DNA of 53,991 bases from IMG/VR virus record IMGVR_UViG_3300045999_000337, positions 1 through 53,991 of that record, one strand, 5' to 3'. The notes below the pieces were generated by a model. The model had not been told where the DNA came from and ran no database searches. It saw only the letters and a list, made by a program, of their open reading frames with translations. This document shows, one piece after another, positions 1 through 53,991 of this stretch. Position numbers and translations under genes: made by a program. The stretch comes from a virus (lineage: Duplodnaviria; Caudoviricetes). Position 1 is the first letter of the stretch; each line of letters opens with the position of its first letter.

Positions 1-3
1 GGA

Positions 4-129
4 AATACACTTACATTCATTCGCTCACTCACATGGGGATTACGGGTTATGCCAGAAACCATCAAGAAGGCCATTAAACGGCCCTCCAAGACGCCAAAGG
101 CCACCAAGCAGGCCCAAGGTAGCACCACG
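4..129. repeat. Terminal direct repeat, copy 1 (126 bp), indicating a circular/complete assembly
   Basis: 4-129 is identical to 53866-53991; bases 1-3 (GGA) differ from 53863-53865 (TCG). Confidence 0.95.
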
Positions 130-651
130 CCCGCAGAGGCTCCTGTAGCCCCGAAAAAGAATCCTGTGGGCGCTCCCACCACATACAATCGTCACCTTGC
201 AATTGTCATCTGTATACGGATAGCAGAAGGGGAGAGTCTGAGACAGATACTGAGGGATGAGGGGATGCCAGCGCAGTCCACGGTTTACGAGTGGTTGCTC
301 CGCCACCCTGAATTCGCGGAGAATTACACACGCGCCCGCGAAGAGCAGGCCGACACGTTGGCTGACGAAATTATTGCCATCGCTGACGAGCAACCTGAAA
401 TCATCGCGGTGACCGATAAGAAGACTGGGGCGCTGATTGAACACAAGCTGGATGGTGCATTCCTCCAGTGGCAGAAGAACCGCATTGAGGCCCGCAAGTG
501 GACAGCCATGAAGCTGAAGCCCCGCAAGTATGGTGACCGTGTGGCGGTCGAGGGCGTGGAGGGCGGAGCCGCCATTAAGACCGAGGACACCAACGCCAAC
601 AAGTTCCTCGACATCATCAAGAACATGGAGATGACTAAACGTGCAGGCTGA
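49..651 (+). CDS. terS: Terminase small subunit
   Basis: ESLRQIL..EGMP..STVYEWL..F..NY.RAREEQADTLADEII.IAD..RIEARKW.AMKLKPRKYGD, typical of Sf6/P22-like TerS; directly upstream of terL. Confidence 0.85.
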   Translation: MPETIKKAIKRPSKTPKATKQAQGSTTPAEAPVAPKKNPVGAPTTYNRHLAIVICIRIAEGESLRQILRDEGMPAQSTVYEWLLRHPEFAENYTRAREEQADTLADEIIAIADEQPEIIAVTDKKTGALIEHKLDGAFLQWQKNRIEARKWTAMKLKPRKYGDRVAVEGVEGGAAIKTEDTNANKFLDIIKNMEMTKRAG

Positions 652-715
652 GTATTACATCGGTTGCCAGAATCACGGGGTTTCCCGTTTCTTTTTGCGT
701 CGTTGAGTAATACTT

Positions 716-2131
716 ATGCTTGCAGAATTGATGTCAGACCCAGAGACGCAGGCGGAGTTCAACGCCCAGTCTGAGCATGACCGCATTGCATACATTGCCC
801 ACGCCAAGTGGGTAGCCAGCGCCCACCGTTATCAGATACCTCCGCCGCTAGAGCAGGACTACACGGTCTGGATGATGTTAGCTGGCAGGGGCGCAGGCAA
901 GACCCGCTCCGCCGCTGAGGCGCTCTGGTGGTGGGCGTGGACGAACCCCGAAAGCCGATGCCTCGTGCTGGCCCCTACGTCCAACGACATCAAGTTCACC
1001 TGCTTCGAGGGACAGTCTGGCCTATTGGCCTGCATCCCGCAGGAACTCGTGGTGGACTACAACAAGCAAGACCATCAAATCAAGCTGTCCAACGGCTCCA
1101 TCATCCGAGGCATCTCAGGCGACTCCTATGAGCGTCTGCGTGGCCCGCAGTTCCACTTCGCATGGTGCGACGAGTTGGCGGCATTCCAGTACCTTGGCGC
1201 TGGTGAGGCGTGGGACATGATGATGATGGGCCTGCGTCTGGGTGACCAGCCTCGTGTCATTGTGACCACGACACCGCGCCCCAAAGACCTCATCATCGAC
1301 TTGGTGGGACGTGAGGGTGACGACGTGGTGATTGACCGCGCCAGCACTTACGAGAACGAGGCCAACCTCGCCTCGACCTTCCGCAACCAATTGGAGCAGT
1401 ACAAGGGCAGTAAGCTGTACGAGCAGGAGGTCATGGGCCAATTGGTCGACCTTGAGGACGGCAAGGTGGTCGGGCGCGAGATGTTCAAGCTGTACCCAGC
1501 GGACAAGCCCTTCCCTCGTTTCGAGTTCATCGTCCAATCGTATGACTGCGCCTTCAGCGACAAGGAGTACAACGACCCCACCGCCATGACAACGTGGGGC
1601 GTGTTCAAGCCAATGGATGGCCCGATGTCTGTCCTACTCATTGACTGTTGGGCAGAACACCTGACCTTCCCTCTGCTCAAGCCCAAGGTGCTGGAGGAGT
1701 GGCGCGTCTCCTACGGTGAGGGCAAGGACGCCAAGCGCCCTGACCTCATCCTCGTCGAGGACAAGGCGGCAGGCATCTCCCTCATCCAAGAACTACGCGC
1801 CGCCCACCTGCCTGTGCGTGGATACAACCCCGGCAAAGCGGACAAGATGCAACGCCTCCAGATTACCGCCTCCATCTTCGCCACTGGGCGCGTCTGGCTC
1901 CCTGAGAGTAGTGTGCGCAAGGGCTACGTCAAGGACTGGTGCGAAGGGTTCCTGTCGCAGATATGCTCATTCCCTGACTCGACGCACGACGACTATGTCG
2001 ACAGCGCAACGCAAGCGATTCGCTTAATGAAGGACATGGGTTTCCTCGACATTAACCCAGAGCCTCGGTATGATGACGATGATGACTATGCTTATGCCCG
2101 CAAAGAGCGGGTCAACCCATACGCGGTGTAA
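716..2131 (+). CDS. terL: Terminase large subunit
   Basis: Walker A AGRGAGKT, LRGPQF..AWCDE Walker B, VTTTP coupling motif, C-terminal RNase H-like YDCA..D and HDDYVDS. Confidence 0.95.
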   Translation: MLAELMSDPETQAEFNAQSEHDRIAYIAHAKWVASAHRYQIPPPLEQDYTVWMMLAGRGAGKTRSAAEALWWWAWTNPESRCLVLAPTSNDIKFTCFEGQSGLLACIPQELVVDYNKQDHQIKLSNGSIIRGISGDSYERLRGPQFHFAWCDELAAFQYLGAGEAWDMMMMGLRLGDQPRVIVTTTPRPKDLIIDLVGREGDDVVIDRASTYENEANLASTFRNQLEQYKGSKLYEQEVMGQLVDLEDGKVVGREMFKLYPADKPFPRFEFIVQSYDCAFSDKEYNDPTAMTTWGVFKPMDGPMSVLLIDCWAEHLTFPLLKPKVLEEWRVSYGEGKDAKRPDLILVEDKAAGISLIQELRAAHLPVRGYNPGKADKMQRLQITASIFATGRVWLPESSVRKGYVKDWCEGFLSQICSFPDSTHDDYVDSATQAIRLMKDMGFLDINPEPRYDDDDDYAYARKERVNPYAV

Positions 2132-2134
2132 AGA

Positions 2135-5100
2135 ATGGCAGACCCAAAAAAGATTATTGGAGGACTCGGCAAGGCTAGTAAACGCCTGCTGATGACTGAA
2201 GAGGAGAAGCTGGCCCAGAAGTATGCGGCTGGCGCTCAATACGCTGACCCTCTCGCGCCCCCATCCATGCGGATGTCTGAGGCATTGGGCAACGTAGGCG
2301 CAGAAGGCAAGACCCTGAACTTCACAGAGACTGACCGCTCAAGGGTGTTCGGCTCCAACCGTGGTGGTGTGGGGTTCGCTGGCCTCCAGCATTACTCGCT
2401 ACCGCACAAGAAGGCCAACACCGTATGGGGCTTTGGCAACAAGAACACCGCTGACAAGAAGGTCAAGCAGAACGACCCAGAGAAGTCAATCTGGACGACC
2501 TTCGTTGGCTCACCTAACCAACACAAGAGCAACACCGTTGTGCTGAAGGACGCCATCAAGGAGTTCCAAGACGCGGTGAAGGCAGGCAATGTCCCTGCTG
2601 GTCAAATCAAGCTGATGAACGACCGCATCAGGGCGGCAAAGGACGACAAGACTGGCGTACTACTGTTCGACGATGCCTTCGACCTGACTGACCCTAGCGC
2701 ACTAAGCACAGCTAACACTTTCAGCCGCAGGTCTGCCGTTGGTGACGTGCTGTTAGGCGAGGGCGTCAAAGGCCCAATGCGAAGCAAGGCATACAAGTCC
2801 GAGTACGGCAACGAGCCTTGGCGGGACTCAGGCAAGATGGATTCCATTCTTAGGCGCGAGACTGACCCTGACCTAATTGACGCTGGCACATACGATGTTG
2901 GAAATCGCTTTTTTGTGTTGGACGGCAAGATTATTGAGCGCTCCGACTTGAACGAGGCATTCCCCTTGCAGGTGACTGGCAACGACCTTGGCATCAAGTA
3001 CCAACTCGTGCCACCTGAGAAGGCCATGCGTGACTTCTACAAGTTGCGAGAGGGGCGCAAGGACAAGAACAACAGGCCCGCGCCCGTCAACTACTACGAC
3101 CTATCAAGAGCGGAGCCGTCCCAGTTTATTGACGAGGACTTCCTGACGTTCCTCCAGAAGGAGGGCTACAAGAAAGGTGGAGCCGTGGACATCAAAGCGG
3201 CAGACAAGCGCCTAGCGGCGGCAATGAGTCAACGTATGGCAAAGGGTGGCAGTGTGGACATCGACGCCGCTGACGCCCGTTTAGAGGCCGCTATGGCCCA
3301 ACGCATGGGCATGGCCCAAGGTGGCGAGGCTGGCTTCAAAAAGATTGAGTTTATGCAGGCTGGTGGCACACCCAAGGGTAAGGCTGGGGCCGTCAAGGGT
3401 GTGGCGACAGGATTCAAGAAGCTGTTTGCTGACCGTGACGTCATGCCTGCGGCAGAGCGCGAGGCCAACCTCCAGAAGTTCCTTGAGCCAAGCAAGACGC
3501 CCATGCGCCTGTACCACGGCACGACCGCGACCGAAGGTGGCAAAGGGACTGAGGCCATCCGCCGCATCAAGCCTAGCAAGGAAGGCGCACTTGGCTCTGG
3601 TGTCTACATGACGCCCAACACCGCCCACGCAAGCAGTTACACAGGCATCCCCAACGACGACGCGCTGGCAATGATGGCGCAGGGTAATGACTACACCAAG
3701 AAGATGGCTGACCAATTCATGGCAGACCGTGCGTCAGGCACACTGCGCGAAGGGCAGGCAGGCGGCAATATGTTGCCAGTCCACGCCCAGATACGCAACC
3801 CTCTCATCATTGGCAAGTCAGGTAGGAACATTGACCCAGCGGCTGACGCCCTGATGAGTCTTGGCATGGATGAAGCCAGCGCCATTCGATTGGTTGAGAA
3901 GGCGTTTGAGGAGAAGGGCAACATTGGCAAGCAGATTCAAACCAGAGCGCAGGCCCAAGGCTACGACGGCATCATGCAGTACCGTGGTGGCGACCTGTCC
4001 GAGGTGGTGTCCTACAGGCCCAACGCTGTGAAGAGCGCCATCGGAAACCAAGGCACTTACGACGTCAACCTACCCGACCTGAGCAAGGCCGATGGTGGCG
4101 CTATGCGTGCGCCATCCAAAAAGACTGAAGGCTTTCAAGAAGAAAAGCCAAGGGATAAAAGCGTCCTAGAAAAGATGCACCAAGTAATTCGAGATATGCC
4201 AAAAGTTCCGACAAGCCCACTTGGTATGGCTTTGAATGCGGGCTATTCAGGATACAAATATTTTTCAGGGAAAGACCCAGTTGGCGACTTTCAACGAGAA
4301 CTTAATCGCAAAATGAATCGCCCGATTGATACAGGTTCTGCGCCACCAGTCGATGGGTTTGCTGAAGGCGGTAGCGCATTTAAGACCTTGCAATTTAACG
4401 AACCTCAGCGCTTTGACGGTGGTGGCATCGCATCACCTGAAGAGAACAACACCTATCGACCTGAGTCATTCTTTGATTCCAAGCGTTTTAGCGACATCAA
4501 GAAGAACGCCGCTGAGATGTTTGCCGAGAGTAAGCAGACGCTTGCCAGTGACTATGAGCGCCTGAAGTCATCACCACGCGCCCGTGCGCAACTTGCCAAG
4601 ATTGCGGCGGCACAACTTGCGGGTGGTGCGCCAGACCTTGCACACCTTGGCGTTGACCTCGTGCTTGACCCACTCAAGTCAGTGACCGTTGACAAGCTGT
4701 TGACCAAGCCCGCATATCGCTCAGTGCTAGAAGGCCCACCCAAGGCAGGCGAGAAGCAAGAGCGTGTGCCAATGTTTGGCAGTCTGTCCGAGTCCCTGAA
4801 GACCGCTGACGGTTTGCCTATTGGCGGCTCCGAACACATGATTAAACGTGCGCAAGAGGCTGGCCTGATGAGTCAGGGGCGCTTTCACCCACTGACCGAA
4901 ATCCCTGCCGCCATCCTTGGTGGCGTGGGCGCGTCAAAATTAGGTCGAGGCGCTGTTAAAGGCTACGATAAACTTTCAGGCGCAAACTCTGGTAAACTAA
5001 ACCCCTTACAACCAGAGGTTAAGACCGCACCAGCGGGGACACCACAAGGAGCAACGTATGCAACCAAACAAGAAGGCCCGTTCTATCGAGTCAGCCCAAC

Positions 5101-6598
5101 CTCGCTTGACGTCAGTGGAGCAAAGGGTCGCGGACTTCGAGAAGCGGATGAACTACAAGGCCAAGCCCCTATCACAGGAACAGCAGGAGAAGTTGGAAGC
5201 CAAGTTCCGCTCCGCATCTCGGACGAAGAAGTGGCAAGACTGATTGCTGACCCCGCGTCCAATCAGCCCTTACAAATCGCACAGCGCTTTACCAAGGACA
5301 CGCAAGGCACTGACTTTGTTGTCCCTGACATTCCAGAGAGTTCACTCGCCAAGCAGTCTGCCATAGGCCGCGCCCACCAACTTGCTGTTGAGGGTTCGCC
5401 TGAGTACAAGAGCGCGGTGTTCGACGCCTACGCCAAGCAAATGCCTGACTTGCTTGAGCAGGTAGGAGCAAAAGATTACGACGACCTGATGGAGAAGGCG
5501 TATCGCCAACTTGCCAAGGAAACCGACGAACAGTTTCAAAGACTCCCCTACAACTTCTCGTACCACCGCGCAGGCGAAGGCGACTACAAGAGTTCCAAGG
5601 AGATGATGGCTGACGTGCATGGCAACAAGCACCTGTACGTCTTCCAAGGTGGTGACCCCCACGACTTCCTGAACCGCCTTGACAAGGCGTCTGGCCTGAA
5701 CGAGAACGAGAAGTTCCGCGCCGTCCACGACCTACTAGGCCATGCCATCTACGGCAACCAATTTGGCCCCAAGGGCGAAGAGGTGGCATGGGCCATTCAC
5801 CAACAGATGTACAGCCCCCTTGCACGCTTGGCAATGACTGCTGAGACCCGTGGGCAGAACTCGCTCGTGAACTACAGCCCGCTCAACGTGAGCCTGAAGA
5901 CCAACATTGCAAAGCTAGAAGACCTTGAGGTCGAAGCACTGCGACGCAAGGACACCGCATTGGTCAACGAGATTCGCGCCGCCAAGCGGCAAGAGTTTGC
6001 CAACAACTTCCAATTTGCGCCCCAGAAGGCCGTTCTATTGCCACCTGAGTTTGTCGACCCCAAGTTTGCTGGTGGCCTGCCTGACTACTTGAGCGCCGCA
6101 AACCGACCCGCTAAGGGAACCGAAAGCCAATCGGTTTTGACGCACTTCAGCAACGAACCCAATTTGCAGATGCTTGACCCAACGAGGTATGGCACTGGCA
6201 TCAAGGGCGCGGAGGCAGAGCGCTTGCGTGAGTACGCAGGTGGCGTCAAAGACCGCTCCTACGTCTATTTGGGTGAACCTAACACGGTAACCCCTGAGTC
6301 TGGCCTTGGCGTTAACCGCTATCGTGGCGAGTCGCAGAACCTGTACGACATTACCAAAGACCCGTTGTCCTTTCGTGCGTTGGCCCGCGAGTCCAATCGC
6401 ACGCCGTTCACGGCAAAATACAACGCAGGCATTACGCACCCCTTGCAGGAGGCCAACGACTACGAGCGGCTGGTCAAAGAGTATGGTTACGAGGGCATGA
6501 TTAACCCGAACGCAAGCAAGCCAATGGGCATCATGTTCAGACCAACCCCAGTACAGCCCCGCAAGCGCGGTGGGTTGACACAACTTAAGGCGAGATAA
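2135..6598 (+). CDS. Large polyvalent (multi-domain) protein with ADP-ribosyltransferase-like domain(s); probably virion-packaged
   Basis: LYHGT..GVYMT..GNMLPVH..IRNPL..QGYDGI..EVVSYRPNAVKSAIGNQGTYD (H-Y-E ART-PolyVal-like, ~3503-4085); FRAVHDLLGH zincin-like motif (~5714); C-terminal LTHFS..YGYEG ART-like segment. Confidence 0.65.
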   Translation: MADPKKIIGGLGKASKRLLMTEEEKLAQKYAAGAQYADPLAPPSMRMSEALGNVGAEGKTLNFTETDRSRVFGSNRGGVGFAGLQHYSLPHKKANTVWGFGNKNTADKKVKQNDPEKSIWTTFVGSPNQHKSNTVVLKDAIKEFQDAVKAGNVPAGQIKLMNDRIRAAKDDKTGVLLFDDAFDLTDPSALSTANTFSRRSAVGDVLLGEGVKGPMRSKAYKSEYGNEPWRDSGKMDSILRRETDPDLIDAGTYDVGNRFFVLDGKIIERSDLNEAFPLQVTGNDLGIKYQLVPPEKAMRDFYKLREGRKDKNNRPAPVNYYDLSRAEPSQFIDEDFLTFLQKEGYKKGGAVDIKAADKRLAAAMSQRMAKGGSVDIDAADARLEAAMAQRMGMAQGGEAGFKKIEFMQAGGTPKGKAGAVKGVATGFKKLFADRDVMPAAEREANLQKFLEPSKTPMRLYHGTTATEGGKGTEAIRRIKPSKEGALGSGVYMTPNTAHASSYTGIPNDDALAMMAQGNDYTKKMADQFMADRASGTLREGQAGGNMLPVHAQIRNPLIIGKSGRNIDPAADALMSLGMDEASAIRLVEKAFEEKGNIGKQIQTRAQAQGYDGIMQYRGGDLSEVVSYRPNAVKSAIGNQGTYDVNLPDLSKADGGAMRAPSKKTEGFQEEKPRDKSVLEKMHQVIRDMPKVPTSPLGMALNAGYSGYKYFSGKDPVGDFQRELNRKMNRPIDTGSAPPVDGFAEGGSAFKTLQFNEPQRFDGGGIASPEENNTYRPESFFDSKRFSDIKKNAAEMFAESKQTLASDYERLKSSPRARAQLAKIAAAQLAGGAPDLAHLGVDLVLDPLKSVTVDKLLTKPAYRSVLEGPPKAGEKQERVPMFGSLSESLKTADGLPIGGSEHMIKRAQEAGLMSQGRFHPLTEIPAAILGGVGASKLGRGAVKGYDKLSGANSGKLNPLQPEVKTAPAGTPQGATYATKQEGPFYRVSPTSLDVSGAKGRGLREADELQGQAPITGTAGEVGSQVPLRISDEEVARLIADPASNQPLQIAQRFTKDTQGTDFVVPDIPESSLAKQSAIGRAHQLAVEGSPEYKSAVFDAYAKQMPDLLEQVGAKDYDDLMEKAYRQLAKETDEQFQRLPYNFSYHRAGEGDYKSSKEMMADVHGNKHLYVFQGGDPHDFLNRLDKASGLNENEKFRAVHDLLGHAIYGNQFGPKGEEVAWAIHQQMYSPLARLAMTAETRGQNSLVNYSPLNVSLKTNIAKLEDLEVEALRRKDTALVNEIRAAKRQEFANNFQFAPQKAVLLPPEFVDPKFAGGLPDYLSAANRPAKGTESQSVLTHFSNEPNLQMLDPTRYGTGIKGAEAERLREYAGGVKDRSYVYLGEPNTVTPESGLGVNRYRGESQNLYDITKDPLSFRALARESNRTPFTAKYNAGITHPLQEANDYERLVKEYGYEGMINPNASKPMGIMFRPTPVQPRKRGGLTQLKAR

Positions 6599-6600
6599 GC

Positions 6601-9114
6601 ATGGCAACAGAATTTCCAATTGGCCCAGATGAAGAGCGCTTCATTGAGGGCATTCGCATGACTGATGAGGGTGGGGCGGAGGTGGATATGCTCCCCGGCG
6701 AAGACCCCGAAGTCGAGGAGTTGCCCGACGGCTCCGCTGTCGTCAAGCTAGAGGACTTCAAAGGCCCAGCCGAGGACGAGGACTTCTACGCCAACTTGGC
6801 TGAAGAGGTCATCAGCATCACCGAATTGGAAGACTTGGCGACCCGCTACATCGACCTCATTGACAACGACCGCCAAGCACGCAAGAAGCGCGACAAGCAG
6901 TACGAAGAGGGTTTGCGCAGGACGGGCATGGGGGATGATGCGCCGGGCGGCGCTCAGTTCCTCGGAGCCTCCAAGGTTGTGCATCCAATGATGGCTGAGG
7001 CGTGTGTGGACTTTGCATCGCGGGCCATCAAAGAGATGTTCCCACCAGATGGCCCTGCCAAGACCAAGATTTTGGGCGACGTCACGGACGAGAAGACCGA
7101 GACCGCCGAGCGCAAACGCGACTACATGAATTGGCAGTTGACCGAACAGATTGAAGAGTTTAGGGACGAGCAAGAGCAAATGCTGACCCAATTGCCGTTG
7201 GGTGGTTCACAGTTTATGAAGCTGTGGTACGACGACAAGAAGCGCCGACCCTGCGCTGAATTCGTTGCCATTGACAACATCCTGCTCCCCTTCGCCTCCG
7301 CTAACTTCTACACCTCACAACGAGTGACTGAACAGCAGGACATCAGTGAGTGGGAGTTCAAGCAACGCATTGACCGTGGTCTGTACCGCGACATCAATTT
7401 TATCCGCACCACGTCAGAGCCTGAGCAGACCGCCGCTGAGAAGGCCAACGCCAAGATTGAGGGCAAGCAGTTTGAGGATGGTGAAGACGGTTTGCGCCGC
7501 GTGTACCACATCTACACTTGGCTTGACCTTGAAGACGACAACCGCGCTGAAGGCGAGACCGCCCCCTACATCCTGATGATTGATGAACTCGACCGCAAGG
7601 TGTTGGGTTTGTACCGTAATTGGGAAGAGGGCGACGAGACGTTCACCAAACTGGATTGGCTTGTAGAGTTCAAATTCATCCCTTGGCGAGGCGCGTATGC
7701 CATTGGGCTACCTCACCTCATCGGAGGTCTTTCCGCCGCCGCCACGGGGTCATTACGGGCCTTGTTGGACACTGCGCACGTCAACAACTCCCTGACGATG
7801 CTGAAGTTGAAGGGAGCAAAGGTCTCAGGACAGTCTGACCAGATTGAAATCACGCAGGTGACTGAGATTGAAGGCGGTATTGGTGTGGACGACATCCGCA
7901 AGATTGCGATGCCCATGCCCTTTAACCCACCCTCCCCTGTGCTGTACCAATTGCTTGGCTGGCTGACGACTGAAGCCAAAGGTGTGGTGACCACTGCCGA
8001 AGAGAAGATTGCAGACGCCAAGAGCAATATGCCTGTGGGTACGACTCAAGCGCTGATTGAGCAGGGCGCGGTAGTGTTTTCCTCCATCCACGCACGCTTA
8101 CACGACGCCCAACGCCGTGTTTTGCACATCCTTGGACGTATCAATCGTTGGCACTTGGACGAACAACGCAAGGGTGACATCGTTGCTGAGTTGCCCATCA
8201 AGCGCGAGGACTTCCGCCGCAACAGCGACGTGGTTCCAGTGTCTGACCCCCACATCTTCTCTGAGACACAGCGTGTCGCTCAGATGCAGTCAGTCATGCA
8301 GTTGTCTGCGCAGTTCCCAGCGATTTTCGACCAACGTGCGGTGGTGAGTCGTATGCTCAAGCAACTCAAGATTCCGAACGTCAACGAACTGATGCCAAAC
8401 ACTGGCAAGCCAGCAGAGTTGAATGCGGCAGACGAGAACAGCGCAATGGCACTGAACCGACCAGCCTTTGCTTACCCACGTCAAGACCACCTTGCGCACA
8501 TCCAAACGCACTTGACCTTTGCGCTCGACCCAGCGTTAGGCTCAAACCGCCTCATCGCGCCCAAGTTCATCCCGCAGGCACTGGAACACATCAAGCAACA
8601 CATGATGCTCTGGTACACCCAACAGGTGCAGGGCTACGTTCTGGCGGCAGGAGATGTCAAGCTAGGCAAGTACGAAGAGAGCAAGATTGCCAAGGAAATT
8701 GACCGCGCTATCGCTGTGGCGTCTGACCACGTCAGTTTGGACTCCCAACAGGTGTTCCAAGGCGTATTGCCAGCGTTGGAGAAGTTGGGCCAACTTATGC
8801 AACAGTTCAAGCCACCAGCACCTCCAATGGAAGGTGAGGCTCAGGCAGTGTTGCAGGCGTCTATGGCAGAGACACAGCGACGTACAGCGGCAGACCAAGC
8901 CAAGCTGGCATTCGATACCCAAAAACTCCAGATGCAAATGCAAAAGGACGCTATGGACAGGGATGCCGAGATAGCAATGAACGCCGAAAACAACTTGACG
9001 CAAGAGCGTATCAAGACCGCAGAGTTGACCGTGGATGAGGTCAAACTGCGAAAAGAGCAGGAAGAAACTGCAATTCAACTCAACCAAGCAACACAACGCA
9101 ACTTAGGAGCATGA
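6601..9114 (+). CDS. Portal protein
   Basis: 837 aa, follows terL; HPMMAEACVDFASRAIKEMFPPDGP, LPLGGSQFMK and PVGTTQALIEQG motifs of podovirus portals; C-terminal coiled coil. Confidence 0.88.
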   Translation: MATEFPIGPDEERFIEGIRMTDEGGAEVDMLPGEDPEVEELPDGSAVVKLEDFKGPAEDEDFYANLAEEVISITELEDLATRYIDLIDNDRQARKKRDKQYEEGLRRTGMGDDAPGGAQFLGASKVVHPMMAEACVDFASRAIKEMFPPDGPAKTKILGDVTDEKTETAERKRDYMNWQLTEQIEEFRDEQEQMLTQLPLGGSQFMKLWYDDKKRRPCAEFVAIDNILLPFASANFYTSQRVTEQQDISEWEFKQRIDRGLYRDINFIRTTSEPEQTAAEKANAKIEGKQFEDGEDGLRRVYHIYTWLDLEDDNRAEGETAPYILMIDELDRKVLGLYRNWEEGDETFTKLDWLVEFKFIPWRGAYAIGLPHLIGGLSAAATGSLRALLDTAHVNNSLTMLKLKGAKVSGQSDQIEITQVTEIEGGIGVDDIRKIAMPMPFNPPSPVLYQLLGWLTTEAKGVVTTAEEKIADAKSNMPVGTTQALIEQGAVVFSSIHARLHDAQRRVLHILGRINRWHLDEQRKGDIVAELPIKREDFRRNSDVVPVSDPHIFSETQRVAQMQSVMQLSAQFPAIFDQRAVVSRMLKQLKIPNVNELMPNTGKPAELNAADENSAMALNRPAFAYPRQDHLAHIQTHLTFALDPALGSNRLIAPKFIPQALEHIKQHMMLWYTQQVQGYVLAAGDVKLGKYEESKIAKEIDRAIAVASDHVSLDSQQVFQGVLPALEKLGQLMQQFKPPAPPMEGEAQAVLQASMAETQRRTAADQAKLAFDTQKLQMQMQKDAMDRDAEIAMNAENNLTQERIKTAELTVDEVKLRKEQEETAIQLNQATQRNLGA

Positions 9115-9115
9115 A

Positions 9116-9295
9116 ATGGACAAAGAAGTCAAAGAACTGCAATCGGAACAAGTACGTCAGAAGACCCGCATGGCGGCTGGCGCTTGGGTTACAGGCGAAT
9201 CACTGAAAGAGGAATCAAAAGCGACTATGCCAGAGGCTAACAGCGACCACGGGAATTTCTCCCAACCCAAGGGCGTGGACAAGTCCAACGCATGA
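9116..9295 (+). CDS. Hypothetical protein (59 aa)
   Basis: Read manually: AGGAG SD, ATG 9116, MDKEVKELQSEQ..; its TGA overlaps the next ATG (ATGA). Confidence 0.6.
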   Translation: MDKEVKELQSEQVRQKTRMAAGAWVTGESLKEESKATMPEANSDHGNFSQPKGVDKSNA

Positions 9296-9477
9296 AGTTA
9301 ATTTCCGACTTTATTGGCGCTGTAAAAGCGCGTCAGGCTGAGATTGCACAGGGGTTGGCGCATGGAAATGCGTCCGACTTCAATGCATATCAACGCCTAG
9401 TCGGAGAGAACCTCGGACTTGAACAGTCCCTTGAGATTCTTAACTACCTTTTGAAAGAAGATGAAGATGACAGATAG
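9292..9477 (+). CDS. Hypothetical head-module protein
   Basis: Coupled ORF between portal and the GroES-like gene. Confidence 0.65.
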   Translation: MKLISDFIGAVKARQAEIAQGLAHGNASDFNAYQRLVGENLGLEQSLEILNYLLKEDEDDR

Positions 9478-9889
9478 CACGGTAGCGGGTTATGCCGCTG
9501 ATTTAGAGGAAGCGTTTCCTCTTGTAGACCCCGGTGCGATTCCCCTTGGTGCGCGTGTATTGGTTCAATTGCGCAAAGCCAAAAAACGGATGACTCAATC
9601 TGGGATTATTTTGCCTGAAGAGACTCGCGACACCGAACGGGCGCAAAACCCCGTTGCCAAAGTGATTGCGCTTGGCCCATTAGCGTTCAAAAAGCGCGAC
9701 ACGATGGAGCCTTGGGTCGAAGGCATTTGGTGCGAACTAGGAGACTTCTTGCGCGTACCCAAATGGACTGGCGACCGTTGGCAAGTTCCGCATGGAGAAG
9801 ACGAAAACGTCGAATTCATGGTGTTGAACGACCACGAAGTGATTGCAAAAATCACAGGTAATCCACTTGAAGTGAGGGCATTCGTATGA
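9467..9889 (+). CDS. groES: GroES/Cpn10-like co-chaperonin
   Basis: PLGARVLV..TQSGIILPE..KVIALGP..GD....LNDHEVIAKI matches the Cpn10 pattern; alternative start 9461. Confidence 0.85.
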   Translation: MTDSTVAGYAADLEEAFPLVDPGAIPLGARVLVQLRKAKKRMTQSGIILPEETRDTERAQNPVAKVIALGPLAFKKRDTMEPWVEGIWCELGDFLRVPKWTGDRWQVPHGEDENVEFMVLNDHEVIAKITGNPLEVRAFV

Positions 9890-10860
9890 GTACCGAAAAT
9901 CAAGCAGTAGAACAAGAAGTAATCGTCATTCAGGAAGAAAAAGACGGCTCTGCAACCATCGAGTTGCCAGATAGCATCCCCTCCCCTGAAGCGCAAGCCG
10001 AAGACGACTCCGATGAAGCTGATGAACGCGCCCGACAGCGCGAAATGGTCACTGGCGGTGCTGTAGACGCAGACGCGGAGGCTCTTCGTGAGCAAAAGCG
10101 TCAGAAACGACGCTCCCGCAAGGAGTATCACAAGCAGGTTGCGACCGAAAAAGACGTCAAATTGACCCTTTTGGAGCGTCAGAACCAACAATTGCTTGAA
10201 CGTCTCTCTGTTTTGGAGCGCAAGTCGCACGGAAGTGACCTTGCACGCCTTGACAAAGCAATTCAAGACCAAGACAACCGCATTTTGTTCGCAAAACAGA
10301 AGATTGCTGAGGCAACACGCACTGGCAACGGTGAATTGCTGACTTCTGCGCAAGAAATGTGGTTCGAGGCACGTCGTCAAGCTGAGGCTTTGGCAAATCT
10401 GAAGAAGCGTTCTGTTGCACCGCAAAATCCGCGCACGATTCAGGCTCCAGACCCACAACTCCAGCGCCATGCCAACAATTGGATGGCAAACAACCCTTGG
10501 TACGACCCTAACGGTAAAGACCCTGACTCACGCCGCGCCCTGAACGAAGACGCCATCCTTGCAGAAGAGGGTTACGACCCAAAAACTGCCGAGTATTGGG
10601 AAGAACTTGACAGACGCTTGCAAAGAGTAGTACCTCACCGTTATACTGAAGATGCAAACGAGAAGCCACGCTCTAGACCGCGAAGTGCAGTGACGAGTTC
10701 AGGCCGCGAATTTGCATCGAATAATGGCAGAGGTAATTCATTTACCTTGTCTCCTGACCAAGTCAGGGCTATGAAAGATGCAGGTATGTGGGATGACGCT
10801 GAGAAACGAGCGAAGATGATTCGACGCTACGCCTTAGAAGCACGCAACAATAACGGTTAA
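9886..10860 (+). CDS. Probable capsid scaffolding protein
   Basis: Acidic N-terminus, long coiled coil, W..NPWY motif, short C-terminal helix; lies between portal and capsid. Confidence 0.65.
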   Translation: MSTENQAVEQEVIVIQEEKDGSATIELPDSIPSPEAQAEDDSDEADERARQREMVTGGAVDADAEALREQKRQKRRSRKEYHKQVATEKDVKLTLLERQNQQLLERLSVLERKSHGSDLARLDKAIQDQDNRILFAKQKIAEATRTGNGELLTSAQEMWFEARRQAEALANLKKRSVAPQNPRTIQAPDPQLQRHANNWMANNPWYDPNGKDPDSRRALNEDAILAEEGYDPKTAEYWEELDRRLQRVVPHRYTEDANEKPRSRPRSAVTSSGREFASNNGRGNSFTLSPDQVRAMKDAGMWDDAEKRAKMIRRYALEARNNNG

Positions 10861-10871
10861 GGAGTAATAAA

Positions 10872-11411
10872 ATGGATTCTCGTTTAAAGAAAAATTTGAA
10901 TGCTGGAGACCGCGAAAATCGCGGCGTTCGCGACACGATTCGCGAGGCTCCAGAGGACAAAATGGCATCGTCTGATGAACGTACACAAATGTGGAAAGAC
11001 GAGTGGACACAAAGTGCATTGCCCGCTGTTCCTGATATGCAGGGATGGCACGTTTGCTGGTTATCGACAACTAACAGTTACGACAGCATAGATAAACGGA
11101 TTCGACTTGGGTACGTTCCCGTGAAAGCGGATGAGTTACCTCAAATGCGAAATAACCGTGTAAAAGCTGGAGAACATGAAGGTTATATCTCGTGCAATGA
11201 GATGTTGCTTTACAAGATTCCTATGGACTTGTACCAAAAAGTGATGGCTCATTTTCACCATGAAGCACCGCTTGAAGAGGCGAATAAAATCAAACTTCAA
11301 GCAGAGCAGAACTTGGCGCGTGATAGTCGGGGCAGAAGCCTCGGTCAGATTGAAGGCGATGGGCTTAATGACATTGACAAACCGATTCCTGCGCCGCATT
11401 TTGCGGGGTAG
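10872..11411 (+). CDS. Hypothetical head-module protein
   Basis: AAGGAG SD; position upstream of the capsid genes. Confidence 0.7.
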   Translation: MDSRLKKNLNAGDRENRGVRDTIREAPEDKMASSDERTQMWKDEWTQSALPAVPDMQGWHVCWLSTTNSYDSIDKRIRLGYVPVKADELPQMRNNRVKAGEHEGYISCNEMLLYKIPMDLYQKVMAHFHHEAPLEEANKIKLQAEQNLARDSRGRSLGQIEGDGLNDIDKPIPAPHFAG

Positions 11412-11440
11412 GGTGTTTAACTGAATAAAGGAGTAAGACT

Positions 11441-12013
11441 ATGTCTTCAACTAATGCTCCGTTTGGTATGCGTCCGTCTTTCCATCCCTCTGGTTTGGAC
11501 AGAGCGGTTGCTTTGCCTAACGGTATTGCTTCAGGCTACAACACTGGCATTTTGAAAGGCCAACCAGTAGCGCTGAACACAAGCGGTAACATCGTCGCGG
11601 CTACGGCAGGCTCTGCCTACCAAGGCGCTTTTGCTGGTCACGAGTACACCGACCTCACAGGTCGTCGTCTCGTCAGCAACCAATGGATTGCAAACACTGC
11701 ATACCAAACTGGTTCTGAAGTGACCTACTACTACTCTGACCCGAACATCGTTTACGACATTCAGGCAGACGGTAGCATTGCTTCAACTGCCGTTGGCGAC
11801 CAAGCCAACTTTACAAACATTGCGGCTGGTTCTACCACCACAGGTTTGTCTCAATGCACCATCTCTTCGAGTTTGGTGGGTGCAGGTAACGTCGGTGATA
11901 TGCGTATCATCGGTTTGACTCCTGCTGTCGACAACGCATTTGGTGACGCATTCACTGTGGTACAGGTTCAAGTGAGCCGTAGCCAGTATGTTGCCACCGT
12001 TAACGCCATCTAA
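11441..12013 (+). CDS. Probable capsid decoration/minor capsid protein
   Basis: NAPFGMRP..DPNIVYDIQAD, Gly/Ala/Thr-rich, directly before the major capsid gene, AAGGAG SD. Confidence 0.6.
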   Translation: MSSTNAPFGMRPSFHPSGLDRAVALPNGIASGYNTGILKGQPVALNTSGNIVAATAGSAYQGAFAGHEYTDLTGRRLVSNQWIANTAYQTGSEVTYYYSDPNIVYDIQADGSIASTAVGDQANFTNIAAGSTTTGLSQCTISSSLVGAGNVGDMRIIGLTPAVDNAFGDAFTVVQVQVSRSQYVATVNAI

Positions 12014-12023
12014 GGAGTAAATT

Positions 12024-12938
12024 ATGGCCGCACCAATGCGCAGTACGGACTTTAGAAGTATTGTTGAACCAATCCTCAACGAATGCTTCGATGGAGTCTA
12101 TGACCAACGTACCGATGAATGGTCACGAGTTTTCCGTGAGCAAGAAGGTATTCCACGCAACTACCACGAAGAACCAGTCCTTTATGGATTTGGAGCCGCG
12201 CCTCAACTGCCTGACGGAACTCCTGTTTCGTATCAGCAGGGTGGTGTTCTCTTCTTGCAACGCTATGTGTACAACGTGTTTGGCTTGGCCTTCGCGTTGA
12301 CCAAAGTGTTGGTTGAAGACGGTGACCACATCCGCATCGGTCAGGTGTATGCACGTCACTTGGCTCAGTCTTTGATTGAGACCAAAGAGACTTTGTCTGC
12401 CAACGTGCTGAATCGTGCTTTCAACAGCGCGTTCCCCGGCGGTGACGGCGTTCAATTGAACTCCGCCTCTCACCCCATCGTGAACGGTACTTTCAGCAAC
12501 TTGCTGACCACCGCCGCTAACCTGAGCCAAACATCGCTTGAGCAGATGTTGATTCAGATTCGCCAAGCTGTGGACAACAACGGTAAGAAGATTCGTTTGG
12601 TTCCCCGCCAATTGGTGGTGGCCCCCGGCAACATCTTCCAAGCCGAAGTTCTGTTGAAATCTGTTCTGCGTGCAGGTACAGGCAACAACGACGTCAACCC
12701 AATCAAGTCTATTGGCTTGCTTGACGAAGGCGCGGCTGTTCTGTCTCGTTTGACTTCTCCTACCGCTTGGTGGGTGCAGACAGATGCTCCAGAAGGCATG
12801 AAGTTGTTGATGCGTCGTAAGCTGGAAAAGACTATGGAAGGCGATTTTGAAACCGACTCCATGCGCTACAAGGCTACCGAGCGTTACCAAGTGGGCTTCA
12901 CTGACCCACGCGCCCTTTACGGCACGCCCGGCGTCTAA
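12024..12938 (+). CDS. Major capsid protein (HK97 fold, Mu gpT-like family)
   Basis: ANVLNRAF..GGDG..L.SASHP, PRQLVV.P, GDFETDSMRYKATERY..GFTDPR..YG.PG; strong SD; terminator follows. Confidence 0.9.
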   Translation: MAAPMRSTDFRSIVEPILNECFDGVYDQRTDEWSRVFREQEGIPRNYHEEPVLYGFGAAPQLPDGTPVSYQQGGVLFLQRYVYNVFGLAFALTKVLVEDGDHIRIGQVYARHLAQSLIETKETLSANVLNRAFNSAFPGGDGVQLNSASHPIVNGTFSNLLTTAANLSQTSLEQMLIQIRQAVDNNGKKIRLVPRQLVVAPGNIFQAEVLLKSVLRAGTGNNDVNPIKSIGLLDEGAAVLSRLTSPTAWWVQTDAPEGMKLLMRRKLEKTMEGDFETDSMRYKATERYQVGFTDPRALYGTPGV

Positions 12939-12948
12939 ACCGCGCCAC

Positions 12949-12981
12949 AGGGGGTTGGGATAACACCCAGCCCCTTTTTTT
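12949..12981 (+). terminator. Rho-independent terminator after the major capsid gene
   Basis: AGGGGGTTGGG-ATAACA-CCCAGCCCCT stem followed by a T run. Confidence 0.8.
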
Positions 12982-13020
12982 GTTAACTGTATTTGTCAAA
13001 CTTTTCAAGGAGCAGACAAA

Positions 13021-14268
13021 ATGCCTCAATATTCAGACGACCTATTCTTAGGCCCAGCAGAAACGTACATGGGTACGGGTTTGCGCAATAACTCCACCAC
13101 CGCAACTGGCGGCACTGGTGGCTCCTCCTCTTCTACACTAACAGTGACTGCTGTGGGCTTTGGCGCACCAATTGCTGTTGGTATGTACGTTGACGGCACT
13201 AGTGTGACCGACGGCACTTACATCACTGCTTTTGGCACTGGTACTGGTGGCGCTGGCACTTATACCCTCAACCAAGCAATCAACATTGCAAACGGCACTG
13301 CGTTGACTTTGCATGACTTAGAGGCTTTTGAAAATCCATCTCCAATGAGCATTGGTGTTGGCCCCTTGGGTCGCATCTACGTTTGGGATGTGGTTCCCCA
13401 AGCCGCTGTTGCAAACAACATCGCCGCTTCACAAACTCCTGCCGCCGCTGGTGCATTGACGCTGACTGCTGGAACCAACGTGAAGTCAATCACCACAGCC
13501 GCTGGTACTTCTGCATTTGCGCTTGATATGCCTCGTGGTGTTCGCGTGACGACTGCTACTGCGGCTGTTGCTACCTTGTCTACCGTTGTGATTGCTGGCA
13601 CTGGTGGTCAAATCACTTTTGCTTCGCAAGCAGGTTTGGTAACTGGTCAGCGTTTGACTATCTCTGGCACTTTGGGTGGCACAGGTACTATTACTGGCTA
13701 CACAGACCCAACAACCTACATCCTGACCGCTGTGACAGCGACTTCCGCAACCCTGACTACTACGGCAGGCGCGGCAGTTGTGACCACCGCAGGCACACCA
13801 ACAGGTTTGACCTACACCTTGGGTGTGGCTCCTGTGACTGTTACCGTGTCTGGTTTTGATGTCTACGGTCAAGCAATGAGCGAAGCAATCACTTCTAGCG
13901 CCGCTGTAAGCACTGCTGTGAGTGGTTTGAAAGCCTTCTACCTCATCACCTCTGTGAGCGTGAGTGGCGCTACTGGTACTGCTCTGACTGTTGGCACAAC
14001 CAACGTGTTGGGTATTCCAGTTCGCGTTCCTAACGTGGCTTATGTGGTTGGCGTGAAGAGCAACAACACATTGGCTCAAGATGCTGGCACTTTTGTGGCG
14101 GCTGACACCAACACTGCTACGACCACCACTGGTGACGTTCGCGGTACATACACCCCTGCTACTGCGTCGAACGGTATCGTTCGTACCGTGATGGGAATTT
14201 TGTTGCCTGCAATCGCTGTTGGCCCTAACGCTACTCGCGTTGGCGCTCTCGGCGTAACACAAGCCTAA
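13021..14268 (+). CDS. Virion structural protein (head fibre/decoration-like)
   Basis: Thr/Gly/Ala-rich beta-type composition, AAGGAG SD, follows the capsid gene. Confidence 0.6.
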   Translation: MPQYSDDLFLGPAETYMGTGLRNNSTTATGGTGGSSSSTLTVTAVGFGAPIAVGMYVDGTSVTDGTYITAFGTGTGGAGTYTLNQAINIANGTALTLHDLEAFENPSPMSIGVGPLGRIYVWDVVPQAAVANNIAASQTPAAAGALTLTAGTNVKSITTAAGTSAFALDMPRGVRVTTATAAVATLSTVVIAGTGGQITFASQAGLVTGQRLTISGTLGGTGTITGYTDPTTYILTAVTATSATLTTTAGAAVVTTAGTPTGLTYTLGVAPVTVTVSGFDVYGQAMSEAITSSAAVSTAVSGLKAFYLITSVSVSGATGTALTVGTTNVLGIPVRVPNVAYVVGVKSNNTLAQDAGTFVAADTNTATTTTGDVRGTYTPATASNGIVRTVMGILLPAIAVGPNATRVGALGVTQA

Positions 14269-14279
14269 AGGAGAGCAAC

Positions 14280-15452
14280 ATGGGACAATTCAAACCAATG
14301 GTCAAAATGATGACCACTGAGCCTACAGTTGAGTTAAAACTCAAAAAAGGCGGTCACGTCAACATGAAAAAAGGTGGCAAGGCTGAAGCTGGTCACAAGA
14401 AGATGGCGATGGGTGGTGGTGCTATGGACATGATGTCTGGCACTCCAGCCCTCGTTGGTCGTCCTGCTGTTAACGCTCCTGTTCGCGCCCCCATGAAGCC
14501 TTCTATGTCCTCACGTCGCAAGGCGATGATGGCTAAGAAACCTGCCGCTCCTATGGCTCCCCCAATGAAAGAAGGTGGCGAGTCCAAAAAGACGCACATG
14601 GCTGAGATGTCGAAGATGAAGGGTCTTGAGAAAGAACTGAAGTCTCACGAGTCCAAGCCTGCCAGCAAGGGTCACAAAGGTCTGAAGACTGGCGGTGTTG
14701 CTTTGGGCAACGCTGGTGGCTACAAGAAGGGCGGCGACGTCAAGATGGCTAAAGGTGGCGTGGCTGGTAACGGCATCATCAACACCGAAAAGCAAGGCGG
14801 CAAATACCGCGATACCCTGATGCACACCGCTGAGTACACTGGCAAGTCCAGTGGCAAAACTGGTGATGTGAAGATGGGTAACGGCGGCGGCTACAAGACT
14901 GGTGGCGTTGCCCTTGGCAATGCTGGCGGCTTCAAAGCTGGAGGCAAAACCTCAAAAAAAGCCTACGCGGCGGGGGGTACTGTTAACTCAGGTCGTCCCG
15001 TCGCGATGCCCCAAGGCGCTAAAAAGCCTTCGGCTCCTGTAAGCATCAATCAATTGTCTGGAACCTTCAAAAAGGGTGGCAAAGTCACTCCCGCTGAGGG
15101 TCGCTTGCAAAAGAACTTTGCGGCTGAGAACAAGACTGCTATGAAGCAGGCCAAGGCTCAATCCAACGAGATTTACAGCAAGTACGGCAACATGAAGATG
15201 AAGGGCGGTGGCGCTACTTCTGACAAAGAGATGGATATGTCCAAAGGTGCGTATGACGCTCACTATGCCAACGAAAAGGCAGAGAACGAGGCAATGCGCA
15301 ACATGGTTTTGGGCGTTCCTAAAAAACTCATGGAAGGCGTCAAGGGGCTGTTTGGCTCCAAGGCTCCTCAAGGTCAGGGCGCTGTGACAAAGACTGAGAA
15401 GTCAATCACAGTATCGCCAGCAGGAAAGAAACGCGGCGGACGCGCTTGTTGA
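14280..15452 (+). CDS. Lys/Gly/Met-rich low-complexity protein with about 13 x-x-x-GG motifs; putative internal core protein
   Basis: LKKGG, MKKGG, MAMGG, MKEGG, LKTGG, YKKGG, MAKGG, YKTGG, FKAGG, YAAGG, FKKGG, MKGGG, KKRGG. Confidence 0.7.
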   Translation: MGQFKPMVKMMTTEPTVELKLKKGGHVNMKKGGKAEAGHKKMAMGGGAMDMMSGTPALVGRPAVNAPVRAPMKPSMSSRRKAMMAKKPAAPMAPPMKEGGESKKTHMAEMSKMKGLEKELKSHESKPASKGHKGLKTGGVALGNAGGYKKGGDVKMAKGGVAGNGIINTEKQGGKYRDTLMHTAEYTGKSSGKTGDVKMGNGGGYKTGGVALGNAGGFKAGGKTSKKAYAAGGTVNSGRPVAMPQGAKKPSAPVSINQLSGTFKKGGKVTPAEGRLQKNFAAENKTAMKQAKAQSNEIYSKYGNMKMKGGGATSDKEMDMSKGAYDAHYANEKAENEAMRNMVLGVPKKLMEGVKGLFGSKAPQGQGAVTKTEKSITVSPAGKKRGGRAC

Positions 15453-15457
15453 AAACG

Positions 15458-15482
15458 AGTGGGGGCTTCGGCCCCTGCTTTT
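15458..15482 (+). terminator. Probable terminator (UUCG hairpin plus short T tract)
   Basis: AGTGGGGGC-TTCG-GCCCCTGCT-TTT. Confidence 0.55.
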
Positions 15483-15496
15483 CTTGAGGACAAAAT

Positions 15497-16276
15497 ATGG
15501 CTACAACAATTTCATCTATCACACGCCAAGGCACTTTTGAGCCATTTGGCTTGCAGGTATCTCGCGGTCAAATTCAAGGCCACAGCACCGTCATTGTGTT
15601 TGGTTACAACCCTGATGTGGACACATCTGAAGAAACAATTTGGCCTGATGGCGGTCTTATTCCGCACCCAACCGTTGCGTCTGTTTTAAAAATCAGTTCA
15701 TCTAGCGCCTCCGACACATCTGATGGCACTGGCGCACGAACCGTATTTATTGAAGGTGTTGACGGCAATTTTAATGTGGTGAGCGAGACCGTAATATTGA
15801 ACGGTCAAACAGCAGTCAACACAACAAATTCGTACCTGTATGTGAACAGTTTCTATGTCGTTACGGTTGGCTCTGGTGGAGCAAACGCAGGCAACATCAA
15901 TGCTGGTACTGGCACGGTGACATCGGGCGTCCCAGCGGTTCTATACGACATCATTGCAATTGGCTACAACCAGAGAACCACTGGTCATTACTGCGTTCCA
16001 GCAGGCTTCACAGGTTACATGACAGAGGGTTCAATTTCTGCTGGACAAGCCACTGGCTCGACTGCTGTTACCGCCTTTTTGAAGCAACATGGCACAGACA
16101 ACATTTTGCGAGTTGGGGCTGTAAGTACGGTAAATAACAGCGACGCTGTGTTCTCGTTTGAACAGCCTTACATAATTCCAGAAAAGAATTGTGTGGGTGC
16201 AAGTGCAATTGGAGCCGCCGCAAACAACGCAGTGAGTTCGTACTTCAACATCATCTTAATCAAAGACGGCCCTTAA
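15497..16276 (+). CDS. Putative virion structural protein
   Basis: GAGGA SD; beta-rich Gly/Thr composition; late operon. Confidence 0.6.
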   Translation: MATTISSITRQGTFEPFGLQVSRGQIQGHSTVIVFGYNPDVDTSEETIWPDGGLIPHPTVASVLKISSSSASDTSDGTGARTVFIEGVDGNFNVVSETVILNGQTAVNTTNSYLYVNSFYVVTVGSGGANAGNINAGTGTVTSGVPAVLYDIIAIGYNQRTTGHYCVPAGFTGYMTEGSISAGQATGSTAVTAFLKQHGTDNILRVGAVSTVNNSDAVFSFEQPYIIPEKNCVGASAIGAAANNAVSSYFNIILIKDGP

Positions 16277-16277
16277 T

Positions 16278-16586
16278 ATGCCAAGCAAATCACCAGCCCA
16301 ACACAAATTGATGGCGGCGGTTGCGCACAACCCTGACTTTGCCAAGAAGACTGGCATTCCTCAAAAGGTCGGCAAAGAGTTTGTACAGGCAGACAAAAAG
16401 AAAATGGCTGATGGTGGCAAGGTAAACGAGGCTGGTAACTACACCAAACCTGAACTTAGGAAGCGTATTGTTTCTCAGGTTAAGTCTCAGGCTACGCATG
16501 GTACTGGGGCAGGCCAATGGTCGGCTCGAAAGGCTCAATTGGTTGCCAAGAAGTACAAAGACGCAGGTGGTGGTTATCGTGATTAA
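16278..16586 (+). CDS. Small basic protein (MPSKSPAQ.. module, MADGG, then a DUF5872-like segment)
   Basis: GNYTKPELRKRI..GQWSARKAQLVAKKYKDAGGGY; family name recalled, not verified. Confidence 0.6.
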   Translation: MPSKSPAQHKLMAAVAHNPDFAKKTGIPQKVGKEFVQADKKKMADGGKVNEAGNYTKPELRKRIVSQVKSQATHGTGAGQWSARKAQLVAKKYKDAGGGYRD

Positions 16587-16818
16587 AAAGCCCCAACAAT
16601 CCCTCAAAGATTGGGGCGACCAAAAATGGAGAACCAAAAGTGGTAAAAAATCTTCTGAAACTGGTGAGCGATACCTTCCAGAGTCTGCAATTAAAAGTCT
16701 CAGCCCTGCTGAGTATGCTTCGACGACCAAAGCAAAAAGAGCAGGCAAAGCCGCAGGAAAACAATTCGTAGCGCAACCCAAAAAGATTGCGCAAAAAACA
16801 GCTAGACACAGGTTTTAA
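16579..16818 (+). CDS. Small basic protein
   Basis: GTG start at 16579 overlapping the previous gene; KKPQQSLKDWGDQKWRTKSG..ERYLP. Confidence 0.6.
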   Translation: MIKKPQQSLKDWGDQKWRTKSGKKSSETGERYLPESAIKSLSPAEYASTTKAKRAGKAAGKQFVAQPKKIAQKTARHRF

Positions 16819-16820
16819 TC

Positions 16821-17075
16821 ATGGCAAAAAAAAATCCATCTTTGGCTGTAGGGCGAGGTGAAAAACTTTCGACAAAACAAGGCGCAGGTCTTACTCAAAA
16901 AGGTCGCGACAAGTACAATCGAGAGACTGGAAGCAATTTAAAGGCTCCACAACCTAAAGGCGGCGCTCGAAAAGACTCTTTTTGCGCACGCATGAGTGGT
17001 GTTGTGGAACATTCAAAAGGGGACGCACCACGCGCCAAGGCATCGCTAAAGCGGTGGAACTGCCCCGGCTGGTAA
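16821..17075 (+). CDS. Small basic protein (DUF6321-like)
   Basis: GAGLTQKGR.KYNRETGSNLKAP..RKDSFCARM..SLKRWNC; family name recalled, not verified. Confidence 0.6.
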   Translation: MAKKNPSLAVGRGEKLSTKQGAGLTQKGRDKYNRETGSNLKAPQPKGGARKDSFCARMSGVVEHSKGDAPRAKASLKRWNCPGW

Positions 17076-17087
17076 GGACAGGAAAAA

Positions 17088-18158
17088 ATGGCGTATTCTG
17101 ATACCTACGGACAGACCTACAACGTACAGACGTTGATTGACCACGGCGCTCGTCGTTGTGGCAAGCTGGCTGAAGAACTGACTTCTGAGCAAGTCTTGTC
17201 CGCACGTCAGTCGCTTGGCTTTCTGTTGTCCAACCTTATCAACCGTGGCATCCAATACTGGTGCATCAGCAAAGAAGTTATTGGACTTACCCCTGACAAA
17301 TACCGCTACACCCTGCCTGACGGGGCTGTAGACACGCTGAACGTGCTGTATCGCACCATGACGCGCCCTGACGGTGCTTACACCTCATCCGCTGGCGGCG
17401 TGGTTGCAAACCTCTACGACGGCAACATTGACACCTACACCCAGCAAAACGCGGCGAACGGGAACTTCACGGTCAATTACGGCACGACAAACCCCATCTA
17501 TGCAGGCTCTATTGGCTTTTTGCCATACATTGCAGGAGGTGGGTCGGCAACATGGAATATTTCGCTCCAATACTCTTCTGACGGGGTGACTTACTCCACT
17601 TTGGAAGACCTTGGGGCCATCTCCGTAACAGACAACACATGGGTGTGGACGGACATTGACCCCGGTCAAAACGTCGCTTTTTACCGCATTCAAGCCTCCA
17701 GCGGGACTACTTTAGCCCTGCGTGAGTGGTATATCGGTGATAACAGCACCGAAGTGATGATGTCTCGCCTGAACCGCGACGACTACACCAATCTGCCAAA
17801 CAAGAACTTCACGGCGAATCAGCCTTACCAGTTTTGGTTTGACCGCACCATCCCAAACCCAACAATTTACCTCTGGCCCACCCCAAGCAATGCTTTTGTG
17901 CAGATGACGGTGTGGTACTCCACGCAAATCATGGACGTTGGCGCGTTGACTGACGAATTGCAGATTCCACAGCGCTGGTACGAGGCTGTAATTTTCATGC
18001 TGGCTCACCGCATGAGCCTCGAACTGCCCCAAGTCCCGATGGACAGGGTTGGCTATCTGGAAAAGATGGCAGACAAGTATTTGTACGAAGCCGAGCAGGA
18101 AGAGCGCGACAAGTCGCCGATTTACTTCGCCCCTAACATCTCCGTATACACAAGGTAA
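17088..18158 (+). CDS. Head-tail adaptor/tail tubular-like protein with an inserted beta-sandwich domain
   Basis: N-terminal ARQSL.FLLSNLINRG and C-terminal YLWPTP..IPQRWYEAV...LA; central LYDGNIDT..LQYSSDG..FYRI discoidin-like insert. Confidence 0.55.
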   Translation: MAYSDTYGQTYNVQTLIDHGARRCGKLAEELTSEQVLSARQSLGFLLSNLINRGIQYWCISKEVIGLTPDKYRYTLPDGAVDTLNVLYRTMTRPDGAYTSSAGGVVANLYDGNIDTYTQQNAANGNFTVNYGTTNPIYAGSIGFLPYIAGGGSATWNISLQYSSDGVTYSTLEDLGAISVTDNTWVWTDIDPGQNVAFYRIQASSGTTLALREWYIGDNSTEVMMSRLNRDDYTNLPNKNFTANQPYQFWFDRTIPNPTIYLWPTPSNAFVQMTVWYSTQIMDVGALTDELQIPQRWYEAVIFMLAHRMSLELPQVPMDRVGYLEKMADKYLYEAEQEERDKSPIYFAPNISVYTR

Positions 18159-18161
18159 CCG

Positions 18162-18536
18162 ATGCCAATTTTCTTGGACACAACGGGACTGACTTCACTT
18201 GCCATCGCGGTATGCGATAGGTGCAAGATGAAAAAGCCGTATGTGAACTTGAGACCTGATGGCAACTCCCCCGGTCTGCGCGTCTGTGGCGACGGGTGCT
18301 GGGACACGCTTGACCCTTACCGTTTGGCGGCACGGAAAACCGAAAGGATTAACCTTCGGTTTGCACGCCCTGATGTGAGTGTTGCGGCTAACGACAACTT
18401 CCTGATGACTGGAAGCGTGAACTTGGCAGGTACAAGCCAGTTCATGATTTCGACCGAACAAAATACTCAAACTCCGACCAACACAGGGAACAAGGACACG
18501 ATTGCACCGAACCCTCCAGACAATACGAGTACATAA
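18162..18536 (+). CDS. Hypothetical structural-module protein with Cys pairs
   Basis: AVCDRC..GLRVC..GCWD..DP motif. Confidence 0.6.
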   Translation: MPIFLDTTGLTSLAIAVCDRCKMKKPYVNLRPDGNSPGLRVCGDGCWDTLDPYRLAARKTERINLRFARPDVSVAANDNFLMTGSVNLAGTSQFMISTEQNTQTPTNTGNKDTIAPNPPDNTST

Positions 18537-20885
18537 ATGTCAGCACAAGTCACCATACTTCAACTCCCAGCGGCTGGTGCTATTACAGGCACTGAGGCAG
18601 TTCCTATTGTCCAAAATGGCGTAACGGTGCAGACGACCACGGGCGCGATTGCCGCCGCCCCGTCGCAGGTTTACACCTACCTGACAGTCAACCAGACCCC
18701 GCAACTTCCAAACAGCCGCTACGTTGGCGTGACCAATGGTTTGGTTCTTACTGACGGCGGTGCGCAGGGACTCTTCAATATCAGCACCACAGGCGCTTTG
18801 TTGTCTCTGGTGAACTCTGGTACTGGCTTTCAGGTAAAAACGTCTTCTACAGCCATTACAGGGCGTTCTATCGCTGTTTCTGGCGCTGGTCTGGCAATTA
18901 CTGACGGAGATGGCATTGCAGGCAATCCAACCCTGTCTTTGGCTGGTCAGGTTCAAAACCTTGCAAACGCCAGCTTAAATGGCTTTGTGGTGCTGACAAG
19001 CGCTGGCGCAATCACCTCGACTACCCTGACTGGTACAGCAAACCAGATTAACATTACAAACACCAATGGTGTGGGCAATCCAGTTTTCTCGATTGCTGAT
19101 GACGCGGTGTTCCCCGGCACGGGCGCTATCACCCTCCCCGTCGGAACCACAGGTCAACGCCCCGCTGGTGTTGTTGGCAAGATGCGCTACAACTCCTCCG
19201 ATGGAGCCTATGAAGGCTACTCTGCGGGTGCATGGAGGCAATTCTCTCTTGCTGGTGGCGTCACTGAGGTCAACACTGGCACAGGTCTGACGGGTGGGCC
19301 TATCACTGGTATTGGCACGATTTCGATTGCTGACACCGCTGTTACGGCTGGCGCTTATGGCTCTTCGACTCAGGTCGGAACCTTTACCGTCAACGCCCAA
19401 GGTCAACTGACTGCCGCCGCCAACGTGGCTATCAGCGCTACAGCAATTGGCGCGGTGACCACTGTCAACGGCACGGCAAACGAAATTACCTCGACAGGCA
19501 CAACAACTGTCACGTTGTCTTTGCCTACGGCTTTGACTTTTACAGGTAAAACAGTCACTGGTGGAACCTTTACAGGCACTACCGTAAGTGGAGCCACGCA
19601 GACTGGCGGAACTATCAACAACACCTCAATTGGCGCAACGACTGCCAACTCTGGTGCTTTTACGACCCTAACAGCGTCTTCCAGCGCCAGCGTGGCTGGT
19701 GATACTGTTGCGACACTGACTGCGGTTCAGACCTTGACAAACAAGTCCATGTCTGGTTCTGCAAACACATTTACAAACATTCCCAACAATGCGTTGACCA
19801 ACAACACAATTGTTTTGGGAACGACCACTATTGCCTTGGGTGGCACGTCACTGACCCCTGCTGGATTGACCAGCGTGACGGTGACCCAAAACCCAGTCGC
19901 GGCGCTTGACTTAGCGACCAAGCAGTATGTGGACACTTTGGTTGCTTCTGGAATTCACTTCCATACGCCAGTCCGCGTTGAGTCGCCTACCAATCTAAAC
20001 GCAACGTACAACCAACCGGGCGGGGCTGGAGACGGCGTTGGCGCAACTCTGACAAACGCAGGCACGCAAGCCGCCTTGGCAATTGATGGCATTACCCTTT
20101 CAGTCAACGACCGTGTGTTGATTTACACGCAAACAAACCAAACCCAAAACGGTGTGTACGTTGTGACAGACGTGGGTTCTGGTTCGACAAACTGGGTTCT
20201 GACTCGCTCAACCGACACCGATACTTACGGACTTGTTAGTCCAACAACGCTGGGTGAAGGTTCAACTTTCTTTGTCCAGCAAGGCACAACTGGCGCGGGT
20301 GAGACATACACCTGCAACACTTCTGGCGTTATCGTATTTGGTACAACCAACATTACGTTTGTCCAAATCTCTGCAACACAGATTTATTCCGCTGGCACTG
20401 GCCTGACCCTGACGGGTACGCAGTTCAGCATCAGCAACACTGCGGTCTCCGCAGGCGCGTATGGCTCTGCCACGCAAGTGGGAACCTTCACAGTCAATGC
20501 ACAGGGTCAGTTGACTCTGGCAGGCAACACCACAGTGACTCCAGCGGTCGGTTCTATCACTGGACTGGGTACAGGTGTCGCAACTGCCTTGGCAATCAAC
20601 GTAGGCTCTGCTGGTGCTTTTGTGACGTTCAATGGTGCGCTAGGTACACCAAGTTCTGGTACTCTAACGAATGCGACAGGGTTGCCTCTTACGACGGGTG
20701 TGACTGGCACGCTACCGATTGCAAACGGCGGAACAAATTCAACTGCAACACCAACAGCAGGTGGCGCGGCTTATGGAACTGGAACTGCCTTTGCGTTTAC
20801 GGCGGCAGGCACAGCGGGTCAAGTATTAACATCGGCAGGGTCAGGCGCACCAGTGTGGTCGGGCATCTCTGGCGGAACATTCTGA
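18537..20885 (+). CDS. Tail fibre protein
   Basis: Gly/Thr-rich; duplicated AGAYGS.TQVGTFTVNAQGQLT; LSVNDRVL..QT..QNGVYVV; GTLPIANGGT fibre motifs. Confidence 0.8.
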   Translation: MSAQVTILQLPAAGAITGTEAVPIVQNGVTVQTTTGAIAAAPSQVYTYLTVNQTPQLPNSRYVGVTNGLVLTDGGAQGLFNISTTGALLSLVNSGTGFQVKTSSTAITGRSIAVSGAGLAITDGDGIAGNPTLSLAGQVQNLANASLNGFVVLTSAGAITSTTLTGTANQINITNTNGVGNPVFSIADDAVFPGTGAITLPVGTTGQRPAGVVGKMRYNSSDGAYEGYSAGAWRQFSLAGGVTEVNTGTGLTGGPITGIGTISIADTAVTAGAYGSSTQVGTFTVNAQGQLTAAANVAISATAIGAVTTVNGTANEITSTGTTTVTLSLPTALTFTGKTVTGGTFTGTTVSGATQTGGTINNTSIGATTANSGAFTTLTASSSASVAGDTVATLTAVQTLTNKSMSGSANTFTNIPNNALTNNTIVLGTTTIALGGTSLTPAGLTSVTVTQNPVAALDLATKQYVDTLVASGIHFHTPVRVESPTNLNATYNQPGGAGDGVGATLTNAGTQAALAIDGITLSVNDRVLIYTQTNQTQNGVYVVTDVGSGSTNWVLTRSTDTDTYGLVSPTTLGEGSTFFVQQGTTGAGETYTCNTSGVIVFGTTNITFVQISATQIYSAGTGLTLTGTQFSISNTAVSAGAYGSATQVGTFTVNAQGQLTLAGNTTVTPAVGSITGLGTGVATALAINVGSAGAFVTFNGALGTPSSGTLTNATGLPLTTGVTGTLPIANGGTNSTATPTAGGAAYGTGTAFAFTAAGTAGQVLTSAGSGAPVWSGISGGTF

Positions 20886-20896
20886 GGAAATAGAAA

Positions 20897-23206
20897 ATGG
20901 CACAAGCAGGATACACCCCAATTCAACTGTATTACAGCACCACTGCGTCTGCTGTACCTACTGCTGGCAACCTGAACAGCGGTGAGTTGGCAATCAACAT
21001 CACTGATGGCAAGCTGTACTACAAGAGCAATGCTGGCGTAGTAACTTTGCTTGCTGGTGCAACGGCAGGCCCAGCAGGCGGCTCCAACACTCAGGTTCAG
21101 TTCAACAGTTCTGGCGCATTGGCTGGTTCTTCAAACATGACATTCAACGGCACTACGCTGACTGTTAACGACCTGACCGATTCTTCTTTGACTGCCACTC
21201 GTGTTGTGTATGCAGGTGCGTCAGGTAATTTAGTTGACTCTGCCAATTTGACGTTTAGCGGTAGCGCGCTTGCTGTTACTGGTTCATTTAGCGCAACGAC
21301 AACGATTGCCGCTGGCGGCGCAATTAAATCTACTGGCGCAAACCTTGTAAACGAGGCTAGTGCCGTCAAGTTAAGTCAAGAGGGTGTTTCGACATCCACT
21401 ATCACTGCTTATGGGACGAACGCCTCAACACAAGGCTCTTTAAATATTTCGCTGAAATCTTCGGATGGAAGCGTTCAAAGCACAAGTGCAACATTTAACG
21501 CCACAGGGCTTGGTGTTGGAGTTTCTCCTACCTCAATTTTTAATGCCTCATTTTCTGGCGGTGCTGTTTCTGGTACGCATTCAATGGGGTTTGGCATCCC
21601 CTATGCCGCAAACTTGCAATTGAAAAGCACCAACGCAGGCACATCTGTTGCTGTTGCTTCTGTTGGTCTGTATTCTAATTTAGAGCGCACCAGAGAATTT
21701 GCGTTCTTTAATCAAGCAGATGACACAAGGTCTGGGTACTTGGGTTATCAGTATGTTAGTGGTAGTGCGGTTAATAACTTGACACTGTTTAACGCACTTG
21801 CTGGCGATTTAATTTTTGGCACTAACAACGGAGAACGCGCTAGGTTTAACTCAAGCGGCTACTTGCTAATCGGAACCACTGCCGCTGATACTTCTGGTTC
21901 AGCGTGCCAAGGGCCATTGCAAGTCCAAGGCCCAGTCAACGGGGCGTTGGGAGCAGATGTAGGCCCACACACTTTCGCAGAGTTTGCTGGCGCTCAAGCA
22001 GGTTCAACCCAGACCGATTGGGGTGGTGGTATTACGCTGAAGCCAATTTTCGCTCGCGGTTCTACGGTGTTTTTGGGTGTAACAAGCCAAGGCACAAACA
22101 TGGAAGGCACTCCTAATTTTGTGATTAGGAGTGGCCCATTACAAAATAACACCACTGAAATTTTTCGCATCAATAACGCTGGCGAAACAATTTTAAGTGG
22201 TGGATATGTTCCATCAACAGGTAGCCGTTTGTTTGTTCGTGGCACATCGGCTGGCGGTTACAACAACACCTTCACTGCAACAAATGCAACAGTTTCAATT
22301 GTCAGCAATGAAATGACTGATGGCGCATGGAGCCCCACGCTAAACATTGCCACAGTGCGCCAATCACTTACTACTGGCAGTACCTCTTTTGGCGGTATTG
22401 GTTTCTCCACAGTTGATGATTCAAACAACAGTGGTCAATACGACGCTGGTCGAATTGCGATTGTCAATGAGCAGACATCCACGGTGCTTTCTGCAACTGC
22501 ATTGGCGTTTTATACGCAAGTTGGCGGTGTGTCTAACACCAACGCTTCAACGGAGAGGATGCGCATCAATTCCAGCGGTTTTGTGGGAATCGGCACAACT
22601 TCGCCAGTTGCGGCATTGCAAGTTATTTCTTCAGGAACTGCTGTCACTACCCCTCCGGGTAATGGCGGGATATATATCCAAAATAACGGGGCAAGCGCAT
22701 TCGATGCCGCCGTTTATGTTATTGCTGGACAATCAGGAAACGCAAGACTTAATTGCGGTTACAGCACTGGAGCATCAAACACATCTGTTGTGGCTCAGTT
22801 CTTTTCAGACAACGGTTCAACAAGGGCTGTCGTTGTTGCTGGCGGTTCTGGCGGTGTGTATGTTAGTTCAGGTGGAACCTCTTGGAACTCATTGTCTGAT
22901 GAAAGACTCAAAGACATCATCGAGCCGATTACAAACGCTTCTGCAAGTTTGAAAAATTGGCGTACTGTTATTGGTAAATACAAAACAGATGCAGATGGCG
23001 TTCGTCGTGTTTTCTTTATCGCTCAAGACATTCAGAAAACAACTCCAGAGGCTGTTGATTCAACGAAAGAAGAAGAACTTGGATTGCGTTATTCGGACAC
23101 AATCCCCGTTGTCACTGCCGCAGTCAATGAGCATACAGATGAAATTGCATCCTTGAAAAACATCATCGAAACCCTCAAGGCTCGTTTGGATGCCGCAAAT
23201 CTTTAA
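20897..23206 (+). CDS. Tail fibre/spike with C-terminal intramolecular chaperone (peptidase S74)
   Basis: N-terminal GELAINITDGKLYYK; ERMRINSSGFVGIGTTSP repeats; W..LSDERLKDII autocleavage motif followed by a coiled coil. Confidence 0.85.
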   Translation: MAQAGYTPIQLYYSTTASAVPTAGNLNSGELAINITDGKLYYKSNAGVVTLLAGATAGPAGGSNTQVQFNSSGALAGSSNMTFNGTTLTVNDLTDSSLTATRVVYAGASGNLVDSANLTFSGSALAVTGSFSATTTIAAGGAIKSTGANLVNEASAVKLSQEGVSTSTITAYGTNASTQGSLNISLKSSDGSVQSTSATFNATGLGVGVSPTSIFNASFSGGAVSGTHSMGFGIPYAANLQLKSTNAGTSVAVASVGLYSNLERTREFAFFNQADDTRSGYLGYQYVSGSAVNNLTLFNALAGDLIFGTNNGERARFNSSGYLLIGTTAADTSGSACQGPLQVQGPVNGALGADVGPHTFAEFAGAQAGSTQTDWGGGITLKPIFARGSTVFLGVTSQGTNMEGTPNFVIRSGPLQNNTTEIFRINNAGETILSGGYVPSTGSRLFVRGTSAGGYNNTFTATNATVSIVSNEMTDGAWSPTLNIATVRQSLTTGSTSFGGIGFSTVDDSNNSGQYDAGRIAIVNEQTSTVLSATALAFYTQVGGVSNTNASTERMRINSSGFVGIGTTSPVAALQVISSGTAVTTPPGNGGIYIQNNGASAFDAAVYVIAGQSGNARLNCGYSTGASNTSVVAQFFSDNGSTRAVVVAGGSGGVYVSSGGTSWNSLSDERLKDIIEPITNASASLKNWRTVIGKYKTDADGVRRVFFIAQDIQKTTPEAVDSTKEEELGLRYSDTIPVVTAAVNEHTDEIASLKNIIETLKARLDAANL

Positions 23207-23224
23207 TCACTGAAAGGAAAAATC

Positions 23225-23560
23225 ATGTCAGCAACTATCACTTGGACTATTGAATATATGCAATGTAAACCTGTAGAGGGTTCGTACACTGATGTTGTTG
23301 TTGTCGCAGGTTGGCGCTGTAATGGCTCACAAACAGCCAACTCCGTAAACTATGCGGCATCGGTTTACGGCACAGCTGGTTTCCCCATGCTCGAAGGTAC
23401 ATTCACACCTTACGACCAACTGACTCAAGACCAAGTATTGGGTTGGTGTTGGGCGAATGGTGTGAATAAAACCGCTGTAGAAGCAAGCGTGCAATCATCT
23501 CTTGACCAGCAAATTAACCCGCCAATTGTTCAACCACCTTTGCCTTGGGCTTCGGCATAA
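23225..23560 (+). CDS. Tail-fibre-associated hypothetical protein
   Basis: AAGGA SD; TWTI..DVV...WRC..FTPY.QLTQDQVLGW..PLPW pattern often seen after fibre genes. Confidence 0.65.
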   Translation: MSATITWTIEYMQCKPVEGSYTDVVVVAGWRCNGSQTANSVNYAASVYGTAGFPMLEGTFTPYDQLTQDQVLGWCWANGVNKTAVEASVQSSLDQQINPPIVQPPLPWASA

Positions 23561-23568
23561 TAGAAGAA

Positions 23569-23595
23569 GGGCGAACCGCTGGCCCATAACAGCGG
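23569..23595 (+). promoter_or_regulatory. H-type RNA pseudoknot in an intergenic leader
   Basis: S1 GGGC(23569-72)/GCCC(23582-85); S2 CCGCTG(23576-81)/CAGCGG(23590-95); loops of 3, 0 and 4 nt. Confidence 0.55.
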
Positions 23596-23616
23596 AAATT
23601 TTTAAGGAAAATGGCA

Positions 23617-23775
23617 ATGGAAAAACTGACTCTTTCAACACAACTGGTCAACGGCATTCTTCAGTATTTGGGCAACCAGCCCTATGCTCAAGTTGCTCAA
23701 TTGATTCAAGGCATCCAACAGGAAGCCCAAGCACAAGCCCAGCCTGAGAAGGTTGAGGCTGAACCCGTGAACTAA
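23617..23775 (+). CDS. Small hypothetical protein (52 aa), possibly fibre-assembly related
   Basis: Read manually: AAGGA SD, MEKLTLSTQLVNGILQYLGNQPYAQVAQLI..; alternative ATG 23611. Confidence 0.65.
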   Translation: MEKLTLSTQLVNGILQYLGNQPYAQVAQLIQGIQQEAQAQAQPEKVEAEPVN

Positions 23776-23784
23776 GGGGGAAGC

Positions 23785-24000
23785 ATGGAAGCGGTTCACG
23801 AATTAGCCACCGAGACTGATAAGCGCCTAAGCGTCCACGAGGCGATTTGCGCTCAGAGGTACGAGGGTATTCAGGCCCGCTTCGATGATGGTTCCAAGCG
23901 CATGAACAGGATTGAGTATCTCTTGTACATACTCATTGCTGTCGTGTTGCTTGGCCCCGGCGTTGCCGCCGAGTTTGTTAAAAAACTTTTGGGGATGTAA
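23785..24000 (+). CDS. Small membrane protein (coiled coil plus C-terminal TM), holin/XhlA-like
   Basis: HEAICAQRYEGI..RMNRIE followed by hydrophobic YLLYILIAVVLLG. Confidence 0.6.
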   Translation: MEAVHELATETDKRLSVHEAICAQRYEGIQARFDDGSKRMNRIEYLLYILIAVVLLGPGVAAEFVKKLLGM

Positions 24001-24309
24001 ATGGCTGAAGAATCTTCAAAGCACGCACTCATTGAAAAAGTGGCTTTTGCCATTCTGCCAATCTTGTTTACCTGCGTGGTGTACTTGATGAACTCACTCT
24101 CCCACCTGTCGCACGAGGTCACAGTGCTGAACAACAAAATCAGTCTGGTTGTTACCAGTGACAACAAACAAGCCACCAACACGGGCGCTGAGTTGGCGAG
24201 AGAAAAACTCCGTCAGGACTTAGAAAAAGAAATTCAAAAGAACCGTGATGACATCATGCACAACAGGCAAGACATCGCTGTCATTTACGAAAAAATGAAA
24301 GGCAAATGA
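24001..24309 (+). CDS. Membrane-anchored coiled-coil protein (lysis module)
   Basis: N-terminal TM VAFAILPILFTCVVYLM followed by a coiled coil. Confidence 0.55.
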   Translation: MAEESSKHALIEKVAFAILPILFTCVVYLMNSLSHLSHEVTVLNNKISLVVTSDNKQATNTGAELAREKLRQDLEKEIQKNRDDIMHNRQDIAVIYEKMKGK

Positions 24310-24827
24310 TGATTCCAATAGTTGCGTCACTCCTCGGTACATTGGCTCAGAATGGTCTGGGCCTTTTGTCTTCTGCAATCCAAGCCAAAGGCAAGGAAGT
24401 CGTCGAGAACACGCTAGGCGTGAAGATTTCCGACAACCCGTCTGACGCCGAGGTCGCCAAGTTGCGCCAGCTTCAGTTTGACCACGAAGAGCGTTTGCTT
24501 GAACTGGGTATTGAAAAGGCTCGTATTGAGCAGGAGGAACTCAAAGCCCTCCTCGCCGCGCAAGCCAACCAAGAAGACAACGTCAGCAAGCGCTGGCAGG
24601 CTGATATGTCCTCCGACTCTTGGATGTCAAAAAACATCCGCCCAATGACTCTGGTTTACATCCTGACCGCCTACCTGCTGTTTGCGGGCCTGAGCGCCGC
24701 AGGCATTGATGTCAACGAAGCCTACGTTTCTCTGCTGGGTCAGTGGGGGATGCTCGTGATGACGGCCTACTTTGGCGGTCGTACCGTTGAGAAGGTCATG
24801 GAGATGCGCAAAGGGGGTGACAAATGA
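24306..24827 (+). CDS. Holin (3TM/GTA-type holin-like)
   Basis: RWQADMSSDSWMSKNIRP..YFGGRTVEK signature with TM segments; precedes the endolysin. Confidence 0.7.
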   Translation: MMIPIVASLLGTLAQNGLGLLSSAIQAKGKEVVENTLGVKISDNPSDAEVAKLRQLQFDHEERLLELGIEKARIEQEELKALLAAQANQEDNVSKRWQADMSSDSWMSKNIRPMTLVYILTAYLLFAGLSAAGIDVNEAYVSLLGQWGMLVMTAYFGGRTVEKVMEMRKGGDK

Positions 24828-25165
24828 GCCTGAGCCAAGAACAAGCCGCATTCCTGCTGGATGCCTGCAAACTCATCCAATACGCCACTGAGCAGGGTTT
24901 TATGGTCACTGGTGGGGAGTTAGCCCGAACACCTGAACAGCAGGCTCTGCACGTCAAGGCAGGGCGCTCCAAAACTATGAATTCCATTCACCTCAAGCGC
25001 TGTGCCATCGACTTGAATTTCTTCAAGGATGGGCAGATAATCTGGGACAAGGGCATCCTTGCACCTTTGGGTGCATATTGGGAAACTTTGCACCCTAAAA
25101 ACCGCTGGGGTGGAAACTTTAAATCACTGGTGGATTGTCCACATTTTGAACGAAACGTGGGGTAG
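24824..25165 (+). CDS. Endolysin, peptidase M15 family (L-Ala-D-Glu peptidase-like)
   Basis: RTPEQQ..SKTMNS.H..RCAID..RWGG.F....DCPHFE Zn-binding motifs. Confidence 0.85.
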   Translation: MSLSQEQAAFLLDACKLIQYATEQGFMVTGGELARTPEQQALHVKAGRSKTMNSIHLKRCAIDLNFFKDGQIIWDKGILAPLGAYWETLHPKNRWGGNFKSLVDCPHFERNVG

Positions 25166-25167
25166 AT

Positions 25168-25803
25168 ATGGCAACCGCATCGGTAATGACTTACGACTCT
25201 TTAGTCGAGAACATCCAGTCTTACCTAGACCGAACTGACGCGGATACCCTCGCCAAGATTCCTCTGTTCATTATGTTGGCAGAGCAGATTATTGCCAGCC
25301 AAATTAAGTTCCTTGGCAACCTGACGGTGCAGACATCGACCATGACAATTGGTCAGCCTATCATCGACAAGCCTGCCCGCTGGCACAAGACAGTCTCCAT
25401 GAACGTCACCGTAGCGGGTCAGAAACAGCCTGTATTGCTCCGCAAGTACGAGTACCTACGCGAGTACAACCCAGACGCCACGGTGACTGGTGCGCCAGAG
25501 TATTACGGTGACTACGACTACACCCATTGGCTTGTTGCTCCATCCCCTAATCTGGCGTATGAGTATGAGGTTCTGTACTACGAGAGACTTCAGCCTCTTG
25601 ATTCTTCCAACCAAACGAACTGGTTCACCATCTACGCCCCACAGGCGTTGCTGTATGGGTCTTTGTTGCAGGCTATGCCGTACATCAAAAACGATGAGCG
25701 GATGCCTATGTGGCAACAGAATTACGACCTCATTATTCAGACCTTGAAGTCTGAGGATGTACAGCGAATTGGTGACCGTCAAGCTACTGTATTGGATACC
25801 TAA
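25168..25803 (+). CDS. Probable head-tail adaptor protein
   Basis: MTYDSL...IQSYLDR..IPLFIMLAE..APSP..Y..E..YY..LLYGSL pattern. Confidence 0.6.
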   Translation: MATASVMTYDSLVENIQSYLDRTDADTLAKIPLFIMLAEQIIASQIKFLGNLTVQTSTMTIGQPIIDKPARWHKTVSMNVTVAGQKQPVLLRKYEYLREYNPDATVTGAPEYYGDYDYTHWLVAPSPNLAYEYEVLYYERLQPLDSSNQTNWFTIYAPQALLYGSLLQAMPYIKNDERMPMWQQNYDLIIQTLKSEDVQRIGDRQATVLDT

Positions 25804-25805
25804 CC

Positions 25806-27047
25806 ATGTCATTTAATTCGCCATTCACAGGCAACGTCGTTCAACCGACGGATGTCTCCTATCGCCGCATCATCCTGACAGCCGACTTGCAGTTGGAATG
25901 GCCTATCAACGGCACAACGACTGACGATGCCGCCGCCCGCATCATGGAGGTGTCGACAGTCTCCGCCGCAAACGAATTGTGGATGCCACCTGCCAACCAA
26001 GCATCGGTCGGTCAGGATGCCTTGATTCGCAACGTCGGCGCTGTGGCTGTAACGGTCAAAGACTACACAGGCGCAAACACAATTGTGACGATTGCCGCAG
26101 GTGAAGCCCAATACATCTACATCGTCACCAACGCTACTACCGCAGGTACTTGGGGCATCATTGCTTTTGGTATTGGCTCCTCTGGTGCTGACGCCGCTAC
26201 CCTTGCTGGCTATGGCTTGATTGCCATCGGTCAGACGCTAAATCAGTCTCAGCCAGTAACTACCTTTTCTTCAAACTACACCGCGCTAGACTCTGACCGC
26301 TCAAACACTTATGTGTGGACAGGTGGTGCGGGTACTTTGACGTTGTCAAGCGCGGCTACTCTTGGCGACAACTGGTTCATGTTTTTGCGTAATAGCGGTA
26401 CTGGTGCGTTGACTGTGTCAGGAACTGGTGGCAATACCATCAATGGTTCCGCCTCCTTGGTTTTCCAACCTAGCGACTCAGCAATTATTGTTTGCTCTGG
26501 CACAACTTTCTACACTGTTGGCTTGGGTAAGAACACGCAGTTTGCTTTTACCCAACTGACAAAAGCCGTCACCACTGGAACTTACACCCTGACTGCCGCA
26601 GAAGCGTCAAACGTGGTGCAGAAGTACACAGGAACGCTGACAGGCAACGTCACCATCATTGTCCCCCCGACGGTGCAGGTGTACTACGTTCAGAACGCAA
26701 CAGTGGGTGGGGCAAGCAATTTCACCATTACGCTTACAACTAACACTGGCGGCTCTTCTGCAACGATTGCATCTAATCAGCAAGCCACTTTGATTTGCGA
26801 CTCCGTGAACTTGGTTAACGCCAATACGGTTCTTGCGGGTTCGTCCTCAATTGGTCTGATTAACGGCACAGTAAGTTCTCCTGCTCTGTACTTTGCCTCT
26901 GAGGCATCGACTGGTATATATCGAGCCGCTTCTGGCGAGTTTAATACCGCCATTTTGGGTGTGTTGCGCTCCACGCTTTCGGCGACTGGGCTGGCAATTG
27001 TTGGGACGGGCAACTTTACAGGTGGCGTTTCTGGCGGAGCGTTCTAA
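25806..27047 (+). CDS. Tail structural protein
   Basis: Gly/Thr-rich beta repeats; position in the tail module. Confidence 0.6.
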   Translation: MSFNSPFTGNVVQPTDVSYRRIILTADLQLEWPINGTTTDDAAARIMEVSTVSAANELWMPPANQASVGQDALIRNVGAVAVTVKDYTGANTIVTIAAGEAQYIYIVTNATTAGTWGIIAFGIGSSGADAATLAGYGLIAIGQTLNQSQPVTTFSSNYTALDSDRSNTYVWTGGAGTLTLSSAATLGDNWFMFLRNSGTGALTVSGTGGNTINGSASLVFQPSDSAIIVCSGTTFYTVGLGKNTQFAFTQLTKAVTTGTYTLTAAEASNVVQKYTGTLTGNVTIIVPPTVQVYYVQNATVGGASNFTITLTTNTGGSSATIASNQQATLICDSVNLVNANTVLAGSSSIGLINGTVSSPALYFASEASTGIYRAASGEFNTAILGVLRSTLSATGLAIVGTGNFTGGVSGGAF

Positions 27048-29119
27048 TGGTCAAGAAGGTTTTTACTATCGACACGTTGCCCGGCGTCCAACGGGACGGC
27101 ACGATTTTCGATATGAACTTCTACACAGACGCACTTTGGGTGCGTTTTCAACGTGGGCGTCCTCGTAAGATTGGCGGCTACCGCGCCATCACCAGTGACG
27201 CTAAGGGATACTCTCGCGGGCTATACGTCAACTCCGTAGATGGCAACAACCAAGTATTCAACGGCTACAACAATGGCCTTGAAGTTCTCAACATCGACAA
27301 CAACGGCGTCGGCTCTGGCATTAACCAAATAAACTTTGGCTCCAATATTTTGACGCTAGGCACAGTAACTGGCGGCACTGCCTACACCAACGGAACCTAC
27401 ACTGCCGTGGCGCTTACTGGCGGCACAGGTACAGGTGCAATAGCCACCATCGTAGTCGCTGGCAACACCGTGACCACAGTCACCATCACCAACGGCGGCA
27501 ACTACTACAACGTAGGCGACGTTCTGAGCGCACCAGCGGCAAGCATTGGCGGAACTGGCTCAGGCTTCTCCGTCCTAGTGGCAACCGTCAATGGCTCGTT
27601 CATTCCAAGCGATTTGAACCTGTGGCAATTTGACTCCATGTTTGACTCGCAGGGAAGCAACAATCAATTACTGTTGGCTCACGCTGGTCAAAACCTTGCA
27701 CAGACCGACGCCATCGTGAACACCATTGTGTTTGCTGGCGACATCAGCGGAACCAATATGTCTCCTTTGGCTGACACGTCAGGCTCTACTCCAACAAACG
27801 ACCTGATTGAAGTATCTGGTGGTGTGGTGGTGCTTCACCCTTACGTCTTTGTCTATGGTGACAACGGCCTCATCAAGAACTGCACAGCAGGCAATCCATT
27901 CAATTGGAACGGCGCGGACGCCAACGAGACAAACGTGTCGTCGACCAAGATTGTCAAAGGTCTGCCAGTGCGTGGCGGCTCCAACGCTCCTTCGGGTTTG
28001 TTCTGGTCGCTGGACTCGCTGATTCGCGTCAGCTACACACCTACCACCGTGACGGTTGCAGGTTCTCCTCAGACCTTCTACTGGCGCTATGACATCATCT
28101 CTAGCCAGTCTTCTATTTTGTCCAGTCAGTGCGTCATTGAGTACGACGGCATCTACTATTGGATTGGTGTTGACCGCTTCTTGCTCTACAACGGTGTGGT
28201 CAAGGAAATCAAGAACACGTTCAATCAAAACTACTTCTTTGACAATCTGAACTACAACCAACGCCAGAAGGTGTATGCCAACAAGGTTCCTCGCTTTGGC
28301 GAAATCTGGTGGTTCTTCCCATCGGGCGACAGCGAAGAGTGCAACGACTGCATCATCTACAACATCCGTGAAGACTGCTGGTATGACGCTGGACAAGCAT
28401 TAGGTGCATACCGCACTGCTGGTTTCTTCTCAACAGTGTTTCGCTTTCCCATCAACGCTGGCGCAACCTTGAGTGAGTTGACCGAAGTGTTCTCTACCAC
28501 CGCCACCACGGTGAACGGTAGCGCCAACATTGAAATTCCAAACAGCAACTTGGTGTTGTTGGGTCAGCAAGTTATTGGTGCAGGCATCACGAACATTTCG
28601 ATTGTGATTGCAATTGCGCCAAGCGCGACGCCCAATTACTACACCGTCACGTTGGACAACCCTGCCACCGCCTCTGCAACCGTTCCTGTTTCGTTCAATA
28701 CGACCGCAGGTAGGGTTACCCTATGGCAACATGAAATTGGCACTGACGAGGTCATCTTCGAGTCCTCTAACGCCATTGACAGCTTCTTCCAAACCAGCGA
28801 CTTAGGTTTTGTGGCTGGTGGCCCTGCCCAGACCGCGCCCGTGGGCGAGAACTTCTGGGTCAACTTAGAACGTGTCGAGCCTGACTTTGTTCAAGAGGGC
28901 GAGATGACTTTGCAGGTCACAGGGCGTCCTTATGCCCAGTCGCAAGACGTACCCTCGCAAGAGTACCCGTTTGACCCAGATACAGGCAAGATTGATATGC
29001 GCCAACAAAGGCGCGAGATTCGCTTGCGTTTTAGAAGCAACGTGAGCGGTGGTGATTACCAAATGGGAAAGGTGTTGTTGAGCGTGACGCTTGGCGACGT
29101 CAGACCTTTCGGAAACTAA
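27047..29119 (+). CDS. Tail nozzle/DNA-stabilisation protein (P22 gp10/T7 gp12-like) with inserted modules
   Basis: WVRFQRGRPRKIGG, FGEIWWFFP..SEEC...IYN..E..W and KIDMR..R.IRL motifs; upstream of the ejection proteins. Confidence 0.6.
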   Translation: MVKKVFTIDTLPGVQRDGTIFDMNFYTDALWVRFQRGRPRKIGGYRAITSDAKGYSRGLYVNSVDGNNQVFNGYNNGLEVLNIDNNGVGSGINQINFGSNILTLGTVTGGTAYTNGTYTAVALTGGTGTGAIATIVVAGNTVTTVTITNGGNYYNVGDVLSAPAASIGGTGSGFSVLVATVNGSFIPSDLNLWQFDSMFDSQGSNNQLLLAHAGQNLAQTDAIVNTIVFAGDISGTNMSPLADTSGSTPTNDLIEVSGGVVVLHPYVFVYGDNGLIKNCTAGNPFNWNGADANETNVSSTKIVKGLPVRGGSNAPSGLFWSLDSLIRVSYTPTTVTVAGSPQTFYWRYDIISSQSSILSSQCVIEYDGIYYWIGVDRFLLYNGVVKEIKNTFNQNYFFDNLNYNQRQKVYANKVPRFGEIWWFFPSGDSEECNDCIIYNIREDCWYDAGQALGAYRTAGFFSTVFRFPINAGATLSELTEVFSTTATTVNGSANIEIPNSNLVLLGQQVIGAGITNISIVIAIAPSATPNYYTVTLDNPATASATVPVSFNTTAGRVTLWQHEIGTDEVIFESSNAIDSFFQTSDLGFVAGGPAQTAPVGENFWVNLERVEPDFVQEGEMTLQVTGRPYAQSQDVPSQEYPFDPDTGKIDMRQQRREIRLRFRSNVSGGDYQMGKVLLSVTLGDVRPFGN

Positions 29120-29120
29120 T

Positions 29121-29381
29121 ATGGCGCTTGCTGTTGTATACGACCCTCGATACCACACATGGAACTCTTGGTCGAGTCTTATGTGCGAGGCGTATGCGGC
29201 GCAACAGCTATCAATGAACACTCCCGAAGAGGAGTGGCAAAAGTGGGCGGCTGGACTGAAGGCTATCGACGTTTTTGAGAACGAGGGTATCCCCGGCCCC
29301 TACATATACGAGAACTGGTATGACTGGGCGCAAGCCGTAGTCGGAGCAGTCAATCAACCCGCAGAGGACACGGCAACATGA
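29121..29381 (+). CDS. Hypothetical Trp-rich protein
   Basis: ATG 2 nt after the nozzle stop; ATGA overlap with the ACP gene. Confidence 0.65.
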   Translation: MALAVVYDPRYHTWNSWSSLMCEAYAAQQLSMNTPEEEWQKWAAGLKAIDVFENEGIPGPYIYENWYDWAQAVVGAVNQPAEDTAT

Positions 29382-29659
29382 ACTTCATTGAAATCTTTAA
29401 CTATGTGGCAAAGGTGGCGCGACCAGCACACGCCAAAGTAACCATCGCAGAGTCGATGGACGACGTCTTTCAGGAAATCGGATTGGACAGCCTTGATGGG
29501 CTAGTCATGCTGATGTACTTCGACGAACTCTATGGCATTGATGATGCTGTCAGCAAAGAGTGGTCGCCCAAGTCCGTCCAAGAACTCCATGACCTTGTGA
29601 TGGCAAACAAAACCAAAGAGCCAGCGTCTATGGAAGAAGTCGTCGAGGTGTGCAAATGA
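29378..29659 (+). CDS. Acyl carrier protein (ACP)
   Basis: 93 aa, acidic; EIGLDSLD with Ser38 (codon 29489) as the phosphopantetheine site; ..FDELYGI..SVQEL.DLV helices. Confidence 0.85.
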   Translation: MNFIEIFNYVAKVARPAHAKVTIAESMDDVFQEIGLDSLDGLVMLMYFDELYGIDDAVSKEWSPKSVQELHDLVMANKTKEPASMEEVVEVCK

Positions 29660-30765
29660 TTTATCTCACGCACTATCGCACAGCCTGCACCGAAGAGGTC
29701 GAACTCTTTGATGACATCATCTACCCCCAAAAGGTGAACTGGTTCCCAGACACCTACAACCGAACAAAATCTGGTCTGGTCTACGTCCCCCACAAGCTGG
29801 CGGAGAAAGTCCTTGACCCTGAGTTGCTTACCCACCTACGGGAAAATCCTGTGGGCAAGACAGCATTCATTCTTGCTGGCGGCAACGCACACTTTGCTGG
29901 CATCGGTCAGAGAGAGTACAACTCTCGCTTGACCTATACCTACAAGTTCCTGCCATTCACGTTGACGCAGGTCTATGCGGGTCGTATCGCTCAGTCTTTT
30001 GGTGAGATGGACATGGTCACCACCGATGCCAGCGCCTGCGCTTCAAGCCTCAAGGTAATGATGGATGTCCAAAACCTCATCCAGTTTTACAAGTTTGACC
30101 GTGTGATTGTGTTGACAGTCGAAGACGGCGTCTCCAACGCTGTGCTGGAGTTCTTTGGTGATTCCAAGGCAGTGTTGACCGAAAAGCAGGAGCAGGAGGG
30201 CATAAAGCCATCCGCTTTTGATTCGACCAACTTTGGGTTTCGGATTGGTCAGGGCGCGGCTTTGGCGGTATTTGAGTCCCGTGAGGCGGTGGCTCAACAG
30301 CAAATCAAGCCCCATGCTCGTCTGGTGGGGGCTTACAGCGCCTCAGAGCGCTCTACAAACGCAATTGGGCAGTGTGAGGATGGTGAGGGCTTTATTAAGG
30401 CTATGGAGGGCGCAATCCACTATAGCAATATATCCCCTGATGAGATTAAAATAGTCAAAACCCACGGCACTGGAACTGCGTCCAACAACAAGGCTGAAAA
30501 GAACGCCTTGACCCAAACGCTAAAAGCATTCGTTGCAACCTCGTATAAACAAAAAATTGGTCATACGATGGGTAGCAGTGGATTGCTTGAGACACTTTTA
30601 CTTTTAAACGATATTAGGTCTGGCGTTGTTCCAGCGATTGCAAACCGAACTGAAACCGATTCGGTATTCCTTTCGGAATCGACAACACCACCTGATGGTC
30701 TGATAATGAGTCTGGCGGCTGGGATGGGAAACATCTATTCCGCCGCAATATTTAAGGGGATGTGA
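29656..30765 (+). CDS. Beta-ketoacyl-ACP synthase (FabB/FabF-type thiolase fold), divergent N-terminus
   Basis: Cys-His-His triad: DASACASS (Cys codon 30037), KTHGTGT, SYKQKIGHTMGSSG; also GF.IGQGAA and C-terminal AGMGN. Confidence 0.9.
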   Translation: MIYLTHYRTACTEEVELFDDIIYPQKVNWFPDTYNRTKSGLVYVPHKLAEKVLDPELLTHLRENPVGKTAFILAGGNAHFAGIGQREYNSRLTYTYKFLPFTLTQVYAGRIAQSFGEMDMVTTDASACASSLKVMMDVQNLIQFYKFDRVIVLTVEDGVSNAVLEFFGDSKAVLTEKQEQEGIKPSAFDSTNFGFRIGQGAALAVFESREAVAQQQIKPHARLVGAYSASERSTNAIGQCEDGEGFIKAMEGAIHYSNISPDEIKIVKTHGTGTASNNKAEKNALTQTLKAFVATSYKQKIGHTMGSSGLLETLLLLNDIRSGVVPAIANRTETDSVFLSESTTPPDGLIMSLAAGMGNIYSAAIFKGM

Positions 30766-31208
30766 TGCTGGTCGATAGCAAAAAGAAACAACTAGGTCAA
30801 GAGGCAATCGTGATGATTGCGGCTCAGGAGACCAAGTCACCACACCCCGCGTCCACCATCTATGCGGCAATGGTCAAAGAGATGAATATGCCCGGCACAT
30901 CCATCGTGCGCGAAGGCAACACTCTTTTTGTCATCCACGTTGGAGAGGGTCGTGTTGGATTTTTCCGCGCACTGAATGCAGACACCGCCCGCAACTACCT
31001 AGAGAGTTCATACGCCTTCATTCAAGCCGCGTACAAGATGGGCTTTGACGTCCTCGTAAGCGACTTTGAAGACCCGACCATTATGAACATATTTAAAGCA
31101 ATTTCACGCAACCCTCCTCAAGAGGGCATGGGCTACAGAGCCGAGAGAACCAAAACTGGTTTCCGCGTGACGGTCAAGTTAGGGCCAAAGCGGGCTGAAA
31201 GGGATTAA
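30765..31208 (+). CDS. Hypothetical protein in the slot often held by GNAT-like virion assembly proteins
   Basis: Coupled to the KAS stop (alternative GTG 30762); alternating beta/alpha pattern; GNAT identity is not established. Confidence 0.55.
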   Translation: MLVDSKKKQLGQEAIVMIAAQETKSPHPASTIYAAMVKEMNMPGTSIVREGNTLFVIHVGEGRVGFFRALNADTARNYLESSYAFIQAAYKMGFDVLVSDFEDPTIMNIFKAISRNPPQEGMGYRAERTKTGFRVTVKLGPKRAERD

Positions 31209-31210
31209 AA

Positions 31211-33040
31211 ATGAGCGCAGTTGTAGAAGCAATTTCCGATGCAGTTGGCGACGTATTTGAGGCGGTTGGTGATGTCGTTGAAGACGTTGTTGACTTCGTT
31301 GGTGATGCTATCGAAACGGTTGGTGATGTAGTCCAAGCAGTAATTGACGACCCACTTCCAGTTCTGCTTTCTGTTGCAGGGACTTTTGTAGGCATCCCAC
31401 CAGCCATCACAATGGGCGCGGTTACTGCGGCGCGAGGCGGAGACCTTGAGGACGTTGTTCTGTCTATGGGTACGGCGTACTTTGCGCCTAGCGTTGGTAA
31501 CGCTATATCTTCTACTGTTTCCTCAGCATTCATTGAAGCTGGCGTAAACGAAACATTCTCTCAAGTTGCAAGCAATTCAATCAGCAAGGGCTTAGTCAAC
31601 GGCGCAATCGCTGAAATCAAAGGCGGCAGTTTTGAAGACGGCTTTGCTGGTGGCTTCACTGGTGGCATGGTCGCTGGCGGTGTTGGCGAAGTTGCCAACT
31701 ACGTCAAGCCAGACGTCATTGAGTTGGCGATGGAAAGCGGCTTAGACCTGCAAGACGCAACTGCTGTTTTCAACGCAGGCACAAGAGCGGTCTCCTCTGG
31801 AGTTACTGCTGAGATAACTGGTCGCGGAGACTTCGCTACCTCATTCACAAACAGCGCTATTGGCTCAGGTATTGACGCTGGCACACGCTCTTTAAACGCC
31901 ACGATTGACGAGCAGTTCCGCACTGCCGCAACTGACTGGAACGAGAAAGAACCTGAAGGCGAACCCGTTGAAGTTGCTACCACTGGCGCTGGTATCCCTA
32001 ATGAAATTGTTGGTCAGGTGACAGTATCTGGCTATGGCGTAGAAAACGATGCAGGAACATTTAATGTTGCCGAAGTATTGGCTGAATCTCAAGATACCCA
32101 AGAGGCTACCAATACGCCCTCATCGAGCATTGGCGAAACGGCAACATCTGACATTTCAGTTCTTCCAGAAACGCAATTAGCTGAAGCGCCTCAAGGTGAG
32201 ACTGTTTACGACTTTGCAGACCTAATTGGTGATGTAACTCCTGTAAGTTCTGCGCCTTCCGAAAACGTCTCTTTGAGCGACGTCATCGCTGACGCTGGTC
32301 TTTCTGATACAGGTTTTGCAGACAACATTTCTTTAAGCGATGTAATTGCTGACGCTGGTATTTCTGATACGGGTCTTACTGGCGATTACTACGATGAGAC
32401 CTCTCTTGCTGACGTCACTGACGAAGAAGATTTTTACGACACCCCAGAAAGTGTCATCGACGTTGCCGAAAACATTCCAACAGACGAAGCGCCTGTTACC
32501 TCAGTTGAGCCAAAAGGCGCGTTGACCACAATTGCTGAAACGACTGTCCCAGCAATTGATTTGGATACCACTGCGCCTGCGGTTGTTTCCGAAGCCCCAG
32601 TATCTGAAAACCTGTTGACTTCTGGATTGGCGGCTGAACAACCTACAGGTGGATTGAACGCTGTTGCACAAGCAGAACAAGTAACGCCTGAAGCTAAGAT
32701 GGCAAGTTCTCTGGGTCTAAAACCCACAGACATTACCAAGCCAATGGTGGCAACTGTAGGTAATTTGCTCAAGCAATCCTTGACGAAAAAGAAGCCTCCT
32801 GTGCGTCGCCCTCCTGCACCTCGACCTGTTGGTGGTTTGCAAATGGCACGCGCAAAGCCTACGGCACGCAAAGCGCCGCCTGCACGCATGGACGTTGCAA
32901 GTCTGATTCCAATACAGAAGGCAACGCCATTGTTAAAAACTCCTACAGCGGCTCCCGCAAAAACTTTAAGCAAGGGCGCTAAGTTGACGCCAATAACTGA
33001 CATTGCGACATTGACATCGCTGGTAAAGAATTCGGGGTAA
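31211..33040 (+). CDS. Putative internal virion/ejection protein
   Basis: Amphipathic acidic N-terminal repeats, Gly/Ala hydrophobic segments, acidic centre, basic C-terminus. Confidence 0.55.
   Translation: MSAVVEAISDAVGDVFEAVGDVVEDVVDFVGDAIETVGDVVQAVIDDPLPVLLSVAGTFVGIPPAITMGAVTAARGGDLEDVVLSMGTAYFAPSVGNAISSTVSSAFIEAGVNETFSQVASNSISKGLVNGAIAEIKGGSFEDGFAGGFTGGMVAGGVGEVANYVKPDVIELAMESGLDLQDATAVFNAGTRAVSSGVTAEITGRGDFATSFTNSAIGSGIDAGTRSLNATIDEQFRTAATDWNEKEPEGEPVEVATTGAGIPNEIVGQVTVSGYGVENDAGTFNVAEVLAESQDTQEATNTPSSSIGETATSDISVLPETQLAEAPQGETVYDFADLIGDVTPVSSAPSENVSLSDVIADAGLSDTGFADNISLSDVIADAGISDTGLTGDYYDETSLADVTDEEDFYDTPESVIDVAENIPTDEAPVTSVEPKGALTTIAETTVPAIDLDTTAPAVVSEAPVSENLLTSGLAAEQPTGGLNAVAQAEQVTPEAKMASSLGLKPTDITKPMVATVGNLLKQSLTKKKPPVRRPPAPRPVGGLQMARAKPTARKAPPARMDVASLIPIQKATPLLKTPTAAPAKTLSKGAKLTPITDIATLTSLVKNSG
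32261..32380 (+). repeat. Two-copy 60-bp coding tandem repeat
   Basis: ENVSLSDVIADAGLSDTGFA / DNISLSDVIADAGISDTGLT. Confidence 0.75.
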
Positions 33041-33043
33041 AAC

Positions 33044-36007
33044 ATGGCTATTCTAAAAAAACGCACATCAAGCAGACAACTCCCAAGCGCAAGGGGGCTT
33101 GACCGCGCACCGCTGGATAGCATCATTCGCGGTGTAGGTAACGCGCCAGCACTCACTGATAAAGGCGACTTGTCAATCACGTCTGCTGGTGGCGTTGGTG
33201 GCTCCAATGCTGTTAAATCCGCAGGCTCTGGAAGCCGCCCCTTCACCTCTGCGTTTACCAACCCAGCGACCAACAGGCCATCAATTACTACAAAGACATC
33301 TTCAATACCCAAGACAGCCTTGGCTCCTAAGACGCCTTTGACAAGCACAACAACAACCACCACAAAACCAACAATCACAAACAAGACGACGACTACACCT
33401 ACAACTAAAACGACGCCTACATCGATTGTAAAAAAACCAACAGTTACGCCAACAAAAACAAACACAAACTCCACTACCAACAAGGTGGTGAACGCGCTCA
33501 CGGGCGCGGCGATTGGTGCTGGAACAAAACTAATCATTGACAAGATTACTGGCAAGCCAACTGTTGTCAAAACTGGCTCTACAGGCTCAAACACCTCTGG
33601 CGGCACAAAGCCTCCCGTTGGTGGGACTCCAAAGCCTCCTACTGGTGGGACTCCCAAACCACCTACTGGCGGAACCGCAAAACCACCTACTAGTGGCGCA
33701 ACACCTCCTGCTGGTGGGACAAAACCGCCTGTTGCCCCTAAGTCTGGCTCAGGCAGTCCAACAAGCGTTATAAAAAATCCTGCAACAGGTTTGCCTACTG
33801 GAACTGGTTTCGGTGATGAAAAAGAAGAGTTCACAACTGACTCTTTAGGTAACACTTACAAAACCATGCCTGACGGAACATCCGTCTTGTATCGCGCCGC
33901 CGAAGTCCCTGAATATGATTTCACAACCGACTCTTTAGGCAACGTCTACAAAACAATGCCTGATGGAACTTCAGAACTTTATCGTGCCGCTGATGTTGCT
34001 GAAGACGAATACACCACCGATTCTTTAGGCAACACCTACAAGACCATGCCTGATGGCACGTCTGTGCTTTATCGTGCCGCAGAGGTTGAGGATGATTTTC
34101 CCACTACAAATGTTGGCGACGACAGCACAACAAACGAGTCTCAATATTTTCAAGATGAAGACGGCAATATTTACATGATGAATTCTGACGGTGGGTATGA
34201 CCTATACCGCGCCGCAGAAGTAGATGAAGATTTTTCTGAACAGCCAGTTGTCGAAGAAGAACAATATTACGACGATGGTGAAGGCAACACTTACATCTTG
34301 AATGACAGTGGCGAATACGAGTTGTATCGCGCCGCTGAAGTGCCAGAAGACATTCTTGAAGAAGACTACGACCTCTTTAACAGAGGTAATGAAGACTACA
34401 CGCCTGTCGAAGACGACAACTACTATGACTACGGCAGTAGTTATGACGACCCTTACTACGATTACGGCAGTAGTTACGACGACACCTATAACGACGACGA
34501 CACTTACTATGACTACGGTGACGACTACCCAGACATAAAACGCGGAGGCTTGATTACTATGATGAAAAAAGGCGGAGTGCCACGTTTTGAAGACGGCGGA
34601 TATTCTGAAACCGACGAAGAAGTTCAACCTTGGCAAAACGTCAATTACAACTACGGTGAAGAAGACGACCCAACAATGACGGGTTACACGTTGACTGGAA
34701 ATCGCAACCCAGTTGGAAACACTTACGAAAGAAATGTTGCCTCGGATGAGGGGGATGACTTCACGCCCGTCCCCGGCCGTCAATACTTTGATGATGGCTC
34801 CTACATTGATACGTTCGATGACGGTAGCACGATGACGTATGACTACGACGGAAACCTCGTTGATACATCAGAGGCTTACCAAACCACAAGGGACGATGAG
34901 GGTAACTACATTGTCACTGACGGTTTTGGAAACATGACCGTTTACGACCAAAGCGGAAACTTAATTCCTTTGGGTGGTGGTCGCGTGAATGCTGGCCCAA
35001 TTACTAACGTAGGTAGCGGAACACGACCGCCAACTCCTAGCGCTCCTCGCAATCCTGATGCTCCACCAGCGCCAACAAATATTGGCTCTGACCTTCTAGA
35101 CACAATCACTGGCGCACTTGGTACAACCGCAGGTGCGGCGGGTGCAGGCGCTTTGATTGCCTCTTTGCTTGGCAGTGATTTTGGTGGTGGTACTGGAACT
35201 CAAAACCAAGGATTGGATATGTCTCAAGTGGGCGTCATCAACCCACGCACGACTGACTTTGGAATTGGCCCAACTCGGTTTGTGGGTTACGAAGACTACG
35301 GCACAAGTGATGGTGACTACACGCCGAATGCTGAGTTGCTGAAGAACCTAAACGCGCCGGGGTACAACCCCGTGAACGAAGGCGACTACGGCTACGAAGA
35401 AGTTGAAGAAGAAGTTCCACAAATGGCTTCTGGTGGCTTGTCCTCAATGGCTACCCCCGTGGCTTCGTACTACACCTTTGGTCAACCTGCTGACATCTTG
35501 GCAAACTTGGGAATGCGTTCGCAACCCCCAATGAACCCACCTGAGATGATGCCCCAGATTGGTCAACAGCAACCTCCCCAGCAAGCACAACAGCAGGGTC
35601 TGCCACAGCAACAACCTCCTCAAATGGCGCAACAAGTGCCACAAGGGATGCCACAGCAGGGCATGATGCCCCAACAGCAGGGTATGCCCCCTCCAATGCG
35701 CAAGGGTGGTTTGCCACACGCCTCAAACGTGCCAATGGTCGAAGGTCGCATGGACTTCCGCAAAGGCGCGGCTGTGCATGGTGCAGGCGATGGACAGTCG
35801 GATGACATCCCAGCTATGCTGGCGGATGGCGAGTATGTGATTGACGCTGAGACCGTGGCTCAGATTGGCAACGGCTCAACTAAGGCAGGCGCAAAGGCTT
35901 TGGACAAGTTCCGAGAGAGCATCCGCGCCCACAAGCGTTCTGCCCCCGTCAACAAGATTCCGCCCAAAACAAAGGCACTGACCTCATACCTTAAAGGAGC
36001 GAAATAA
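33044..36007 (+). CDS. Putative internal virion/ejection protein, repeat-rich, with a C-terminal G.GDGQSDDIPAML.DGEYV domain
   Basis: Thr/Lys/Pro N-terminus, GGTPKPPT repeats, Asp/Tyr-rich repeats, x-x-x-GG motifs, Gln/Pro tract. Confidence 0.65.
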   Translation: MAILKKRTSSRQLPSARGLDRAPLDSIIRGVGNAPALTDKGDLSITSAGGVGGSNAVKSAGSGSRPFTSAFTNPATNRPSITTKTSSIPKTALAPKTPLTSTTTTTTKPTITNKTTTTPTTKTTPTSIVKKPTVTPTKTNTNSTTNKVVNALTGAAIGAGTKLIIDKITGKPTVVKTGSTGSNTSGGTKPPVGGTPKPPTGGTPKPPTGGTAKPPTSGATPPAGGTKPPVAPKSGSGSPTSVIKNPATGLPTGTGFGDEKEEFTTDSLGNTYKTMPDGTSVLYRAAEVPEYDFTTDSLGNVYKTMPDGTSELYRAADVAEDEYTTDSLGNTYKTMPDGTSVLYRAAEVEDDFPTTNVGDDSTTNESQYFQDEDGNIYMMNSDGGYDLYRAAEVDEDFSEQPVVEEEQYYDDGEGNTYILNDSGEYELYRAAEVPEDILEEDYDLFNRGNEDYTPVEDDNYYDYGSSYDDPYYDYGSSYDDTYNDDDTYYDYGDDYPDIKRGGLITMMKKGGVPRFEDGGYSETDEEVQPWQNVNYNYGEEDDPTMTGYTLTGNRNPVGNTYERNVASDEGDDFTPVPGRQYFDDGSYIDTFDDGSTMTYDYDGNLVDTSEAYQTTRDDEGNYIVTDGFGNMTVYDQSGNLIPLGGGRVNAGPITNVGSGTRPPTPSAPRNPDAPPAPTNIGSDLLDTITGALGTTAGAAGAGALIASLLGSDFGGGTGTQNQGLDMSQVGVINPRTTDFGIGPTRFVGYEDYGTSDGDYTPNAELLKNLNAPGYNPVNEGDYGYEEVEEEVPQMASGGLSSMATPVASYYTFGQPADILANLGMRSQPPMNPPEMMPQIGQQQPPQQAQQQGLPQQQPPQMAQQVPQGMPQQGMMPQQQGMPPPMRKGGLPHASNVPMVEGRMDFRKGAAVHGAGDGQSDDIPAMLADGEYVIDAETVAQIGNGSTKAGAKALDKFRESIRAHKRSAPVNKIPPKTKALTSYLKGAK
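33598..33730 (+). repeat. Short coding repeats GGT(P/A)KPP(T/V)
   Basis: GGTKPPVGGTPKPPTGGTPKPPTGGTAKPPTSG..GGTKPP. Confidence 0.75.
33827..34342 (+). repeat. ~30-aa coding repeats: three near-identical and two degenerate copies
   Basis: (F/Y)TTDSLGN(T/V)YKTMPDGTS.LYRAA(E/D)V x3, then QDEDGNIY..LYRAAEV and DDGEGNTY..LYRAAEV. Confidence 0.85.
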
Positions 36008-37032
36008 TGGCTGGCTTATTTCAGGGTGACCCACTACCCTCGATTACCAAGACGACGGAAGCCCAACAGACGGCTCCAGAGTTTTACACGAATTACCTGC
36101 AAGACATCGCCAACTTAGGTCAGAACGCTGTCCAACAGGGCGGCATCGCTGGCTTCAGTCCTTTGCAACAGCAAGCCTTCCAGATGGCTCCAGACGTCGC
36201 GTTTGCTGGCGCTGGGTCTTTGGGTGCGGCTTCTCAATTGCTAGGCGAGGCGGGCGCTACAACTGTTCCTGACGTCATTGCTGACTACATGAACCCCTAT
36301 CAATCCGCTGTGGTGGATGAGATGGGCCGTCTGACTCAGCGCAACGTCCAAGAAAACATCCTGCCAAACCTTGGCGCGGCGGCTGTTGGCTCTGGTCAAT
36401 TTGGCTCACGTCGTCAACAGCAGGTCACTGGCAACGCTTTGCGCGACATCCAAGCTGACTTGATGGGCAAACAAATGCAAGCGCTCCAACAGGGCTACAC
36501 CACCGCTGGAACGCAGGCTCAGGCAGACTTGTCTCGCGCCTTGTCCGCTGGGCAGGGCTTTACCAATTTAGGTCAAGAGCAACAGCAACTAGGTACAGCG
36601 GGTCTCAAGACCATGTCCGACTTTGGCGCTCAACAGCAGGCTCAAGGTCAGAAGTTGCTTGACTACCCAATGGCTCAGACCCAACAGTTTGCCAAGCTGA
36701 TGCAGGGTTATCAAATTCCTATGGGTACAACCACGCAGGCGACTGGCTCCGAGGGTTATTCCAACAGCCCGTTGTCGCAAATTGCTGGTTTAGGTTCCTT
36801 GGTTGCGTCGCTCTTTCCAAATTCTGCGGCATCCGAAGCGGCAATCGCAGAAGCAAATGCCAGAAAAGCCTATTACGAAAGAGGCGGTAAACCTATTGCC
36901 AAAGGCGGCGTAATTCGCAAGGCGCATGGAGGCGGTGTTCGCCTTGCTGATGGCGGAATGGCTCCTTCTGGCGCAGAATATCACGATGGCAACGGAAATT
37001 TTTACGATGCCGATGGCTACTTAGTGGGGTAA
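36007..37032 (+). CDS. Putative DNA ejection/pilot protein
   Basis: Gln/Gly/Ala-rich; IAGFSPLQQQAF, YMNPYQ..V and GQFGSRR motifs typical of podovirus ejection proteins. Confidence 0.65.
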   Translation: MAGLFQGDPLPSITKTTEAQQTAPEFYTNYLQDIANLGQNAVQQGGIAGFSPLQQQAFQMAPDVAFAGAGSLGAASQLLGEAGATTVPDVIADYMNPYQSAVVDEMGRLTQRNVQENILPNLGAAAVGSGQFGSRRQQQVTGNALRDIQADLMGKQMQALQQGYTTAGTQAQADLSRALSAGQGFTNLGQEQQQLGTAGLKTMSDFGAQQQAQGQKLLDYPMAQTQQFAKLMQGYQIPMGTTTQATGSEGYSNSPLSQIAGLGSLVASLFPNSAASEAAIAEANARKAYYERGGKPIAKGGVIRKAHGGGVRLADGGMAPSGAEYHDGNGNFYDADGYLVG

Positions 37033-37035
37033 AGA

Positions 37036-38853
37036 ATGGCAATTCCAACACAAGGTGGTTTGGGTCAAGCCTCCGCCGCCCAAGCAAAACCCCCTGCGCA
37101 AGCTGGAGGTAAGTTTGATGTTAACGCTGTGCAGGCTGAAAACATTGAAGAGATAACCAAAGCGAAACCCACTGGCTTAAAAGAGACAGTGATAGACGAC
37201 CTTGGCGAACAGCGCGAGGCGCTGAACAATGCGCTGTTGCGTATGCGTGCAAGTTTGGATGACCGCAAGAACAGGATGTTTGACCCTGTCTTGATGCAAG
37301 CCGCCGCAGGTTTCTTAAAACCCACCAAGACGGGTTCGTTTGGCGAGTCCTTGGGGTATGCCGCAGAAGGCGCTGGAGCCGCCGCAGAGCGCGAAGCTGT
37401 CTTTCAACGAGAGAACCAAAAGCTGGAGATGGAATTGCTTGGCAAAGAGCAGGAGTTGCGTCAGCAGTTGGGTGGTGACCAGTTAATCAGCGCCCTAATG
37501 GGTGGCCCAAGAACCAATGCACCTGCACCTGCTGGAGGCGCTGTAACTACGCCGACGGGACAGCTAAGAGTCCCCGGCACCGCTTCGCCCACCGACGTTG
37601 CAACCGCACCAAATCCACAGCAAGTCTTGAGTGCGGCGGCGCAGGGTCGCATCAAAATCACAGACGACGTTTTGCTTTTGGCAAGTCGCGTTGCACCAAA
37701 GATGCTTGCAACTTTGCAAGAGATTCGTAAGTCTCAAATTGAAGAAGAAAAAATTACAATTGACCGCGAAAAATTAGGTCAAGACAAGCGCAAGGTTATT
37801 CCTCGTGGCTTGCGCACCGAGCGCGAGATGAACGTGGACGAGTACGCAAAATATAAAGCCGCGCTAGACCAATATTTTGTTGATGGCGATGAGCAGAAGT
37901 TGCTTTCTTTCTACGACAGAAATGGCTACCTTGAGTCAGAACAAGTTCGTGGTCGCAAAATTCCAAAGGCAGGCGAAACGACTGCTCCAATTAGCCCAGC
38001 AAGGTCTGCAACGGAACAAAAGGCAGAAGAGGAAACTGCAACGAAGACAGCGGCAGGTCGCGCTGAATCCGCTGAGAAGATGGCATCACGTCTTGGATTG
38101 CAGGCTGAGGCGGCGTTTGAGAACAGCAACATTGCTCAAGACATGATTGGCTATGCGAAGAACAATCCGTTGGTGTTTGACATTATGAACCGCCCCGGCC
38201 TTGGGAACGCTATCGCTCGTGCCGTGCAAGAGGGTGCAAACGCAGGCAACTTTAACATCAACCTGCCAGCCAGCACCATCAAGCAGTACGAACTCAGTGG
38301 CAACGATTTGACTGCGTTGCAGATGTTCATGCAGAAGAGCGCACAGTTGCAGTCGCGTGGTCGTCAGTTGAACAGGACGCCCGGCGAGGGCGCTACCTCC
38401 GACTACGAAACCAAACTGCTTGGTGGCATCTATGCATTGCCATCCGACAGTCAACGCGCCATCATCTTGAAGTCTGACGCGCTTATCTTGCAGGGCAAGT
38501 TTGACGAAGAGCGCTTCAAACTATGGAATCAAAAGAGCAAGCAGTCTGGCTACACCTACAACGACTTTCTTGTTGATGATGACTTCAAGGCGCTCAAGGC
38601 TGACTATCGCAAGACGCTTGACCGCGTGCGTGAAGACAACTTGGACTTGCTGTCTCCAAAGAAAAAAGAAAAAACACCAACGGCTTCCACGCCTCCCGCT
38701 CCTGCGGCTTCTCCAAAACCCGCTCCTGCTTCGTCGGCTCCACCAAAACCTGCGTCCGCAACTCCGTTGCCATCAACCGACCCGACTGTGCCATCAGGCT
38801 ACATTCGAGACCCAAAAACTGGCGTAATTCGCAAGAAGCGCGAAGGGGAGTGA
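37036..38853 (+). CDS. Putative DNA ejection protein
   Basis: Helical; AAAGFLKPTKTGSFGESLG; Pro-rich linker then PSGYIRDPKTG at the C-terminus. Confidence 0.6.
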   Translation: MAIPTQGGLGQASAAQAKPPAQAGGKFDVNAVQAENIEEITKAKPTGLKETVIDDLGEQREALNNALLRMRASLDDRKNRMFDPVLMQAAAGFLKPTKTGSFGESLGYAAEGAGAAAEREAVFQRENQKLEMELLGKEQELRQQLGGDQLISALMGGPRTNAPAPAGGAVTTPTGQLRVPGTASPTDVATAPNPQQVLSAAAQGRIKITDDVLLLASRVAPKMLATLQEIRKSQIEEEKITIDREKLGQDKRKVIPRGLRTEREMNVDEYAKYKAALDQYFVDGDEQKLLSFYDRNGYLESEQVRGRKIPKAGETTAPISPARSATEQKAEEETATKTAAGRAESAEKMASRLGLQAEAAFENSNIAQDMIGYAKNNPLVFDIMNRPGLGNAIARAVQEGANAGNFNINLPASTIKQYELSGNDLTALQMFMQKSAQLQSRGRQLNRTPGEGATSDYETKLLGGIYALPSDSQRAIILKSDALILQGKFDEERFKLWNQKSKQSGYTYNDFLVDDDFKALKADYRKTLDRVREDNLDLLSPKKKEKTPTASTPPAPAASPKPAPASSAPPKPASATPLPSTDPTVPSGYIRDPKTGVIRKKREGE

Positions 38854-38854
38854 T

Positions 38855-40579
38855 ATGGCAAATGACCATGTAAAAATGTTTATTGAGGAGTATTCGCCAA
38901 TTGCAGAGCAGGTGAGCAAACAAACAGGTATTGCTCCCTCCTTGCTTCTGGCTCAGTGGGGCATGGAGTCTAGCTACGGGCGCAAGCCTGTCGGTCAATT
39001 CAATCTTGGCAACATCAAAGATATGTCTGGCGCTGGCACTGAGGCGGTGGACAATAAAACCAAGTCCAAAGACAAGTACCTAAATTTTGAAAGCCCAGAG
39101 GCTTTTGGCGATTACTACGCTAATTTAATGCGTCGGCTATATCCAAAAGCGCTTAACGCTGGCTCAGATATTTCAGCGTATGCAGAAGGCTTGCGCAATG
39201 GCGTTAAAGGTTCTTATGCTGAAGACGAAAACTACGAAAAGGTCATTCGTGGTGCATATCAATTGACGTCTGGGTTTTATAAAGACCCAGAAGTTCCAGA
39301 GGTAAAAGTAAACCCATTTGAGGATTACGAGTCTGAGTCTTCAAAGTTCAGGCGTGAGCAAGACGAACGAGACCGCAACAAGAAGACAGAGGTTAATCCA
39401 GAAGACCAGCAGGGTGGCATTACCGCGCCTGATATTGGTGCTGGCGCTGGCGCTATAGCCAACCTACTGTTCCCTCCTATGACTAGCCCAGAGAAGGCAG
39501 TCAAGATAGATACAGGGAAAGCACAAGAGGCAAACCTGACCGCTCAAGACAAGCTAGATTTGGCTCGTCGAAATTTAAGGACAGCCGTACCCCAAGGTGC
39601 GGACAATCTTGAGGACGCCTATAGGCAAAGCCAAAGTGAACTTGAGCGCATAAAAAATGAGCAAGCGTTGCTTGAATCTAGGCTTAGAGGTCTGCCACCA
39701 TCGCCTACCCCGCCAGCGCCCACTCCGCAAGAACAGTTGCAAATTGAAGCGCGGAAAATTACTGGGGCTGGAGCGCCTTACAACACCGTTCAGGCGATGG
39801 CAAGTGAGCGAGTTCCTTACAACTTGGCAAAACAAGCAATTGACATGACTCGTGGAGAGGGGCATGGCAAGGGCGCTCACGACATCATTGACATTTTTAA
39901 TCAAGCAAAAGAAAAAGCCGCTAACTTGGGTGGGTCTGATTATGTTTTGACTGGGGAGAAAGGCCCCGGTGAACTCTATCTGCCCAAAGAATTTGCAGAG
40001 CCAAGAAACGCCGAAATCGAGCAACGTGCAGAGCAAACTCGCCAACAGCAAGAATTTATGGCTCAAATGCAAGAGCAAGAGCGCTTACTCCTTCAGGCTG
40101 AACTAGACCGAATTCGTCAGGAGCGTGCGGCCCAAGGCACTCGGCACAATATTGTGACAGGGCAGACCAAAGAGGCGGCTCCTCTTAAGAGAGCGCTGAC
40201 AAAAGCCGAGACCGACGCAGAGATTGCTCGTCGCAAACTGGCGCGTGCGCAAGAGCAACCAAACGCCGCAGGGCGCGTGCTTCAAAACGTAGGGGCAGGC
40301 TCTGCCAAGATGGGCGCATTACCAAGAGCGGTTGTTGGTAGTGGCGCTGGCTACATTGGCGTGATGAGTTATCAGGAGGCTCTGGAGCGCTTTAAAGCTG
40401 GAGACACCAGCGAAGGCGTTTTGCAGGCTTTACAGGCGGGTTCTGCGGCGGCGGCTATGCTACCCCCAGCAGGCAAAGGATTGACCAAGGCGCGGGGCGC
40501 TGGCGTGCTTGGCACGCTAGGTCTAGGCGGATACCAAGCGGGCAGACGTCTGTTGAAAGAACGTCCGCCCGAAGAATAA
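38855..40579 (+). CDS. Virion-associated peptidoglycan hydrolase (N-terminal GH73/FlgJ-like glucosaminidase) ejection protein
   Basis: TGI.PSLLLAQWGMESSYG..FNLGNIK..F.SPEAF.D.Y..YAEDENY. Confidence 0.8.
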   Translation: MANDHVKMFIEEYSPIAEQVSKQTGIAPSLLLAQWGMESSYGRKPVGQFNLGNIKDMSGAGTEAVDNKTKSKDKYLNFESPEAFGDYYANLMRRLYPKALNAGSDISAYAEGLRNGVKGSYAEDENYEKVIRGAYQLTSGFYKDPEVPEVKVNPFEDYESESSKFRREQDERDRNKKTEVNPEDQQGGITAPDIGAGAGAIANLLFPPMTSPEKAVKIDTGKAQEANLTAQDKLDLARRNLRTAVPQGADNLEDAYRQSQSELERIKNEQALLESRLRGLPPSPTPPAPTPQEQLQIEARKITGAGAPYNTVQAMASERVPYNLAKQAIDMTRGEGHGKGAHDIIDIFNQAKEKAANLGGSDYVLTGEKGPGELYLPKEFAEPRNAEIEQRAEQTRQQQEFMAQMQEQERLLLQAELDRIRQERAAQGTRHNIVTGQTKEAAPLKRALTKAETDAEIARRKLARAQEQPNAAGRVLQNVGAGSAKMGALPRAVVGSGAGYIGVMSYQEALERFKAGDTSEGVLQALQAGSAAAAMLPPAGKGLTKARGAGVLGTLGLGGYQAGRRLLKERPPEE

Positions 40580-40608
40580 GTTTAGGAGCAGTTGCCACTC
40601 TCCTCTTT

Positions 40609-40637
40609 GCCCCCCTTTAATCGGGGGGGCTTTTTTT
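40609..40637. terminator. Terminator between convergent late and early blocks
   Basis: GCCCCCC-loop-GGGGGGC followed by T7 on the + strand; lies between convergent stops. Confidence 0.8.
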
Positions 40638-40857
40638 ACACTGGTCGTAGAGTTTCTAGTTTTTCACCGACTGCGCGGTTCATCTCTTTGACCATCTTGA
40701 CGCAACGAGCGTGTTCCTTGCGTGCGTACTCCACCGCCACATATTGCTCAATGTTGTGAGCAAACTGCGTGATGTCTACCTCGTCCGCAATCAAGGGGTC
40801 TTTGCGGGGTCGGTCGCTTTGAAAGAAAATTTGCTTGATGATTTCTTCGCTTAACAT
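40636..40857 (-). CDS. Hypothetical protein
   Basis: AGGAG SD on the - strand; last gene of the leftward operon. Confidence 0.7.
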   Translation of the reverse strand: MLSEEIIKQIFFQSDRPRKDPLIADEVDITQFAHNIEQYVAVEYARKEHARCVKMVKEMNRAVGEKLETLRPV

Positions 40858-40866
40858 TTTTTCTCC

Positions 40867-41673
40867 TTACTTGTAAGAGTTTTTCAGTTGCCAAAATTGT
40901 AAAAGGTTCACGAACATTTCCCAGCCACGGTCGAGGTCTTCAGCGCTCCACTCGCGCACCACGACAAGGTCAGGGACGCTACGAGAGACGAAGACGTTGG
41001 CACAGCGGGCCTTGGGGATGCCTAGACCAACTCGATAAGCTGAGAGTTGCATGAGGTGTTCATCGTAGCCGTCGACCTTTGCGGGGTCAGAGAACTCTTT
41101 GGTTTTGATGTCAGCGACGAGTCCGTGAAAGTCTGGGTCGTGAGTCGTTTGCCAGTTAGAGGTGATAGGGACAAATAAATCGCACTTACCGCCAAAACCG
41201 AGTTCATGTGCGAACGAGCGCTCAGAGACCCACTTTTGTTCGCCAAAGTGTTTGGTGATTGCGAGGTCGCAGGCTTGGACACTCTCGTGGTGTTTGCCTG
41301 TCGGGTTGTTTTCATAAAAGCCTTGAATAGATGCATGGATGTCAGTTCCCGCATCCGCCGCAGACCGACCCTGTTCTTTGGAATCGTTGATGATTCGGTC
41401 GATGTATTCCTTTTCAGGCTCGTCTGGGCGGCGGGGAAGGGTAAGCGCGGCAAGTAGCACCTGTTGCTGAAGCCAATTGGTCAGCGCAGGCTTTGCCGCA
41501 ACACTCAGAATTGTAGTGACACTCGGAACCAAGTTCATGGTTCGAGCATCTCTGAGCGTGGTGTTGCGTGGTGAGCCGTCCTTCTTGGATGGCACGGTGT
41601 ATTGCGGTACGCCGTCGCGGGTGTACCAATGATTTGATTCGCTTGCGCGAACCGCTGGTGTTGTGATGGTCAT
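40867..41673 (-). CDS. PD-(D/E)XK exonuclease (Cas4/RecB-like phage exonuclease)
   Basis: PSVTTIL..GTDIH..E..GFGGKCDL..DIKT..MQLSAY. Confidence 0.85.
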   Translation of the reverse strand: MTITTPAVRASESNHWYTRDGVPQYTVPSKKDGSPRNTTLRDARTMNLVPSVTTILSVAAKPALTNWLQQQVLLAALTLPRRPDEPEKEYIDRIINDSKEQGRSAADAGTDIHASIQGFYENNPTGKHHESVQACDLAITKHFGEQKWVSERSFAHELGFGGKCDLFVPITSNWQTTHDPDFHGLVADIKTKEFSDPAKVDGYDEHLMQLSAYRVGLGIPKARCANVFVSRSVPDLVVVREWSAEDLDRGWEMFVNLLQFWQLKNSYK

Positions 41674-41972
41674 TGTTGTGGCTCCTTGCCTTGTTTTGCG
41701 TCGTTGTAACCGCGTATGTATTCGTCCTTCAAGCGCTGGTCAAAAATTTTCATTGCCCAGTCAATGAAAAGCAATGCTCCCTCTTCGGCATTGCCTGTAA
41801 ATTGAAGCGTTGGGCCGTTGAAATCAAACCGCGCTACTTCGCCATCACGGTTATTGAACGTAATGTTGTAGTTGGGCTTCAAGTTGCCAATGCTCAGGCG
41901 CTGGCCTTCTGGGACAGAAAGGTTGGTCTCATGCCACCCAGCCATCTTTGGAAGTTCTTCAAATTCATCCAT
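41670..41972 (-). CDS. Hypothetical protein (100 aa)
   Basis: Likely start MDEFEELPK at 41972 after AGGA; stop overlaps the exonuclease start. Confidence 0.65.
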   Translation of the reverse strand: MDEFEELPKMAGWHETNLSVPEGQRLSIGNLKPNYNITFNNRDGEVARFDFNGPTLQFTGNAEEGALLFIDWAMKIFDQRLKDEYIRGYNDAKQGKEPQQ

Positions 41973-41979
41973 ATCTTTC

Positions 41980-42357
41980 CTATTGAAATTCTTGGGCATC
42001 TGCCCAGTTGTACCAGCGCGTGACAAACTTCTTGAGGTCATCAAAAGACTTGCCACGCACCCTGAAGCGTCCGTCTGAGCAGAGTTGCTCGAACTTCTCA
42101 ACCACCGTGTCACCATCCGTGTTGCCTTGAATGATGACCACAGTGAACTGGGGTTGCCTTGCCAGATTGCGCAGGAGCAACCCCTGTCCTTGGCTGATGC
42201 TTTCACCTTCCCGCTTCCATTCACCAACAAAGAATTTGCACTTGCGTTCAAACACCATGTCAATGTCGCAGGGCGTCGCTTTGGGGTTGGTCTCAATCAG
42301 TCCTTTAAACTGAAAGAAATCAATGTGCGACGCGTTTTGGTTACGCATGAGCCTCAT
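41980..42357 (-). CDS. Small PD-(D/E)XK/VRR-NUC-like nuclease-fold protein
   Basis: PCDID..E....F.VGEWK.....S.GQ. Confidence 0.55.
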   Translation of the reverse strand: MRLMRNQNASHIDFFQFKGLIETNPKATPCDIDMVFERKCKFFVGEWKREGESISQGQGLLLRNLARQPQFTVVIIQGNTDGDTVVEKFEQLCSDGRFRVRGKSFDDLKKFVTRWYNWADAQEFQ

Positions 42358-42359
42358 GG

Positions 42360-43019
42360 TCAGAAGGGGATGTCGTCGTCCATGTCATCAAAGCCACTAG
42401 AAGGGGCTTTAGCGGGCGCTGGAGCGCTTGAACCGCCTCGTGCCTGCCACTCTGGCGACTTCTGGATTTTCTCCTTCAGGCCGTTGCTAAAGCTGTCAAA
42501 CAGCGCCATGTCAGGCTCGTCGATAGAGAACAACTTCAACTCGTTGTGGCCTTGAGGGATTCCAGCCTTTTTGATGGCTGGTGGCACAGACATGATGGCG
42601 GCAATATTGGTGTACTCCTTGCCGTTGTTGCCCATAGCCTTGATGACCGAAATCATCGCCCACGCGCCTAGCACGTTCTTGAGTTCAAAGCCACGCAACT
42701 CGTCTGCGGTGAACTCGCGTCCACGCCACGTTTGCAGGTCTTTGCGCAGGGTTGCCATCTCCGCCAGCGAGAGCGTAAAGTTCTTGCTGATAGACATTGG
42801 CTCATTCTTGCCTGTGACAATGGGCTTGCCACTCTCGTCTTCGCCATGCACCTCAAATTGCAACATCACCTTGGGCAGTTTTTTAACCGTGCCGAGGTAG
42901 GTTGATTCTTGAGTTCCCAAGTCAATGACTCGGTAGCACCGTGCAAGGTGCATTCCTTGTGGGACAGGGGTAAATTCACCACCACCGCCGCCGCTTTCTT
43001 TCGCTATTAAAGCCATCAT
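42360..43019 (-). CDS. SSB-like replication/recombination protein
   Basis: F...PQG.H.ARCY.VIDLGTQ; acidic SSB-type tail FDDMDDDIPF. Confidence 0.7.
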   Translation of the reverse strand: MMALIAKESGGGGGEFTPVPQGMHLARCYRVIDLGTQESTYLGTVKKLPKVMLQFEVHGEDESGKPIVTGKNEPMSISKNFTLSLAEMATLRKDLQTWRGREFTADELRGFELKNVLGAWAMISVIKAMGNNGKEYTNIAAIMSVPPAIKKAGIPQGHNELKLFSIDEPDMALFDSFSNGLKEKIQKSPEWQARGGSSAPAPAKAPSSGFDDMDDDIPF

Positions 43020-43189
43020 TCGCTCCTAGTTTCTTCAGTCAAAATTGAACTCTTGGACATCCCGCATTCAGCGCAGATGAGTACCCAATCGTCCTCGGTA
43101 GCAACGCCTGCGATGCCCCTTCTCAGAGCCTCCTCAAGCATTTGCATTCTTTCCAGCATAAGCTGGTGCATCTCACTTTCATTGTGCAT
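43016..43189 (-). CDS. Hypothetical protein (57 aa), first gene of the leftward operon
   Basis: Read manually: MHNESEMHQLMLERMQMLEEAL..; ATGA overlap with the next gene. Confidence 0.6.
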   Translation of the reverse strand: MHNESEMHQLMLERMQMLEEALRRGIAGVATEDDWVLICAECGMSKSSILTEETRSE

Positions 43190-43190
43190 G

Positions 43191-43278
43191 GTTCGCTTTC
43201 AAGTTAAACTGGGCGTAGTGTATCATGTTTAATCTGGTGTTGCACAACATTTTTTTTTAGTGTAACATCCGCTTAACC
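43191..43278. promoter_or_regulatory. Divergent promoter region with three operator-like 19-mers
   Basis: Rightward TTGCAC(43240)-17-TAACAT(43263); leftward extended -10 TGATACACT (43217-25, - strand); GTTTAA-N7-TT(A/G)NAC-like sites at 43191, 43227 and 43260. Confidence 0.55.
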
Positions 43279-43292
43279 AAGAAAGGGATAAG

Positions 43293-43505
43293 ATGACTCT
43301 AAGCGAATATTTTTCCGATAAACCAAGAGGGACGATGATAGCTATGGCCCGCACGTTGGGCATTAGCAAAACATGGTTCTCATTGATTGTTACGGGGCGA
43401 CGACTGCCTAGCCCCGAACTGGCTCGTGACATCGAGTTGCACACAGGCAGGAAAGTGAAGAGGGCTGAACTTCGGCCCGACATTTTTGGAAAGACAGCGA
43501 AATGA
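43293..43505 (+). CDS. Cro/YdaS-like HTH regulator
   Basis: AMARTLGISKTWFSLI..G.R.PS.ELA..IE..TG.KV.RAELRPDIF. Confidence 0.85.
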   Translation: MTLSEYFSDKPRGTMIAMARTLGISKTWFSLIVTGRRLPSPELARDIELHTGRKVKRAELRPDIFGKTAK

Positions 43506-44140
43506 TATGGTACAAATTTCACATTGGTGACTACCTCACCCACACCGTGCATCTCAGCGATGCAGAGGACTTGGCGTATCGACGCCTGCTTGACCTCTAC
43601 TACATGAGCGAGAAGATGATTCCGCTTGACACCGAGGCTGTGGCCCGCAAGATTCGTCTTGATTTGGACATAACCGAATCGGTTTTGGATGAGTTTTTTG
43701 AACGTACCGAAACAGGGTATTTCAACAATCGTTGCCATGCTGAAGTTACCAAGTATCAACACCAAGTTGAGAATAATCGACAACTCGGAAAGCGAGGCGG
43801 CAGGCCGAAGAAAACCGAATCGGAAACCGAATCGGAACCGAACCATAACCCTAAGAAGATACAGATACAGAAGAAGAATATAAATACATCGTCGAAATTC
43901 GACGAGTTTTGGAATGCTTGGCCTTCATCAAAACGCAAGGTCGCAAAGTCTGAGTGCCAGAAGAAGTGGGCCAAGGCTGGGTTGGACTCTGTGGCTGAGA
44001 CCATCATTGCTCAGGTCAACAAACTCAAGGTGACCGAGCAGTGGACTGGCGGCTACGAGCCAGCACCCCTGACGTACATCAACCAACGTCGTTGGGAAGA
44101 CGATGCAGGCACGCCAGCCGTGGGTCGGAGGGTGATATGA
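43502..44140 (+). CDS. Replication initiator, DUF1376/YdaU-like
   Basis: WYKFHIGDYL..T.HLS..E..AYRRLLD.YY; C-terminal FDEFWNAWP..K..K and P.TYINQRRWED. Confidence 0.8.
   Translation: MIWYKFHIGDYLTHTVHLSDAEDLAYRRLLDLYYMSEKMIPLDTEAVARKIRLDLDITESVLDEFFERTETGYFNNRCHAEVTKYQHQVENNRQLGKRGGRPKKTESETESEPNHNPKKIQIQKKNINTSSKFDEFWNAWPSSKRKVAKSECQKKWAKAGLDSVAETIIAQVNKLKVTEQWTGGYEPAPLTYINQRRWEDDAGTPAVGRRVI
43672..43886. repeat. Iteron-like repeats, probable replication origin
   Basis: AACCGAATCGG at 43672, 43813 and 43825, AACCGAACC at 43836, then an A-rich tract. Confidence 0.5.
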
Positions 44141-44571
44141 CACCAGTCGAAAAAATGCTTGGTATGTTGACCAAGGTCAAGGGTCGCAATGGTTCTTGGA
44201 CTGCCTGCTGTCCTGCGCATAACGACAAGGGGCCATCACTTGCCATCCGTGAGACCGAAGATGGTCGAGTGTTGCTTCACTGCTTTGCTGGTTGCGAGAC
44301 TTTGAGTGTCGTGCAGGCTTTAGGTATGGACATGACCGACCTGTTCCCACCAGACGACAAGCGCCGCGAGTATCCCATCGAAGGCAAGAAGAGTTTGAAG
44401 CCAGCGTTTTACGCCAGCGACTTGATGCGCATCATCTCCTTTGAGGCACTGGTGGTCAGCATCTGCGCCTACGACTTAAGTCAAGGCAAGAAGTTGAGCG
44501 AGACTGACAGAGAGCGAATGAAATTATCCCAACAGCGAATTGAAGAGGCAATGAAATATGCAAACGTCTGA
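44137..44571 (+). CDS. Primase-type zinc-finger (CHC2) protein lacking a TOPRIM domain
   Basis: ACCPAHNDKGPSL.I..DGRVLLHCFAGC; ATGA overlap with the initiator. Confidence 0.8.
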   Translation: MTPVEKMLGMLTKVKGRNGSWTACCPAHNDKGPSLAIRETEDGRVLLHCFAGCETLSVVQALGMDMTDLFPPDDKRREYPIEGKKSLKPAFYASDLMRIISFEALVVSICAYDLSQGKKLSETDRERMKLSQQRIEEAMKYANV

Positions 44572-45559
44572 CGTGCAAAAAAGAGCGCAGGAACTCGACG
44601 AGGCTCGTCGTATCCGTATTGTCAAACCCGACGAGGTTGACTTTGAGAAGTACCTTAAGGCCAACGACGTGGCCCAAAAGGTTAAGGGCGCTGGAGAGTT
44701 CTTGGATGAGATTGAGGCCGAGATTGCCAGCCCTGTGGTGGAGGTTTCTCAGACCATGCCTTGGACAAAGACCCACGCAGGGTTTCAGTTTCGCGCAGGC
44801 GAGGTCACGCTGTACGCTGGCGGTAACGGTGGCGGCAAGTCTATGGTCACAGGCCAGATTGCTATGGGCCTCATTAAGCAGGGCCAGCGCGTGATGATTG
44901 CTTCGTTTGAGATGAAGCCAAAGCGCACGCTGTTTCGTATGCTTCGCCAGTTTGCTGGTGAGAACATCGACTTTCCACGGTATACGGACAAAAACCGTTA
45001 CCTGACAAGCCTCATCACACGCATGAGAACATTTGCTCACGCAAACCTATGGCTGTACGACCAGCAAGGCACGGTGACTGCACAGCAAGTCATTGCAGTG
45101 TCGCGTTACAGCGCTGTCGAGTTGGGTGTTCAACACATCTTCATTGACTCGTTGATGAAGTGCGTGTCTGGTGAAGACGACTACAACGCGCAGAAATCTT
45201 TTGTTGATGAGTTGACATCGTTGGCCCGTGACCACAACGTCCATGTCCACTTGATTCACCACATTCGCAAGTTGGCAAGCGAAGAAGTCAAGCCCAACAA
45301 AAACGACATCAAGGGTTCAGGTTCTATCAGCGACCAAGTGGACAACGTGCTGATGGTTTGGCGTAACAAGAAAAAAGAACACGATGCACAGAATGGTTCT
45401 GTTGACCCAATGATTCCTGATGCCTACCTGATGTGCGAGAAGCAACGCAACGGTGAGGCAGAGGATTGGTACTCGCTTTGGTATCTCAAAGACAGCCAGC
45501 AGTTTGTAGAGAACCACGATTCAATACCAATGTCGTTTGACGATGGAGGCAGGTTTTGA
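44558..45559 (+). CDS. SF4 (DnaB/T7 gp4-like) replicative helicase
   Basis: GGNGGGKS, SFEM, IFIDSL, HLIHH.RK, DIKGSGSISDQVD, KQRNG. Confidence 0.9.
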   Translation: MQTSDVQKRAQELDEARRIRIVKPDEVDFEKYLKANDVAQKVKGAGEFLDEIEAEIASPVVEVSQTMPWTKTHAGFQFRAGEVTLYAGGNGGGKSMVTGQIAMGLIKQGQRVMIASFEMKPKRTLFRMLRQFAGENIDFPRYTDKNRYLTSLITRMRTFAHANLWLYDQQGTVTAQQVIAVSRYSAVELGVQHIFIDSLMKCVSGEDDYNAQKSFVDELTSLARDHNVHVHLIHHIRKLASEEVKPNKNDIKGSGSISDQVDNVLMVWRNKKKEHDAQNGSVDPMIPDAYLMCEKQRNGEAEDWYSLWYLKDSQQFVENHDSIPMSFDDGGRF

Positions 45560-45798
45560 ATGAGGCGCAAGAAGGTCAAGGAGCAGACGAGCATCGTCAC
45601 CGTTGTCTTGTTCGGGAAATCATCAAGATGCGCCTCAAAAATCGCGATAGCGCATACCGTTGGTTCAATGGTTACGTTGATGATATTGGGAAACGTCATA
45701 AGGGGTGGAATGAACTTCACCCCAAGTCCCGCCTTGAGGCGGATGTTAGAGAGCAATGGGCAAAAGGTAACCGAGGTAACGAAGGAGAATGGAAATGA
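45556..45798 (+). CDS. Hypothetical protein
   Basis: TTGA overlap, GGAGG SD; EHRHRCLVR..QW.KGNRG..G.W. Confidence 0.65.
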   Translation: MNEAQEGQGADEHRHRCLVREIIKMRLKNRDSAYRWFNGYVDDIGKRHKGWNELHPKSRLEADVREQWAKGNRGNEGEWK

Positions 45799-46037
45799 AC
45801 TTTGAAAAAAACATACTGTCACAAGCGCAAACATTTTTTACGCAAGACCAATTCAACCAAGCGTTGAACGAGGCCAAGGCTGAAATCATGGCGGTGGCAA
45901 TACAGACAACTAGACAGGCAATCTTCATTGAGCGTCAAGCCTGCGCTGAGATGGCGCGTGATTGGAACTCAAACGACTGTCCCAGAGAAGGTCTTTATGA
46001 GGCCATCCTTAACCGCATACCAGCACAACGCCAATGA
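45795..46037 (+). CDS. Hypothetical protein
   Basis: AAGGAG SD; ERQACAE motif; coupled to neighbours (alternative start 45789). Confidence 0.65.
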   Translation: MNFEKNILSQAQTFFTQDQFNQALNEAKAEIMAVAIQTTRQAIFIERQACAEMARDWNSNDCPREGLYEAILNRIPAQRQ

Positions 46038-46381
46038 TTGAAATTACATTACCTTGGCCTCCAACGGTCAACACCTACTGGCGCAACTTCAACGGTCGCA
46101 CCATCATCAGTGCAAAGGGGCGCGAGTACCGCAAGGCGGTCGCTGACCAAGTGCTGATTCAATGTGCCGCCAAGCACATCGACTACGCGGTGAAGATGGA
46201 GATTAAAGCCTATCGCCCAGACCGTCGTCGTCGCGATTTAGACAACCTGTTGAAGGCGTTGCTCGACTCTATGACTCACGCAGGCGTTATGCATGACGAC
46301 GCGCTGATTGAAGACCTGCGCGTGTATTGGGCAGACGAGGTCGGTGGCATGGTCAAAGTAACCATAGAAGGATTGGAATGA
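46034..46381 (+). CDS. rusA: RusA-like Holliday junction resolvase
   Basis: LPWPPTVNTYWR..PDRRRRDLDNLLKALLD..DD..I. Confidence 0.92.
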   Translation: MIEITLPWPPTVNTYWRNFNGRTIISAKGREYRKAVADQVLIQCAAKHIDYAVKMEIKAYRPDRRRRDLDNLLKALLDSMTHAGVMHDDALIEDLRVYWADEVGGMVKVTIEGLE

Positions 46382-46551
46382 AAACGGAACCAGACTTGAT
46401 TGACATATTTGCAATGCTTGCGTTGATTGGTCTTTTGCAAAAACCATCCAAGGCACTAAAGTCAAAAATAGACATCGCCTACGAGGCATACGAGCAAGCG
46501 CAGGCAATGATTGATGTACGCGAAGACTTTGTGAACAAGAGGGGTGATTGA
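46378..46551 (+). CDS. Hypothetical protein
   Basis: ATG 46378 overlaps the rusA stop; D.FA..AL.GL..AYE.A.AM...R. Confidence 0.65.
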   Translation: MKTEPDLIDIFAMLALIGLLQKPSKALKSKIDIAYEAYEQAQAMIDVREDFVNKRGD

Positions 46552-46670
46552 TGGATGCATTTTTAAATGTGATGACTTGGTTCTTTTTGTTGTCTGGCGT
46601 TTTGTCTTGGGTGGTTGTCATTTGTTTAACGTGTTACTACTGGCTGTGTCAGCCTAAAGGAGAGAGGTAA
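46551..46670 (+). CDS. Single-TM microprotein (39 aa)
   Basis: Read manually: MDAFLNVMTWFFLLSGVLSWVVVICLTCYYWLCQPKGER; GAGGGG SD. Confidence 0.55.
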   Translation: MDAFLNVMTWFFLLSGVLSWVVVICLTCYYWLCQPKGER

Positions 46671-46805
46671 ATGTTCAATACTTTTGGAGAGTTTTTTTGG
46701 GCCTTCATGTCGCTGTCTGGATTTATGTTTTGGATTAGCGTTGTGATTTTTGTTGGTATGGTTATCAGGCGCAATCGCGCAAAAAGAAGGGCTTACTATG
46801 AGTGA
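46671..46805 (+). CDS. Single-TM microprotein (44 aa)
   Basis: Read manually: MFNTFGEFFWAFMSLSGFMFWISVVIFVGMVIRRNRAKRRAYYE; AGGAG SD. Confidence 0.6.
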   Translation: MFNTFGEFFWAFMSLSGFMFWISVVIFVGMVIRRNRAKRRAYYE

Positions 46806-47130
46806 AGACAGAGACCCACACAAGGCGGTTGATTACATCCTAAAGCACGCCGCGCTCTTTGCTAAAGCGAAGGCAGAGCGGACGTACATAGAGCAATATC
46901 GCAAGTCCCTCAAGGGGATACTCATGAAGCGAAGCATGGAGACCGCGATTGGTGCGCAGGAGCGTGAAGCCTACGCTCACCCTGAGATGGTGGAGTTGCT
47001 CATGGGATTGAAGGCCGCTGTCGAAATCGAGGAAAAATTGAAGTGGGACATCACAGCCGCAGAACTCAGGGTAGAAATTTGGCGCACCGAGCAGGCGAAC
47101 AACAGGGCTGAAGGAAAGGTCACGATGTGA
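46798..47130 (+). CDS. Helical hypothetical protein (possibly UvsY-like)
   Basis: AKAKAER..AQEREAYAHP..WRTEQANNR; function is a guess. Confidence 0.6.
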   Translation: MSEDRDPHKAVDYILKHAALFAKAKAERTYIEQYRKSLKGILMKRSMETAIGAQEREAYAHPEMVELLMGLKAAVEIEEKLKWDITAAELRVEIWRTEQANNRAEGKVTM

Positions 47131-47483
47131 ACACCTACCAAGTAACCGTGATGCAGATGACTGGTTGGGTGCTTGTGTTGTTGGATGGGTGGGTAATGCA
47201 CACACACTGGGTTGCCGCGCTTGGCTTTATTCTTTTAATTTATTCAATGTGGAGGATGGTGATGAAAACACCAGAGGATGAGGAGTTTGAGCGCATAGAG
47301 CGTGAGCAAGCAATGGGCTGGCGCAAGCGTCAGATTGTGTCTTTGCAAACCAGCGTCGAGTCTTTTGATGAGTGGGAATATAGCCACCGCCCAGACCAAT
47401 ACGGTGTAGAGCGCCGCGCTTACCTTGCAGGCTACGAGGCAGGCGCACGCAACGAGCGACTTATAAAAGAACTGAATGACTGA
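47127..47483 (+). CDS. Hypothetical membrane protein
   Basis: GTGA overlap; N-terminal hydrophobic segments; may be two genes (internal MKTPEDEEF). Confidence 0.5.
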   Translation: MNTYQVTVMQMTGWVLVLLDGWVMHTHWVAALGFILLIYSMWRMVMKTPEDEEFERIEREQAMGWRKRQIVSLQTSVESFDEWEYSHRPDQYGVERRAYLAGYEAGARNERLIKELND

Positions 47484-47622
47484 AAAACAAAAGACCTGTC
47501 AGGTATGCCGCCTGCGCCCAGCAGAAAAGCAAGTGCGCACCAGTGACGGTCGCGTGATGTGGCGATGCCATACCTGCCACGACCTCAAGAACCGTGCAGG
47601 CTTTACAAAGGGCAAGCAATGA
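47476..47622 (+). CDS. Small zinc-ribbon protein (48 aa)
   Basis: Read manually: CQVC..WRCHTC; ATGA overlap with the next gene. Confidence 0.6.
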   Translation: MTEKQKTCQVCRLRPAEKQVRTSDGRVMWRCHTCHDLKNRAGFTKGKQ

Positions 47623-47909
47623 CTACTCTCAAAGAAAAAAAGCACATGAACGCCGTGGCTGAGTTGGGCTGTGCCGTATGCCGCCGCATGGGGTACGAGG
47701 GTACGCCAGCAGAACTACACCATAAAAGGGCAGGAACAGGGGCTGGAAGGCGCTCCAGCCACATGGACGTCATCCCACTATGCCCAGAGCATCACAGGGG
47801 CAAGACGGGCCTCCACGGGCTTGGCACGAAGGGGTTCCCTAAGCACTGGGGGTTTGATGAGGACGACCTGTTGGCGGATGTAGCTAAATTGCTACAAAAC
47901 AACACTTAG
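47619..47909 (+). CDS. Ref-like/DUF968 HNH-type nuclease
   Basis: VAELGCAVC..PAELHH.R.G.G.G....VIPLCPEHH. Confidence 0.8.
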   Translation: MTTLKEKKHMNAVAELGCAVCRRMGYEGTPAELHHKRAGTGAGRRSSHMDVIPLCPEHHRGKTGLHGLGTKGFPKHWGFDEDDLLADVAKLLQNNT

Positions 47910-48019
47910 GGTAAGTCCCTACAAAATATTTTTAAAAAGTTGTTGACGGCGTTTAATTTGGGGTTAAACTAGCATCACTGACAGCAATCAAGCGGTCAGG
48001 TAACTAACGAAAGCGAATC
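47907..48019 (+). promoter_or_regulatory. Early promoter cassette, copy 1
   Basis: TAGGGTAAGTCCCTA palindrome, AT tract, TTGACG..TAAACT, GTTTAA-N7-TTAAAC, leader hairpin, AGCGAA. Confidence 0.8.
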
Positions 48020-48328
48020 ATGAAATCAAACGACATCCAACTCACTCAAGTCGACGTACTGGGTAACCTCTTGGCTCAAATCAAAGATTTGGAAGTGCAA
48101 GCTGAAGCAATCAAAGACGCCATCAAAGAAGCTGGCGCTGATGGCTTATTGGCAGTTGACGAAAAAGGTGTTCGCCACCTTGATGGCAACCTCTTCCGCG
48201 CTACCTACATCGAATCCAACCGCTCCACATTTGACAGCAAGAAATTCATTGCTAAGTTCGGTGCTGACGTGTACGCCGAGTACACCAAAACATCTGCCTC
48301 GTTCTCTGTCAAAGTTACATCACGTTAA
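48020..48328 (+). CDS. Early hypothetical protein
   Basis: Follows cassette 1; VD.LG.L.AQIKDL pattern. Confidence 0.75.
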   Translation: MKSNDIQLTQVDVLGNLLAQIKDLEVQAEAIKDAIKEAGADGLLAVDEKGVRHLDGNLFRATYIESNRSTFDSKKFIAKFGADVYAEYTKTSASFSVKVTSR

Positions 48329-48381
48329 ACCCACGGGGCTTCGGCCCCATAACCAACCCGAAACCGAAACGAAAGCGAATT

Positions 48382-48663
48382 ATGAAAATCAAACTCACAG
48401 CACACATCCACTTCAGCAAGTACCACTGGGAAGAAGAAGGCCGCTACCAAATTTGGTTTGCCAAACTTGAGGACGACGATTCCCGCACCTACATCGGGGA
48501 GCAGGAGGTTGAGGTTGAGGTTCCCGACAACTACGACCCACGCGCACGGCAAATTGCCGCGTTGGAAAAGCAAAAGCAGAAGGTCATGGCGGACTACCAA
48601 AAGACCGTGAACGAAATCAACGAGCGCATCAGCAAGTTGCAAGCACTGGAGTACACAGCATGA
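48382..48663 (+). CDS. Early hypothetical protein (C-terminal coiled coil)
   Basis: AGCGAA leader; ends INERISKLQALEY. Confidence 0.75.
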   Translation: MKIKLTAHIHFSKYHWEEEGRYQIWFAKLEDDDSRTYIGEQEVEVEVPDNYDPRARQIAALEKQKQKVMADYQKTVNEINERISKLQALEYTA

Positions 48664-48845
48664 AGCACGCGCAAGCAGACTACATCAACGCAGGCTACCG
48701 TTACGAGAAGGCCACCAGCGCCGACAAGGCGCGGGCCGTAGCGGAGGGCATCCGCAAGATGCTTCAGGAAGAACACATCGACGAGCAATCAGACGCACGC
48801 TACTTTGTTGAGCGCGGTCGCAAAGAAGCAAGGGAGACAGCATGA
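48660..48845 (+). CDS. Early hypothetical protein
   Basis: ATGA-coupled to the previous gene. Confidence 0.65.
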   Translation: MKHAQADYINAGYRYEKATSADKARAVAEGIRKMLQEEHIDEQSDARYFVERGRKEARETA

Positions 48846-49156
48846 ACACCGACCACATCATCTCCAACTCGAAGACTCAGCGCATGGAGTGTCAGCACTG
48901 CGGCTTTAGCGAGGCCATCAAGATGCCCGCGCCCCTCGACGCCATCTTGGGCAAGATGGATGCCTTTATGGAGGCCCACAAGGACTGTAAGCGCCCTCAA
49001 AGCGAGGCGGTGATGTCTGAGTACATCAAAGGCTTCGACGCGGGCTATGGCTACGTTTTGAACGAGATTGAGCGATACATCAACGTGTACCCCACTGACG
49101 TGTTTGCGGTGAAGGAGTTGCTGGCCCACCTCAAGATGGAGGGCAAGCCTGAATGA
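48842..49156 (+). CDS. Early hypothetical protein (CxxC..HxxC)
   Basis: ATGA-coupled; CQHCG..HKDC. Confidence 0.7.
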   Translation: MNTDHIISNSKTQRMECQHCGFSEAIKMPAPLDAILGKMDAFMEAHKDCKRPQSEAVMSEYIKGFDAGYGYVLNEIERYINVYPTDVFAVKELLAHLKMEGKPE

Positions 49157-49395
49157 CAGACCTGTTTGGCTATGAGGAGTTTGACTGGCGCAAGGAGTGG
49201 CAGGGTATGCCAGAGTTCTTTCAGGAAGACCTCACGCCCTACCGCGTCCTCAACCTGCGCTTCAGAAACGAAGAGGACGTACAGGAGTTTGCCAAGCTGG
49301 TAGAGCAGGTCATCACGCCAAAGCAAAAGGCGCTATGGTTCCCGTTCGCTGAGTTCCGCAGGGCGTCGCATTTGAGGTACGTCGATGAACCCTAA
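49153..49395 (+). CDS. Small partner of the glycosyltransferase-like gene
   Basis: EWQGMPEF.QED....L..RF..EED..EF..L..Q.IT.K.K..WFP; overlaps the next gene. Confidence 0.7.
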   Translation: MTDLFGYEEFDWRKEWQGMPEFFQEDLTPYRVLNLRFRNEEDVQEFAKLVEQVITPKQKALWFPFAEFRRASHLRYVDEP

Positions 49396-50260
49396 GTACC
49401 CCATCTACATCGTGTCCAAGGGGAGGTGGAAGACGCGCCTAACAAGCAAGGCGCTTGACCGCATCAACGTCCCCTACTACATCGTTGTGGAGGCCCACGA
49501 GCGGGACGAGTACGCCAGTGTGATTGACCCAGCGAAGGTGCTGGTGTTGCCCCCTGAGTTCCTGCGCGACTACGACACCTGCGACGACGTGGGGGAGGCG
49601 CGAGGAAAAGGCCCCGGGGCCGCTCGAAACTTCTGCTGGTTCCACAGCCTCACCCTCAACGCCGAGCGCCACTGGGTCATGGACGACAACATCGCCTCCT
49701 TCAACAGGCTCAACCGCAACCTCATGGTCAAGGTCACCTCTGGCACGATATTCAGGGCCGCAGAGGACTTTGTCGACCGCTACGATAACGTCGCCATCGC
49801 AGGCTTCAACTACGACTTTTTTGCCAAGGCCAAGGAGCCTCTGCCCGCCTTCGTAATGAACACCCGCATCTACTCCTGCCTGCTCATCAAGAACGACCTG
49901 CCCATGCGCTGGCGCGGGCGCTACAACGAGGACACCGACCTGTCCCTGCGGGCGCTCAAGGCTGGCCTATGCACCGTGCAGTTCAACGCATTCCTGCAAG
50001 AGAAGGCCACCACCCAGACAATGGCAGGCGGCAACACTGACGAGTTCTACGCCAAGGAGGGAACCCTGCCCAAGTCGCAGATGCTGGAGCGCCTGCACCC
50101 TGACGTGGCTCAGGTGGTCTGGCGGTTTGGTCGCTGGCATCACCACGTTGACTACACCGTGTTTAAGCACAACACCTTGGTGCGCAAGGCTGGCGTGGTC
50201 ATTCCAAAGGGCATCAACAATTACGGCATGACCTTAAAAGACATTAGGGAAAGTACCTAG
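49385..50260 (+). CDS. GT-A fold glycosyltransferase, TET-associated (TAGT)/GREB1-like
   Basis: YPIYIVSKGR, G.G.ARNFCW, WVMDDNI (DxD-like), RIYSCLLI, RYNEDTDLSLR. Confidence 0.7.
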   Translation: MNPKYPIYIVSKGRWKTRLTSKALDRINVPYYIVVEAHERDEYASVIDPAKVLVLPPEFLRDYDTCDDVGEARGKGPGAARNFCWFHSLTLNAERHWVMDDNIASFNRLNRNLMVKVTSGTIFRAAEDFVDRYDNVAIAGFNYDFFAKAKEPLPAFVMNTRIYSCLLIKNDLPMRWRGRYNEDTDLSLRALKAGLCTVQFNAFLQEKATTQTMAGGNTDEFYAKEGTLPKSQMLERLHPDVAQVVWRFGRWHHHVDYTVFKHNTLVRKAGVVIPKGINNYGMTLKDIREST

Positions 50261-50362
50261 AAAATAATTTGAGAAAGTTGTTGACATCGTTTAACTTGTG
50301 GTTATACTTACAACATCGACACAGCAATACCGCATAGTCGATAACAGCGAAAGAAAAGCGAA
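50245..50362 (+). promoter_or_regulatory. Early promoter cassette, copy 2
   Basis: TAGGGAAAGTACCTA, TTGACA(50281)-16-TATACT(50303), leader hairpin, two AGCGAA boxes. Confidence 0.85.
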
Positions 50363-50632
50363 ATGAAAAAAGCAATCAAACTCAAAGACATCCGCGTAGG
50401 TCAACTCGTGGTTACCAGCGACAGCCCAGAAGCCCAAGTGCGCACCGTGGAAAGTGTTGACGGTTTCCACGTCACCTTGACTTGGTACGAAGGCACAAAC
50501 CAGTGCATTCAAGGCGTGGACTACTCTTTGCTGGGCGTGCCAACAATTGCCCAGATTGAGTACAGCATCAGCAACTATGGTCGTCTGGCAAACATGGAAG
50601 ACGTCAAGGACGTGGCCCTGTTAATCGGCTAA
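50363..50632 (+). CDS. Early hypothetical protein
   Basis: Follows cassette 2. Confidence 0.75.
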   Translation: MKKAIKLKDIRVGQLVVTSDSPEAQVRTVESVDGFHVTLTWYEGTNQCIQGVDYSLLGVPTIAQIEYSISNYGRLANMEDVKDVALLIG

Positions 50633-50679
50633 ATCACAAGGGGGCTTCGGCCCCCGCTCAAAAGCGAAAGGAAAGCAAA

Positions 50680-50919
50680 ATGTCATTCATAGCAGAAATT
50701 GAAACCCGCATTGCAGGCATCCCATGCATCATTGGCGTGGAAGAGTACCAGCGCGGTAGCTACAACAAGTGGTGCGACTCCGACATGGATTACTACGGTT
50801 ACAGCGAGTGGGTGGTGTGTGACCGCCGTGGACGCCCAGCCCCTTGGTTGGAGCGCAAGCTGACCAGCAAGGATTCCAGCCGCATTGAATCTGAGATTGC
50901 CGAGCATCTTGAGGGCTAG
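50680..50919 (+). CDS. Early hypothetical protein
   Basis: GIPCIIGV..DRRGRPAPWLERKLT. Confidence 0.75.
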   Translation: MSFIAEIETRIAGIPCIIGVEEYQRGSYNKWCDSDMDYYGYSEWVVCDRRGRPAPWLERKLTSKDSSRIESEIAEHLEG

Positions 50920-51022
50920 GGAAAGTACCTAGAAATATTTTTAAAATAATTGTTGCATTGTTTAATTTGGGGTTATACTTACATCACTGCAATAAGCAGG
51001 TAACAGCGAATTAGGAGCGAAT
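50917..51022 (+). promoter_or_regulatory. Early promoter cassette, copy 3
   Basis: TAGGGAAAGTACCTA, TTGTTGCAT, GTTTAATTTGGGGTTATACT, leader hairpin, two AGCGAA boxes. Confidence 0.85.
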
Positions 51023-51901
51023 ATGAACACAGCATCAAACCCCTTCAGCGACATGGCTGACGACTTGGACTTCGGCGCACCAGCTAAGTCTTCTGCCAAC
51101 GAAGTGACTTACTTCGAGCAGGCTTGCCCCAAGTGCAACGGCACTGGTCGCTTCACCTTCGGTTACATCCACGTTCGCTCAGGCGAATGCTTTGCTTGCA
51201 AGGGCAAAGGCAAGATGTCTTTCAAGACCAGCCCAGCTACACGCGCTAAGGCCAAGGCCAACGCACAACGCCGTGCTGTTGCTAAGGTTGACGCACAAGC
51301 CGCCAAGGCCCAAGAGTGGAAAGATGCTAACCCAGCCGAGGCCGCATGGATGGAGTCCAGCGCACCACGTTTTGAGTTTGCCAAGTCTATGTTGGACGCC
51401 CTCAACAAATACGGTCACCTCACAGAGCGCCAGATGTCTACCGTTCAGCGCTTGACCGTGCAGGATGCAGAGCGCCAAGCCGCTCGTGCTACAGAGCAGG
51501 CCGCACGCGCTGAGTCAGCACCAGTGGTTACCGTCGAGGCCATCGAGGTGGCATTCAATACCGCCAAGCAAGCTGGCGTGAAGCGCCCTAAGTTGCGCCT
51601 TGACACATTTGTGTTTAGCCCTGCTGGTGAGAACAGCAACAATGCTGGCGCTATCTACATTAAAAACAAAGAAGACGGCCTGTACTTGGGTAAGGTCATG
51701 GGTGGTCGCCTGTTCACATCACGCGACTGCACCGTAGAGGCCGCAGAACGCATCGTAGCGGTCTCCAGCGACCCTAAGCAGGCCGCTGTAGCCTACGGCA
51801 TGAAATTCGGCGCTTGCTCTGTCTGCGGTCGTCAATTGACTGACAGCGATAGCGTTGCCCGTGGCATTGGCCCCATCTGCGCAGAGAATTACGGCTTCTA
51901 A
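51023..51901 (+). CDS. Zinc-finger protein (N-terminal CxxCxGxG, C-terminal DUF6011-like)
   Basis: CPKCNGTG..CFACKGKG; CSVCGRQLTD..SVARGIGPICAE. Confidence 0.8.
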   Translation: MNTASNPFSDMADDLDFGAPAKSSANEVTYFEQACPKCNGTGRFTFGYIHVRSGECFACKGKGKMSFKTSPATRAKAKANAQRRAVAKVDAQAAKAQEWKDANPAEAAWMESSAPRFEFAKSMLDALNKYGHLTERQMSTVQRLTVQDAERQAARATEQAARAESAPVVTVEAIEVAFNTAKQAGVKRPKLRLDTFVFSPAGENSNNAGAIYIKNKEDGLYLGKVMGGRLFTSRDCTVEAAERIVAVSSDPKQAAVAYGMKFGACSVCGRQLTDSDSVARGIGPICAENYGF

Positions 51902-52015
51902 GGGTAAGCCCTAACAAAAATATTTTTACAAGGGGGTTGACTGCCCCCTTGTTTAATCTACAATTACACCACCAACAGCAATAATGCAGTTGGGTAACAG
52001 TGAAAGAAAAGCGAA
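51899..52015 (+). promoter_or_regulatory. Early promoter cassette, copy 4 (divergent)
   Basis: TAAGGGTAAGCCCTAA, TTGACT(51937)-16-TACAAT(51959), leader hairpin, AGCGAA. Confidence 0.75.
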
Positions 52016-52639
52016 ATGACAAACTCAACAATTCAAATCCGTGGTAACTGCCAGTGCTGTGGTCACCAACAAGCCGTCGTGAGCGGCACAATGTCTAAGC
52101 ACGGTTACACCGTCGAGCATGGTTGGTTCAGCGGTGTTTGCTCTGGTCGCAACTACGCCCCCATGCAAGTGAGCCGTGAGCATACAGACAAAATCGTTGC
52201 TGAAATTCGCGCTGAAGTTCCTCAGTTGATTGCACAGGCCGACAAGGTCAAAGCAGGCGAAATCACTCCAACAACAATCAAGATTCGCAAGGGTAGCCAA
52301 AAGCTGGAATTGGCATACGCTGACGCAACTCCTTGGCAACAAAGCCAAGCCCGTGACTCGATGGAGTGGAACCTCCGCAACCGCGCACGCGCTGGTGAGC
52401 AGTTTGCTGACAGCATGGAAGCACTTGCCACCAAAATCCACGGCACTGCATTGATTGAAGTCGCCAAGAAAGAAGCCCCAGCATTCATCATGAACGGCGA
52501 CAAGAAGACCGACAAGGGCATGATTTACACCTGCACATCAGTACAGGGCGCTCGTGTGTACTACAAACTCCAGAAGGGTGAGCAAGTCTTCAAGGGCTGG
52601 ATTGGTAGCCAAGCATGGAGAAAGATGGAGTCGGTTTAA
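52016..52639 (+). CDS. Early hypothetical protein with a Cys/His zinc site
   Basis: GNCQCCG..SKHGY..GWFSGVC.G. Confidence 0.75.
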   Translation: MTNSTIQIRGNCQCCGHQQAVVSGTMSKHGYTVEHGWFSGVCSGRNYAPMQVSREHTDKIVAEIRAEVPQLIAQADKVKAGEITPTTIKIRKGSQKLELAYADATPWQQSQARDSMEWNLRNRARAGEQFADSMEALATKIHGTALIEVAKKEAPAFIMNGDKKTDKGMIYTCTSVQGARVYYKLQKGEQVFKGWIGSQAWRKMESV

Positions 52640-52663
52640 GGGGAAGGGGGCCACGGCCCCCAT

Positions 52664-52781
52664 TAGGGAAAGTCCCTAGAAATATTTTTAAAATAGTTGT
52701 TGCATCGTTTAATTTGGGGTTATACTTGCACCACTGACACAGCAAATCCGCATAGTCAGGTAACACAGAAGGAACAGCGAA
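52664..52781 (+). promoter_or_regulatory. Early promoter cassette, copy 5
   Basis: TAGGGAAAGTCCCTA, TTGTTGCAT, GTTTAATTTGGGGTTATACT, leader hairpin, AGCGAA. Confidence 0.85.
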
Positions 52782-53018
52782 ATGAAATACACAAAACTCA
52801 CAGCCAAGCAACACATGGTGATGATTGACTTCTTGGCTACTGCTAAGAAAAACTCACTCAACCACTTAGCCGCTTGCGTGCCATCCAGCCACCCCTTGTT
52901 CAGAACCAATCAGGTTCGCCAAATCAGAGTGGCTACAGACGCAATTGCTTGGGGCTTCGATGAACTCGGAAACCGAGTGCGCTTGACTCCTGACTTGCGT
53001 GTACTTCAGGACTGCTAA
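52782..53018 (+). CDS. Early hypothetical protein
   Basis: Follows cassette 5. Confidence 0.7.
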   Translation: MKYTKLTAKQHMVMIDFLATAKKNSLNHLAACVPSSHPLFRTNQVRQIRVATDAIAWGFDELGNRVRLTPDLRVLQDC

Positions 53019-53075
53019 TCAACGGGGGCGCAAGCCCCTAAACCAAATCAATAACCAACCGAAAGCGAATCGATT

Positions 53076-53270
53076 ATGAGCGAAGAAATTGAAACAATCA
53101 TCCGCACCGAAGACGGCATCCGCCTTGTGGCGTCCGAGTGGGACAACGGGGGCGCGTGGCTGAACCTGCGCACCAACGGGGCCAGCATGAGCGCCGTCCT
53201 GACCCGCGCTGAGGCCCAACAACTGATGGAAGGCTTGCAGGCCATCCTTGCCAAAGAGGTGCAGGCGTGA
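53076..53270 (+). CDS. Early hypothetical protein
   Basis: AGCGAA leader; GTGA overlap with the next gene. Confidence 0.7.
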   Translation: MSEEIETIIRTEDGIRLVASEWDNGGAWLNLRTNGASMSAVLTRAEAQQLMEGLQAILAKEVQA

Positions 53271-53473
53271 CCCTGCCTACCTTCAGCGTGCGAGAGAACA
53301 TCATCACGCACGAGAACCCTACACTCATCAGTGATGGCATCATGGTGTGCCAAGAGGCGTTCATCGAGATTGACACCACTAACATGAGCCAGACCTTTGT
53401 TCACCTGCTTATGCACCACATGGGCGAGGGCAACATCAGGGTCAAGGTGGCCCGACTGAAGGAGAATGTATGA
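53267..53473 (+). CDS. Hypothetical protein
   Basis: GAGGT SD, GTG start, coupled to both neighbours. Confidence 0.6.
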   Translation: MTLPTFSVRENIITHENPTLISDGIMVCQEAFIEIDTTNMSQTFVHLLMHHMGEGNIRVKVARLKENV

Positions 53474-53637
53474 GAGAAGAAACCTTGCTTGAGAAGGTCG
53501 TTATTGGTACAATGATGGTTCTGGTTTTCGTGCTTGCGGCATGGGTTCCAGACTTCACATTGACCGAAGAAGAGTGCGCGAATCAACACCCTCGTGCATA
53601 CGTCGGCAACCTGTGTAACGAGTCGAAAGCGAAATAA
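53470..53637 (+). CDS. Small membrane protein (55 aa)
   Basis: Read manually: AAGGAG SD, MREETLLEKVVIGTMMVLVFVLAAWVP.. Confidence 0.6.
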   Translation: MREETLLEKVVIGTMMVLVFVLAAWVPDFTLTEEECANQHPRAYVGNLCNESKAK

Positions 53638-53675
53638 AACCGAGTCGGTTTCCACGCAAGTGGGGCCAAGACGCA

Positions 53676-53748
53676 TGGGACGAATTAGGTCGGCGCGAGA
53701 TTCGCCGTTCAAGCCTGAAGGCTGTGGGTTCGACACCCACCATCCCAG
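53676..53748 (+). ncRNA. tRNA-like structured RNA lacking a D-arm (non-canonical)
   Basis: Acceptor-like TGGGACG/CATCCCA; CGGCG-7nt-CGCCG arm; AGCC-TGAA-GGCT arm; T-arm GTGGG-TTCGACA-CCCAC. Confidence 0.45.
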
Positions 53749-53865
53749 CCGTGTTGGTGAGCGATGCCACCTGATGTAACAGGGAACCGCAGGGATGGAC
53801 TTGCTTCGTAAGCCTGAACCCACCCCGTCACCAACAACCCGCACTGGCGAAGTGAAAGCGAATCG

Positions 53866-53991
53866 AATACACTTACATTCATTCGCTCACTCACATGGGG
53901 ATTACGGGTTATGCCAGAAACCATCAAGAAGGCCATTAAACGGCCCTCCAAGACGCCAAAGGCCACCAAGCAGGCCCAAGGTAGCACCACG
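53866..53991. repeat. Terminal direct repeat, copy 2
   Basis: Identical to 4-129; includes the start of terS. Confidence 0.95.

Follow-up and report, generated by a model that had tools for sequence, protein, structure and literature searches.

A shared Gly-Gly motif in five late proteins

The late genes of the window, by which we mean the whole 53,991-nt stretch of DNA analysed here, encode head, cargo, small basic and ejection-type proteins (Table 1). Five of them, namely the polyvalent cargo protein, the 390-aa protein, p102, p987 and p341, share the seven-residue motif Φ-[A/K]-x-G-G-x-[V/A], in which Φ is mostly Met, Tyr or Phe.

Table 1 Features of the window and the evidence by which they were assigned
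Feature	Position (nt)	Strand	Basis or remark
1487-aa polyvalent cargo protein	2135..6598	+	between terL and portal
Portal protein, motif-free	6601..9114	+	phrog_1216
324-aa acidic coiled-coil-like protein, probably scaffold	9886..10860	+	motif-like MVTGGAV at nt 10045
179-aa conserved head-module protein, unknown fold	10872..11411	+	alignment
Major capsid protein, HK97 fold, very conserved, motif-free	12024..12938	+	Pfam Phage_capsid_4
390-aa basic protein, 12 strict motif copies	14280..15452	+	motif count
p102, 102-aa two-domain basic virion protein	16278..16586	+	MADGGKV at nt 16404
84-aa stand-alone DUF6321 protein	16821..17075	+	Pfam DUF6321, E 1.5e-16
p987, 987-aa acidic ejection / tape-measure-like protein	33044..36007	+	motifs, PHROG, tblastn
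p341, 341-aa ejection protein	36007..37032	+	phrog_4287 'DNA ejection protein', E 2.2e-5

The initial annotation had listed about 30 copies of the motif in these five proteins, and all instances lie where it had placed them, from YKKGGAV at nt 3167 to LADGG at nt 36943. We counted a strict form, [MFYLI][AK]xGG, and a loose form, [MFYLI]xxGG. The loose form occurs 7, 13, 1, 6 and 3 times in the polyvalent, 390-aa, p102, p987 and p341 proteins, which gives the 30 copies claimed, and the strict form 4, 12, 1, 3 and 2 times (22 in total) against 0.56, 0.49, 0.04, 0.28 and 0.24 expected from whole-protein shuffles (2000 each). Shuffling within 15-aa blocks yielded 1.96 copies on average for the five proteins pooled and never more than 8 in 2000 shuffles, so that the proposed enrichment over a composition-matched background is borne out (22 observed vs about 2 expected). 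In the other 49 ORFs (13,066 aa), 4 strict matches were found vs 3.08 expected, all with Ile at the first place and in Gly-rich fibre or adaptor proteins; [MFY][AK]xGG is confined to the five proteins, with 17 copies there and none in the other 49 ORFs. Pattern counts found no copies in the terL, portal, capsid and helicase of the window, in agreement with the initial annotation.

That the motif results from low-complexity sequence rich in Gly, Lys and Ala, or from a repeated DNA element, could be argued from the Gly content of the five proteins (9.8-16.7%) and from their selection after the motif had been noticed, which makes related genomes the independent test. This reading is refuted by the shuffle, reversal, codon and genome controls, and we give it practically no weight. 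Beyond the global and local shuffles, the reversed pattern has only 4 copies in the window (77 vs 654 forward copies in the 390-aa protein family), and Val two places after GG is strongly enriched, though the pattern did not condition on Val. The motif is found in basic (pI 10.2) and acidic (pI 4.3-4.9) proteins alike, and independent genomes repeat the same family-specific pattern, as the initial annotation had proposed to check. Gly is encoded by GGT, GGC, GGA and GGG, and several codons are used at each other place, indicating that the constraint acts on the protein and not on a DNA repeat. These data confirm that the motif is a genuine signal, under selection at the protein level.

Several other explanations were rejected. 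The varying codons rule out a DNA repeat or recombination signal, and internal start codons at the motif Met are ruled out because Tyr and Phe are as common as Met. The ribosome-binding site of the portal gene does not account for GG, since the tail motif lies ~30 nt upstream of the stop codon, and a DNA-binding repeat is unlikely, since acidic proteins carry the motif too. The presence of a GroES gene in the phage raised the idea that the motif mimics the GroES mobile loop, but the loop of the phage's own GroES reads MTQSGIILP, with hydrophobic residues in a different register.

The 390-aa protein family

The 390-aa protein (16.7% Gly, 15.9% Lys, 7.9% Met; pI 10.2) is mostly predicted to be disordered (AF2 mean pLDDT 52.8), with motif-rich stretches below 50. 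It matched no Pfam or PHROG family, and a protein atlas returned unnamed viral clusters only; more than 5139 metagenomic homologues were found. All 66 unique homologues examined keep 5-14 motif copies, together 642 vs 23.9 expected. These homologues are 46-97% identical, and the capsid protein is 93-100% identical. The N-terminus of the family is conserved, and its C-terminus consists of KKRGG plus 2-4 residues and a nearly invariant Cys (C390). Lineage-specific insertions carry new motif copies, and copies form tandem clusters 6-25 aa apart. In two clades of the 390-aa protein, the 390-aa, p102-type and polyvalent motif proteins occur together at 12/12 and 13/13 full-length loci, and this motif-bearing set is absent at 16/16 loci of a third clade, within which no clear co-occurrence correlation was seen.

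Motif placement in polyvalent cargo proteins

The 1487-aa protein is a multi-domain protein encoded in the head module and containing an ART-PolyVal effector domain (aa 455-641; Pfam, E 8.9e-11), as polyvalent proteins do. Its motif copies start at nt 3167, 3236, 3311, 3353, 4085, 4358, 4412 and 6560, the last being RKRGG in the C-terminal tail. Motif clusters coincide with the ends of BLAST modules at aa ~352-405, 655-663 and 759-802, and relatives share these modules in different orders. As Pfam found no family in the polyvalent proteins of five of seven relatives, domain limits were taken from BLAST. The large cargo proteins between terminase and portal are mutually non-homologous and carry the motif at module boundaries and tails. 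Among 86 large proteins at this position, a motif is found no more than 15 aa from 166 of 1007 interior homology end-points; random placement predicts 75.6, and none of 1000 randomisations came up to the observed number. In 53% of the sites in these large proteins the second residue after GG is Val, ~10-fold over background, and Met, Tyr and Phe are strongly preferred over Leu and Ile at the first place. In the gene just upstream of the portal gene, GG falls within the last 30 residues of 44 of 67 distinct C-termini on unrelated bodies, and many of the proteins end with the motif plus 3-12 residues.

Neither a MuF domain, which serves as a head or portal anchor, nor an MPTase domain was matched by Pfam in the window protein or the seven relatives. 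Polyvalent proteins, as described by Iyer et al. 2017 (PMC5512222), are likewise large multi-domain head-associated proteins with ART-PolyVal and modules reshuffled between relatives. Their processing was proposed there, with zincin-like MPTase domains as the enzymes and MuF named among the domains, whereas neither was detected here. The words 'linker' and 'glycine' are absent from the main text of PMC5512222, indicating that the junction motif is not described there.

A junction rule in small basic virion proteins

In p102, MADGGKV lies exactly at the junction of two PHROG families, phrog_16759 (aa 1-43) and phrog_17747 (aa 41-101). DUF6321, which forms the 84-aa protein of the window on its own, is in most relatives fused behind a motif. 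Of 94 unique proteins with an internal DUF6321, 78 have a strict motif at most 16 aa upstream, 15 have GG only and 1 has none, so that the motif in either form is present at 93/94 junctions; the junctions of the 'LYxNI' domain (n=34) gave 30 strict, 1 GG-only and 3 without. At these small-domain junctions the motif is essentially the whole linker. Across relatives, the same small domains are found free or fused in many orders with one conserved junction site, as in a polyprotein. Where DUF6321 is N-terminal, 16 of 19 proteins begin with MA or MS, with leaders such as MAKKN and MAKN, and one begins with MAKGG, suggesting that a leader with no sequence ahead of it has usually lost the GG. The first small domain also exists by itself, as a 60-aa form that retains the motif at its C-terminus. 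Pro directly follows GG at 25 of the 78 strict DUF6321 junctions, which argues that these sites are not cut immediately behind GG. Cyanophage DUF6321 has no preceding motif, except VKKGG in S-RIP2.

Ejection proteins and tape measure proteins

The motifs of p987 include a cluster starting at nt 34535, 34562 and 34586 and further copies at nt 35423 and 35696. A tape-measure-type module follows at about nt 35747-35878, with PHROG tape-measure families on aa 902-945; aa 885-945 carry Φ-A-x-GG beside G-x-G...D-x-[IV]PA-x-L-x-x-GE-[FY]-V, by which p987 shares the C-terminal module of siphophage tape measures. Tape measure proteins were among the 21 records matched by tblastn, and the module matched the Douge tape measure (8zdo) weakly (E 0.068). 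In p341, a C-terminal motif cluster starts at nt 36874, 36895, 36919 and 36943. Across 80 related ejection-gene neighbourhoods, p987 homologues (n=76) hold 174 motifs vs 24.3 expected and p341 homologues (n=80), with a conserved tail, 103 vs 17.0. The flanking virion proteins hold 2 vs 8.1, 0 vs 9.7 and 2 vs 11.9 expected, a depletion that is only suggestive because the homologues are mutually related.

The motif also flanks a conserved module (aa ~730-785) in the lambda tape measure gpH, as FATGGFT at 733 and YATGGYV at 778. No Pfam family covers this module, Tape_meas_lam_C ending at aa 701. The same arrangement was found in an Arthrobacter phage tape measure and in gp066c of Caulobacter phage RW, which ends with the loose motif YMDGGRV; bases 12400-62362 of the 62362-base RW genome contain no 390-aa, p102 or DUF6321 genes. 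In cultured phages that are more distantly related, the strict form is absent from the 15,920 aa of CRP-901 and occurs 6 times in the 15,286 aa of HTVC023P. According to excerpts of PMC12617516, gpH is shortened at its C-terminus by ~14 kDa, the piece being removed 'from the glycine-rich region', with the cleavage site and enzyme stated there as unknown; this stretch adjoins FATGG. T5 pb2 is cut after R1127 (PMC10038345, in excerpt), where its sequence reads R|AEGGMM. Going by these excerpts, the motif or AEGG lies at or near the processing region in gpH (to gpH*) and pb2 (to pb2C). Both differ from the present phage in having one or two copies in one tail protein, rather than dozens across podophage head-internal cargo, and T5 has Arg and not a hydrophobic residue at the first place.

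Head-module proteins and the search for a protease

Portal homologues (n=63) have 1 strict motif in 44,806 aa and capsid homologues (n=79) none in 24,016 aa. Together with the enrichment in cargo and ejection families, this supports the view that the motif marks proteins expected inside the head and ejected, and that it is absent from shell, portal and tail. At the place of MVTGGAV, about 24 of 63 unique homologues of the 324-aa protein have [MLI]AxGGx[VI]D.

In line with the initial annotation, which recognised no canonical prohead protease gene, Pfam and PHROGs found none on the late ORFs, where Pfam detected no peptidase of any kind either. Where the capsid protein matches 'protease' families of PHROGs, these are fused families and the match is limited to their capsid half. 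Searches with PF00770 and PF02902 gave 0 clan CE candidates in the 53,991-base genome, which is estimated to be 99% complete. The 179-aa protein, in whose alignment H60, C108, H129 and H130 are invariant, is the sole unexplained enzyme candidate in the head module. As a hidden protease it was rejected for want of a protease-like fold match: its AF2 model (mean pLDDT 62.8) had a best Foldseek E of 0.29 against PDB and matched only uncharacterised proteins in BFVD, while a PDB profile search, Pfam on each member and the protein atlas gave nothing. PDB sequence searches with the capsid, portal, polyvalent and 190-aa proteins yielded nothing useful. The head genes that motif-rich and motif-poor clades have in common are the same, with no clade-specific enzyme that tracks the motif.

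Comparison with known systems

Literature searches, mostly at the level of search results, returned no description of the motif, which has the look of a so far undescribed type of processing or loading signal. In adenovirus, (M/I/L)XGG|X sites are cut by the adenovirus protease (clan CE), and the ASFV polyprotein has GG|X sites; such sites recur in a number of internal or core proteins, among them basic proteins associated with DNA. The present motif shares with them a Gly-Gly core, an upstream hydrophobic residue and its spread across internal proteins. However, its hydrophobic residue stands three rather than two places before GG in the logos, the second residue after GG is conserved as Val or Ala, GG is often followed by Pro, and the virus is an HK97-fold tailed phage encoding no recognisable clan CE protease. 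The adenovirus analogy drawn in the initial annotation therefore fails, and judged by its register and the lack of a clan CE protease the system is not of adenovirus type.

In T4, a single N-terminal leader is cut at L/I-x-E by the known prohead protease gp21, which processes internal proteins and Alt, a packaged and injected ADP-ribosyltransferase. As with the T4 capsid targeting sequence, a short signal is shared here by an ADP-ribosyltransferase-type cargo protein and basic internal proteins, but it is internal, multi-copy or C-terminal, has another sequence and comes without a detected prohead protease. Encapsulin cargo, otherwise unrelated, carries a short Gly-containing C-terminal peptide for its HK97-fold shell. 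Such placement recurs here in the polyvalent tails and the ends of the 390-aa protein and p341, whereas most copies are internal, the sequence differs and binding is putative, by analogy. Viral polyproteins likewise have conserved junction sites, but they have a dedicated protease, which was not recognised here.

Possible functions of the motif

We consider the best reading, though a tentative one, to be that the motif marks the sites at which a putative protease would process bead-on-a-string precursors; a docking tag is its close rival. The motif punctuates the proteins that the podophage packs inside its head and ejects, forming the junctions between independently mobile domains as well as many N-proximal and C-terminal tails. 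Fused precursors, that is, polyvalent cargo, chains of small basic domains and ejection proteins, would be cut at motif junctions into separate mature internal proteins, and the 390-aa protein, with about 12 sites, may be core- or scaffold-like and end up as a set of small basic peptides. The enzyme might come from the host, or be a phage protein not recognised as a protease. We infer that the motif is cut and, by analogy with T5, that the cut would fall before the A/K residue rather than after GG.

Processing is favoured by the junction rule (93/94 for DUF6321, 31/34 for LYxNI) with domains free or fused, by the loss of GG from most N-terminal DUF6321 leaders and by the homology end-points near motifs, with which the window's own module ends agree. 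The copies kept throughout the 390-aa family in stretches predicted to be unstructured, the restriction to certain families (p987 and p341 enriched, flanking virion proteins low) and the tape-measure precedent, as far as the excerpts on T5 pb2 and lambda gpH go, are also consistent with it. Against it stand the absence of a protease match on the late ORFs, of a clan CE match, of a protease-like fold in the 179-aa protein and of a clade-specific enzyme going with the motif. Tandem clusters would not be needed by a cleavage system, residues are conserved both before and after GG, the first residue of the T5 site is Arg, lambda gpH has no mapped site, and no cleavage product has been observed for any protein of the phage group. 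The motif at the end of the stand-alone 60-aa domain and of many other proteins fits a tag better.

Such a tag is possible, although we hold it at low confidence. It would be a multivalent docking or loading signal, a short linear motif recruiting cargo into the procapsid or a pre-ejection core, with the proteins staying intact; the 390-aa protein is the candidate hub, its clients carry 1-7 copies, and they would bind either a conserved surface on the capsid, portal or scaffold or the motif itself. Copy number in the hub family resembles valency, with insertions adding copies and tandem clusters. Tails carry the motif in the polyvalent C-termini, the 390-aa and p341 families, RW gp066c and the stand-alone small domain. 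Hydrophobic residues are conserved on both sides of the GG turn, the motif set is co-present in two clades and absent from the third, and searches with Pfam, PHROGs and clan CE profiles gave no protease. However, no partner was identified, a tag is not needed at practically every domain junction, most N-terminal DUF6321 proteins have lost GG from the equivalent leader, and the co-occurrence holds at clade level only.

It is less probable that the motif is structural punctuation only, a preferred linker or helix-stop hinge with helix-favouring A/K before GG, which would let chains of small domains fold independently, unfold and thread through the portal channel. This reading requires no missing protease or receptor and suits a motif that makes up nearly the whole linker in regions predicted to be flexible; [A/K] ahead of GG, with a beta-branched residue behind, would fit a helix C-cap pattern. 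A generic linker, however, would not be confined to internal and ejected proteins, and the multi-domain fibres, adaptor and portal make no such use of the motif. Nor would a hinge be kept at protein tails or stay constant while its surroundings diverge to 46% identity, and the preference for Met, Tyr and Phe over Leu and Ile is left unaccounted for.

Returning to processing, a broader proposal, which we regard as unlikely, is that Φ|[A/K]-x-G-G is an unrecognised Gly-Gly code by which tailed phages mature everything leaving via the portal or tail channel, with a putative host or novel protease. The code would have spread here to modular cargo families whose domains are swapped as cassettes, and it would explain the T5 pb2 cut and lambda gpH cleavage, predicted near F733/A734. 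The initial annotation had offered a shared virion-interior motif as a processing or targeting system; the signal is real and common to internal and ejected proteins, while the role assigned to it stands at the strengths given above.

Significance

If a processing or loading code is true, it would provide a sequence rule for the packed and injected proteins of a large group of uncultured freshwater phages, for which the more than 5000 homologues of the 390-aa protein alone give a scale. It would also show how cargo is built from interchangeable modules and open a way to load phage heads with foreign proteins. Moreover, it makes a testable prediction for the old question of where and how lambda gpH is cut.

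Genome and late gene order

The window comprises the whole virus record, with an estimated completeness of 99%. By capsid protein, its nearest GenBank record is uncultured phage MW202545.1 (88% identical), followed by Caulobacter phages RW, GB2A, RLK and KcrB (77%) and by HTVC023P-type pelagiphages and roseophages CRP-901 and CRP-902 (~40%). The GroES-like gene inside the head module is also kept in RW, CRP-901 and HTVC023P. The β-ketoacyl-synthase-like gene lies amid tail and virion genes, which is unusual for a phage structural module, and its counterpart position in MW202545.1 carries the annotation 3-oxoacyl-ACP synthase. In addition, the Pfam match of the glycosyltransferase gene suggests hypermodified DNA bases.

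Late genes, in order, and two further genes of the window
Order	Feature	Coordinates	Strand	Remarks
1	Small and large terminase		+	
2	1487-aa polyvalent protein	2135-6598	+	ART-PolyVal domain (Pfam, E 8.9e-11)
3	Portal		+	
4	GroES-like co-chaperonin	9461-9889	+	
5	324-aa acidic protein		+	Coiled-coil-like
6	Conserved 179-aa and 190-aa proteins	10872-11411 (179-aa)	+	
7	Capsid protein	12024-12938	+	HK97 fold
8	Fibre-like protein		+	Gly-rich
9	390-aa basic protein	14280-15452	+	Without known family
10	Small basic proteins, 102 aa (p102) and 84 aa (DUF6321)	16278-16586 (p102); 16821-17075 (DUF6321)	+	
11	SU10-type adaptors, fibres, lysis genes		+	
12	Row of ejection-type proteins, including the 987-aa (p987) and 341-aa (p341) proteins	33044-36007 (p987); 36007-37032 (p341)	+	p987, tape-measure-like C-terminal module; p341, match to 'DNA ejection protein'
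	β-Ketoacyl-synthase-like gene	29650-30765	+	Pfam Ketoacyl-synt_C, E 5.6e-16
	TET-associated glycosyltransferase	49385-50260	+	Pfam TAGT, E 2.8e-42

Enrichment of a GG motif in five late proteins

All instances of the motif named in the initial annotation were recovered in place. The strict form, [MFYLI][AK]xGG, occurs 22 times in the polyvalent protein, the 390-aa protein, p102, p987 and p341, against 1.6 copies expected from whole-protein shuffles and 1.96 (at most 8 in 2000) from 15-aa block shuffles, which bears out the proposed enrichment over a composition-matched background; the reversed pattern occurs four times. The remaining 49 ORFs hold 4 strict matches (3.08 expected), all Ile-first and located in Gly-rich fibres or an adaptor, and the [MFY]-first form is found 17 times in the five proteins and nowhere in those 49 ORFs. 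Since codons at the motif vary, the constraint acts on the protein. The motif-bearing proteins include both basic (pI 10.2) and acidic ones (pI 4.3-4.9).

Our literature searches, judged partly from search results rather than full texts, found no published description of the motif. The polyvalent-protein paper proposes processing by MPTase domains, and neither 'linker' nor 'glycine' appears in its main text (PMC5512222); the available part of the cyanophage A4 study describes a pre-ejectosome without this motif (PMC12002296).

Conservation of the motif in related phages

With the capsid protein as bait, 80 loci were fetched in which the capsid is 93-100% identical and the 390-aa protein, encoded two genes downstream, only 46-97%, an extreme contrast in evolutionary rate. 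Nevertheless, all 66 unique full-length 390-aa homologues carry 5-14 strict motifs each, 642 in total versus 23.9 expected, extending the enrichment to related genomes. Counted at every GG, the third place before it is Y, M, L or F at 70% of sites, the second place before it K or A at 70%, and the second place after it V or A at 49%. The N-terminus and a few other blocks of this family are conserved, and a C-terminal Cys shortly behind the final KKRGG is nearly invariant. AlphaFold2 gave a mean pLDDT of 52.8, with helices only at aa 76-84, 103-120, 271-306 and 324-357 and every motif-rich stretch below 50 and without secondary structure. Metagenomic homologues number more than 5139, and none is named. 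Cys or Cys-Trp ends behind the final GG motif recur, as GG-x-x-C in the 390-aa family (window 15441-15449) and as SCW, ACW or NCPGW in small proteins of two loci (L043 and L060), and may form a disulfide or metal site.

Over these 80 loci, strict motifs per 1000 aa number 27.2 in the 390-aa family, 7.9 in the p102 family and 2.9 in polyvalent-protein homologues, against 0.02 in the portal (1 in 44,806 aa) and none in the capsid (24,016 aa), in agreement with the reported absence from the latter two. Motifs (2-7 per ORF) also occur in many large ORFs directly upstream of portal that show no BLAST relation to the window's polyvalent protein. In 51 unique ORFs of this position, the first motif residue is M (45%), Y (24%) or F (18%), and Val, at a place outside the search pattern's conditions, is second after GG in 53%, an about 10-fold enrichment. 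Another 80 loci were collected around the 341-aa gene; there, homologues of p987 and p341 hold 174 and 103 motifs versus 24.3 and 17.0 expected. Three neighbouring virion proteins hold 2, 0 and 2 versus 8.1, 9.7 and 11.9; as the homologues are related, this depletion is no more than suggestive, and a shuffle test of the window by itself showed none.

Two more sets of 80 loci, the first sharing 13 loci with the capsid-bait set, were surveyed by clade. Where flanks sufficed, a motif-dense protein follows the capsid gene in 52/52 window-like, 45/45 MW202545-like and 7/46 RW-like loci, and at least two motifs lie upstream of portal in 35/37, 31/32 and 6/32, respectively. Full-length loci have the 390-aa gene in 12/12, 13/13 and 0/16 cases; this gene, p102 and DUF6321 are missing from the fetched part of RW. 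CRP-901 has no motif in 15,920 aa and HTVC023P six in 15,286 aa. The GroES, scaffold-like, 179-aa, 190-aa, capsid and portal genes are common to all three clades, and thus no clade-specific enzyme goes with the motif. The 179-aa protein, conserved with invariant H60, C108, H129 and H130, gave no fold or family match; its gene occupies the place where a prohead protease gene often sits.

Position of the motif at module junctions and tails

BLAST homology of the window's polyvalent protein to its relatives is interrupted at aa ~352-405, 655-663 and 759-802, exactly where motifs cluster (345-412, 651 and 742-765), and its three modules are differently ordered in relatives. In 86 polyvalent-position proteins, a motif was found no more than 15 aa away from 166 of the 1007 interior homology ends; 75.6 were expected, and none of 1000 randomisations attained the observed count. 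Five small domains (p102 N-domain, 'LYxNI', DUF6321, p102 C-domain and a further one) combine in many orders among close relatives, with the motif at every junction. Within 16 aa upstream of internal DUF6321 (94 unique proteins), the strict motif was found in 78, a GG-only variant in 15 and neither in one; the corresponding counts for LYxNI junctions (n=34) are 30, 1 and 3. Where DUF6321 is N-terminal (n=19), 16 proteins start with MA or MS (leaders such as MAKKN or MAKN) and one with MAKGG. In 25 of the 78 strict DUF6321 junctions, the residue directly behind GG is Pro.

Tails are marked similarly. GG lies within the last 30 residues in 44 of 67 distinct C-termini of the portal-adjoining gene, one clade having basic-GGL tails and another KKGG with a further conserved tail motif behind it, and proteins of the p341 family terminate in a conserved cluster of motifs. 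In the MW202545-like clade (L087-L132), many otherwise unrelated polyvalent proteins, encoded directly upstream of portal, share a second short motif, approximately D-T-M-R-L-A-L-T then KKAK, at the extreme C-terminus and, in some of them, near the N-terminus. The N-terminal 250 aa of p987 are rich in Thr and Pro, and aa ~255-430 (window 33800-34300) comprise ~37-aa tandem repeats patterned as 'TTDSLGNTYKTMPDGTS.LYRAAEV', after which come acidic repeats rich in Asp and Tyr.

Link to tape measure proteins

Over its C-terminal part, p987 is similar to tape-measure PHROGs and, by tblastn, to 21 records including tape measure proteins of Arthrobacter, Nitrincola and Caulobacter phages. In RW gp066c, Arthrobacter phage EvePickles and lambda gpH, whose sequences we read, the motif borders a conserved stretch of the form 'G-x-G...D-x-IPA-x-L-x-x-GE-[FY]-V'; in gpH it appears as FATGGFT at 733 and YATGGYV at 778, beyond the end of Pfam coverage at residue 701. 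According to the Ur-lambda study, gpH loses a C-terminal piece of ~14 kDa at its glycine-rich region, residues ~690-817 are unresolved, and cleavage site and catalyst are unknown (PMC12617516). A study of the lambda tail resolves gpH at 818-849 only (PMC10721106), and this segment binds the plug that gpI forms in the tail tip. Loose motifs also end gpH (L233, aa 842-853, MRDGGLF...) and RW gp066c (L002, YMDGGRV). T5 pb2 is reported to be cut after R1127 (PMC10038345), and the T5 record reads R|AEGGMM there, the sole GG within the last 700 residues. For mycobacteriophage Douge, the structure resolves only the last 42 tape measure residues (PMC13033339), leaving its two module copies unseen.

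Possible roles of the motif

We ranked the explanations by the features each accounts for and by the missing protease or receptor. Proteolytic processing leads, tentatively. It would account for a site at practically every junction, the loss of GG where nothing precedes a domain, trimmed tails and the confinement to internal proteins, and a many-site core protein would be akin to degraded scaffolds. Its weakness is the missing protease: as the initial annotation had noted for prohead proteases, none was recognised among the late ORFs by Pfam or PHROGs. This reading has precedents in T5 and lambda. Docking to a receptor, a possible and close second, explains the valency, tandem clusters and tails, but leaves the junction rule unexplained, and no receptor was found as its other half. 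A pure hinge accounts for the junctions but not for the tails, family specificity or M/Y/F preference, and is unlikely; chance is highly improbable. The remainder falls to something we have not thought of.

The suggested analogy with adenovirus protease found no support, as the window has no clan CE match, nor does a cut directly after GG fit well. If processing occurs, the scissile bond would instead lie before the A/K residue, because Pro often follows GG and because the MA/MS leaders of DUF6321-first proteins match the fused forms' 'K-x-G-G' stubs in length. This position would be the same as that of the T5 pb2 cut.
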